The notes beneath the pieces are model-generated. The model made no database searches, was not told the DNA's origin, and worked only from the letters and a program-made list of their open reading frames with translations. Shown here piece after piece: positions 1 through 64,000 of a DNA stretch of 64,000 nt (the stretch's first letter is position 1; every line of letters begins with the position of its first letter). Both the position numbers and the translations under genes were made by a program. The DNA comes from Glaucostegus cemiculus (taxonomy: Eukaryota). The stretch is from contig CDPCPM010000114.1 of NCBI GenBank assembly GCA_976551045.1, positions 3,224,001 through 3,288,000 of the forward strand, written 5' to 3'.

Positions 1-249
1 TGTCCTTGAGCCTGGCGTACGTGCCCCAGGTAGGCAAGGTAGGCAACATCTCCATTTCTGCTGCACTGTGCTGCTCCATGATGCTGACTTGGAAATGTAC
101 TGCTGAATCCTCATTGTGACCGAGTCAAATCCTAGAATTCCCTAGCCAATGGTAGAGATAATGATGGGAAAAGCTCAGGAAGACAGCTCCACAATACCTT
201 CTTCGTAAGCAACGACCACATTCTATGAATATAAGACAAAGGCTAATCA

Positions 250-805
250 GAATCCGATTTATTATCACCTACTTAAATGATGTGAAATTTGTTGTTTTGC
301 TGCAGCAGAACAGGGCAAAGACATAAAATTACTATAAATTACAAAATAAATAAATAGTGCAAAAAGGAGGAACAATGAGGTAGTGTTCATGAACCATTCA
401 GAATTCTGGTGAAGGGGACGAAGCTGTTTCTGAATTGTTGAGTGTGGGTCTTCAAGCTCCTGTATCACCTCCCGATGGTAATAATGGAAGAGGGCATGTC
501 CCGGATGGTGAGGGTACATAATGATGGATGTCACCGCCTTAAAGCACTGGCTCTTGAAGATGTCCTTGATGGTGGGGAAGGTTGTATCTGTGATGGAGCT
601 GGCTAGGTCAACAAGCCTTTGTAGCCTCTTGTGATCCTGTGCATTGGAGCCTCCGTACTAGGCAGTGATGCAACCAGTCACAATGCTCTCCATTGTACAC
701 CTATAGAATTTGTAAGAGTCTTTGGTGACACACCAAATCTCCTCAAACTTCTAATGAAGTAGAGCCACTGGTGTGCCTTCTTTCTGATGGCATCAATGTG
801 CTGGA
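250..805 (-). mobile_element. Rex1/Babar-type LINE, 3' fragment with tail
   Basis: The minus-strand translation contains SIIMYPHHPGHALF, the RT C-terminal region typical of this clade. It is homologous to the copies at about 6.7-7.6 kb and 32.4-33.3 kb, and the tail reads aatcagaatccgatttattatcac on +. Confidence 0.8.
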
Positions 806-1192
806 GTTATGAAGATACTTATTCTGTAGCTGCTTTAAAAGGCCAAATGTTGTGTTGCTAGGGAAAAATTCCTTTTGTATGAGGACTGAATGAAATTAAT
901 TCTTCACTGTGTCCATGATAAGGACAAAGTTTCTGATATTTTGATATTTAATGAAGCCCTATGAAGAAGTAGGACCTGATTGGGGGTTGAAGGAGTGATA
1001 TGTTGGTTATGGAAGGATCCTGACAGAAAATCTGCCATGCAGATGCAGCTGGAAAGGTGAATGATGCTATGGAGTTTAACTCTAAGATAGTTTAGTTTGT
1101 TTCTTCAGGATTTCCCACCTGACAGTTTAGCAGATTTACTCCCAGTCAGGTGAAAAATCCTCCAGCACATCACTTCAGGGTAAATGGTGGTT

Positions 1193-1772
1193 AGAGCATA
1201 GAATATTACAGCACAGTACAGGCCCTTTGGCCCATGATGTTGTGCCAACATTTTATTCTGCTCCAAGATCTATCTAACTCTTCCCTCCAACATAGCCCTC
1301 CATTTCTCTATCATTCATGTGGCTATCTAAGAGTCTCTTAAATGTCTCTAATGTATCTGCCCCCACAACCTCTGCCGGCAGTGCATTCCACACACTCATC
1401 ACTCTCCGTGTTTTATAAAAAAATTACCTCTGATATCCCCCTTGTATCTTCCTCCAATCACCTTAAAATTATACCCCCTTGTGTTAGCCATTTCCACGCT
1501 GGGAAAAAGTCTCTGACTGTCCACTTGATCTATACCTCTTATCATCTTGTACATCTCTATCAAGTCGCCTCTCATCCTCCTTCTCTCCAAAGAGAAAAGC
1601 CCCAGCTCACTCAACCTATCCTCATAAGATATGCTCTCCAATCCAGGCAGCATCCTGGTAAATCTCCTCTGCACCCTCTCTAAAGCTTCCACATCCTTCC
1701 TACGATGAGGCAACCAGAGCTGAACACAACGCTCCAAGTGTGGTCTAACAGAGTTCTATAGCGCTGCAACAA
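1193..1772 (-). mobile_element. CR1-type LINE, 5'-truncated 3' end
   Basis: ORF 1399..1737 reads LERVQRRFTRMLPGL...LGLFSLERRRMRGDLIEMYK...NTRG, the CR1 ORF2 C-terminus. The CR1 3' tail lies at about 1193-1250. Confidence 0.92.
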
Positions 1773-3769
1773 GGAGCTTTGTGGGGTGGAGTAAAAAGAT
1801 CAAGAACAGGGTTCCTCAAGGAGATTGTGGGTCAGTCAGATTAGGAAGAGTGGTGATTACAGCATTGATTCTTGTGCCTGAAGGAGAAATCCTGTAGGAA
1901 GTATCTCATGGTTCCAGACCTACCACCTGCATTAACATAATATGTTTTCTAAGGCTAGGGAGACATGCCTGTAGGTAGTTAAAAACAGACATTTTATAAG
2001 AATTGTGGAATGCAGCCTCATCAATGAGGTTTTAATCAACCAATGTGTTTCCTGATCACTCCTGCAACTCGTCTTCTAATGTCGATGGTTTTGAGATTGG
2101 CTGGACTGGGATCTAGAAATCGAACATGCAAGTAGTGCACATCAGGAGCATTATGACTTCCCTTGAAATATCTTGTGACATCTTCTAACATTACTCCACC
2201 AAACATTATTCTTATTCCTGGGGACAATATCAGCCTCTACTAATGGTGGGCGAGTGAATCTTCTGAAACCCTCTATCTTATCTTTAAGGTTTGAGTTCTC
2301 CGCAAAAGTTCAAAGAGCCAGGAAATTAAAGGTGAGTTCTGATAACAGTAGGCTTCTCCACCAGTCAATCCTTCCCTCTAAGTGCTCTTCTTTGCACTTC
2401 CTGAACTAGAACATAAGCATTTTTTCCTAGAAGGGAAAGCACTTTTTAAAGTCAACATTTAAAATGAACTCTAAGAAAAGGACCGTAGAGATGGTAAATA
2501 TTTCTAGTGAAGATTGGAGGAAACATTCCTGCGTGTGCTGGTTGTGGTAAAATTAAAATTCCATTTGTAAATCTTAGTTTTATGTTTTCAGTGTATTCTG
2601 GGTGTGGAGAAATCCTCCTACACAGCAGTGGTTTCAGAGCAGTGGAACAATAGAATTTACTGCAACTATCTGATGGGCAGGTTCTTCCACAGTACCTCAT
2701 TTTATTTTAAATATTATCTGGGAGATGCATGGAGTCTGCATTTTAGCTACTCGAATGTAATGGTTAACATTTTGACATTGAAGTTTGCAAAACTAATGTA
2801 TATTCAATCCTCAAGTACTTTCTTATATTTTTATTGTGCCATCCTAGGGCATCTTGGGTATTCTCAGCTATATATACCAATTGTTGGATTAATCTTTCCC
2901 TGACCCAGTATACTGCTTGTGTGCTCTGAATCACCCAATGTTTTTAATTCACTGTACAGATTACCCCTAGTGCCAGTTTCTGTGTTGGAGCACGAGTGAG
3001 TGCTGATGGGTCATCATTCAGGTGGTTTCCATTTGTCAGGACCTGAGTTAGTGGAAGAACCAAATCAAAAGCCTATCGCCCAAGTCTGAAAATGTAATAC
3101 CATTTAAAGCGTACATGTCTAAACATTAGATTTTCTGGTGCACTAAAACTTGGGCTGTATTTAGCGTTAACACCAAATAGGGTCTAGCTCAAAATTGGTT
3201 GAATAGATGATGTTAGGATGACTTGCACCCAGAGTGCAGCTTTAAAATGGAACCTGCACAGGTACCATCAGGGCAGTCCTTGGTTTGGCACAAATCCCAA
3301 CACCTTTCTCTGCAGCAATCGGAGAAACACTCCCCCAGGTAGCCAGACTGCAGCCATGGAGGAGAGAGGCTGCTGTGGAGAACAAGAGGACACTTGCATT
3401 CACTTGAAGGGACGTAGAAGCCCTCATCAATGGAATATATGTGAGGAGGAAGGTCCTGTGCATCTGCGGGGTTCAGAAGATCCACCGCTAGAGGAGGCTG
3501 ATAGGAGGTGGCGACATTTGTCTCCTCCAGGAGTTAGAATCCCTGCTGAATAGAGTAATGTCGGAAGATGTCACAAGATATTTCAATGCTCCCTGAGTGT
3601 ACTACATGAACAGACCCAGACACATCGTTGTCGTTCAATTGCCTCAACCCACCCACAAAGGTCAAACCTCAAAGGTCAGATAATTAAAAGGTCACTCAAT
3701 ATCCTTCCTCACCTCCATAAGGCTAAAATGGGGAGGAATAGAAGAGGGGCTACTTGCATGGATAGAGGA

Positions 3770-4420
3770 TCTTTGCCTTGTCAATTTAAATGTCTGTCTA
3801 AATAGCTCTTAAACATAGTAATTATATCTGATTCAACCACCTCCTCTGGCAGTGTGTTGCAGATATCTGATCCCCTTTAAAACTCCTTCCTCTCACCTTA
3901 AACCTACGTTTTTGATACTCTTGCCACAGGAAAAAGAATTTGACGACCTGCCCTATCTACGCCTCTCATAATCTTGTATACTTCCATCAGTTTACCCCTT
4001 CGCTCCAGAGAAAACAACCTGCCCAATCTCTCCCATCAAGCAACATCCTGCCGAATCTCTCTGCACTCCCTCTGGCACAATCACGTCATACCTTTAGTAT
4101 TGGCAACCAGAACTGCACACAATACTCCAAGTGTGACCTAACCAGATTTTGTAACGTTGTAACATAATGTCCCAACTCTTGTATTCAATGCCCCATCTAT
4201 TGAGTCAGGCATGCCAGATGCTGCCTTCACCACCCTATCAACCTGTGCTGCCATTTTTAGGGAGCCACGGACTTGGAGCCCAAGGTCTCTCTGTTCATAA
4301 ACATCCCTTAATTCCCTTCCATTGACTGTATACTGTATATCCTACCCGTATTTGACTTCCAAAGATACAAGTCCTCACACTAGTTAGGATTAAATTCCAC
4401 CTGCCAATGTTCTGTCGGAA
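3770..4420 (-). mobile_element. Degenerate CR1 LINE fragment
   Basis: accagaactgcacacaatactccaagtgtgaccta (reverse strand HLEYCVQFW) and neighbouring sequence match the other CR1 copies. Confidence 0.8.
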
Positions 4421-6689
4421 TTGCTGTCTGATCTGATGGGTTAGAAGGAGCTATGTTTCAGGGACAAGTAAGCTATATGAATCCTTGGGAATTTGGTGTG
4501 ATCACTGACTTTAGAGTAGGCCCAAACATGTGTCCTTCCCTGGATGATTCAAACGAGGACAATGTTTTGGGGGTTTTCATGACAAGTTGTGAAATACCCG
4601 GCTGAAGGTGGAAGATGACCAGAAGCACGTGGGAATTCATTCTATGCTCTTGCAGGAGGTTGTGCAGAGCCAGGAGATCATAAGCTCCATTCTGAGGGCA
4701 GAAACCCCTTCTCTGCAAGGGCTCAGCAACAGGCCTGTTACACAGGGGGAGGTTACGCAGGGGGAGGCCACGCGGTCTTCCTGCTTTTTGCCCTGATCCA
4801 GCTTGGAGGTCTGCTAGTCTGATCATAGCCAGGCTGCCAAGAAGCAGGAGCAGCTTGACGCTTTGAAGAAGAGATGATCTGCCATCAGGGCACAGATTTT
4901 CTCACCGAGAACCGAGATTTGCCTTCATAGCGAAGCTGCAGCTGTCACTGGATTCATGGTTGCCACCCGCGAGCAGTACACAGCTCTGCAAGAGTAAAGG
5001 GATCTTCCACATCAGCAGTTGACCCTCATGCACCAACCGAGATGCTGGATGTCAGCATGTTGCTCTCCTACATAACCAAAGAGATGCCATCTGTGAGCAG
5101 ACCTGCTGCAGGAGAGACAGACGTGGAAAGTCATCACTTCTGCAGAAGGAGAGACATCATCCTGATTCATACCCTTCACCATGAGTCGAGTCCTGCTCAG
5201 ACTGTGTAGAGAGCAGAACCTGAGGATGTGAAGATAGCAAGGCCTGTGACTCTGTGTCTGACAGCTGGAACAATGATGAATCGTTCTGCTTGCCAGTAGA
5301 TCTTTGCACCACCGTCTACCCAATCCACTGGTTGCCTGAAGAGCAAGTTCAGAAGCTCAGTATTTCACCATTTGAGGGCATTGATTCACCTCCCATCATG
5401 GCCTCTCAGTCAGGAAGCTCACACATGCCCCACAACCGGTAATCCCAGCCTGGACAGCTGTCTGAGGCTGACCTTCCAGACAAGATCTAATTGGGCTCAT
5501 CAAGGACATTTGTGAAAGGGAGCAGGCTGGCGACCACCACACACCAGAACATCAAAACACATTACAAAGTTGTCGAACATATACAAAGTTGTCACCTACA
5601 AATGGGGAATGCATCAGGGTGTGTAAGGATTGGAATAAATGTTATGTTTTTCCATTTATCTATTACTTGATTTTTCTTTGGTGAAAAATGATTTTTGACT
5701 CTAGCATTCAACTGCTCAATTAGCAAAAGTATTTTTAACATGTTGCAGTAAGTCGCATTTGATTGACAGCTGCTGATATTATGGCACATGCTGCAATGCT
5801 TCTCTGATAAAGGTTGCTAATGCCATGCATTTCTTGAGATAAAATTTGATTGCCGTGAGTCACTAAGTAATGTTTTCCTTTTAAAAATGATTGCAAGATA
5901 ATGTTTGATGCCATAACCGGTTATATTTTTTTTCTCACAAGCTTTGCATCTGTCCTCCCAACGTAATTCTTCTCCTCTGCTTGTGCTGCTCATATGATAT
6001 TTATCATGAGAGACTCTTTTAAAATAAAAAGGCAAAGGAACATGAGCAAGATTGTAGGGTGAGATAAATATCTGCTCCACCTTGCTCATTCTCTAGAAGT
6101 CCCCATTGTGTTGGGGCTAGAAACTTGCAGGAATGAGTGGGAGAGAGTTATCTAAAGATGACTGCTTGTGCAGGAAAGGGTGACACCACAAAGGCTGTAT
6201 CCAACTGCTGTAAACTGAGGGGATTGTGGTGCCTGTACTATAGAGACTTCGACACTTCTGCTGCACTTAGCAAACTTTTTAAATACTCAATTGGTGCAAT
6301 TAATTACAATGAGTCTTGTGAAGGATCTCTCATTGCTGAATAAGTGTGGATGTCATTAGCTTTCTATTCTAGCTTATAAATGCATCTCTCTAGCCGAGGC
6401 AAGATGACCTGATCAACCACTGTGACGTGCAATCCTCTCGGCTGCATTAGCTACGATGCTGTCAAGGCACCATAGATGTTGTGCAGCAGTCTAAAGGATT
6501 CACAGTCTCAACCAACACTTGGACCTGCAATGTGGAGCTGCCTCGAGGAAAATGCATTTTGTGCAGAGGTGAAACAAGGTGACACTCATTGGGAAATGTA
6601 TAGAATCTGTGGCAATTGGTTTAGGGATTCATTATTGATGTATTATAACTGGTTCATATATACCTGCATAGAAGGATTCAAGACACAAA

Positions 6690-7580
6690 GACATTAACAT
6701 AAGTTACAAAAATAAATAGGGCAGAAGAGGAATAATGAGTTACTGTTCGTGGGATCATGGGCTGTTCAGGAATCTGATGGCGAAGGGGAAGAAACTATTC
6801 CTGAAACACTCAGTGTTGGTCTTCAGGGTCCTGTACCTCTTCCCCAATGGTAATGATGAGAAGAGGGTATGTCCTGAGTGGTGAGGGTCATTAATGATAG
6901 ATGCCACCTTCTTCAGCCACTGTTTCTTGAAGATGTCCTTGATGGCAAGAAGGGTTGTGTCTGTGATGGAGCTGGCTGAGTCTACAGCTCTCTGCAGCAT
7001 CTTGCAATCCTGTGCATTAAACCCTCCATGCCAGGTGGTGATGCAACCAGTCAGAATGCTCTCCACAGTATATCTGTAGAAACTCGCAGGAGTCTTTGGT
7101 GATATACCAATCTCAAATTCCTAATGAAGTAGAGCCGCTGGCGTGTCTTCTTCATGATTGCATCAATGTGTTGGGCCCAAGATAGATCCACTGAGATGTT
7201 GATGCCTAGGAAATTGAAGCTGCTCACCCTTTCCACCACTGACTCCTCAATAAGGACGGGTGTGTGTTCTCCCAACTTCCCCTTCCTGAAGTCCACAATC
7301 AATTCCTTGGTCTTGCTGACGTTGAGTGCAAGGTTGTGGTTGCGACAGCTCTTAACCAGCTGATCTCACTCCTGTACACTGCCTCATCGCAATCTGAGAT
7401 TCTGCCAACAACAGTGGTGTGTCATAGGCGAATTTATAGGTGGTGATTGAGCTGTGTCTTGCCACGCAGTCATGAGTGTAGAGAGAGTAGAGCAGTGGGT
7501 TAAGCACACAATCCTTGAGGTGCACCTGTGTTGATTGTCAGCGAGCAGGAGATGCTACCACTGATCTGCACTGGCTGTGT
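6690..7580 (-). mobile_element. Rex1/Babar-type LINE fragment (RT C-terminal half, frameshifted)
   Basis: ORFs 7051..7302 (IVDFRK...VERVSSFNFLGINIS) and 6755..7066 (ESILTGCITTWHG...HHSGHTLFSSLPLGKRYR...FRNSFFP). Confidence 0.9.
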
Positions 7581-8044
7581 CATCCAGTAATAGTGTGTGC
7601 TATTACCACAAAGAGCTATAGAAAATGTAGATCAGGAGCTGGAAAAGAAAACAATGTCAATTGTAGCACACTCTTGAACTTTGGAAGATGTCTAGGCAAC
7701 TGATAGTGAGTTTTGAAGTTGCCCAACAAGGGTGTTAGCAGAGTGTCCCTATAAATAGCAAATAAAGTCAGAACGTAGCTCAATATAGTCCTAGAATGAC
7801 TGAGGCTATTCCACAGCTGTTGTAATGTGACAATTTATGTTGGGCAGTAACATATGCCACGCAAATAATGATGCGATTAGGTGGAAGCCTGGTACTGAGG
7901 TAAGGTCACTCAAGCCAGCCTAGATCATAACCAGAATACCTAGTTCAGCTTTGTAGTTGGGGCAATTTCACTTCTATCTATTGTCAACATAATCCACTCT
8001 GAGGAACAGGGAATTATGAGTGCTTTCATTCTTTTTGTATGATG

Positions 8045-8250
8045 TTGGAAGAGGCCATTTGGCCCATCAATTCTATACTGGCTCCCATTTCTCCTCCTAT
8101 TTTCTATAATCTATTCTCTCTCATGTAGCCATGAACTCCAAACTGATTATCCTACCTCCCACCTACACCAGGGTTAATTTACAATGACCAATTAATCTAC
8201 TAGCCTGCATGTCTTTGGGAAACCCATGTAGACAGTTGGAGAAAGTGTAA
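8045..8250 (-). mobile_element. Degenerate SINE fragment with CR1-like tail
   Basis: ggccatttggcccatc...atgtctttgggaaacccatgtagacag resembles the core of the better-preserved SINEs in this window. Confidence 0.55.
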
Positions 8251-8835
8251 TGTGAAAGATCATGGCTGTCATGTGACACCGAGTATTGGTCGAAGGTGAC
8301 ACTGCTGTCAATCAGGGTCTAGCTCCACCCAGCCGTTAGCAGCACAATCTTGACCATTGGTCACTGTACACACCTCTCGTACCTGGCCATGACTCAATGG
8401 GCTTGTTGAATTACCTGAGCAGGCTCCACCCAGGTCTCCAACACTATAAAGGATGCCACACGTGCGTGCCTCTCTCTTTTGGTTGTTGCCGGGGCTGAAA
8501 CCACGAAGAGGAACCACTGGTAAGAATGTGCACATCCACAGGGGTTTAGAGGTGCTTTAAGTAGATTCCCAGTAGTGTAGAGCCATTGCTTGTCCAGAGG
8601 CAGGGAGTTCAGGCACCGTACTGTGTTTTTTCCCTGACCATCTATAACTAGTTCACTGTGTTTGTATGTGTGTACTTCACCCCCGTTGCAACCCCCCTCA
8701 TGTTCTGCAATTACCCGAGTGAGTGTGCATCCATTCCTGTTCACTCTGTTCCCTCATTTGTCTTTGTGAATAAATTCTTTTTAACATTCAAAGACTGTAT
8801 CCAGAGTCCTCCGCCTTTGAGAACCTTTTCTTTGA
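8251..8835 (+). mobile_element. Solo LTR-like element
   Basis: Starts with TG, has TATAAA at 8445-8450 and AATAAA at 8769-8774, and is richer in CpG than its flanks. The 3' end runs into a LINE tail and no TSD is visible. Confidence 0.6.
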
Positions 8836-9164
8836 ATTGACCTGTACAATCAGTTTGTAAGACAAGCTTTTCACTGTACCTCGGTACAAGTGACAATAAT
8901 AAACCAATACTAATACAACTGTAAGTAAATAGAAGTGACATTTCAGCAGACAATGTCATAAGAGAGCAACCAAGCGTTGGGGGGGAGAAAGTATTCAGAG
9001 CTGCAAAATGGGAGTGTAAAAAAGAGTGGTAAGAGATGTCAAAGTTGTAATAAATATATGAAATCCAGATAAAAGTGAGAAAAAATCCAATGATAAAGAA
9101 GCAGTAGATATTTTTTTTTAGTGATTACTTTACGTTGACTTAAGAAGGAGAAAAACTAGGTTCC

Positions 9165-9420
9165 CTTATACGATGAGGTGGACTCTTGACCTCACAATCT
9201 ACCTTGTTTGACCTTGCATCTTATTGTCTACCCTGCAATGCACTTCCCTGTAGCTGTGACACTTTATATTCTGTTATTATTTTTACCCTGTACTACTTCA
9301 ATGCACTCTGTACCAACTCAATGTATCTGCACTGTGTAATGAATCGATCAGTACTAATGGTATACAAAACAAGTTTTTTACTGTAGCTCGCTGCAAGAGA
9401 CAATAATGTGCCAGTACCAG
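9165..9420 (+). mobile_element. Rex1/Babar-type LINE 3' UTR/tail
   Basis: ggactcttgacctcacaatctacc...gacaataat is the reverse complement of the tail at about 32410-32640. A shorter piece of the same tail is at about 8835-8915. Confidence 0.7.
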
Positions 9421-9954
9421 TAAATGGCGAGCCACCAATGTGCCTATGAAACCTAATGGGGCTGGGTGCTCAGAGCCAGTCAATCACTATTTATAACTAG
9501 TACTTGTATGTAGCCATAGGTGTACCAGGAAATTTACAAAAGTTGCCAAGGTTCTGGAGATTACCAGAATAAATCAGAATCTGGTGCCCCTCTTGTTTTC
9601 CCTTGCTTCTTGCTGACAGATCAGCAGGATGCTTTTTAGGCAGCTTGTGAGCTGCCTGTGTTTAATCAAGAAGGTAATATAAAAAATGTTATGCATGGAA
9701 AGGTGAGCTGATGTGAGGAATGATGTGCTGGAGTAGGATATGGTTGAGGAAGTTGGATTAAATGGTACATAAGGATGTAGGTGGTTCTCAAAAATCACTT
9801 TTACTCAGCATAGATGTTCCTGCAATGATTTCCAGGTGAAATTGCCCCAGTCACAAAATTAGTCTGAATATGGTTGTGATCGACGTTTCTTGCCTGGCTC
9901 TTGCCCAGTGTCGGACATGTACCTAATCTTCATTTCCACCAGATATTACATTGT

Positions 9955-10203
9955 TTTATTTAAAATTTTATTTACAGCGTGGTAACAGGCCCTTCCGGTT
10001 CAACGAGTCCACGCTGCCCATTTTAAACCCAAATTAACCTACCCATTCATCTTTGAAATGTGGGAGGAAACCAGAGCACCCGGAGGAAGCCCACGCAGAC
10101 ATGGGAGAATGTACAAACTCCTTACAGACAGCGACGGGAATCGATCCCCGATCGCTGGCACTGTAATAGCACCGCGCTAACCGCTACACTACCGTGCTGC
10201 CCC
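9955..10203 (-). mobile_element. Full-length tRNA-derived SINE with CR1-like tail
   Basis: The minus strand begins GGGCAGCACGGTAGTGTAGCGG (A-box), then GGATCGATTCCC (B-box), a core with gggcttcctccgggtgctctggtttcctcccaca and an A-rich tail. It is near-identical in layout to 60689-60942. Confidence 0.92.
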
Positions 10204-10964
10204 TTACACTACCATGTAAGGTTGGTAGTGAAGTCACAAGTGAGGGATGTAGGTCATGTCATTCTCTTCAATAACCATTTCTAGCTGTGCCATGCCTGCT
10301 GAATATCTTCAGCATTTTTCCACTTATTTTCCAAATTGCCAGCATCCATGGTAATTTTCTTAAGCCTCGTTGGTCTGATGTGATCCTCCAGATGGCAGTA
10401 CAACTATAAACTATATTTGAACAAAATGATTTAATAGGAAAATGTATGATAAACAATTGTGTTAATGCATGCATAACTGCAGGTAAGGAATTTTGGACAT
10501 GAATTCATAATGCTAACATTGGCACTGGCAAGCAACAAGATATTTCCTCCTAAGCAACTATTTGTCCAAGCTGTTTCAATAAAAGCTTCAATTAGCAGTT
10601 AGTTTATTTAATTGACAAGTGTATTTGTTCATCTTGTTTAAAGAACATGGGATTGTTTTGCATTCTCCTGCTTCACTTTACATATTATAGATTCTACAAA
10701 CTGTAAACTACAGAAGACAAGCAGCCAAAAGCTGTCTTATCAGTATAAATTTCTTTTAAAAGGATGGTAAAGTTGTAAATTAATGGAATGGGTGACATAA
10801 AATAACTGCTACAACTTCAGTGCTTTAACATATAAAGTCATATTTTCTGAATCAACCATCATGACAGAACAGAAATTGTGTTTATGAACAGCAGTGGAAA
10901 TGTGCTAATAGGCATAAGTAGGTCTGTTCCACAGTGAAAGTGTAGATGGCATGTCCAAAATAAC

Positions 10965-11370
10965 AAATGCATTTATATAGCTTCCTCCATGAACACAGGA
11001 TGCCTGAAAGCATTTTGTAGCCCAGCATGTACTTAGGGGCTGTGACTGTTACTATGGAGTGAAGTGCTACAACCAATTTGTTAAAAGCAAAGTCCCCTAA
11101 AAGGCAATGGAATAATCAATGGATAATCAACAAATCTGCTGTAAATTAAGGGTTAAATATGAGCCAGGATAATGGCATAACACATCTGTTTTATAAATAG
11201 CGCTGTGGATCTTTTGCTTCTGTGTGAGAAGGTAAACAATCTCATCCAAAAGACAGCTTCTCTGATCATGCAGCACTCAGTCGGTAATGCATTGAATCGT
11301 CATCTGGGGTTATGTGTTCTATTCTGTAGATTGTGATGTAAACCCAGCATCTTCTGACTCAGATTCATTT
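10965..11370 (-). mobile_element. Ancient Deu-domain SINE relic (AmnSINE/SacSINE-like)
   Basis: tgcatttatatagc tail, aaatagcgctgtggatctttt and ctcatccaaaagacagc resemble the Deu-core consensus as I recall it. The copy is highly decayed. Confidence 0.55.
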
Positions 11371-11479
11371 GGCAGTTGTAAAACACAAAAAAGCAACATG
11401 AATGGGATAGGTAATGATATTTATATATATTTTTTAAAGTGATGTGGTGCTTCAAACAGCTATATGCATGCAAAACCTA

Positions 11480-11595
11480 GAATGGAATTGCTGAATATAT
11501 TCAGCAGATCAGGCAGCATGGGCGGGGAAAGTTAATGCTTTTCTCTTATTTTCATGCTGCCTGACTTGCTATCTAGCATTTTCTGTTATTATTGC
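11480..11595. repeat. Penelope-type terminal hairpin relic
   Basis: Inverted arms agcagatcaggcagcatg and catgctgcctgacttgct. Confidence 0.55.
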
Positions 11596-13514
11596 TGCCG
11601 TAGTACTTCACTTTAATATATTATGCAGAACATCTGCAATACCCCCTGTATCCCATTTTCATCCCTGGATGATTTCCTGTTTGGTTTGGTGACTTTGTTC
11701 TAAAGCAGCTTGGATTTAAGAAGATGATATTCATTTCAAGTGTTTATTGGATGACTGGTGCATGGAGCAATTATGTGTGTACACATTGTGGCAGATGGTC
11801 TGTTTTGATATTTGGTGATCAGGCTTCAGCTCAGTGAAATCAGCAAGATACCAGCACTTGATGTGCTGATGAGCATCACACCCATTTCAGCTGCTCTGCT
11901 GAACTGAACTGGCAGGGATGTCTAAAACCTGCGGAGACTGGCGATTGCAGATGGTGGGCTATGGAAACAGTAAGCATGGCATGTTTTCTAAAGTTGAGAG
12001 AGGTATGGAAACTCCAATTCAAAAAAAAACTGTATTCCTGTTTCCAGACAACTGCAATTTTCCAGTTGGACTTCCACTTAAACAATGGAGAAGACTAGGG
12101 AGGACTCTTGGCAGATGACTGTGAGTGGGTCCCCAGCACTAATTTCCACAGTGAAGCTGGTTCTGATGTGAAGGAACTGAGCAGTGCAAGACCCTTTTAA
12201 TTCTAAGTTCCATCACATCTCATGACACTCACAAATATTCAGCACCTTTTCAACAATTAAACCTATTTAAATTTAAGATATCATAAAGAAACTAAAATAC
12301 TTTAAATACCAGAGAATACTTAAAACAATTAGATACATTTCAGTTAGTTCAGTTAAATAATTTTTTTAAAAGTTCATTTATCTGTAAATTGCCTCTCTCC
12401 CTGGCAGCTGCTCTTCTTCATCAAAACAAATGGAGTTGTGAAACTTGCAACAGATTAGATCTAACAGCAGCAAATTTCCCAATGTAACTGCTGTGAAATG
12501 GCAGAGGTTTACCCTCTACCAGTGTTGAACTACGAGGGAGTACAGGGAGATGAGGAGTGGGTGGGAAACTGGCAATGAAGCCAAGTTTGCACCAGTCTAG
12601 CCCCTGCACCCGTGCTTATGATTTTGTGTTCTTACGTTGAATTGCAGTCGGAATGTGAATAATATAAAAAAAAATTGGGATTTCTGCATTTGTGAATGTT
12701 TGCTTATAAGTCTCAAAATTCCACATAATTCTGGAGGTAAATGGTCAGATTTTTGGGCCATTAAATCCATCCAAAGTAGCCTTGTCATGCTCGTTCTATC
12801 AGTCTTCTTCAGAGTTTTCTGGAGTGTGAGCTTGCCTTCCTGGGAGCTGGGATTATAGCTTCCCAAGGTCCTTGTTAGTGTTAGCTGTTACATCGTGCCA
12901 TGTAGTGTCTCTATCAGCTTGGTGCTCAGAGGTGGTGCTTGGAGGTGTCCAACACAATAGCTTTCTTTTCCTCAATGACATCTTCCTTGGTGGCAGGGAG
13001 ATTCTGCTGGGCAGGTAGTGTTTCTTGCAACTCTATAGTGATGAAAATAAAAGGTCATGTTATTTAAGGGAAGGTCGCTGGGAAGGGGAGAGCTCTGGGG
13101 TACCTGTACATGGAGAGGAGCAGAATGTGCAGTGCCCTGATGGGAGAAGGCAACTGAAAGAGAAGGTCAAATGTTTCCATCCCTTCACTTGTTATAGCCT
13201 GAGCTCCTACATGGGTTCCAGGCTCTGTGGCACACAAGGCCAGTATTTGCAGCAGTTGCTCTTCCAGTGCCCTTCCAAGTTCAGGACCCGGGGAAACTTC
13301 TGTTGTAAAACAGTGAGGAAAGTGAGCTCTCAATATCAGACGGTCAAGGTGGAATTTCGTCCATTGTATGTAGGTACTGACCTTGGTTCACCTTCCATGA
13401 AGTTCTGTGGGTGGAAAGTTGATACATCCCGTAAATTTCTCATAAACAAGTTATCATTCCCCTGTTTTTATTTGAAGGCTTGGGATAAAGATATAATAGA
13501 GTCTTAATGTCATG

Positions 13515-13810
13515 AGTATGGAAATGGGTTCTTCAGTCCATCAAGTCCCTGTTAACCATCAAGCCCCATTTACACCTTTACTGCACTTATTATTCCCCCT
13601 AGATTCCACTCCATTTCCACAAATTTTACCACTCGCCCACGTTCTCATTATAAATTGCCCCAACCTACCAACTCGCATGTCTTTGGGATGTGGAGCACTG
13701 GTGGAAATCCACAGGGAGAACATACAAACTCAGTACAGACAGTAGTGGAGGTCCAAATTGAACCCACGTTACTGGAGATGTGAGGCAGCAGCTCTTCTAG
13801 CTGTTCTCCC
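13515..13810 (-). mobile_element. Degenerate tRNA-derived SINE
   Basis: gcatgtctttgggatgtgg...ggaaatccacagggagaacatacaaactc...aattgaaccc matches the SINE core and B-box in reverse. Confidence 0.7.
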
Positions 13811-14284
13811 TGTGGTTTTCCACCAGTGCTCCAGTTCTAGCCCACTCCAAACCCACTGGATATCAAAGGCAATTGGTCTGGTCCAGACATCAATAAAACA
13901 ACAGTTTTGTTGAAGGAAAAGCAGAAAGCAAGTCTCGGCTGCCTCGCTGAGTTTAGTGTACGTTATGGGTATACTGATGCTCGCCAGAGCCATGTAATGT
14001 GGTATGAGTTCGGATTTGCTTCAAGTGTCCATTTAATCAAGGTTTGTTAATCAGCTAAAAGGCACCTCATCTGTGCCAAATTGTCACCAACCCCTGCTAT
14101 CAGCGAGGTGTCACCAGGAGAACCTCAAGATGCCTGGACTTCAGTGCACATAGAAAATCTTTCCCTCAGAGTCTAATCATGGTATCAACATAGGACTGTC
14201 ATCTGATAAATGCAGGCTGTCAAAACCCATGAACCTACACTGCACTATTAGTTTGATATTCTGGCATTTTTGGTCAATTACTTT

Positions 14285-14468
14285 TTTTTCTCCTCCATCA
14301 GCTATCTGAACAGTCTATGAAATCTTTGAACACTACTTCATTATTCCTTTCCTTTGCACTACATATTTATTTTTTGTTATTCATAGTAATTTTATATATT
14401 TGCACTGTACTGCTGCCACAAAACAACAAATTTCATGACACAAATCAGTGGTAATAAATCTGATTCTA
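14285..14468 (+). mobile_element. Rex1/Babar-type LINE tail
   Basis: ctgctgccacaaaacaacaaatttcatgac...taataaatctgattct is the reverse complement of the tail at about 250-310. Confidence 0.7.
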
Positions 14469-15364
14469 ATTCTTTCTCAGAAGGTTTGCATGTGGTTAGT
14501 AATGTTCATGAATTAAATAGAGTAGATCCTGACAGTGATAATTATACAAATCTATTAGAATAAAATGCTTGTTTCATATTTACTTTATTCAAACTGAGCA
14601 AAAATCTCTTTACTGCAGACAGAAGCATAAGCTTGTTTCTTGCACATGCCATCTTATTTATCCCACATTCTTGGTTGGTGATGTTAAGATTATGCTAATA
14701 CTTTCCTAAAAAAAATGAATTTATTTAAAGAACAATGTAACAGAACATTAAACACTAGAAGAGCAGAAAAATCTATCTTCATGTTACTTAAGTAAAACAG
14801 TTTATTTTACAAATCAACGTGGCCAACATTTTGTAAATTGGCAGCAAGAGTAAGTATTCAACATCAATGCATCAGTCTCTGTGGAGAACTTGATTATCAA
14901 AACACATTTGCCAATACTTCCATTTAGTCACTATCTGTGGAGACTATGTTGTTCAAGCCATATATTCAAAGATATATTTTTAATCTCCTGTGAGGTTGTT
15001 AACAGATGGATTTTTTTTAGGAAAGTTTGTCTGTCTTCCTTTATCTTTATTTCCTGTCCATTTTCAGATTCCTTCTCAGGTTGTTAATTTTACACTTTCA
15101 TTGTCTTTCCATCATCTTCTGTCTCCCCATCTTCCTATCACTTTCTGACAACACAGCTTTCAATTTTGTTATTTCTGAAGTATTAAAATGTTAACATGTT
15201 TCCTGCTTTTAAGTCTGCTTTTTTTTTCTCTTCCAGCATTTCACATTTGATGTTTTTTTTAAATAAAGGGCATTCAAACATCGAGCAGAAAAGCAAAAGT
15301 ACTTTCTTGCCGTCAGCGAGTCTCAGTTTAGTTCAACTGGTAACTAAAGATGAATTCAAAAGTA

Positions 15365-15570
15365 AGCTACTGCAGATGTTGGAAATCTGAGATTAAAAAC
15401 AGAAAATACTGGGAATACTTAGCAGGTCAGACAACCTCCATGAAGAGAGCAGTGTTGATACTTTGATCAATCACCTTAAAGGGTTTCTGCTGAAACATCA
15501 TTGAACCAAAGGGATAAACCCACAGATACTGCCCATGTTGCTGACTATTTGCAGATTTTCCTTTTTTTAT
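15365..15570. repeat. Penelope-type hairpin relic
   Basis: tgcagatgttggaaatctgaga...aaaacagaaaatactgggaatacttagcaggtcag with a decayed inverted partner. Same family as about 11480 and 24190. Confidence 0.5.
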
Positions 15571-15974
15571 ATATGAACTAGATACAAGTTATCTTCCTTT
15601 CTGCCACTAAACACCTTTAATCTAGCATGGCACCAAACTACCTATGACATCTTAAATCAGTTATGAAACTTGTTTCAATTTACATTTCAGAATAGCATGA
15701 GGAACAAAACAAGTTCCAAAAACATAATTTGTGACTGCTGCTTCTGAAAAACTGAAGGATCTAAAAAAAAATCAACGTGATGAGCTAATAGTTGCTGTTG
15801 TGACATTCTGTTATTTACCCTTTTTGTTTTGACAGAAAGTCACATTAATAACCAACAAATGGCATCCACAGTGACATCGTAAACAAGGAAGTATCAAAGT
15901 TAGGGAATATGATATACCAGAGTTTAAGATGTATTGCAGGTCTGGAATATCTAAAATTTAAGGTACTTTTGGTC

Positions 15975-16260
15975 AGTGTTGACTCTATCAGTTCATAGCA
16001 CCCTTGCTTGAATTGGTGGTGGGGGGGGGGGGGTGGTGTTTGAGTTTAAGCCATAATCCTGGGATTTGAACACAAAAACGTAAGCAGATGCGCCATTATA
16101 GACCTGATAGAAGGATAACTTTCAGGTGAGATGATATGTTAAATAAAGCTCCCATCTGCTTTCTCGGATGGATGTGAAATATCTGATAGCACTATTTTGA
16201 AAAAGAACAGGTGTGTTAACTTCAGTGTCTGCTATCCATCACTTAACCGTCCTAAGACAT
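15975..16260 (+). mobile_element. Ancient Deu-domain SINE relic containing a poly-G run
   Basis: ggatggatgtgaaatatctgatagcactattttgaaaaagaacagg resembles the Deu core. A G-run lies at about 16021-16032. Confidence 0.5.
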
Positions 16261-19200
16261 TCTTTGGTGCCATGGAAGCCTGCTAGAGAGTCGTTGCTAT
16301 AGCAAAACTCAATGGCACTCAATACTTAGAGCTATAGAGTGGCTTTTGCAGACTGTTTCCTTAAGTACAACAGCATTCCAGAGTGTGTGATGGTACATGT
16401 CAGTTTGGAACTAGCTCCAGAGTCTAAGGCCATGCAGAAGTTGCATGGTTGGGGATGAGGGAGCAGAGCCATCAGTGTGCAGATGGGGTGTGATTAGGAG
16501 TTAGAGATCAGCCCCAGAGTTGCTCAACAAGTTGCAAGTTTCAGGTGTGATTAGAACCATGCTTAGGGGCCTCCAGTTGTGAGGACATAATTAAGGGAAC
16601 TTATCCGAGTGGCATTCCCACCCCTGGATTTGGACCTGTTCAGGAAGCAGCACCATTATGGTTGCTCAGAGGATGCCCAGTCAGGACAATGTGCCCTAAT
16701 TTCCAAGTCAGTATTCTGAAAGAACATTATACATGGAGTCCCTTATAATTCTGATTTGGAAGTAGTCATGAGCACAAGCACAACTGGTGACTAGAAGTCC
16801 CCAGTCAAATTCCTAGAATGGTGTGATTCACACTCAGATTCTTCTCTGGAAATGACTGTTTATAATACAGGTAATTCTGGGAGTTGGGGGGAGGTAGGGG
16901 AGAAACCACACATGTATGACCATCTAGACCAGATCAGTGGTATTATCACACTGATGTTTCTGGGTGCTGAGTGTCCACAAATTAACTGCCATGTTTCTAA
17001 CATTCTAACAGTGAGTATACATCAAGACTTGCTTGGACTATGAAGGTATTTTTGAGACATCCTGAAACGTAAGTGAAAGGAGTCATTTTAATTCACACCT
17101 TATTTTGTGATATAACCAAATGGGAAAGTCCTTGCCACAAACGATTGCCTAATTACTGTGCAGGAGCTGACTCAGATGGTGACTGTCATATGAAGGCATT
17201 GGGTCAGTTACCAGGAAAGTAAGCAGGAAGCTGAAAGCTGGAGACAACACATTAGTTGCAAAGTAATAGACTGGAAGCCTTTGCAGTTCATGTAGTTAGT
17301 GGGAGTCTTGTAAAGGTGATATCAAGGGATGGGGATATTTCTGAAATCAATAAAGCCCTGAACTGAAGAGGGAGGCAACAGCATGTGTGAGTATCAGTGT
17401 TAATTGTAGACATATTATTTATATTCCCAATTACACTATGGAAAGAACTGAAGGCAAAATGTCTTGATTGCAGTGACTTTAACTGCAAGGCATTGGTGCA
17501 CTAGCTGGGAATTTTATTGCAGATGTTGTAGCAGGAGGTGATGCAACATGGCCTTGCACACTGTCAGAGAATGTGCTCTCTTGGATTGATATGGAACCAG
17601 CAAGAATGCCATCTATTAGCTCTCTCTGGCTATGTTTTGAGTGCTCTTTACTCCTGTTTCTGTTCTTTTGACCATAGAGCATGTCATAGAGTCAAACAGT
17701 GTGGAAACTGGCCCTTTGGCCCACCATAGCCATGCTAACCATCAAGCATACATTTATTTAGAAGATCCCCAAAAGAGAGCGAGCGATGCAGTGCTGGAAT
17801 CTCCAAACATGTAGTGGAGAAGAAGTTCATCATTGATCACAAGTGTTTGAATCCATTCCAAGAATCAGCCATGACTGCTTCCATTATAGATTCTAATGTG
17901 CAGAGGTGAAGTGACAGCAAAGCTCTTGAATAGATTTAGAGCCAGTTACCCAAGATAGATTTACAGTGATAAGAGTACTTCTTGAAAATGTCTAAGTGGC
18001 AAATTTTATCACTTGATCCAACAAATCGTCTATCAAAAAAAATCTCAAGTTTTATCAAATGGCTTAGGAAACAACAGCTACTTAAACTTTGAGGTTGGCA
18101 TTAGGAGTTAATGGCCACAATGGTGATCAAAGACAAAAATATACTATTAGAAATTGTGCATTTATTGAGTAAGTCTCTACCTGCTTCCAGCAAGAGCTTT
18201 GCCAAATCAGATTAAAACCCAACCGAAAGATGGAACAAAATAGGCAAATCTGACCTACCATCAGAGTTAGAACTTTTATGGCAAATATTAGGTGGACTAG
18301 CAACTTGGAAACCATAGCCTACGGCTGCAAATAATAGGTTACTTGTGTAGAGGTAGCCAATGTTAAAACCCAGTTCTGGGCAACATATGATCATAAATCA
18401 TCACAGTAAAAACTTAAGAAATAGATGTCATAAGGGATTATTTTGCATCTTTAAAGTGAGATTATTTTTACATGAAAGGTAAAAGCAGCAATATGTAGAC
18501 TAATATGAGATAATTTACAGTAATTTGAAGATGTTCATGGTGAATAAAACAATGCATTGACTGTGAGAAGCTACCTTCAGTTCTTTATCAATAAAATGGT
18601 GCCTAGTGGCTTATGCTTGTGGTTACTTGCAAGCTAGGTGTCTGCTCAGTGAACACCTTTAGAATGATAGCAAGTAGATTGCTTTGTGGTTGAAGCTTAC
18701 ACAAAAGCAACCATAACGGTTAGAAATTACATTTAAGTAAGATGGTGCAAGAATGTGCAACCTGATGAGTATTAAGAAGAATGTATTTAATAATAAAAGT
18801 CAGTTAAATCATAAGCCTTCAAACATAACAGTAATTGGAAAAAAAAACTACCATCAAAATATTAATTGGATGTAAGCACTCTCTCTCTATATCTCATTAC
18901 CATTTTTAAAAATACCTTGAAGGCACCTACTTTGTACATTAAAGGCACCTACTTTGAGATTGGGAAAACTATATTTCTGAGTTTTCTCAAATGTCCTGGA
19001 CTGATACCAAACAGGTATAATAGAGCTAGGAAAGATCATGGGTTGAGGGGTTCCAATCACAGTGGGGTGTTACATTGTGGAGATGTGCCCAATCATGGAT
19101 GGGAGTCTGTAATTGTGTTGGGTGGGCTCCACTCACAAAAGGAGGGTGTGACCATTAGTGGTGAGGGCAACTTCCAATACTGATTGGAAGGGGTTGTCCA

Positions 19201-19684
19201 TGTCAGTGGTATTAAGAAAGAATGTTTAAAGGGACCAGAAGATGTAATAGTGGTTGCTGGGGAAGGGGCTAAAGAGATTTAATGGTGTGCTGGTGGAGCA
19301 TACAAATCATGAATAGAAGTATACTGGGCAGCTTCTGTCTGGAATAAAAAATCTTTAGCTTTTCATAACCCACCGGAATATTACAAAGGTATTAAGCTCA
19401 AGGATTCTCCTCTTTCCATTGCCCTTCACCTATAAGGAGAGGAGTATAAAGTAGACGGAAAAGAATAGGAAGACTGAGGATTGGGAGCAATTTAAAATTC
19501 ATCAAAAATGAGCAAGAAATTAAATTAGGAAATGAAACTTGCTAGGAACATAAAAGCAGACTTTAAAAGTGTCTACAAGGATAGATTAGTGACAACAATC
19601 GTAGGTCCCTGAGAGTCAGAAATAGAAACATTTAGAATAGAAAACTAAGAAAAGGCAGAGCAATTAAACAAATATTTTGGTTAA

Positions 19685-20125
19685 GACCATAAGACATAGG
19701 AGCAGAATTAGGCCATTTGGCCCTTCGAGTTTGCTCCGCCATTTGATCATACCTGATGTATTATTCCCTCCTAACCCCATTCTCCAGTCTCCTTCCCATA
19801 ACTTTTGACGCCCTTACTAATCAAGAACCTACCAACCTCTGCTTTAAATGTACCCAATGACTTGGCCTCCACAGCCGTCTGTGGTAATGAATTCCACGGA
19901 TTCACCACCATCTGGCTAAAGAAATTCATGTTCATCTCTGTTCTAAGTGGACATCCTTTTATTCTGAGGCTGTGCCCTCTGGTCTGAGACTCTCCCACTA
20001 CTGGAAACATCCTTTCCATGTCCACTCTATCCAGGCCTTTCAGTATTTGGTAGGTTTCAATGAGATCCCCCTCATCCTTCTAAACTCTGACTACAGGTCC
20101 AGAACCATCAAATACTGCTCATAAG
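19685..20125 (-). mobile_element. Younger CR1 3' end nested in the older CR1
   Basis: ORF 19771..20025 (ERMFPVVGESQTRGHSLRIKG...FFSQMVVNPWNSLP) and the tail aagaccataagacatagg. Confidence 0.9.
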
Positions 20126-20400
20126 TTAACTCTTCCACAGAAGAAAATAGATTCTGAGAAATACTAGAGAACCAAGAATCCAATGAAAAGGGGGAATTAA
20201 AGGAAATTAGTATTAGTTTTTTTTAAAACATGCTGAAGAAATTAATAGGACTGGAAGCTGATCAGTCCCCAGGGCCCGTGTTTGAAGAGACTAGAATGGT
20301 AGCCATGGAAATTGTGGATGCATTTCTTGCCCAAGATTCTATACCTATCAAGCAATGGTTCCTGCAAATTGGATGGGGGAAGATGTAATCCACTATGTGT

Positions 20401-20448
20401 GAGAGAGGGGGGGGGGGGGGGTAGAGAGAGAGAGAGAGAGAGAGAGAA
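20401..20448. repeat. Poly-G plus (GA)n microsatellite
   Basis: Directly visible. Confidence 0.95.
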
Positions 20449-23184
20449 AGAAAATGGGGAACTGTAGCTGGTTAGCCTAACATGATTTATGAAAAGAAAA
20501 TCAAGTTTGACCCACTAAAGTTTTCTGAGGGTAGAAAATATATACAGTGGCTAAACTGTATTTGGATTTTCAGAAGACCTTTGATAAAATTCCATTTTTG
20601 TGGTTAGTGTGCAAAATTAAAGCTCATGATTTTCAAGATTTAGATTGAAAGTTGATTAATAAACAGGAACAATAGGCACTAATAAATAATATGTCTTTTC
20701 TCTAGTGGCTGGCAGTGATGATTAGTGTCTGGCCCCCAACTATTCAAAACGGATATCAATGATTTGGATGAGAGAACTGAATATAATATTTCTATCTTTT
20801 TGAAGGTCATGAAACTGAGTGAGGTTGTGAGTTCTGAGGAGGATGCAAAAATACTTCAAGACATTTAGACACATTGAGTGAGTGGGCAAATACATGGCAG
20901 ATGCAGTCGAGCATGGATAAATGTGAAGTTATTCATTTTAGTAATGGTAAAGTATTATTTAAATAGTAATAGATTGGAAAGTGTTGATGTATAAAAGGAT
21001 GTAAAAATAAACCTGCAGGTGTAACAACCAATTAAAAAGGCAAATGGTCAGTTGGTATCCATTGCTGAAGGTTTTTGAGTACAGGAGCATGGTCTTGCTA
21101 CTTTATATGGGGCCTTGGTAAGACCACACCTGGAGTATTATGTGCAGTATTGGTCTCCTTTATGTAAGAAAGGAGATACTTGACATGGAGGGAGTGCAAC
21201 TAATATTCACCAGACTGATTCCTGGTGTGGCAGGCCTGTGGTAAGAGCAGAGATTGGGTTGACAAGGACTGCATTCAATGGAACTTAGAAGAGTGAGAGG
21301 AGATCTGGTTGAAACATATAAAATTCTGACAGGGCTTGATGGGCTACAAGTGGGGAGGAAGTTTCCCCAGGTTGGTGATGTCTAGAAGGCACAGTCTCGG
21401 GATACTAGGTAAGAGGTTTAGGATAAATTTCTTCACTCTAAGCGTGGTGAAACAGTTGAAGAGGGAGATTTCTAGACATAAGGAATCAAGGGGTATTGGA
21501 GATAATGAACATACATGCTATGATCATGTTGAATGGCTGAGTAAGCTCAAAGTGCTGAATGGCCTACTTTTACTCTTTCTATGTTTTCCTAAAAATCAGA
21601 TTTTATTAGCTTTTGAGACAAGTTAAATTCCTGTTCCAGATTTTTTTTGTCTCTGGCACTTTAGACTTTTTAATATGATTAATTGATATGACCAAATCAT
21701 CTTGATCAGAGAAAGCTTTAGAACCAGTTTATTCAATTATTACAACAATTCATTACACGTGCTTTAACAAGGCAGACACAGTATCCAAGGAAGTTTAGCC
21801 TTAACAGACCAGATTCCAGATTGGACCAAAGTACTGGCAAGTAGGGTACCTTTTGGGTTTTCCACCACTTCTCTGTCTGATACCCTTGTTCTTCTGATGC
21901 AGGTCTTTATGTGGAGAGATCCTCCATCAATCAGTAGCTTACTGATTTCTCTGTCATTCTTCAGGGTCATTTTTGACCAGAAATCTGCATGTCGCACAGG
22001 CAGACATTCATTTCGGTTATTAGGCCTACACATTCCTCCATAAGCTTACTTTTATAACTGTTGATTTTGCATTTCAAATCCTTTTATGAAGTATCACAAA
22101 ACCCTACTTGTAAATGACACAACTAATCCTTTTGATGACTACCTCCCCCCCTCACCCCCACCATATTATCCACATTTTTCATTGTTATGTTCAGGGTGTA
22201 TTTAGCCAACTTGAACTTCCTATCAATTCTAATAGTTTACTAATTTATTTACTCTTTTGTAACCATATGTGCACAATTATATTATGATGGGCAATAAAAA
22301 TCCCAACTTTTACCTCTTGCTATTCCCTCATGAATGAGTGAACTATTACTTTCCCAGGGATGAGTAGTTTTATAGAATTCTTAAAAACCTGAAATTTCTT
22401 GCCTCTGTGTTTCAAAAGCAAGCAGGCCAACTTTTACCCATCAACCCTTCATCTATCATTTTAATGGTCTTTAATATTCCTATAATTAAGTATGTGCTTA
22501 ATTTCTCAAGAAACACATCACTATCATTATATAATCAAACATACTACTGTAAGGTAGTTTAAAGGTATAATGAAAACATGTCTTCAACTTTGAATTAACC
22601 TCTAATACGCTACATTCTACCTCTAAAGGTATTTTTTTACACTTGAATTTTGGGAGTTAAGTTTCATCCCATGATTAAATACAGTACAGAAGGGGTCCAC
22701 TTCGCCCATTTGTCCAATCACAAATATGACAGAATGGCTTAACAAAACTTGCAAATAGATTATTTTGTAGGCACTTTATCTTTCATTTAAATAGAAAGTG
22801 AACACTTGTTTGTTAAAATCCCAATTATCATTTTGGGAAATTCAATGGTACCCACTCCTTCAAATGGATAATTGAAATTATGGTATATTGAAGGATAAAT
22901 GTTACAGTAACACCATAGGAGAAGATAGCTTCAGTTTGGTTTAATACTTCCGTTCCAATGAAAATGACATGGTAAAAAGCAAGATCAAGTTCGTGAGTGA
23001 TTTGTACCCTAAAGCAACCATTGTTTATAGCTGTAATCATTAAATATTTCTAATGTAAAAATGGTCAAAGGAATGAAACTGTGATAATGGTGTGGATGGA
23101 ATTGAGAGGTACAATAGCAAACATTTGTTGAAGTAGTACTTGAATTCAAAGTAAATCTAATTTGAAAGGTGTAAACTGGTTAAG

Positions 23185-23328
23185 TAGGTGGGTGGTTTGG
23201 TGGTTAGTAGCAGATGTAGTAACGACACCAAAGGTAACACCCATTTCACAATGATTGTCGGTAAAGTAACACTTCCATTTGTAAAGTTTACATGAAGTCC
23301 ACAAAATACTGTCGCTGAAATTGCCAAG
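23185..23328 (+). promoter_or_regulatory. Putative TATA-less promoter/5' UTR of the Ig receptor gene
   Basis: Lies immediately upstream of the ATG. It has an ETS core CACTTCC at 23270-23276 and two GTGGTT RUNX-like motifs at about 23192-23206. The TSS is unknown and an upstream non-coding exon cannot be excluded. Confidence 0.4.
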
Positions 23329-23377
23329 ATGTGTTTCATTCTGCATGCAACTGTTCTTTTGGCACTTAGCATGAATG
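23329..23377 (+). CDS. Exon 1 (signal peptide) of a single-V-domain Ig-superfamily receptor
   Basis: Kozak-like GCCAAGATG, translation MCFILHATVLLALSMN, and a perfect phase-1 donor G|GTAAGT at 23377/23378. Confidence 0.8.
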
Positions 23378-24189
23378 GTAAGTGTTTTGTACTGTAGATT
23401 ATGTTATTTCCTATGTTAGGGTAAGAAATTAAAATCACCAAAAATTAAGAAAGAATCTGATGTGAAACTATTTAAAAGATGGTTCTAAAGCACTTGTCCA
23501 GGCTATGTCGAGCAGGAGCTGGAGAGATCAATTGCATTATTTTTGCTTTGATACAAAATTATTTTGGATAAATAGGATATCTCAATTTAACTTCCAAGTA
23601 TACTTCAGAAGAGTTGAGAGATCACTTCCAGTGGATACTTCCAAACTTCTTTAACATTAAATCAAATCAAAGTTCAGCACAATGCAAAGTAACATTCTAA
23701 AAGTGCCTGGCTGTCCATTTAATAAATTTAAGCACTATTAAAAAAGATAAGCAATCTAGACAAACCTTTATCCGCCCAAGATAACAATAGTTTCTCTTAA
23801 TCTAACACTTTTAACCTAAACAATTCATCTTTAGATTTTTTTTACACACACAAGGAATAGCTAAAGATTGATTGATAGGTGATTTTAATGGGAGTTTTTT
23901 TTTAAATCAGTTGCTGGGACCAGAAAAGGTTTTAACAATTCCAAATATTGGGACCAAAGTAGCAGATTGTACAGGCACTGAACAATGATGTGTACGATTA
24001 TGCTATATAACGTTACTCTGGATTGGTCTGAGACCAGTATCTCAAATATAACTACCATGAGATGAAAGGAGCAAATGCAGAGTATGATGACCCATTCATC
24101 AATTGGAACAGGCCTTAAATCTCAATTAGCTCTGACATGGAACATGTCTTATTTGAGTTGATGAATAATACTAATTCAAATTAACTATT

Positions 24190-24285
24190 GGAAACCCGAA
24201 ATAAAAACAGAATATGCTGGAAACACTCAGAAACAAAGAGAAACAATTAACATTTCAGGTCCAGGACCTTTCATCAGAACTGGGG
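24190..24285 (-). mobile_element. Penelope-type terminal repeat relic with a minimal hammerhead core
   Basis: Minus strand 24282..24244 reads CAGUU CUGAUGA A AGGU CCUGG ACCU GAAA UG UUA AUUG. Confidence 0.6.
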
Positions 24286-25594
24286 AAAGTAATCATTCAG
24301 AATCTGTAACGTCATAGTTTATACACTGGATTAATCAACTGATGATTTTTTTTTGTGGGTTTCAGACAAAGGCTGAAATATTTTCATACTGTATGACACC
24401 AAGTATGTGTCTGGGACATGCAGCTTGGTCAGAGCATGCATTGAAGTCTGAGCTTGAATTTGGTTTGGGTCTTTCTCCAACCATATGTGACCACATTACT
24501 GACATTTACTTGTTTCATTATGTGGGTTGACTTTTGCCTTGTTAGTTTAAATTGTCTGTCACCTCTTGTCCTTTTAAAGTGACCATATTCTATTAATTTC
24601 AATCTGTATCGTTGGTGTTTAATACTCCTGTAATTCCCACCACTGCTTCCCACTGTACTAACCCTCACTGTGCTAGTGGCAATGAGAGCTAATTTAAATG
24701 CTGTTCATGAGCAATGTCTATTTAGTCTGGCTCTTTGTTTCAACAATTGCAATGATATGAACAATGGGATCTTCGAATCTTTTCAGTCAGAATCCTAAAC
24801 AGTTTAGGAGAACAGAGAGTAAAATGTCCATGATATTTTCTGATTAGCATTTGGAGCCTGACATGATGAGAGCCCAAAGTAGGAATTTGTCCTTAGTCAA
24901 TTATGATGCACCTGCAATATAGTAATGGAAGCAGAATACACCTTGCAACCCTCTCTATGTTGTGTGTTTAGCATTAGTTTAATTGTGGATGAATTTCTAC
25001 ACTCCTTTCTGTTACTCTACAGTACTAGGTTGCTGTAGGAACCAGTGGAACAATTTTGCAATAAAGCAATGAAACCTTATGTCTTTAAGGATATGAGGAC
25101 ATTGGCTTATCATCCTTGTGCAATGAATGACCTTCATTGATTTTTTTTCCAAAAATGAGCTCTGAACTAAAAATTGTCCATAAAAAATCTGTTAAATTAA
25201 AATTCCCATAAAATGGCAGGTTTTATTGCATTGTGCACATATTTATTGCCCACTGGGGTTGAATAGAAAAAGGTTCCAAATGCTGACAGTGTGAGTTCTA
25301 GCCTGGATTTTAATTAGACAAATATTCACATGTGCTGGCAGAGGTCTGAAAGTCAAGTCAAGAAACATTTTTTTTTGTTCAGATACAATATAAAAGAACA
25401 AAGTTGGTGCATTGGTCAATAATAAAGCTGCCCAAATAATTTTATTAATTATGCAAGATAGTCACCTTGTATAAAGTCCTGGTTATGTGATTTATTTTAA
25501 ATCCCATTAAAACAATTCATAGCTGATCTTGAGCTAATTTAAATAACACATAGTAAGGGGCAGGGGAAAGTTTACATTAGTCCCTGTAGTAGTC

Positions 25595-25900
25595 ATTGTC
25601 ATACAGCACGGAAACAGGCCCTTTGGTTGAACTGGCCTATGCCGACCAAGATTCCCATCTAAGCTAGTCCCATTTGCTTGTGTTTGGCCCACTTCCTTCT
25701 AAACCTTTCCTATCCATGTACCTGTCCAAGTATCTTTTTAAATGTTGATAATGTACCTGCCTCAACCACTTCTTCAGGCAGCTCATTCCGTATACGGACC
25801 ATCCTCTGGGTGGAAAAATTGCCCCTTGGGTTCGTATTAAATCTCTCCCCTCTCACCTTAAACCTCTAGTTTTTTGGTTCCCTAACCCTGGGGGAAAATG
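25595..25900 (-). mobile_element. CR1 LINE 3' end
   Basis: catacagcacggaaacaggccctttgg tail followed by cctgcctcaaccacttcttcaggcagctcattcc (reverse strand WNELPEEVVEAG). Confidence 0.88.
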
Positions 25901-26574
25901 TCTTTTGCTTAAAATCTGGGGGTCCTTCATAAAACTCAACAATAGGATCTTAACTACTCAATGAGCAACGGCGAATGTCCTGAAATCTGCTGAAGCTGAT
26001 CACTGAAACTGGGAAGCTTGTGCTCCCCTGTTGGAGTCTCATGGACTCTGGAAGTGCCTGTTCCCTCATCACAGATTTCTTGGCTTCATACAAAAGGGGC
26101 AGATCCAAGGTAACTTCCTTTAACTGGTTCAGTTGAGTTGATTTAAATATATAATTTAAATAATCATGTTCTATGTTTTCAATGTTTTTAACAGTATTTA
26201 ATTTTCAATAGTTTCTTAAGGGTTTTTCTATGCTTCTGGTGCCAACATAGCATGCCCACAACTTCCTAAACTGTACGTCTTTGTGAATGTCATAGACATT
26301 GCAAACATTCAACTTCAAGGACAATTTTGACAACTGATAACATGGGGGTGGAGCCTCATTGCCTGTGAAGGCAGCTACACTTGCAGAAGCTGTGTGCTCC
26401 CTCACAGTTGGGAGCCAGTTTCTCAGAAGGAGACTGTGCTCAAGGCCCATTCCAGGTAAAAATAGACTTCATGGGCAAATGACCAGTGAGCTCTGGTGAG
26501 TTGTTGGTCAGCAGAAGATCCAGTCCAAGCCATTATGGACCAAGTTTTCATTCCTTTGTTATTTAAGATAATTA

Positions 26575-26838
26575 TTAAGTTATCTTTATTAGTCACATGT
26601 ACATCAAAACACAAAGTGAAATGCATCTTTTGTGTAGAGTGTTCTGGGGGCAGCCCGCAAGTGTCGCCATGATTCTGGTGCCAACATAGCATGCCCACAA
26701 CTTCCTAAACTGTACGACTTTGGAATGTGGGAGGAAACCCACGCAGACACAGGGAGCACATACAAACTCCTTACAGACAGCAGCCGGAATTGAACCCAGG
26801 CCACTGGCACTGTAAAGCATTACGCTAACCGCTACACT
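26575..26838 (-). mobile_element. tRNA-derived SINE, second tail type
   Basis: Same head and core as 9955-10203 but a different 3' part (tttattagtcacatgtacatc...ccaacatagcatgcccacaacttcc on +). Confidence 0.9.
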
Positions 26839-27999
26839 TAGTAAATGCATTTTCAAAGAAGTTGTGAGGGATTTTAGACATTTAGAAAAAGGAATCTGAA
26901 GTATCTTTCAACACTGGCTTCTAATTTTATTTTAATTCATTTATTTTTAATTGGGTGCATTATTATTTTGTTGAAACTTCAAACTACTGTTTCAAATGTA
27001 AACATGACATAACTTTGTATTTTACCTGCTTCTAGTTCAGACATTATTTTGCACAGCTCTGGGTGTGGTGAATGCACTGAGGTTGATCGTGCAATGCTAA
27101 GTACAAATAGAGTTGATCTAGGCAGAGGACAAGCCAACTTGTAATGCAAAACTTGAAATCTGATGTGCACTTATCTTGCATAGATTGGGTTCAGTAAAAA
27201 GAGACCTGCCCACTTAGAAGTGCTAGGTTCATGAAGCCCCCAGAAATTTTCTAATGAGGTTCTTGCTCCATTATGTCACCTTATCACATGAACAGCTCCC
27301 AAGTAAAATGAGAATTGGAAGTTTAGTGCACTGAGCCTTTGTGGTTTTTGTTGTGGAGCAGAAGCTGTTTGCCAGTTGGAAGTGCATCTTTTTTGATTTG
27401 AATGAGTTTGCCTCTTAATAGTCTCAGCAAGAAATCTAAAAACACATTTGTAAGTATGTGTATGAATTATCATTTTCAGGTCTTAAATATTATTACTGCC
27501 TGGCTATCACTCACTCTGTGCAGGTTCTGGAGGGGAAAGGCATTATCACAATGGTGATTGTGTAGAATTTTGTGATTCTACACCATCAAATTGTGGTGTA
27601 ATAGTAACCCAGCCAGAGAATGAAGGCAACTTTAGCCAGGTGGAAATTACTCAGCATTCCTCCAAAAAGCCATTAACATGAAACAAAAATGGATTTAAAA
27701 ATAAAACTAGTCACCTTTTAGTAGCAAAAGAGACCTGTTCCCTATTTGAGTTTAATCGCATATTCTTCTGAACACACCTCCAGTCATTTAACATCTTACA
27801 GCTCTGCAACCTTAGTCTTCATACCTGTAGCTCTGTCCTTCTGTGCCCCCTCCACTCAACACTGGCAATTCTCCATTCAGCATTCTGGAACTTCCTTCCT
27901 CCACCCCTCTAACCTCCTCTAAGATCCTACTTAAAATCTCACTTTCCCATCCCAGTGGTTCCTCCTATGACTCAGGGTCAACTTTTCTCTGATCTCACA

Positions 28000-28397
28000 T
28001 TAAGACTTTATTCCTTGGAGCGTAGAAGAATGAGGGAAGATTTGATAGAGGTTTACAAAATTATGAGGGGTATAGACAGTGTAAATGCAAGTAGGCTCTT
28101 TCCACCTGGAGTAGGAGAGATAAATACGAGAGGTCATGGCTTTAGGGTGAAAGGGGAAAGGTTTAGGGGGAACTTCTTCACTCGGAGAGCGATGGGAGTG
28201 TGGAATGAGCTGCCATCTGACGTGGTAAATGCGGGCTCCCTTAAGTTTTAAGAATAAATTGGACAGATACATGGATGGGAGAAGTCTGGAGGGTTATGGA
28301 CTCGGTGCAGGTCAGTGGGAATAGTGGAATAAAGTTTTGGCATTGACTAGAAGGGTTGAATGGCCTGTTTTCTGTGCTGTAGTGTTCTATGGTTCTT
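28000..28397 (+). mobile_element. CR1 LINE 3' end, preceded by an L2-like tail at about 27800-28000
   Basis: LYSLERRRMREDLIEVYKIMRGID...TRGHGFRVKG...WNELP, ending in ctgtgctgtagtgttctatggttct. Confidence 0.92.
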
Positions 28398-29217
28398 TGG
28401 GACATATTCTTGTGATCAAGGTTTGTTATATAAATTCAAAGTTTTGTTGTTGTAGTATGTGAGGAACCCAATATGTGAATTATGATGATGTCTGTGGAGC
28501 ACCTAATCCACTGTTCACTTCCAGTATTGTAATAATTGGTTCTGCTGGCCTTGGGTAAGCCTCAGAGCTAATTATTATAAATCCTTCTTCAGGTTATAAT
28601 GGGCTTGCATTTATATGGATCGCTGGAAATCCTGAAGTAATGTTATGACTGGGAAGCAATTGGAAGAATAGTTACTATTGCAGTATAAAATGTAAGTGGA
28701 TGATGATGGATCAGCCCAAGTTTCCTTTCGTGAATAGGAAAGTCAGCTGGCAGAGGCAACCCACTACCAACCATTTAGTGTCTTGAGAAAGTTTCCCTGT
28801 TTTCAAAATGATTTTTAACAGGGAAATTTTGTAATTTTTGTTTTTGATAAAGGGTCATACCGAAAGACTTCACCTCAGAGAGCTATGTATAAATGGTGTG
28901 ATTAACAAAATTCATTTACTGTATTATAAATTTCAAAAATCATTGTTTCCAGCTCAGCTATTTTATGAATTGGAGTAAATACAGGTTAAATCTGCAAACT
29001 TCAGTAGTTTACTCTGGGCTGAGCTCGGAAGATCACCATACACCGCACCTGTAGGACTGTTTTCCCCATTCCCAAGAGCGGCAGCATACCTTCTGAAATT
29101 CACCATTTGGTGCTTGTTATTTTTGCCTTGTAGACCAACAAATGAAAAGGAAATGGAAACTATTCATATCTAATCCTTATGAACACCATACCTGATTATT
29201 GTATGTTTCATCCACAG

Positions 29218-29550
29218 TGCTTCCATGTGTGAATGAGTTCAGCAAAAATGTCACTCTTGGAGAAGACATACTCCTGGGCCCAAACTGCACAGATTGTGAT
29301 GCATTTTCAATTGAATGGAAATTTTCTTCAAACTCTATAAGCAACTGTATTTTTTCTTATATTGCAACAGAGGAATCCAGTTCTGAAACCATCTTTGGTG
29401 TATTTAAAGGTAAAGTGAACATTCTAAGCAAAGGTCTTCATTTATGGCTTCCATCTGTTCATTTCAACAACACAGGAAAATATACACGAATTCTCACAAA
29501 GAGGAATGGAATGGAGCTCTGTGTTAGCATAACAGTCAACGTACATGGAG
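29218..29550 (+). CDS. Exon 2: V-type Ig domain, CD2/SLAM/CEACAM N-domain-like
   Basis: Acceptor tttcatccacAG (29216-17), donor GAG|GTAAGG, 333 nt, phase 1-1, no stops. It shows V-set hallmarks: NVTLGEDILL (A'-B), IEWKF (C-strand Trp), FKGKV (D), LHLWLPSV (E), NTGKY (tyrosine corner) and ITVNV (G). Confidence 0.92.
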
Positions 29551-30099
29551 GTAAGGACTAAATACTAAACTGGAAAACATAATGTCATTAACAATAATAA
29601 TTACTTTTGCAGTCAGGGCTTGTTTGCGATGTGTTCTATAATGAATGAAGCATTTTGAAGTACAGTTACTATTGAATTGTGAAAAAGACCAACTTACATC
29701 CTACATCATATTTTGCCTGATTAAACATTTAATGTTCGAAAGACTTGGCTTTATATTGGCAGTGATTTTTGCTGAATGTTGCCATTTTAACATCAATGAA
29801 ATCAGGAGAACTTGGTAAAATTCCTCTTGTTACAATTTTTCCATTTTGGGTCATTTCCAAACCATGTGCTATTTAGTGATCAAAAAGGATGGCAATTGAC
29901 AGCAATTCAAGGTGACTAATCTAAAACTTCTTCACTTTTTGCCCACACCAGGAAATCCCCACATAGAAAATCTAGGTCACAAAGCTTAAGCATACTAATT
30001 ATTTGGTGCTTGAAACACAAACACTTTGACTGTAATTAAAATGGATTGGAATGATTTAACATAACAACTTAACCTTGATTGAGTGTACTTGAGCCCCTT

Positions 30100-31640
30100 C
30101 ATTAATAGCTTGCTTCACTGCTGTCCTGAACAGTGTATCGCTAGTCTGTGTCTCCCCTCTCCTTGCAGCAGTCTTGTGCTTCTTTTCCTTGCTAACCAGT
30201 TCTTGCACCTCTTTCCCTGCATGTAAAGATCTATGTTTCTCTCAGCAATTCTTCTTGCAATAATTTCATTGCCTGCCTTCCCTCCATAAATTTTACCCTA
30301 TATATAAACTCTTGAGCCTTTGCTCATTGTTGTCCTGATCTTGCCATTTTAAGTGGCGTTTCTCCTTCGCTCATAATCAAAATGACAATCTCTGATTTCT
30401 TTCTTGTTTTGCTTTCCATCCACAATCTCCTATTCCCATCTGCTCATTTTATTTATGAGTCCACCCAAAGGGGTTGTGTGATGCAGAGGAATCTCCCTTC
30501 AGTCATTTTCCGCTAAAATTTCAAATTTCTGACTGTCTAATCTCTGACTTGCTTTTTAACATGACATTTCTGTACCTGATCACCCATTCAATCCCTCCCT
30601 CTCAAGTAATTTTTGCTATCCTTGAAACCAGTATTCTCTTTTACTTGTTTACCGTGATGTATACCCTATCTTTGCTTCCTTTAAATACAGGAGATTAAGA
30701 TTAGGGCAAATTTGATGGAAAAGTGGTCCAACCATTTCATTGCCTGGATTTTCTGGACCATGTCAAGCATTATCTGATCTCAAGCTACTTTGTTCAACCA
30801 ATAATTCAAAGATTATCCAAAAATGAAAGGATAATCTCTAGCTTCCCATCCCACCCCCAACCATTCATTCCATGGTCCTCCTTCCTATGTCTTTTCCACC
30901 CAGTGTAAGGAACATTTGAAATGATTGGATACTATCCATGCAGTTCTCAGCCAATTCCATACCTTTTCCTTGCTGGTTAGTGCAAGGCTCTCTCAGGTTC
31001 CCTCATCTTGTAATCACTTCTTTCTTTGGATTTGATCCCACCTCCTTCCTTGCTTCCTCAGAATTCATCTTGTCCTTCTTCCTGTTCATTTGAAATTAAC
31101 CTAACAAATTGTTGGTAAACTAGCTTCTCTTGCTGGGCCCAATATTTGCTGTTATTAAATATTCCCGTTCCTTGCTGTATTCTTTCTGTGCTTCCAAATC
31201 TGTCATCGTCACCATACCTCCAAAATTCCACCCCACTGTCCTGATAAATTGCTATGCATCTCCAATACATCTTTTCTATCCAGAGTCCATCAACTTTGTC
31301 AGCTTTCCACTTTTTTTCAAAATTTCACGCTTGAACCTGATCTGGTTTCCAATCCTGCCACATCAGAAATGACATTTATCACCCATCTCTATCTTCTGAC
31401 CTCCCTGCTCTCCTCCAGTGTCTCTCCTCTTTATTCAGCTGGGTGAAATCTACTTCCATTCTTACATATGTCCACAAAATCAACTGGGAAGCCTTCCTTT
31501 CCCACTCCTACAATTCCCTGTCTCCAATGATATTTCCTTTGCACTCTAGTATTCCTTATCCAAATGCCAATCCTATTTGTTGTGAGAATATTAAGTTTCA
31601 CATAAATACAAGTAACATTCCTCTCACTCACTGCCATATT
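30100..31640 (+). mobile_element. Highly decayed pyrimidine-rich LINE (L2-like) relic
   Basis: Strong C/T skew typical of old L2 bodies, but no clean motif is recoverable. Confidence 0.3.
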
Positions 31641-32409
31641 TTAGGATCATTCTAACCCTTGTTTTGATCAGATATCACACTGTTTGCTAGTGAATGAGCA
31701 GGAAGTTCCTATAACTAAATGCTGAGAAGACTGAAGGCATCAGTCACCTAGCAGAGAGCTGATGGCAGTCTGGTGGCTGAAGAGATGGTGCTGTGTATTC
31801 GTTTTAACCTCTTTCACTGAGCATACAGTCTATGCTCTGTTATCAACAGGCTATTGTTCTCCCAATAAATAACATAGCTGTAAGAAAATAATCTGATCTA
31901 ATGCACATCAGAGGCTTAATTCCTTTATAATATGATGTTATTTTCTGGCAATCAGCAACAAATTATTACCCCATAAACTTCAGTGATTATTTTATTCTAC
32001 TGTAAGGCTATTATCATGTGAACAGTGCAATGCAAAACTAAAATGAAATCTGAATTACTTTTGCAAATGCTTCTCCTAATATGTCCATGGAATAAATAAC
32101 CATGCATCGTTAGTAGCCACATCTGGCCACTTTCAACAAAAGAGTGAAGAAGCACAGGCTCCCAGTGTTGCAGATTCAGTCTATGGATGGTGTTGAGATA
32201 GCTCATCTCCATCAGGATGAAGGTAGGCCAAAAGCAGCAGCAACAGCTTCCTTTTATATAGTGCCTTTAACATAGCGCAAACAGCAATATGGTATATCAA
32301 GGATATTGAGACCTTAGGATGTATTACTTTCATACATTTGTTTCTTGCCTAATTGAAATGGGAAGAAAAATGCAAAAAGCATAGCATTGGAAAAACACAA
32401 ATCTGGTAT

Positions 32410-33320
32410 AATTGGAATTGGTTTATTATTGTCACTTGTACCAAGGTACAGTGGAAAAACTTGTCTTGCATTCTGTTCATACAGATCAATTCATTACACA
32501 GTGCATTGAGGTAGTATGAGGTAAAACAATACATAATGCAGAGTAAAGTATCATAGCTGCAGAGAAAGTGCACTGCAGGTAGTCGATGAGGTGTAAGGTC
32601 ATAACGAGGTAGGTTGTGAGATCAAGAGTCCATCTTATCATACTAGGAACTGTTCAATAGTCTTATAAGAGCGGGGTGGAAGCTGACCTTGAGCCTGGTG
32701 GTACGTGCTATCAGGCTTTTGTATTTTCTGCCTGATGGGAGAGGGGAGAAGAGAGAATGTGCTGGGTGAGTGTGGTCTTTGATTATGCTGGCTGCTTTAA
32801 TAAGGCAGCAAGAAGTATAAACAGAGACCATGGAGGGGAGGCTGGTTTCCATGATGTGCTGAGCTGTGTCCACAACTCCGCAGTTTCTTGTGGTCATGGG
32901 CAGAGCAGTTGCCATACCAAGCTGTGATGCATCTAGATAGGCTGCTTCCTATGGTGCATCGATAAAAGTTGGTGAGTGTCAAGGGGGACATGCCAAACTT
33001 CTTAAGCCTCCTGAGGAAGTAGAGGTGCTGGTGAGTTTTCTTGGCCATGGCGTCTCCATGGCTGGACAAGGACAGGCTATTGGTGATGTTCAATCCTAGG
33101 AACTTGAAGCTCACTACCTTCTCAACTTGAGCACAATTGGTATAGACAGGTGTATGTGCACCACCCCTCTTCCTGAAGTCAATGACCAGCTCTTTTGTTT
33201 TGCTGATATTGAGAGTAAGGTTGTTATCGTGACACCATGTCACTAAGCTCTCTACCTTCGTCCTGTACTCCAACTCATTATTTGAGATACTACTATGGTG
33301 GTATCATCTTCCAACTGATA
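32410..33320 (-). mobile_element. Rex1/Babar-type LINE 3' portion with tail
   Basis: ORF 32797..33273 (WCHDNNLTLNISKTKELVIDFRK...LYFLRRLKKFGMSPLTLTNFYRCTI) and ORF 32643..32915. Confidence 0.92.
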
Positions 33321-35879
33321 TAATGCAATTTCTTAGCTTTAATAAAGGGGGGGAGCAGGATGTTGAAACAAGTTGTTTCCAGTAGTCCAGGTGTCAAAAT
33401 CAAAGGGACCAGAGCACAAGGCTTAATGTGAAAAACGTTCAATACAGTAATCCTTGTTCTAATTGGATTTTATTTTAAATAAAAACAATTTTCAGAGCAA
33501 GTGGAACTTTTTGAGGGAAATCATTTATAATAGAGGTCATCAAGAGATGAGGATGGCAAGTGTTGTATGTTGGTATTTACACATTATATATATGAGGTGT
33601 TTGTGTATATGATGTAACGACATCATCATATGTGATGTGAGCACACATTATTAGTCTGCAATGAAGTGTTAATACACATTCTGAGATTCCTAGTGCCTGC
33701 TGGAGATTATCACAGACATTTATTTAGCAGATCTACAAGAAATGTTTATAGACTGCCTGCAAATACTCTCCAGTCGGGAATGAGGATAGTCAAAGCAACT
33801 GCCTATGTCAACTCTAAGGGGGAGAAAGGATCGTTTGACAAAACTTATTAAGCGTTGTTGAACAGCACTGACTAGAGACTGTCAGAACTTCATAACTGAT
33901 AGAGAAAATAGATTGTTGGTTTTCCCAGTTGCAAATGAAATTGATTAGCCTGCAGAGGCAGCTTAAGTTAAAAGACACTTGCAGTCCATTGAACTGTGTG
34001 AGGTGAGATACACCAAGAAGAGGAGAATTAAACACTGGGCAATCAAGCAAAGTGCAGAGTGTTGAATGAAGCACTGCATAAGCAGGAACAAAATGGCAAC
34101 TGGAGTGTAGACCGGATGTATAGGCAGCCTGGGAGTGAACAGATGAGCAAGTGAGTCCTTCACTGTAAATATTGAGAGAATGGAAATATCTGTTATTGCT
34201 AATCATATTCTCAAAGTAGAGGATCATATTGCAGATTGTAGGAAAGATGTATGTTGCCCAAGATTGGATTTGGGGCTTATTATGCACTAACTAATCAAGT
34301 AACCTCATAGGAAGTTTGATATATTACGTTCACAGACAGAGTATAGAAATAGCCCTTGCCAAGCTTTTTGGTGCAATTCGATTGCAGATGGACTGGAGGT
34401 TTCCATTTGAATCAGACCCTGAGAAGTACTGAGGTTTCTGACTTCGTCTGCAAGTTGAGATCGGGGAATGGGGTGAGTTGGATGGGGAGAGGGGAGGGGA
34501 GGGGAGGGGGGTGAGTCAGCAGAGAAGGTAGTAGATTTTGTGAACATTGTTTATCTATATAATTGTTTGCCCAAAATAGCAGCCAGCAAGCAAAAGGATA
34601 TTTTGTAGGGAAAACAAATGAATAACACAGAAGCTGGCCTAACATGCTTACCTACATCTTTTAAAATTTACCAGATTTTTGCATCCTTTCTGATGATTAG
34701 TGTGGAAACCTGTATGGTTTTCCAGGTGTGTACTCTTCTGGGGTGTGGGGTAAGTCTGCAGCAAGGTCAGCAAGGGTCTCCTTGTCAATTACCTAGGGTA
34801 GTGATTCTCATCAGCATTAATAAGAACCATTACTTGACCTCCTACATGACAATGATTGCAGAACAGCAAGAACTCCACCACGGGAGAGCTCATTGATAAT
34901 TGCTGAGTGGCACACGTTGCTGCCCATAAGTTCCCGCTACCTTGCAGCCTTCAACTGTTCAGCCAAGAGAGCTGAATGAATTCTTAAAGATGCCATATGA
35001 AATGAAGCTTTTCCAAGGTTGTTCAAGTCTATCTATGAAACATCAGTTGTTTAATTTGTATCAGTTGTATCATGCAATGATACAACATTCTACCACGGGA
35101 TCAGCGGTCTTTGATGAGTGGGAGACGTCAAATGCACTTGAGTTTATTACAACCTCATCTGAAGGAGAGGGTAGAGAGCTATCGGCTGAAAGAAAAGAAA
35201 AATCACAATTTCATCTTCACAATTCTTTGCTAAGAGGCAAAAAGGAGTTCAGAAAACTCAAAATAAGTGAACATGTTAAGAATGATGAATAAACGAAAAA
35301 TGCAAGTGACATAGTGTAGCTCTGCAGTGATAAATAGTATTCAAATTGGGGGAAAAAGTCAGAAATGTCCACGCTGGCCAAATGTTTGCAGTAAGAGCCA
35401 CGCCAGAATGTAATTGAGCAGTATGAGAGTGTGACTATTAATGAATGGATGCTGCAATGATTAGAAGAGACTGGAAGAATACTTGCCAGAGAAGACCTTG
35501 GTGAAGAACAGTACCTGCAGGAGACATGTTCTTTGTACAAGGGGGTCACTGGAGGTCATTCAGGCTTTGGTTTTGTGATTTAAACAGTGCAGCGTCGGGG
35601 TGGTGGAAGCAGTAAACCGTGGATGTTCTGTCAATAAATAAGAACTGTCATTTCTTTCAGATCACTGAGGTTTAAAGCCACAATTTTTTTTGTTGGATTA
35701 TTGTTCACATTGGTTATGTGCTGGAAATAAAGGTCAGCTGCACAAATGAAAATGCATTGAAAAGTCTGGGGTCAATGACACCCAGAAATTGGTACAATCT
35801 TGTTCTGTCCTGAATAAGCCAATTTTTCAGCTGCAAAGAACTTTTGTTTTCAGAGTTGTACAACGGGATTTCTAGGCCA

Positions 35880-36215
35880 AGGCTTTTGTAAGATCTTGCT
35901 ATACAGTTTTGGTCTTCCTACCCAAATCAACATATACTTGGAAGAGGTGCAAATATTTGATTGTTTCCAAAGTTGAGATTTGTACCTTAAGAAGAAGAAA
36001 TGAGTAGCAAGGTTTTATTTTGGAGTTTGAATCTTGGAAAATCTTTCAGAGTGATGGAGAGAGGTGAGAGGTTGTCTCCTTTGGCTGGAGAGTCAGGAAC
36101 TAGAGGTAAGGGTCTCATAATAGGGAGTCAGGTATTTAAGACTGAATTGAGGAGAATTTTTTCACAAGGCATTGTAGGGTCTAAAGATTTTTGAAGTTTC
36201 TGGTAACTAAGGCAA
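35880..36215 (+). mobile_element. Decayed CR1 fragment
   Basis: cagttttggtcttcc and ggagagtcaggaactagaggtaagggtctcataata (GESxTRG motif). Confidence 0.6.
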
Positions 36216-37679
36216 ATAACAGTGACAGAGCTACTGACAAAATATACTTTATTAAAGTCAGTCAATTTTCAACCAATAATGGTGGTGCCAATATAATGTG
36301 CTAAAAGTCATATAATGATTTCTATTCTTTTAAGAATTGATTGTACAATGTTATATGTACTGCAAAAAAGGCTAAAATTTTTGGAATTTTCTATACCAGA
36401 GTGTTTTCAAAGCCACATTCAATAGGTTTTAGAGCAAAAGCAAATGAGGGTTGTGGGAATTGGGTGGGAAAATGGGCAGGATATTGGATGAACTATGAAC
36501 TTAATGAATGTTGAGCAAGATAAACAAGTCTGATGGTTAACTCTGTTTCTTGGTGTTCTTTTAAAGCAACTTGCTTTGGAGTTGTTAAAGCTTTCTTTTA
36601 AAAGATAAAGATTGAAGAACACTTCAGAAAAGTGGAGTAGACAAATTAAATTAGGTTGAAAAAAATACTGCACATATAGCTTGTCACATTAACATTCATT
36701 CTATTTTTGTGTAGAAATTTGTTCTATTTATCAAAGGGGAATAAAAGAACACACATTTCTCTAACAGTTTTCCTGACCTCATGATGTTATTGGTAGCAAG
36801 GAATTTTTAAAGTATCTTTTGAGGTGTTCTTCAAGTGTTGGGATGCAGGAAAGAATGCAACTAATTTGGTAATGCTTTGATAATCCGTTTTTTGTTATGC
36901 ACTTGAGGATTAAATGCAGTCAAGGACTTCTTCAAATAGGGTCATGAAGTAATATCATCTATCATCTAAAAGATGGTGCTGAATGCCCTAACTTTGGCAG
37001 TGAGATTTTCATCCCAAATGAAATGGTCAGGTCTTTGGATTGGGCTTGGACTCTGGACTTTCTGACCAAGGAATGAGTGCTGTCAGTGACCCAGATCTTT
37101 CTGGCATTTGGAGATACTTAAAATCTGTTAAAATTAAAATAAACAGAATCAATTCAAAAGTAATTATAAGCACCCTAAACACAAAAATACTTACACATCT
37201 TAATGAAATGATTTCTTAACAGAAAGCAATTTGTATATTTTTTTTTTGCCTCCTTATCATTTGGTCTGCAATCCTCATTGAAAAGGAAGGTATCTTGAAT
37301 CCTGCAGTAGGTGCAAGAACTGAGCAGTCACAGATTCTCATGCATGATTTTGCTTCCTCTCTGCTATCATCCAGCTACGTGGCACAGCATTTGCCTAGTC
37401 TTTATTGTACATTTGTAACCCTGGAATTGCGTACTGTAGTTTTCTCCCTTGGAGGGGGTGGGGAGTTCACAGTGGTCTCTCTCAAATCTACCTTTGGCCT
37501 GCACCTGTTTCTCAATGACATGCTAACCATCAATGGCGTCATCTGGAAACGTTATCAGCTTTTACAGGTGTTTCAATGATACCAGGCTTTGTTTCTTCAT
37601 CACCTTACCAGAACCTTCCATCATCTCTTGATAGTCAGACTGATGGTCCACCATTCATCACTGGACAAGCAGAAGATTC

Positions 37680-38125
37680 CTGTCTGTCATGACCCAGAGT
37701 TGAGCTTCTAATTACATAGCTGCATCGTCACAAAGGCATCATCCATTCTGTCCTGCATCAGCTCGCCTGTCACTGATACCCTCTGCTGTGCTCTTGTTAT
37801 CAGTAGTCTTGATTGTCACCTAAAGCTTTGATATCTGTGTTCTAATTCACCTGTGATTTATGTTGGGTCCTGCTTAAAGACTTTTTAAATTTTTTCATGG
37901 TTCCCTATGGCTTTGCTCTTTCTAATCCCCTAGAATGCTCCCATAATTCTAGTCCTTTTAGCAATCTTGTTTTTGTTGTCCATAGTTGGTAGCTGCCAAA
38001 ACTTGTCTGGAATTCCCTTCATAACCCACTTCCTCCATTTAAAATACTCCTTGAAACTTTCTTGTTTAGTTGAGTCAAGTATCTCCTGATGTGGTTCAGT
38101 GAGGAATTTTGTCTGCTATTTCTTA
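37680..38125 (+). mobile_element. Decayed L2-type LINE 3' end
   Basis: tctggaattccctt...tccatttaaaatactccttgaaact resembles an L2 tail. A similar tail is at about 42700-42915. Confidence 0.45.
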
Positions 38126-41029
38126 AAGAAAAAAGTATCCTCCTAAGTTTGCTTTTCGGAGTTAAAGTTGCTATTATTGGTGTCATTGTATTTTTGCTCC
38201 TCTTCCTTTGTAATGTGAAGGATTTGCCTTTTGCATTGAATAATTTTGGGGGGTAATGCATAAATGTTCAAAGTGTACAAGGAATACAGTGGAGTAGCTT
38301 CTCACAATTTTGTCAGGATGTTGAATGTTTCTTGGCATGTCCACTACCTTTGGTGTCAAAGGTGCCACTACTTTTTCATCCACATGGAAAGACAGGACAT
38401 TCCTGTGGTTTCCTACTATAACCGCAATAAGGAAAATTAGTTACTGAAAGCAAGAAAACAAATAAAGTCAAAATAAGAGCAATTGTTCTAAGTAAAAATT
38501 TGTCTAAGATGCTTGGAAATAAGTTTCAGTAACATTTAAGCCATTCACTCAGAGGTTGCTAGATTTTGGAAGTACAGGTGGGTGCACCAGTCCTGGGTTA
38601 CTGGAGCAAAGGACTGGCTCTCCATAATTAACCTTGCTACCAATGTTATTAAATAAAAAGGAATCTGACTTTGTCCATCATTCACTGTGAATCAGTGACC
38701 CTGATATTAACCCTAACATGCCATCGGCAATCCTATTGTAGCAAACCTTCTAGCTCACCGTGTAAAATCTGGCAATGCTTCTTTTGATATATTCAACATT
38801 TAAGAGCTTTATGTCCTCTCATTGCTTTTATTTTGCTTTAGATGGCAGCATAACTGTTCTTAACCCTCCTGTTAAAGTTACCACTTGAGGTTAAAATATG
38901 AACCTCCAGGTGGCAGTACATTTGTTTTGATGGTTCTGGAAAAATGGAGAGAATGTAGACACATTTTAAACTTTTTTTAAATTGGTATTCACTTTCTGAA
39001 AATTGCATGCCTGCCCCTTGGATATGTTCATGTGTGCTTTCTGGTCTCTTTGTCGTCTCTCTGTTAATTCTAATGAATGGCAAGGATTTTTGGATCCAAT
39101 GTTAGGGGCTATTTGTGAAGGTAAGTGAGGAAGGTAGGGTAATGTATTTCATTATCCTAATCTTGAAAATAAATGGTTCAATGGTGAGCCATTAAAAGCA
39201 TGTTGTCTGAATTGTAATTCTCTTATTTAAGTTGCATTTCAGGTTTTTTTAAAGCAGAGCTACTGACCCCTTTTTCCCTATTCAATGAGGAAGACTGGCA
39301 CTGACTTGCCAAGTCCCAATGCATCTTTGCTTCCTGTTCCCAGTACAGTCACACATAAGTGAGGTGAGTGTTCTGAATAAAAGAGCTCACTTATGAAAAA
39401 TCTGCTAGCAGAAACAGCAGATCTGCCAATCAGAAACATTATAAATAAACAAATAGTCCTGCCAAGTTCGTCGGCTGAGATATGCATCTTGCTTCTGTCA
39501 ACTCTGGTCCCCATCTGAAATTCACTCTGCGCTTGATCTGCTCTAAGTGACAACTGAATCTTATCAATTAGAAAAATAGATTGCATACATTATTTGCAAG
39601 TAATTCTTCTGGAAAAAAACATATTGCCTGTCAATTTTAACTCCCTCCAACAGGTGCAAGCTAGACAAGGGGCATTGCAAGCTCTCTTTCTATCCTGTTT
39701 TGGCAAGTGTAATTTTAAATTTGTCTGCTTCCTTGTGACCTTCTTGAAGAAACACTTCTATGTGCTAGTGGCACCTTTGGGAGTTGTTTTGAGAATGTGC
39801 TTATTGTGGTCAAATAGTGCAAGTTGTAAATGTTCTGCAATGTATGAAGTGTGGGCAAGTGCGAGCTGCCAAAGTGATCTGAGGGGAAAGTGCAGAACTG
39901 AGGGAGGCGGGAAGTGGACTACAATAATTGGAGAAGAGTGACAGAAAGTGAAGATGTGGTGAGTAGAGAGTTCTGTGAAAAGTGAGGCTGCAGAGAGGAT
40001 TTGTATCCTAACAAAATTGAGAAGCCGTGTAAGTTTTTCAGCATTGCCAGCTTGTCCTAACAGCAGATTTCCTACCAATAATCTCATTTAGCCACAGCTT
40101 CCTACAGTTCCTGCTAATGCTAGAGGGTTTTCCTGAAGGGATTTTGGAGAAAAGATCTCCCTCTTCACCACCAGAACTGGGATCTCTAGACCCCAGTTTT
40201 ATGGACAAATCCAACTGTAGGCCTTGTCACAGTTTCTCAGCTTCACAATTACTTGTCTGGGGCCAGAGTGCACACACCCTTTGGGGCATGGACTGCCTTT
40301 AAGTGATGTTGGGGAATCTAAACTTCTTGCTCGCCCATCTTCCTTTCCCTCTCCCTACATTTTGTATTGCTTAGTCCATACCCTATAGGTAGCATGGATA
40401 GTGGATGGATACCAGCTCATAACTATGATTGGTGATATTGAATCTGAAAGGATGTCTCCTGGAGGCACACCTGGCCTGCCAGATACAACCTTCCAACATG
40501 ATATTCTCAAATGGCACTTACCTCTTGTGGCTCTGTGGGATTATCTGCCCAGAATCCATGGAATTAACCAACCTGAAACGGGTCCTGAGGGATGACCAGA
40601 CTTCAGACAGTCGACCCTGAGGCACCATCCTTGAACTACCCTCAGAGTGAGAAACATCCAAAAACAGTTTAAATAGAAAAAGTAAACAATAAATATTATT
40701 AAAGTAAGTTCCTACAATTGATTAAGAATGCAGATTAAAACAAGGAGAAATAAAAAAGTTACCTGCACTTTTTAACCATGGTCAGAAACACCACTCAAAT
40801 GAAATAGGGTTCTGCTGCTTCAGCTGCCTGGCAGGCTGAGGGGACAGATAAGAAGTCCTTCTGGCTCAGCGCTCAACTGTCAGTACTCCAGCCCTGGACT
40901 TCGGTACCATGTCCACTGGCAAAGTGGGAGGGCAGATGGTTGTTCTGCCCTCCCACTTTGGTTGCAAGCTTACATGTGGAGGTCAGAGGTGAGTGGGTCT
41001 GCAAGTAAGGCATGGCCAGCTGTTCCTTC

Positions 41030-41600
41030 TATTGGCAAAGGTAGACATTGACGAGGAAGTTCACCATCTTCAGTGCACCAGCACAGCCTTGGGGTGGAAA
41101 AGAATATTTAAAGATCAAGACCTCAGACCTAGCACAAAGCTGTGTTCCCTGCACGTCTATGTACCCTGAGATCTCAAGCACCAATATCAGGCACCTGAAG
41201 GGACTGAATAAATACCATTAATGCTGTGTCTGCAAAATCCTCCAAATTCATTTGATGGATAAGTGATTAAATGCCCGCATTCTTTCCCAGGATAATGTTG
41301 CCATTACCAAGATCCCAGTTGCCCTCGGTTAGTTACATTGAGCCAGCCACACCATCGAGTGCCCAGCACCAGCCTCCTGAAATCGACCTCTGTTCCGAGC
41401 TCTATCATGGGAAGAGGAAAAAATTCAAGAGAGTGCTCAAAGCCTTCTTGAAGTGTAACATCCCCACTGACTCTTCAAAGTGGAGAAGGAACATCTGGGA
41501 TGGTATTGAAATCCTAGACTGCATGCACAAAGGGTAGATGCAAGCCCCATCCACCATCTATTCTGTCAGCCACATCTAAATACTTCAGAACTAGACTGGA
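41030..41600 (+). mobile_element. Decayed RTE-clade LINE 3' fragment
   Basis: gtagacattgacgaggaagttcaccat (DIDEEVHH) and aggcacctgaagggactgaataaataccattaatgctgtgtctgcaaaatcctccaaattcat (RHLxxLxKYHxxCxxKILQIH) match the RTE RT C-terminus. Confidence 0.7.
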
Positions 41601-44600
41601 AGCAGGTTTTCCTTCATTTCAAGGTACAGGTAAACAAACAAACAGCTGCTGGTGAGATGAATATGATTTGGCTTGTAACACTTGTAACAGCATTTCACCC
41701 ATGATTTGTTCTTTAAAACAATGTTGCAGGAAAAAATAAATTATAGCAATTGACCAAGCAATATGTTCACTTTGATTTGTTTTATTTATTTTGAAGTTGG
41801 CAAGCACAGGATGTCTTTTTGCTCTGAACATTAAATACTTCCATGTCAGGTGTGGCATTGCTTTGTACAATTTAAGGTCCTCCTACAGTATCTTGGTAAT
41901 TTTCCCTAATTTAACTTTAAGATACCACTCTCCTGTGCTTATTATTTTGCTTCCTATTTTCTGAAACAGTCATGTGCCAAGACTGATCATTCTGTACGTG
42001 TTTGTATTGACAGCCAAGTTGTTTTAGGATGCAGCACCTACCTACTAGCAATTATACTGACACTGCTGGAACCCACTTGGACATAACCAACAGTCAGAAA
42101 AATCTTTTGACCTGTCAGCCAAATGTGGATCAAACCTAATTTCCAAAGTGAAAATATAAAACCTAAACCCCTTTTTTCAGAGATGGATCAAAATGGTGGA
42201 AGCTAACACTTGATTGTTACTGTAGGTTGAACCTGTTCTACTAACACATGTCTTAGATTACCACAGGGTCAGAGATATAGACATTTTTTGAATAATTTAT
42301 GTAGTTCTGAAACTTTTACGTCTATCATAAATTTGGATTGAAACATGATATTATAAGCTCAAAACTGTACTTGGGTGATTATACTTGATGATGTGTCACT
42401 TTTACTAAACAGAATTTAAATGCATTCCAGTTAAACTTTCATTTTGTTCTGCATCACAAAGTTCAGCACTGCCAATATATACGTAAATATGCATTTTTAG
42501 TTTGTCTTCAACATGAGGTTCCTGATATTCCTAGTACTTCCTTACAAGGAAGAAGTAAAGAAACAACACAAGCCGCCCAGCAACCATCTTGCATTTTTAC
42601 AAACAAGTGAAATGTTTTAATTATTGTGGACATTTTGTAGCTGATATCAGTGATCCAGAGCATATGTTTACTGAAAAATCTCTTGAGCCTCCCCTCTTCA
42701 TAGCCCAACACAACAGGATTTCCTCCTTTACCACTTTTGCACCTCCCACTCCTTCTTCAACATCTCTTTTACACAAGCCTCTCATCTAAGCTTTTGGTTA
42801 TATCTCCTCTCATCTTCTTTAGTTTAACATTCATATCAGTTTGATTATACATTTTGTGAAGTGCTTTGAGCTTTTTTTTCCTGTGTTAAACACACTCCAT
42901 ACATCCAGGCTGTTGGTAGTTTTCATTGCATGCATTTAAATCACTTTGTTACTTAGATGGTTGCAATATTTTGTAATACTGTAGTAATAATATTTATTCT
43001 TGTCAGTTTGAGGTTTCCAGTTGGGTTAAACATTTCCTTTGGTCTTCCTAACCTCTTGCCACCCAAGCAGCTTCTAGCCAATCCAAATACTTTTTCAACT
43101 GCTGCTACTAACCACCTAGCTACTGTTGTGTTGTCAAGGGAACAGCACAAAAACAAATAGCAGTTGTCATGGAAATGTTAGAAAACAACCAGCTGTAGTG
43201 TTAATGCAAATGGCACTTTTTTGGTATTTGACTGTAATTAGAATGCACCAAAATGGTTTATTTTACTAACGAAGGAGGCTAAAATGTAAACAGGAAATTG
43301 TTTATTGGTTACAAAAATGCTTTGACACTGATGGAGTGAAGTCAGGTGTGAAAAGCAGTGGGAAGAATGCCAGCGGATCTACTTGCCAGTTGACTCCTTA
43401 TGTGTGCTGAATGGAAATGTTTACTTTTGTGAGAAAGGCAAATGAGCAATGTCCCTGCAGAAGATTCCTACATTGCTAAAATACTGAATAATCAGAAGTA
43501 ACGCAGAGTATAAAATGATAGATCATTTCAGCATCTATGGAGAGGGATCAGAGTTAACATTTCGGATTAACGACCTTTGCAATATATTGTAATTTTAACA
43601 GTACATGTTTGTACTTGTCAGGAGAAATTGTGGCTGTGGTGTTGATGCCTATGCTAACAATGCTGAGGTTAGCTCATGGAAATTGGACTGCCCAGAACAG
43701 AGCCACTGTAAGGTGTTCTCTCCTTAGGCTTTGCTACCATTTGGTATGACCACCACCGAAGTATAAGATCTTTCGTTAAATTGAAATATGGAGTCAGGAG
43801 CAGTGCCGTGATCCTGCCTGTTGGCTAAACCACTTGCTGTTTAACACAGCACAGAACTGAACAGAAGCCAGTGCTACAGAAGCAACAGCTCAAACCAAAC
43901 CTCTTGAAGGGCGGCAGCAATTAATCCATTTCAGTTAAACAAGACAAATTTCTACCACGCTATATTCTTATTACATAAGGTTGTTTAGATCAACTTGCTA
44001 ATTATTACTTCAATTTACTTGCTAAATCATGACAATTTTATGTGTCATTACAATGTTTTTAATTAATACCCATTACTATTAGTATTCTCTTCATGTGATT
44101 TGTGCAAGGGCAGCTCAGTAGCCCAATATACCATTGGCTTTGTACATTAATAAGGTTTTCAGCCATGTTCCCTTAAACATAATGAACATTAGCCTGCCAC
44201 TCAGTGTCCCATTAGCACACCTAAACAGGTGCCTTTCAATTTCTGGACAATCCAGCTCTGTTACTTCATTTTTTATGTACACAGCACCGAAGGTGGTTCT
44301 TGAAGTGCCTGCACAAGCTTATAATATTCTTTGGCAGATTGCACACTTTCTTCCAGGCCATCTCAGTTCTACATTGTCATGGAACCAGTCTATTGTATAT
44401 TGCTGCACCTCTGCATCTCCAATGCTGTTGAAATGTGCTCGTTTTACTGTGTTTGCATCAATACCAAGGCTTCACTGATAAACCGGGATTCTCTCAGTGT
44501 TTTACACTCAGATAAGTGCTAAAATAATGTCCTAAAATTTCAACTAAACTGCTGGCAGTTCTATTCTGACTTTTTCCTCCATTTGTAATATGGAAGTTTG

Positions 44601-46488
44601 GTATTCAAACGCAGAAGGCCCAAACTTTCACATACCTAAATTCTGATGCTGTTCTTACTGTACCCCCAAAGAATCTAGTGGTGGAGTATGAGATTTGACT
44701 GTTCCCCAGCAGTCTTGCAGGCAAATCTGTTGTAGGTTCAGCAGCATCATTACAGGTTTCAGGTAATTCGCATTTCTTTTTGATTTTAATTGAGTTCATC
44801 TGAAACATAATTGCTTTTATAGGTTTGCTGGTGTCTACGTGTTTTCATTTGATTTGTATAATGTTTCTTTTACATTTTAAGTGTCATTAATTTATTTTAA
44901 TAGATTTTGAATGGGGATATTCACAATCATTTGACTTCATTGATAACCTTGGCAGCTGGTTCTGCCTCAGCTGTCAAGCCATTTCTTTAGGATTGACAAT
45001 TGGCTGGTTTGATTGACTCGTAGAAGGTTTGTGAACAATATCCCATTCAAAGTAAGAGATGGTTTAGTGGGTAAGTAGGTAAGGAGTTGCTTTGCAGAAG
45101 TTTTAGGCCATCAATGTTTTTGAAGCTTGTAACCCGAGCTCTTTCAGAGGTGTAACACATTGTTTCGTCATGGTAAAAAAAATTATTAAAGACTTATTGC
45201 AAACAAATCTCATTCAATAATATACACATTCCTACAATTTGATGGTATACTGGGAAAGGGATGCTTTCCTCCTGTTTTAGAGAAGAGGAATACAAGATTC
45301 ATAAGGCCTTATTAACCTACTTCTATGGTTTTGACTAGCTAAGCTAAAATTGCTCATGTAACCTGCTCACACCAACCCTGCTGCCTTCTTGTGGACTACA
45401 ATCTTAACTTGCTCTTCCAAACTACTGTGATGGACATTCTCCTGAATGCAAATGTGACACATAAGGAAATCTTGTATCTACTCTTTCCCTGGTTCTCTCC
45501 ACTCCCACTTAAGACTGCAAAAGAACCTCCTGACCAACATATTCTCCATTTACCTGAAGGAGAACTCCTTCAAACCTCTTGTTGTGACTTCCTATCACTC
45601 AACGTGCCACTCTTTTCTCTGGAAACCTACTGTTTGCTGTCAGGTGGAGCATATGCAGAGGAAGCCCAGAAATTTAAAGTTTCTTAAGCTTTACATCATA
45701 GAGAGCCAGTCTGCCTTGCATTTCAACACATTAACATGAAGAACAACAATTATCCCTGTAATGTTTTGAATGAGATGGCAAGCAACATCATCCTGAATGG
45801 TTTTTATTCACTCATTTTCCAGGATGTAGGCATTGCTAGTATGGCCAGTATTTTGTTTTTGCTGTGTAGTATTGCCCTTGAGAAGATGTAGGTAAGTCAT
45901 CTTCACTGTAGTCCTACTAGTGAAGATACTTTCATAATGCTGTGGAATGGGGAAGTTCAAAGACTTAGAAGCAGTAGAAAGAAGGAACAGTGAGAATATT
46001 CCCAGGTTATAACAATGTTCAAACTGGACTTGGGACCTTCAGGTAGAAGCATTTCTATACTACCAGCACCATCATTCATCAATACAGGTGGAGGTTCTAC
46101 CAGAGTAGCTGGGGTAGGAGACTGCAGTGCATTTTATAGATGGTACACACTGCGGTCACTATGCACTACTGGCAGAGGAATGTGGAATAAAAAAATGTCA
46201 AATTTTAGAAAAATCAGATCATTCATGGGTTAAAACAAATGCTGCCTTCTGAGGAAAAGCCTCCAGAAGTTCATTAATGATCAGAGAACCACCACCTTTC
46301 TCCCCCCACACAATTCAGTTAAAACCACAAAGAGAATTTCCAATGTTAGCATTCATGTTTACATGCACTGAATCTCGGGTCTCCTGAAGAGTATTATTGT
46401 TAATTAACAATACTATTATGCTGTATTAATTGGAACAAATCTCCCTGTATTTGTTGCATGAGGGCCTTTTAAGAAATGTTTTCAAACA

Positions 46489-46716
46489 AGATATCTTTAT
46501 GTGTTTCGATGTACATGTGACTAATAGTGAAATGCACCTTTCACATAGAGTGTTCTGGGGGCAGCCCACAAGTGTCGCCACGCTTCCAGTGCCAACATAG
46601 CATGCCCACAGCTTCCTAACCTGTACGTCTTTGGAATGTGGGAGGAAACCAGAGCACCCGGAGGAAACCTACACAGACACTGGGAGAACGTACAAACTCC
46701 TTACAGACAGAGATAT
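46489..46716 (-). mobile_element. 5'-truncated SINE (second tail type) with an internal micro-inversion
   Basis: Matches 26575-26838 and 50410-50690, and is flanked by agatat at 46489-46494 and 46711-46716. Confidence 0.88.
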
Positions 46717-47944
46717 GAGTCATTTTAGGCCTTCACTTGATATGTATGTAATTAACATTTAAAAATTAGCATTAAATTATTTCAAGAACAAAGGTACCAA
46801 GGGGAAAATTGGGCTGGGTAGCACCTGTTTTCTAGGTGTTAGGCTATTTCCTAACACTTGAGCATGTGATTGGAACATGCACACTTCTTATCAGGGGTGT
46901 GCCTTTGCAATGCTGCTGTAGCTGTTAGCTACAAATGCACAACCACTTTACAGAGTATGTGGGTTTAATGGCATCAGTAGGCAGTGCTCCTCTGATACCA
47001 GTAGTACTATTTTTGAACATAGAGCTCCAACCTACACCTTTCTTTAACCTTACACAACTAAAATTTCATTAAATGCAATGAACTGAACTAAACTGCCTAG
47101 CCTTTAGTGTTATTAAAGGAATCGTGAACAATTCACAAGTTAGTTTCTGCAATACTTTTTTGGTGGCTGGTGTAATTCTATATATTTTGGGCTTTCCAAT
47201 ACTTGGATAATGTTGGAATGGTCTGGAGGGAGAGGTCTGGCTGGTGCTGAATACCTTTCTATTTAATTTAAAAGCTTGTGATGTATCAAGTTGTTTTCAG
47301 AGCTGTGAGATATGGGAAAATTGCTTGACACAAAGCTCAGTGAAGTGATGCACATGACTTGAAGGCTTGATTATTAATTGAATTTGTTGATACGTGGCCA
47401 GAGAAGATATGGCTTACTAAACTGTGAATGTGAATTGTGGTAGATTTTGCCATTTGAAGATTGAACTTGTACACCTTGACAACTTGTGTCAAGTCATTAA
47501 ACATCCTCCTGCATTGTCTTCTGTTCTTGGACTAACCTTTCCAATATTAACTTTTGCCATTATTGTTTCCAAAGCATGTATTTTGTATTATTGTATAGAA
47601 TGTCCTCATTTCAAGTTCCTGCAGCAATTTAGAATCATCAGTGCACGGAACCAATATTTTCTATTACAGAATTTTAACAAACGTGCATAGACTTTGAAAG
47701 GTCAAAATCATAACTTGTAATTTTGCTTTACCTTCAGTAGAAAAGAAATTAATGTCAGTGGTGGTTCCACAGTGTTTTGATTCTAATTATTTTGCATTAT
47801 GTTCAAATAAATCAGTGATCTCTCTCCTCAACCAGAAGAAGAGTTGGTGGTGCAATGGTCTATATGTTCAGGTACAAGTTCACTCACATCATTATCATAG
47901 GGGATATTCTCCTGCATCATGGACCTCAAGTAATGAACTAATTA

Positions 47945-48360
47945 GTGTTACAGACACTCTTTGGTTTGCCTGAAACTTGTTGGTCTCCCAGCACTGTGAG
48001 ATATCCGTGGGGGCATGCTGCTGACTGGCACATTCCAGGCTGCAGGGGTACATGCTGAGGGATGCACTGAAGCTGAGTGCAGCCAGTGCAAGGGCTCGGT
48101 GAGGAAGGACTACAGTTTAGGGTTCCTCTACCACTGGAGAGGAAGGGGTGGGGTCAGGTGAGAAAGCCCCTAAATATTGTAAATACAGGATTGGGGCAGC
48201 ACCCCAGGGAGCCACACGAGTGGCATTGGTGCTGTGATTTTTATATAAAAAGGTAACACTAATTATTGATCCGTACACAAATGTAAAGGTTTGCACTGCT
48301 TTATTGTTGTATGTAGTTTTTTTTATAATGAATTAAGTTTATTTTGGAATTTTAAAAAAT
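47945..48360 (+). mobile_element. Tx1/L1-clade LINE 3' end
   Basis: Translates as DTLWFA*NLLVSQHCEISVGACC*LAHSRLQGYMLRDALKLSAA, followed by a 3' UTR ending tttataatgaattaagtttattttggaattttaaaaaa. The clade call is from recognition. Confidence 0.7.
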
Positions 48361-48667
48361 TAATTAGTGTTAGTCAAGGAAGGAACAGGCTGAGCAAATT
48401 GTGTTTATTTGTAAAATGTGAGGGAAGCTGCAATGCCACTTAATAAAAGGAAAACAGTTTTAAAGAAACCAGAACTATATTCAGTGTGAAACAAATATTA
48501 ATGAAGTCTATCTTTCTTATCTTACAAATTGGGATGTATATTCTTCGTCAATGCTTGCATCAGGAAGTAGTCTGGATAGCTTCCTCCTTCCTTTCTATTT
48601 CTTCAACAACGTGATGAAGAGATTTCAGTCTGATCCACTAATAACATTTTATTTCAATGTGTTTCAG

Positions 48668-48748
48668 ATTTCAGAGAAGCAGAAACTTTTGAGATAAACC
48701 AGACAAAACCAAAAGATAATAGCTTGAGAACAACAATGTACCTCTCAG
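48668..48748 (+). CDS. Exon 3: extracellular stalk
   Basis: Acceptor tgtgtttcAG, donor CAG|GTAAC, 81 nt, phase 1-1. Reads (D)FREAETFEINQTKPKDNSLRTTMYLS with an N-glycosylation sequon NQT, and the end runs into the TM. Confidence 0.72.
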
Positions 48749-49990
48749 GTAACACCACAAACTGTGTGTGGCTTAAATCTTAGTTTATTTTCAATCCAGT
48801 TCACAAATGTTCAGATGTCATTGTGCATGACAGATATTTTTAAAGCTCTGGAACCAGCTACACAAAAAGATTTTGGGAAACTAAATTCAGCTGATCTTGA
48901 AGCTTTATCAGCACTGGATTAGGCCCAAAGGATGGGTCCAAGCATAGTTTTGATATTTCCATATATTTTCTGAGTGGGTGGGAGTGGGATTTGTGTAAAG
49001 AGCGTTCCACTAGCTTCCAGCTTCTGCTCCCATTTTTACGAATCATGCCAAAATGACAGTAGGCATTGAATATGCCCATCTGTATCTGAGTTGTGTGAAG
49101 ATTATGGGTTAATGTATTTTCAGTTATTAATACCTCAGCAGTTTTGGGAATTTTGTATTGGCATGGTAGATGGGACAAGGGGCAACTCAAAGGCATGGTA
49201 TGTTCTAATTGGTCAAATTGGAGGTTTAAAATTGTTTTCAATAATCTTTAAAGATTATTAATGAATACAGCAGTTTTATAAATGACAGGATATATTTTCT
49301 CTCATATCTTAATTCTCTCATATTTGAATTTATATGATTCAGTGTATTTTCATTAAACAGCTTACAGTGTAGAAGAATTGTACCAAACTTTGAACATTGG
49401 AACCAGTTCTGTAGTGTCAAGCTGGTTGATAAAGCAGGGTAAAACAAATTATCTGTCAAATCAGATCTGCAATGGCTTCAGCCCCAGGCTTCTCAGCCAA
49501 TTTTTCTTGCTCCCCTGTTAGTCAGTTTACCCACAAAATGACTACACTAAGCTTTATATAGCCTGTGTTATTGAGCAATCAAAATTTACTCACACTCATT
49601 GACATAAGGATCAGATAAACAATCATACTCAAGGGAGCTTTACTTTATTGCCTTCTGTCATAAGCAGTTAGAACTTTAATGGTTTCCTGTACTGTGAGTC
49701 TTTGCCTTTCATCTTTGATCTTTCAATAATAATATTCGGGAGCCCACTAATAGATGAGCTTACATTAGAGCCGCTACTGGCATTTTCTCCGGCTACAGGG
49801 AACATTAACTTTACATATTTTGTTACATTTGAACATATCTTGAATTAGCTCAGATGTGTTTAAGACCATATGACAAACAGAAACTCTTTTCTGAGCAAAA
49901 TTTGTTTAATAATGTGACTTTTCTCAATGCAAGTTATTTGTTATTTAATAAATGAGCATTATTATTCATTAATTGTACTATTTATAATAG

Positions 49991-50074
49991 TATCAATCAT
50001 TGGAGTCGTTTTAGGAGTGGCAATAATACTTGTTTGGATTAAAAGAAAATCAACTGGGAGAGCAGCGTCATCAG
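49991..50074 (+). CDS. Exon 4: transmembrane helix and basic stop-transfer
   Basis: Acceptor tttataatAG, donor CAG|GTAAGA, 84 nt, phase 1-1. Reads (V)SIIGVVLGVAIILVWI-KRK-STGRAASS. Confidence 0.85.
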
Positions 50075-50409
50075 GTAAGAAACTACAGCTCCCCAAGAGA
50101 AATGTATGTGTGACGTAGTTTGGAATTGCTTGTCAAACTTTTAACATTTGAAATACTATTGCTTAGTCACTCACATGTCTATAGAAGTAATCAGAAACCT
50201 ATATATTTCACTCGGAAATCTCTTGAAGTGATGCATTGAAGAAAAAGTACAAGGAAAACTCTGCTCATGAACACATCTGGGGAAGAGGAGTCTAAATTTT
50301 CTTCATGAGATTAGGGGTTTTGGTGAAAGACAAAGGGCTCTTTCTTTTTTTGGACACTAGGAGATGTTGCTGTTAAAGTGTTCTTTCAGCAGTTAGATTT
50401 TCCTTTATG

Positions 50410-50690
50410 TAAGATTTTCTTATTAGTCACATGTATGTCAAAACACACAGTGAAACACATCTTTGAGTAGAATATTCTGGGGGCAACCCACAGGTGTCAT
50501 CACGATTCTGGCGCCAACATAGCATGCCCACAACTTCCTAACCTGCATGTGTTTGGAATGTGGGAGGAAACTGGAGCACCCGGAGGAAACCCATGCAGTC
50601 ACAGGGAGAGCATACAAACTCCTTACAGACAGTGATGAGAATTGAACCCGGGTCGCTGGCACTGTAATAGCATTATGCTAACTGCTCTAT
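50410..50690 (-). mobile_element. tRNA-derived SINE, second tail type
   Basis: Homologous to 26575-26838, with the B-box visible as aattgaacccgggtcgctggc on +. Confidence 0.9.
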
Positions 50691-52003
50691 TAAAAACTGA
50701 CAGGTTCAATTCCAGGTAGTCCTGGCTTAAAATTCTTTCTATGATTTTCTCTGTTCAATGTATCTAATTAAGGTAGTAGATCAAAGGAAGTCAATAGGCT
50801 ATGTGTTAACAATATTACATTGGAGCAGTAAAATTTACTGTATATCTGCCAAAATCTTGAAGCTGTGTTTTTAAATGTTTTTATAATTTTATGGAACAAA
50901 ATCAAAATATAGAAAATCTTCCAACTGTGGTCTAAGTCAAGCCAGCTGTGATTGGTTTTCATGAAAAAATTACTAATGTTCAGCTGTTCAGAGGTAGCTA
51001 GATCCATACACATGGGTGCCCTGTCTTCCTTCTGGGACAAACCTACATTATGACATTACACTGGGAAACCTTTCTGTGATCCTATACCAGCAAGACCTGG
51101 CAACTGATTGGAACATTCATTTGAATGGTGTTCCAAGACCCAGGGATGAGGAAAAAAATGTTTCAGTTGTTTAAATTTTGTTTATTTAAAAAAAGCATTA
51201 AATTTTGAAGTAGTGGTTTAATGTGCTTTTCATTCTTTGTTAAAGTATTTTTATTTTAATGATTAATGTATCATTGTCTAATTTAATATAGTTTAACTGT
51301 CTCTATTGAAAACTTGTTACAAATTGCTTCCTAGCTCTACCCCAGCTTTGCCTCTTGTTGAAGACTTTCAGGGTACAACAGGGTATGACCCAGTGATATG
51401 TCAGCTGAAGTCAGGTTGCCACTGAGGCTTTCCTATGTCTTGCTGTCCATCTATGAGTTTGAGAACTCCATATCAATTGAATCCACGTGTCTGGACCAAG
51501 TTAGTACAGATGTAGGCAGAGTACTGGGTGTGAGTCCAGGTGGCTGGCCAAATTGAGTCATATGTTTCTAATGTTGCTAACAGGAAGGCAGCAAAGGAAA
51601 TCTTTCCCCGAGTTACTTTAACTCTAACCACAGATTTTGAGCAGACACGGTATCTCTGTTTCCTTGTTACTATACAAACCACACCTGTGGCTCACTACAT
51701 TTGTCATATAGGTTTATATAAAAGATAATTAACATTTGCACTTAAACAGCACTGCATTACCTTAAAACACCCCTTCACATTGGCCTGGATTTACTGAGTG
51801 GGCTCCATTGCACGCTTCCCTCAGAAGCCCAGTGGTCCTACACTTAACCAGATTAAGATCCAAAAGGCCGATTTTTCTGAACAAGAGTGTCCAATTGGAA
51901 TGATCCTGAAAGGCACCAGGACTTCCAGTTCTGTTATCCAATGACATGGGTGGGCCAGAACAAACCCTATGCATGAAACTGCTTTGACAAATGGCAAAAC
52001 CTG

Positions 52004-52499
52004 TGTCGAACTTGGTCGGAGAGAAAACTCAAAAGACTCAAAAAATTTCTCTGAGAGAAATCTCGTTCAAACTTCTTCCTTTATTTGATCCAAGGAGAGA
52101 GCATCAGGTCAGGCACTCATGTCCCAGACCCAGTGGTCTCTGAAGTATATCAGCTTACACACATTCTTATACTTTTTCAGAGGTACAAACTATTACCTTA
52201 CAAGGAATGATCATGCATCAATAATAATGATTGGCTGCAGACAAAGTTACAGACTCAAAATAGTTTATACATTAGTCTTAGATAATGGTTCCTTAAAGTA
52301 GCCAAGCCATCTGGGCTTCAAGGTTCCTCTTGGCCTGGACTTCAAGATTAGTTTAGGGAACAAAGTTGCTGTACAAACCTGCTGGAAAAGGAACTGAATA
52401 CAATGGTGTAATTATATCTCTAGGCTGCAGAACTTTAGCTGAAGCAAGCCGAATTTCCAAGACAAGGTCATGCAAAGCAAAACATGTCTGTTCCCGACA
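52004..52499 (-). mobile_element. Solo LTR (ERV-like), antisense in intron 4
   Basis: Ends are TGTCG...CGACA inverted termini. On the minus strand CCAAT (52234-52230), TATAA (52171-52167) and AATAAA (52085-52080) occur in U3-R order. No exact TSD. Confidence 0.7.
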
Positions 52500-52906
52500 C
52501 TCTAATACAGTCATTAATGGCATCCATGTTAATTCACGTCTCAGAGCTCACAATCTATATACTCCTAACCCCTCTATACCTTATATACATTCTCACCTGT
52601 CCCCAGCTTTGTTGACTGTCAAGACTTTTCAGTGCTTTGAATGTTCCCAAATATCATTGACATTCATATACATTCAAAAATGATTTAAATATGATGCAAA
52701 TAAAATTAAATTTTAAAAGTAGTTACTGGGATTCAATGAAAACATTGGCGTAATACTTAAAAATATAACCTGTATTCTTACAATAAACTAAAATTTATTC
52801 AGAAAACTTGACTTCCATTTTGGCAGCTGAATATTTGAGAACTGTTGCATTTTAGATTGTGCCTTAATTACAACTTTTCTGGTTTTGCTCTTTTTTTTCC
52901 TTGAAG

Positions 52907-52986
52907 CAAATAGATTTTCACTCTCAACCATTTCTAAGGAATATCCAATTTACAGCAATTGGCGTCGCCCAAGATGTAGTTGGTAA
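52907..52986 (+). CDS. Exon 5: cytoplasmic tail with tyrosine motif
   Basis: Long polypyrimidine acceptor ctcttttttttccttgaAG, phase-1 start. Reads (A)NRFSLSTISKEYPIYSNWRRPRCSW* with TAA at 52984-86, overlapping a consensus donor TG|GTAAGT at 52982/52983. Confidence 0.78.
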
Positions 52987-53387
52987 GTAAAATTTTAGTA
53001 AGTAAAAGAAATGAAAAAAGAAGTTTATAGATATGATATCTGATCCCTCCTACACCCACTATTTCTGGGTAGATCTACTCCAGATCTGATAATTACATTT
53101 GTAATGGTAGGTTCAACCACACTTTCTTTAGAGTAAAAGCAACTACTGGCATATCTGTGATTCACCATCAATATTTGTTACCCATTTCTTTTTACCCAGA
53201 GTAGGGTGTAACACAGTTTAAGTTTTCAGCCATTCTTTCTTGCCCGTAGTGGTTCCTTGGGATTGCATTAGCTTGCTTATTACTTCCTATTTGTTGCTGT
53301 GCCACTATGTTATGAGCTTAGCTGTTCCTGCGAAAGACTGTGCTTTGAATGTGAAATGTGTCTCAGGCACACATACTCTCTTTTCAG

Positions 53388-53481
53388 GTTTAACATAGCA
53401 GATGTATCCCTTGGTTTGTACCTTTATGTTGGCACAGCTAAAGAACCATTTAATGTGCCATTTTCAAAACAGATGATGTAA
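53388..53481 (+). CDS. Candidate terminal exon 6, if the 52983 donor is used
   Basis: Good acceptor actctcttttcAG and phase-2 compatible, giving (W)FNIADVSLGLYLYVGTAKEPFNVPFSKQMM*. No other support. Confidence 0.25.
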
Positions 53482-54419
53482 ATACCTCTTTGTTCTCTTG
53501 TGGAACAGCGTCTTTTGAGTAGCTCAAAACATTCTGAAATCTGAAGCCACAGGAAAAACAACAAATTCCACTGTTCTGCTGTTAAGATGTTTGCTTAGTC
53601 TGTTGGGGGTTCATTGAATCTGTGGCAAGGACTGAATGAGCTATGTGTATTGTTCCTTTGAATGTTGAGAAAGGACTCGATTCTACTGCCTTTTTAAGTA
53701 TCATAAATCAATTTCAGCCTGATTCTCTTGCACTGCAGTGTTTCTTCAGCTCATACTGCTACCTCTTTTCCTTACCTATCGAGGACTGACATTGGGGTGA
53801 GCGCCCCATGTTTGGATAATGATAGTGGCAGCTTTTAACTAGAGATTCAGTAAATCGGAACTGCCTGGCCTTCCTTGAACACCATCATTTAGCTGGCCAC
53901 AGAAAGCAGCCATACCTCCTGCCGTGAGGTTGTCAAGCAACCCTGAGAGACCTGTCATTGCCAAAATGACACCTCATGTAATGAGTGTGCCAGCTGGATC
54001 ACTCCTCTGACTCTCAGATGGAGTGGCTCAACAGCTAGACACTGGAGAAACACTTCCTATTAGTTTAAATACACTCCAAGGACTTTGGAAGGTACTTGAA
54101 TAACCCGTGGCAAGTTCTCAAGCTACCTAGACGGGTCTCCCCACACCAGCAAAGTGTTCCTCTAGATTGTGCAAAAGGCAACAAACCAAAGGAATGTGCC
54201 CCAAGTACAACAGACTCTTCCACAACACTGGTAGTTGTGGGATTTCAGATCCAATTTTTATCGGTATGAATGATGTCAGAGATTAGGCACGAAAAATCAA
54301 ATCACACACAAAATGCCCAATCCAATTTAATAACTACCACAACTTCACCCAGGGAAAATCAAATTTCAGGTGAGTAATACCCTTTTTATTTACATGCCAA
54401 GTCCTAGGCTAATATATTT

Positions 54420-55095
54420 TTTTAAATGTGGTTAAATTGAACTTGGGTGTGGATATGTCCATAAATCTTTGCAAGTGCCGGAATGTGTTGAGAAAGCAGT
54501 TAGTAAATCATGAGATTCATAAATATAGGCTGAATACAAAAGCAGGGAAGTTAGGTTGAATATTTATGACAGATTGGATAGACCACACCAAGAGTATTGT
54601 GTTTAATTTTGGTCATTTAACTCTTTTTTTAAAAAAAGGAAGTTCAAGTGAGGAACAGAAAAGGTTTATCAGAATGGTTCCAAGGAAGAGGATTTCAGCC
54701 AAAGAGTTAGGCTGCAAAAGGTGGGCTGTTTTCCCTGGAACAAAAAATTGAGGAAAGGTTTAATAGAATAATTAGGTAGGGAACCTGCTTCTGTCAGTGG
54801 ATGGTTCAAAGACTATGGGACAAAGATTTTACATTTTAGACAAAAAGCTGCAAGAGGGGTTTGAGATTTTAAAAAAACTTTTCCAAATAGCAGTGCAGTA
54901 GTTATGAGATGGATCTTGTGGCCTGTAATGACTTGTGTAAGCAAAATCACTTGGGGCTTTCCTGTGCCTATCCAATTCTCTTCCAAGCGATGGATTACAA
55001 GGCTACAGCAAAAGGGTGAAGAATGGGTCTAATTAGATTGCTGCACTCGAAAATGGCAGAGGCATGATGGGCCACATGATCTCTTTCTGTGCCAA
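54420..55095 (+). mobile_element. Highly decayed CR1 3' region
   Basis: agaccacaccaagagtattgtgtttaattttggtc (RPHxEYCVxFW) and cagaaaaggtttatcagaatggttccaagg (QKRFIRMVP). Confidence 0.7.
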
Positions 55096-55764
55096 GACAT
55101 TTATTTATAAAATGTCAAAAGAAAATACACTTTCGCACAGTGAATGTAGATGCTGTAAACTAGATGACCTTCTGACTTAGAATCAAGGAAGGGAACCCAA
55201 GCTGCAGGATATAAATTTCATGGTAGTCTACTTCTTAATTCTAAAACCCAAACTGAAAAATTTAGTTTACATCCTGTGTAGCTCTACAAAGGTTGCTGGC
55301 TTTAGTCTAGCCAAAGCTACAAAAACGTCTTGAAGAATATTCAAATCATTGCAATATATTCATTAAATTTCCTGTGTTTTGGGGGGGTTGATTGCTGTGC
55401 ATCATTTGTTGGACTCACTGCAATTTGCTTCTAATTTGATTGAGAGTGGAACAGCAACCTAAAGCACAGCCTGATTTTTTTTTTTATTATCTTACTGGCA
55501 TTGAATTCATTCTGCCTGTGCTGCTTTTGCTATTTAAACAGCAGCAGAAACATTATGATCTCGATAGTGCCCAATCAAAGTTGAATTGGAGTCACCTAGA
55601 CAGAAACAATGATTGTCAGCTAGAGTTCTGCCTTAAAGGCAGTGAACTTCACATTTTAACTCCATACAGGTACCACTCAACATTTGCTGCATTTTCTGTT
55701 TTTCATTTATAATGTTATGCACTAAACCCTTTTATTGATAGGTAATTCAAACATTTGACTTTAT

Positions 55765-56097
55765 TCTGAGAGGCAAGTTTTTCACACACAGGGTAAGAGT
55801 TATCTGGATTGAACAGCCAGAGGAGATGGTAGAATAAGATACAAGTACAAAGTTTGAAAGGCATTAATACAGATACTTGGATAGGAAAGGAACAGAGGGA
55901 TACAGGCCAAATGCAGGCAAATGGAATTAGTGCAGATATGCATCATGGTTGGCCAAAAGGGGATTTTAAGAGGGGCTTGGATGGGCATATGAATGAGAGG
56001 AAAATGTGGGCATTCTGTAGGTAGGAGGGAATAGCTATGTTGGCACAACATTGTGGGCCAATGGCCTGTTCTGTGCTGTTCTATGCTCTATTTCTAT
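55765..56097 (+). mobile_element. CR1 3' tails (two fused pieces)
   Basis: ttttcacacacaggg...ccagaggagatggtaga and the terminal ggcctgttctgtgctgttctatgctctatttctatat. Confidence 0.75.
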
Positions 56098-57456
56098 ATG
56101 GCACAACTTTATTATAAAAGTTTTTACCACTATTCATACAAGTACAGGTTTCATGGAAAAAAATAAAATTTCTGTGTTGTACAATTTTACCTAGCTTTCT
56201 CAAATGATTAATACACTTGACCTGACGATTAAAAAATAATTGCACAAATTTGCATTCTCCCTGGAGGTAAAGACAGAGTAGTTTCAAAAGGTGGACAATC
56301 CACAACGCTGAGTTTATTTGCAAAAGACAAGTTGAAAATCTGCCTCTTTCATTCCACATATTTACACATTAGACTTGACTGTATTATCTCTAAAACAGAC
56401 ATTATCTATGAACTAAGAACCTTGGTTTTCTTGTGTACTGACACTGCTGTAAAATAGGTCAGCTACTTGTATTGTTAATAGCAGAACCAGATAAATACTG
56501 ACCTCAGATGTGCTCACAATAAGATTGCTTTGCCAGTGTTGAGAGGCTAATCTGAAATTCTGTTATCTAATATCTTAACAAAGATGTTTCTCATTATCTA
56601 TATTTTATCATCTAAAGAAGCAATATGATTTCCTCCACGTGTTTTACTTTGTAAATGAAGTATAGAGTGAAGTGGCACTGAGTGTGTTATGAGTACTAAA
56701 TGTTATTACATTAGATTACAAAAGAAGTAAATGTCATCACTATATTTTCACAGAAAGGAAGAACCAAGAAGATGCCTCCATGTCCCTAGTGATGCTACTT
56801 ATCAAAAGTGTCAAATAACAAGGACATACATTAACAGAACATTCTGTAGACTGAACTTGCTGTCTGATGAAATGCTCTGATCTGTCTATCTCAGCAATAA
56901 TATTTGTAATCTTCCTTAGCTGCAAGTTTATCTCCTAGCTAAACCTCATTTAAGGAACTTGCTGTGAACCACTGACACTTTGAAAACATTTTTTGTTTAT
57001 TTTTGTTTCAAATTGAGACCTGAATTTTCAGAAATCATCTGTTTCAACCATAATAACTATGTTTGACCAGGTCAAACTATTTCATGAAATAAAGCCATGT
57101 TCATTGAATATGTGCTCCAATCCATCACAATATAACTGGTCACCACTTCTGCTGAAATCACAGTAAAGGTTTGTGCTTAACAGTTGGTTTATTTCCAAGT
57201 TCCTGGTTGGCTACTTATGATTCTTGGTCTGCACCTTGCTTTCTAGCACTCTAGGTAAACATTAGATATCTGGGCAAGGGATACAAGCCTTGCATTTGTT
57301 ATTAACTAACTTAAGTGTCTATTTTAACTCCAAAAGGGGATTGGGGAAGTAGGGGCTAGAGGAATGTCAAGCCACCTTACCAATGGAACATAAAACCTGG
57401 AAATCTTAAAGGCCAAGCTTCTCAATGATAACATTAAACAATTTACGTTAATAAAG

Positions 57457-57591
57457 TGTGGAGTGAGTAAAGGACATTTAACTTTTTAACTGAAATATTT
57501 TCACTGTTATAACAGGTCATTTTGTGGAGTGAGTAAAGGACATTTAACTTTTTAACTGAAATATTTTCACTGTTATAACAGGTCATTTTGT
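57457..57591. repeat. Perfect tandem duplication, 2 x 66 bp
   Basis: 57457-57522 equals 57523-57588, followed by TGT, the first three bases of the unit. Confidence 0.95.
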
Positions 57592-57859
57592 CTTGTTCTC
57601 CTCTTTGAATTAAATTTTGCTGGTAGTTTTGTTCTTAAATGGATGTTAAAAAAAATTGTGTTCCACTTCACAAAATTCATGGTTGAACTTACTGTCTGCA
57701 TTTTTAAAAAATGCACCAAATCATTGCAGAAAAATGTCCTTCAGGAGACCAAACCTGCCTTCCTTACTCTGCCTGACTTCAGTGTGAATCTAGTTGATTT
57801 GAATGCACTTTCTGAAGTGCCCAGCAAGCCAGCTATTTCTTAACCATAATGTTAAATTA

Positions 57860-59345
57860 GAACGAGGATAAAACTAGATGGAACACCTGACATTGACCTA
57901 GGCACTAAATTCAGACACCACAAAGTCACTTTCAACCCAGTCAACCTTGCAAAGTTCCTCCTCACAAAAGCCTGGGGTTTGATATCTAACTTGGAAATCT
58001 GTCCCACAAACTATTTGCACGTAATGTCATAGCTTATTTGCTACCCTAGATTCACAGAATCATTACTCTTCACAATCTGTAAACCTCCTTCATCACAATC
58101 CACGACTAGGCCACATCCCACCAATAGGTTAGGCACTTACTTTTCAATAACTTGCTTACTGAAGCGCAATTTAGTTTTTTGCAAAGACCACACAGCTCCA
58201 GATCATATCACAACCTTGGACCATACATAGACCAAAGAGCTGCATTCCTGAGGTGAGAGTAAAAGCCCTCAACTTCAATGCAATACTTGACTGAATGTGC
58301 AGCAAGGCGTCATAAAACTGAAGTCAATGGCAATCAAAAGTAAGATACTCCAAAAGGTTGGAATCATAACTTTCACAAAAGTAGCTATTAATAATGATAA
58401 GCAAGAGACTTGTAATCATTGGAGAATGTCCCAAGGAACACCAGCAGATATATCCTGTGACTGGGACATCAGTGTCCTAGGTACAATCATTTTTAGCAAT
58501 TCCATCAATGACTTTCTTCCATAATAAAGTCAGAAGCGAGGATGTTTGATGAGCCTTGTACAATGTTCAATTGCGTTTGCAACACGCTCCAGCAAATGAA
58601 GAAGTCTATGCCAGCATAGAGCAAGACCCACACAACATTGAGGCATGTACTGATACGTTACAAGACCTTCATACCATAAAAGAGCTCGGAAATGAAAACT
58701 TTCTTCAAGAGAAAGTCTAACCATCCACCCTTGATATTCAACACCATCATCATCACCGAGTCCTCCACCAGTATCACTAGTTACAAACTCAACTGGACCA
58801 GCCACATAAATACTGTGGCTACTAGAACGCAGCAGATGTTGGATCTCCTGCAGCAAGTGCCTCACCTTCTGATACCCCAAAGTCTTTATAAGTCACAAGT
58901 CTGATGGAATACCATTCACTTTCCTGGAGCTGTACTATTCCAATACTCAATCAGATTGACATTATTCAGGATAAAGCAGACCACTTAATTTGCACCCCTT
59001 CTACTTCACAAAGCATTCATTCTCTCCTACCACCTGTGTGCAATGTGTACCATTACAAAGTGCACTGAAGTTAGTTGCTTCAGTTATTCTGACAGCACTT
59101 CCCAAATCTGTGCCCTCCGCAAACAAGTGCTTCAAGCACACCACCGACCGATTCCTTTCCAAATCATGCACCATTCCTGACTTGGAAATACGTCACCAGT
59201 CTTCAATGCATTTAACTTCTGGAATTTCCTCAAAATGGCTAATTGGGAGTGCCTTCACTAGTAGGACTTTGAACGTCAAGGAAGTGTCTCACCACCATCT
59301 GGAAAAGGTATGAGTAATAAATGCTGACCTTGTCCACATCCTGAA
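57860..59345 (+). mobile_element. Old CR1/Jockey-group LINE relic of a distinct family
   Basis: gccctcaacttcaatgcaatacttgactgaatgtg resembles ALDxxAxFDRVW, plus gtcctaggtacaatcatttttagc...atcaatgac and aaactcaactggaccagccacataaatactgtggct (KLNWTSHINTVA). Confidence 0.7.
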
Positions 59346-59754
59346 TAATGAATAAAAAAAAATCATATTGAGGTATTCACCACATCACCTGCACAAATCC
59401 AGTGCCGATACCTTGGTTCTTTCATACAAAGGTAACAAATGTTTGTCATTTCTCTCAAATTACATAAAATTTCTACACCATTTCTAAAATTCACATCAAT
59501 GATCCTAGAAATCTTGAGAATTTTTTCAGCAGATGTAAATACAGCAAAATGAGGGTCACAATGTCAAAATGCCCAGACCTCCTCCCAACTTGTGGGAGAA
59601 GGTAATATACAAAGACAAGTTTGGTACATGTCACCCCACAAAAGTGCTACTTACAAACCTCAAATATGTGACAAAAGTATCTTTTTGAGTTGACTGCTCC
59701 TTTAATTCCCTACAATTGCAATTCCTTCCAGGAATTTTGAGGTGATAGAAACAT

Positions 59755-61975
59755 ATAAATATAGAAAACCTACAGCACAATTCAGGCCCTTTGGCCCACA
59801 AAGCTGTGCCAAACATGTCCCTACCTTAGAAATTACAAGGCTTGTCCATAGCCCTCCATCTTATTTTGCTCCATGTACCTATCCAACAGTCTCTTGAAAG
59901 ACCCTATCATATCTGCCTCCACAACCCTTTCTGGCAGCCCATTCCACGCACTCACCACTCTCTGAGTAAAAAGTTTACCCCTGACATCTCCTCTATATCT
60001 ACTCCCCAGCATCTTAAACCTGTGTCTTCTTGTGGCAACAATTTCAGCCCTGGGGAAAAGCCTCTGGCTATCTACCTGATCAATGCCTCGCATCATCTTA
60101 TATACCCCCATCAGGTCCCCCCTCATCCTCCATCGCTCTAAGGAGAAAAGGTCGAGTTCCCTCAACCTGTTTTCATAAGGCATGCTTCCCAATCCAGGCA
60201 GCATCCTTGTAAATCTCCTCTGCACCCTTTCCATGGCTTCCACATCCTTCCTGTAGTGAGGTGACCAGAACGGAGCACATTATTCCAAGTGGGGTCTGAC
60301 CAGGGACTGATATAGCTGTAGCATGACCTCTCGGCAAACCTTAGGAAAATTCAATTCCACGGTTGACAAAGGACAATACACCATATGCCTTCTTAACCAC
60401 AGAGTCAATCAGTGCAACTGCTTTGAGCGTCCTATGGACTCGGACCCCAAGATCCCTCTGATCCTCTACACTGCCAAGAGTCCTACCATTAGTACTATAC
60501 TCTGCCATCATATTTGACCCACCAAAATGAACCACTTCACACTTATCTGGGTTGAACTCTACCTGCCACTTCTCAGACCAGTTTTGCATCCTATCTATGT
60601 CCCGCTGTAACCTCTGACAGCCATCCACACTATCCAAAACACCTCCAACCTTTGTGTCATCTGCAGACTTACTAGACAGACTTATCATGGGGTGGCACGA
60701 TAGCGTAGCGATTAGCGCGATGCTGTTACAGCGCCAGCGATCGGAGTTCGATTCCTGTCGCTGTCTGTAAGGAGTTTGTACATTCTCCCGTGTCTGCGTG
60801 GGTTTCCTCCGGTGCTCCGGTTTCCTCCCACATTCTGAAAGACGTACGGGTAGGTTAATTTGGGGGTTGAAAATGGGCGGCGTGGACTCGGAGGGCCGAA
60901 AGGGCCTGTTACTAAGCTGTAAATAAAATATAAAAATATAAAACTCATCTCTCCACTTCCTCATCCAGGTCATTTACAACAATCACAGAGTAAGGATCCC
61001 AGTACAGATCCCTGAGGTACACCACTGGTCACTGACCTCCATGCAGAATAAGACCCTTCAACAACCATTCTTTTCCTTCTGTGGGCAAGCCAGTTCTGGA
61101 TCCATAATGCAACGTCCCCTTGGATCCCATATCTCCTTACTTTCTCAATAAGCCTTGCATGGAGTACCTTATCAAATGCCTTGCTGAAATCCATATACAC
61201 ATCTCCCTTCATTGATGTGTTTAGTCACATCCTCAAAAAATTCAATCAGGCTCATAAGGCAGGACCTGCCGTTGACAAAGCTATGCTGACCATTCCTAAT
61301 CATATTATACCTCTCCAAATGTTCATAAGTCCTGCCTTTCACGATCTTCTCCATCAGCTTTCCAACCACTGAAGTAAGACTCACTGGTCGATAATTTCCC
61401 GGGCTATCTATACTCCCCTTCTTGAATAAAGGAACAATATTCACAACCCTCCAATGCTCTGGAACCTCTTCCCATCTCCGTTGATGCTCCAAAGATCATC
61501 ACCGGAGGCTCCGCAGTCTCCTCCCTCGCTTCCCACAGCAGCATGGGGTACAGCTCATCTGGTCCTGGCGACTTATCCAACTTCATGCTTTCTAAAAGCT
61601 CCAGCACCTCCTTTTTCTTAATATCTACATGCTCAAGCTTTTCAGTCTGCTGCAAGTCATCACTACAATCACTAAGATCCTTTTCCATAGTGAATATTGA
61701 AGTAAAGTATTCATTAAGTACCTCTGCTATTTCCTCTGGATCCATACACACTGTCCCACAGTTACACTTGTTAGGTCCTATTCTTTCGCATTTTATCCTC
61801 TTACTCTTCACATACTTGTAGAATGTCTTGGGGTTTTCCTTAATCCTGTTCGCCAAGGCTATCTCATGGCCCCTTCTGGCTCTCCTAATTTCCTTCTTAA
61901 GCTCTTTCTTGTTAGCTTTATACTCTTCCAGATCTCAAACATTACTTAGCTCTCTGAACCTTTTGTAAGCTTTTG
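59755..61975 (-). mobile_element. CR1 LINE of about 2 kb (RT domain to tail), frameshifted and interrupted by a SINE
   Basis: Successive ORFs give [63 protein letters not shown] (catalytic FADD position) and ERVQRRFTRMLPG. Confidence 0.96.
60689..60942 (+). mobile_element. Young full-length tRNA-derived SINE inserted in the CR1
   Basis: GGGGTGGCACGATAGCGTAGCG (A-box), GGAGTTCGATTCC (B-box), core and A-rich tail. Many CpGs are retained. Confidence 0.95.
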
Positions 61976-62331
61976 TAAGGTGATAGTAAGATCCATGAGA
62001 TAACTGTTGTCTTATGGTCCAAAGGCCTTCAGTGGGCACCATGAATGAAATTTCCTGTGTTCAGAAATTCCCTCAGCAGTCTGTCAATATTGCAGAGATC
62101 ACCCAGGAGAAATTAAGACACAAAATCTGAGCTCAAATTTAGTTTCTTCTCAAATGCTTTCCTGGGATGGAAATCTTTCCCATGACTTTGTCCTGCAGCC
62201 TCTGATAGGGCAACAAAGAAAGGCCAAATTGGGTCCCCAAAGTGAAAGTGGGATCTTGTCCTACCATGAACTCCATAGCGAGAGGGTGCTTGAATTCCTG
62301 GAAACTTTGGCTTGGCGAGGAATTGATTTGT

Positions 62332-63450
62332 GTTTGTTCCATGGTAGACTGTTCAGGAAAGTTAGATCACATGGGATCCAGGGAGAGTTAGCTAATGAGA
62401 TGCACAATTGGCTTGATGGTAGAAAGCAGTAGGTGATGGTGGAAGGTTGATTTTCCGACTGGAGGCCCATGACTAGTGGTGTGCCCCAGGGGTCGGTGCT
62501 AGGCCCATTGCTAGTTGTCATCTCCATCAGTGATTTGGATGAGAATCTACAAGGCATGATTAGTAAGTTTGCAGATGACACTAAAATAGGTGGTATAGTG
62601 GACAATGAAGAAGGTTATCAAAAATTATAGGGGGATCTTGATCAACTGAGTAGCTGGACCAAGGAATAGCAGATGGAGTTTTAATTTGGATAAGTGTTGT
62701 GCTTTGGGAAGACAAATGAGAGTAGGACTTTCACGGTGAATGGTAGGGGCCTGGGGAGTGTTGTAGAACAGAGAGGCCAAGGAATACAAGTACATGGTTC
62801 CCTCAAAGTGGTGTTGCAGGTAGACAGGAGGGTAAGAAAGTTTTTGGCATGCTGGTCTTCATCATTCTAGGCATTGAGTATAGAAGTTGGGATGTTACCT
62901 TGCAGTTGTACAAGATGTTGGTGAGACCACATATGGGAAATTGTGTTCTGTTTTGGCAACCCTACTTTAGGAAAGATGCCATTAAGCTGGAAAGAGTGTA
63001 GAGAAGATTTACGAGATGTTGCCAGGATTTGAAGGACTGAGTTATAGAGAGAGGTTAAACAGGTTAGGACCTTTTTCGATGGAGCATAGGAGAATGAAGG
63101 GTGATCTTATAGAGGTGTATAACATCTTGAAGGGCACAGATGGGGTCAATACATAGCTTTTTCCCCAGGGATGGGGAATCAAGAACTGGATGGCATAGGT
63201 TGAAGGCGAGAGGGGAGAGATTTAAAGGAACCTGAGGAGGAACGTTTTCACCCAGAGGGTGGTGAATAAATGGAATGACCTGCCAGAGAAAGTGGTTGAG
63301 GCAGGTATATTAACAACATTTAAAAAGTACTTGTTCAGGAAGTGTTTAGAGGGATATGGGCCAAATGTGGGCAAATAGGATTAGTTTAGATAGGAATCTT
63401 GGTCAGCATGGACCACAAGGGCCGAGTGACCTGTCTCTGTGCTGTATGAC
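62332..63450 (+). mobile_element. CR1 LINE (RT to tail), decayed
   Basis: agtggtgtgccccaggggtcggtgctaggccca ([11 protein letters not shown]), agtaagtttgcagatgacactaaa (SKFADDTK) and the tail ctgtgctgtatgactgact. Confidence 0.94.
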
Positions 63451-63589
63451 TGACTCCATGACAATGAACCCCATGGGTGCTGCAGCAGGTAAAGGCAGTT
63501 GCAAGTTAGCACAAGGGCCAGTGATGGTGGTAGATTGAGCATGACACATCCCAATGCTTGTTCAAATTGGATGAAGAATGATAATACTC

Positions 63590-63725
63590 AAGAACACAGA
63601 ACATAGGAGCTGGAGTAGTCCAGCAGCAGGCCAGCAGGCCCTTCAAGCCATTTAGTATGATCATGACTGATCTAGGCTGGCCTCAACTCCTCTACTGTGT
63701 GATATATCCATACCCATCTACTCCT
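63590..63725 (-). mobile_element. CR1 tail fragment
   Basis: agaacacagaacataggagctggagtag...ggcccttcaagcc...gatcatgactgatct. Confidence 0.65.
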
Positions 63726-64000
63726 TGATATAATTCATGCTGCTCAATTGGTAGTGGGTGAAAATGTCAGATGTCCAATTGTTAATAGGTAAAGAGGTCA
63801 GGAAAGAAATTCTTAGAACATTATTAATCATCGAATTTATGAAAGACAAGTAAATGATTTTATTTCCTAATGGACCACAGGACATGACCATTAAGCCCCT
63901 CCTAAGTTGGTGATCCTTTTGCTGGAAGAGTCTAGAAATAAACTTATGCTCTGCACAGTTTCCCCACTTCAAACATTCATCTAACTTTCCAGTGAAGACT

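Follow-up and report, generated by a model that had tools for sequence, protein, structure and literature searches.

A six-exon gene for a single-IgV membrane protein with a conserved YxN tail motif, common to sharks and rays

Introduction

Among living animals with T and B cells, sharks and rays form the oldest group. In the immunoglobulin superfamily (IgSF), the receptor DNAM-1 has two Ig domains; BTLA is single-domain with a Grb2 site, and its mammalian gene is next to CD200. A V domain without the B–F disulfide is found in CD2/SLAM members and also in CEACAM N domains and VSTM5, and a disulfide between strands A and G is known in 2B4 and SLAM. A YxN motif fixes two residues only, and the ITT-like motif of TIGIT belongs to an inhibitory receptor.

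The co-signalling receptors of sharks and rays are still being catalogued, with nine CD28-family members counted (PMC11599192). Members of that family combine a single IgV domain, in which YxC is followed by PPP or E-I-P in CDR3, with a transmembrane segment and a tail that carries YxN or YxxM; CD28H sits in an fsd1/stap2 synteny block and CD28X in a pudp/sts/anos1 block (PMC11599192). BTLA bears ITIM and ITSM in tandem in its tail (PMC12151841). pYxN is reported as the Grb2-SH2 consensus, required for DNAM-1 activation (PMC4647266), and CD28H has a motif of the same YxN kind (PMC11599192).

A spliced gene with six exons

We analyzed a window of 64,000 nucleotides from Glaucostegus cemiculus, in which a preliminary description had proposed a hidden five-exon gene for an immune-type receptor. 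The gene is real and spliced and has six exons; sharks and rays share it, and its product is a small protein of the cell surface bearing a single antibody-like domain. The five proposed exons, 627 nt in sum, do join through four phase-1 GT–AG introns into a single stop-free frame of 208 aa. On the forward strand, the coding part of exon 1 (23329–23377) specifies a leader peptide that matches orthologue N-termini and ends in a phase-1 donor. Exon 2 (29218–29550) encodes the single IgV domain, as indicated by its frame, orthologue alignment, AlphaFold and fold searches; exon 3 (48668–48748) encodes a 27-aa stalk conserved in orthologues; and exon 4 (49991–50074) encodes an uncharged transmembrane helix with GxxxG, followed by basic stop-transfer residues. 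Exon 5, which encodes the cytoplasmic tail, had been taken as terminal (52907–52986), but a consensus donor at 52982/52983 lies four bases before the proposed stop. Its corrected end (52907–52982) supplies the first two bases of a TGA split across the junction, and exon 6 (56754–57120; 3′ end approximate) supplies the last, followed by the 3′ UTR with AATAAA at 57088. The final Trp of the 208-aa product is thereby removed, leaving 207 aa.

In an ungapped alignment, the corrected product shares 195 of its 207 residues with the RefSeq protein XP_051871088 from Pristis pectinata, which places the gene model far beyond chance. Support for the junctions 23377/29218, 29550/48668, 48748/49991 and 50074/52907 comes from orthologous RefSeq models, not reads. 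Among the listed records that contain exon 2, none was registered as RNA, which speaks neither for nor against the model. RNA reads of a close relative connect 52982 with 56754 through GT..AG ends (three reads from two starts in run X8 and one read in run X9), at low depth (0.8–3.8 and <0.2, respectively). None was listed in the contig sets X1 and X2 from the relative's RNA; one X1 contig spans 52905–52982 and another spans 56751–57120.

Intron 2, 19 kb long, was also examined for a concealed C2 exon, and this idea was rejected: no Ig family was matched by any of the 84 ORFs scanned (of 86 of at least 45 aa), and the C2 exon of a neighboring gene, used as a query against the intron, found nothing. 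The stalk exon is missing from one Heterodontus isoform (X2, P0096).

Orthologues and taxonomic range

RefSeq holds models of the same single-V protein in 18 species (seven rays and skates, 11 sharks), among them LOC127569988 (Pristis pectinata), LOC125456797 (Stegostoma) and LOC121290869 (Carcharodon). Orthologous exons, on which the preliminary gene model had been made to depend, exist, and the gene is not hidden from databases. These counterparts are automatic predictions, uncharacterized or mislabeled: "VSTM5-like" in the skates Leucoraja and Amblyraja and in one Heterodontus isoform, and si:ch211-213a13.1 in Heptranchias. Orthologues are 198–215 aa long, plus one read-through model of 291 aa, each with one Ig domain; they share 49%–74% identity with the P. 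pectinata model, and all 17 that were aligned keep the order V–stalk–transmembrane. We found no mention of six of the orthologue LOC ids in the literature searched. No named 1:1 orthologue emerged either, in agreement with the initial failure to assign the gene; receptors of this kind are known, and databases already predict this member, which has yet to be described.

The earlier suggestion of a cartilaginous-fish lineage receptor stands insofar as all orthologue matches come from sharks or rays; restriction to cartilaginous fish is unproven because NCBI gives the Heptranchias orthologue (XP_067848417) a zebrafish gene symbol. It is conceivable, and we hold it tentatively, that the gene predates elasmobranchs whatever its mechanism, being the orthologue of the uncharacterized zebrafish si:ch211-213a13.1 and a jawed-vertebrate gene lost in mammals. 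Besides the symbol, a weak teleost V-domain match (Pseudorasbora, E 3.6e-4, 24% identity) points that way. However, the symbol is attached to only one of the 18 species, and the papers found that name si:ch211-213a13.1 are silent on its structure. A profile search requiring exact 5-residue words returned 18 matches, all elasmobranch, and the same kind of search for longer proteins (511–2000 aa; 374–510 aa fell outside its range) returned none. An older origin is compatible with the co-activating role discussed below. Long bacterial and metagenome repeat proteins were rejected as relatives, their scores being sums of weak repeat matches.

An IgV domain without the B–F disulfide

The V domain folds as IgV (AlphaFold V-domain model, pLDDT 91) without the canonical B–F disulfide; structure work used this model alone, the full-length alignment model having reached pLDDT 36. 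Cys20, Trp50, Tyr105, Arg107 and Cys118 are invariant, with Arg107 occupying the F-strand Cys position in 17/17 orthologues (Y105-x-R107). Cys20 and Cys118 probably form an A–G strand disulfide, a placement of the Cys pair that resembles 2B4 and SLAM. Three N-glycosylation sequons lie in exon 2, spaced 12 and 61.

By sequence, the best Pfam match of the domain was Receptor_2B4, at an E-value of 0.038 only; a PDB search with the V exon gave no matches at E 10, and a profile search against PDB gave a best E of 0.036. Fold searches scored nectin-1 at Z 15.4, CD48 at 14.1 (rmsd 1.9, 94 aligned; at 24%, the highest identity among top fold matches) and CD200RLa at 14.0, the last two being tied with JAML, 2B4 and TIGIT within 13.9–14.1. 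Foldseek ranked nectin-1 and sodium-channel beta4 first, and Atlas feature and structure matches were led by VSTM5 clusters and included JAML-like, CD48-like and LFA-3 entries. Some of the structural neighbors are thus adhesion proteins without an immune role (nectin-1, sodium-channel beta4, JAML). In a V-domain tree with weak deep nodes, the gene's clade (99/98) groups with Cys-less V domains, apart from its CD200-, CD200R- and TIGIT-like neighbors; a V domain with the canonical B–F disulfide is the mark of CD200R, TIGIT and nectin-type receptors. The proposed CD2/SLAM-like V domain is supported as a single V of the CD2/SLAM/CEACAM type lacking B–F cysteines; the fold search fails to single out CD2/SLAM.

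A probable CD200/TIGIT-like locus

The gene stands between two CD200R-like genes (V+C2+TM, CD200R-type) in a CD200/TIGIT-like IgSF cluster of likely immune-checkpoint genes, which is not one of the CD2/CD58, SLAM and CD28/TMIGD2 loci initially put forward for synteny. Two nectin/CD200-type V exons, two TIGIT-like V exons and the two CD200R-type genes lie within 464 kb. From their sequences, the neighbors are probably CD200-, CD200R- and TIGIT-like. The one TIGIT-like V exon tested has TIGIT as its best PDB match (E 2.5e-13), the CD200R-type genes match CD200R weakly (E 4e-4 and 1e-3), and nectins outrank CD200 for the CD200-type exons; the CD200R and CD200 labels rest on these weak matches, on domain layout and partly on motifs that we take to be typical. 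A Pfam scan of the best 150 of 221 exon-like ORFs in the 464 kb found Ig domains and one retroelement only, and none of the CD28-family markers (fsd1/stap2, pudp/sts/anos1).

Markers of the CD2/CD58 region (VANGL1, Na/K-ATPase alpha, PTGFRN and VTCN1) occur among the gene ids around the bamboo-shark orthologue, at a distance of ∼75–90 ids. If ids follow chromosome order, this suggests that the orthologue shares a chromosome with ATP1A/PTGFRN/VTCN1. A C2-set family search of the Glaucostegus genome gave no match and CD2/CD58 were not located; MED17 and multicopper oxidase family searches, which bear on HEPHL1/MED17 synteny of the C13 gene described below, also gave no match. Literature searches returned nothing on this gene for TIGIT/CD200/BTLA synteny, nothing for CD2/SLAM in sharks, and, among the matches listed for CD200R/shark/CD2, none relevant by title.

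Relation to named families

Compared with the defining features of the CD28 family, CD2/SLAM and BTLA, the gene falls short of all three. With the CD28 family it shares the single IgV–TM–tail layout and YxN in 17/17 tails, but it has no YxC (Arg for Cys, 17/17) and no Pro in the FG loop. The CD28-like layout and tail claimed for it come down to a shared architecture and a three-residue motif, with the CDR3 motifs absent and the synteny markers unseen among the best 150 of 221 exon-like ORFs. Compared with CD2/SLAM, it lacks a C2 domain, an ITSM (0/17) and a Pro-rich tail, is not of the GPI type, and is set among CD200R/TIGIT-like genes.

It also differs from BTLA in having neither ITIM nor ITSM in any of the 17 orthologues, and we consider it improbable that the gene is a strongly diverged orthologue of BTLA, CD2 or CD58, minus the C2 domain or ITIM/ITSM. 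Such descent would fit the single domain, Grb2 site and CD200 adjacency of mammalian BTLA and, for CD2/CD58, the region markers near the bamboo-shark orthologue. Against it stand the missing ITIM or ITSM, B–F disulfide, C2 exon and Pro-rich tail, and the distance in gene ids of those markers.

VSTM5 resembles the protein more closely in outline (∼200 aa, leader–V–TM–short tail, a V domain without canonical cysteines), and VSTM5-like RefSeq names and a top Atlas match of 0.96 favor identity or recent duplication. Nevertheless, we judge either highly improbable. Its stalk exon and conserved tyrosine motif distinguish the protein from VSTM5, in whose C-terminal part Pfam VSTM5_C (PF28389) is expected. 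In a separate gene at C13:15.75 Mb, the sequons are 44 and 14 residues apart, like mouse Vstm5 N43/N87/N101 and unlike those here; that gene is only 17% identical to this V domain, falls apart from it in the tree, and has a membrane exon that we take to be VSTM5-like. The true VSTM5 is thus likely on that other contig. Atlas gave no name to the C13 V exon. No useful marker emerged when 49 exon-like ORFs in the surroundings of the C123 and C13 genes were scanned with Pfam, and no V exon was found in the 200 kb beyond C11orf54 on contig C281.

A predicted Grb2 site and its possible function

The tail carries a P-I-Y-S-N motif (52945–52959; Tyr198 codon 52951–52953), a predicted Grb2-SH2 site that bears out the YxN-type tail first described: all 17/17 orthologues retain P-[IV]-Y-[GS]-N, with P196, Y198 and N200 invariant and a mean column identity of 0.96, versus 0.63 across the 22 preceding residues. 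ITIM, ITSM and YxxM were each found in 0/17 tails. DNAM-1/CD226 and CD28H/TMIGD2, both YxN-bearing, Grb2-recruiting co-stimulators, similarly combine one YxN near the C terminus with an uncharged helix and no ITIM. The DNAM-1 motif reads D/E-I-Y-V/M-N, in contrast to P-I-Y-G-N in orthologues of this gene, and the YxC and E-I-P in CDR3 and fsd1/stap2 synteny of CD28H are not seen here.

Because YxN is invariant, ITIM, ITSM and YxxM are missing, pYxN is the Grb2-SH2 consensus and the locus is an IgSF cluster, the best reading appears to be a Grb2-recruiting, DNAM-1/CD28H-like co-signalling receptor. We lean, by a modest degree, toward the view that this 207-residue single-IgV membrane protein, conserved across sharks and rays, acts as a leukocyte co-activating receptor through Tyr198 and, as predicted, Grb2. 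The shortness of YxN, the inhibitory nature of TIGIT with its ITT-like motif, the non-immune structural neighbors and the leading rank of VSTM5 clusters in Atlas weigh against this view. Binding of a ligand, perhaps itself a surface IgSF protein, would lead to phosphorylation of Tyr198 and the predicted recruitment of the adaptor Grb2; Src-family kinases may phosphorylate the site, with Grb2/Vav/PI3K signalling as in DNAM-1. DAP12 or FcR-gamma would not be needed, because the membrane helix has no charged residue.

A rather unlikely account makes the protein an adhesion molecule or ligand in the style of VSTM5, SCN4B, JAML or CD58 on non-immune or antigen-presenting cells, with the tyrosine serving trafficking or weak outside-in signalling. 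The Atlas and Foldseek rankings favor it, and GxxxG, present in 17/17 orthologues, could support dimers; moreover, the bamboo-shark orthologue (LOC122555098) marks no cluster among the single-cell marker rows listed in one source (PMC11372145). The invariant Asn at +2, however, suits Grb2 and not a YxxPhi sorting signal, since +3 varies (W, L, Y), and the IgSF cluster around the gene is of immune type. For the co-activating receptor, a single conserved signalling motif makes the mechanism simple to test. The orthogroup falls outside the nine CD28-family members and is unnamed or mislabeled in databases; lineage-specific IgSF receptors are common, and no general principle is altered.

Alternative transcripts

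An alternative exon 5 acceptor 7 nt downstream (52914–52982, forward strand) shifts the frame to a tyrosine-less tail that continues into exon 6 (226 aa). The same frame occurs in the catshark RefSeq isoforms P0101 and P0098; reads of the close relative gave no sign of it. As the main form it was rejected, since orthologues and an X1 contig use 52907. Tyrosine-free splice forms may act as silent or decoy versions of the receptor. A more elaborate and unlikely proposal casts the gene as the activating counterpart within an ancestral checkpoint cluster of CD200R/TIGIT type. In this view it joins a CD2-type V to a bare Grb2 tail and has persisted in sharks and rays ever since they diverged, with a loss in mammals. 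A small single-V family would begin with it, including relatives on C123 and at C114:3.09 Mb, and its conserved splicing, by tandem acceptor and exon-5 skipping, would let it alternate between a signalling form and a decoy without the tyrosine. A ray CD200/CD200R/TIGIT-like cluster with extra Cys-less single-V genes is a clue to the origin of the CD2 family and of the 3q13 checkpoint region in mammals.

Exon 6 was considered as the source of a conserved YxxM, which was rejected because Amblyraja alone shows the motif. Finally, one X1 contig (depth 7.85) joins an optional cassette exon to exon 6 (54315–54369, forward strand; 5′ end at or before ∼54315), with a consensus donor at 54369.

The gene model and its transcription

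The five exons of the preliminary description (23329-23377, 29218-29550, 48668-48748, 49991-50074, and 52907-52986 of the window, plus strand) were recovered exactly, totaling 627 nt; their introns are GT-AG and in phase 1, and the joined exons read as a single open frame 208 codons long. The proposed product of about 208 aa needed revision: a consensus donor at 52982/52983 lies four bases ahead of the stop used there, and a sixth exon starts at 56754 (to about 57120), which we traced because skate isoforms skip exon 5. Joining 52982 to 56754 forms a TGA stop and gives a 207-aa product, equal in length to the Pristis RefSeq protein and identical to it at 195 of 207 positions. The last intron splits the stop codon (52981-52982 plus 56754), a layout that we infer would escape nonsense-mediated decay. 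In 16 of 17 orthologues the C-terminus falls no more than two residues from this point; in the Mustelus model the frame runs on through a Trp codon there.

Mapping on 50700-57400 used four RNA runs from organism A, a close relative with 14 differences over 370 exon 6 bases. Depth was low over this interval, and read support concerns the GT..AG joint of exons 5 and 6 (52982 to 56754), seen in three reads from two starts in read run X8 and in one X9 read, whose first mates map to the minus strand, the orientation that a plus-strand transcript should give. Neither contig set (X1, X2) lists this joint; X1 contigs span 52905-52982 and 56751-57120, and in one of them exon 6 is joined to an additional exon whose end is at 54369. 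A second acceptor of exon 5, at 52914, gives a predicted 226-aa form with a tyrosine-free tail, in the same frame as catshark RefSeq isoforms X1 and X3, and exon-5-skipping models exist in skates; these variants are database predictions, none being seen in organism A reads over 50700-57400. We conclude that this is a real, conserved, unnamed IgSF gene of six exons.

Two further features were noted nearby. Intronic positions 52074-52220 are matched by many RNA reads from other loci (X8 depth 141), with loose ends at either side, and are probably a repeat that is transcribed elsewhere; a perfect 66 bp tandem repeat in two copies lies just 3′ of exon 6 (57457-57591).

Orthologues, naming, and paralogues

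A search with the V exon returned five ray or skate and two shark proteins. A profile built from nine sequences matched 18 proteins, 18 of 18 from elasmobranchs; no chimaera, bony-fish, or tetrapod orthologue was found by word-based searches or with a short divergent query, which is weak evidence of absence. The one exception was a weak teleost V-domain match (E 3.6e-4). With cluster members included, orthologues span seven batoid and 11 shark species. In databases, two skates and one Heterodontus isoform carry the label "VSTM5-like," Heptranchias alone has si:ch211-213a13.1, and the others are called "uncharacterized." Literature searches, covering few subscription papers, found no paper on the gene, nor does anything on it appear in the accessible parts of PMC13262535, PMC9135397, and PMC13640574.

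The likely true VSTM5 lies at ∼15.75 Mb of another contig (G000:C13:15753685-15756680; L075, L110), judging by sequons 44 and 14 residues apart in its V domain, the spacing given for mouse Vstm5 (N43/N87/N101) in the accessible part of PMC5528877. Its V is 17% identical to ours. VSTM5 was rejected on these grounds, the "VSTM5-like" RefSeq labels are misleading, and, as in the initial view, no named 1:1 orthologue was found.

The nearest relative in the genome is a minus-strand single-V gene (V, L002, G000:C123:6481931-6482269; TM, L054, 6472496-6472591), with 32% global and 41% local identity, which groups with the gene's clade at weak support (81/66). Its V lacks the B-F cysteines and has a CxxC in the BC loop, as in batoid orthologues; no C2 exon was found between V and TM.

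Protein anatomy, family membership, and a possible mode of action

Across 17 aligned orthologues (one per species, Cetorhinus omitted), Cys20, Trp50, Tyr105, Arg107, and Cys118 are invariant, and the canonical B and F positions carry no Cys. The membrane helix has zero charged residues and a GxxxG in 17/17. P196, Y198, and N200 of the tail motif P-I-Y-S-N are invariant, and mean identity is 0.96 across its five residues, 0.63 across residues 172-193, and 0.49 after the motif; ITIM, ITSM, and YxxM occur in 0/17. The single V domain first described was borne out: among 84 ORFs scanned of the 86 in intron 2, none was a further Ig exon. A non-repeat segment of that intron (37934-38440), where several 50-85 aa frames overlap on both strands, had only a weak LIM family match (E 0.004) and no PDB match, and is perhaps a decayed retrocopy.

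AlphaFold confidently models the V exon as an IgV domain (pLDDT 91, pTM 0.85). This model matched nectin-1 D1 (Z 15.4, rmsd 2.3, 107 aligned) and CD48 (Z 14.1, rmsd 1.9, 94 aligned), with CD200RLa, JAML, 2B4, and TIGIT within 0.2 Z of CD48; the Foldseek list was similar. The modeled fold leaves the family unfixed. The proposed CD2/SLAM-like V domain agrees with the missing B/F cysteines; lacking C2 and ITSM, the gene fails CD2/SLAM membership. The CD28-like layout and tail stand as a single V and a YxN, and CD28 family membership fails (no YxC, no PPP or EIP). So does BTLA membership, the gene lacking the ITIM/ITSM that BTLA has (PMC12151841).

What is established is a conserved membrane protein that has a single V and one YxN and is transcribed in organism A. 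According to the accessible parts of two papers, pYxN is a ligand of the Grb2 SH2 domain and DNAM-1 activation requires both Tyr and Asn (PMC4647266), and CD28H carries a similar motif (PMC11599192). By analogy with ITT-type co-stimulators, we lean slightly toward a scheme in which ligation would cause Tyr198 to be phosphorylated and Grb2 to be recruited, with co-activation as the outcome, tyrosine-free isoforms being silent. The main rival, an adhesion molecule or ligand, strikes us as rather improbable; the bamboo-shark orthologue LOC122555098 is not among cluster markers in the searched part of the atlas supplements (PMC11372145), which counts against an immune reading.

Genomic neighborhood

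Over 464 kb around the window (G000:C114:3224001-3288000), two nectin/CD200-type V exons come first, followed by a single-V gene without Cys-B, a CD200R-type gene, the gene itself, another CD200R-type gene, and a pair of TIGIT-like V exons. Only the TIGIT label reflects a clear best PDB match, the others coming from layout, weak matches, and known motifs. Among the best 150 of 221 exon-like ORFs, Pfam matches were Ig domains and one retroelement only.

The tandem nectin/CD200-type exons (L008, L009; G000:C114:3052683-3055781), separated by 2.2 kb, may belong to a single gene with two V domains, CD200- or CD226/CD96-like, or stem from a duplication; a pattern search there found no C2 exon. The adjoining single-V gene (minus; V, L003, 3091650-3092057; TM, L012, 3085317-3085436) occupies the place that BTLA has in mammals. 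The CD200R-type genes (V+C2+TM) flank the gene divergently at 3190598-3199701 (minus) and 3312133-3330492 (plus), the latter with a P-S-Y-A-S-Y tail exon that resembles CD200R1. The TIGIT-like exons are near-identical (L034, 3374922-3375368; L042, 3453666-3454220), and the second, without an in-frame donor where one would be usual, continues into a LINE. Our literature search on TIGIT/CD200/BTLA synteny found no study of cartilaginous-fish TIGIT.

In a bamboo-shark table, the neighbors of LOC122555098 by gene id include UPK1B, BACH1, a Tctex-type dynein light chain, MID1IP1, VANGL1, Na/K-ATPase alpha, PTGFRN, and VTCN1; provided that ids run along the chromosome, the gene would share a chromosome with the CD2/CD58 region, ∼75-90 ids away. 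A partial DUF4174 match, possibly of SRPX type, lies 1.9 Mb from the gene (G000:C114:1319218), and another contig carries adjoining DUF4174 and nucleotide-sugar transporter genes, putatively CCDC80 and SLC35A5 (G000:C143:1.22-1.27 Mb).
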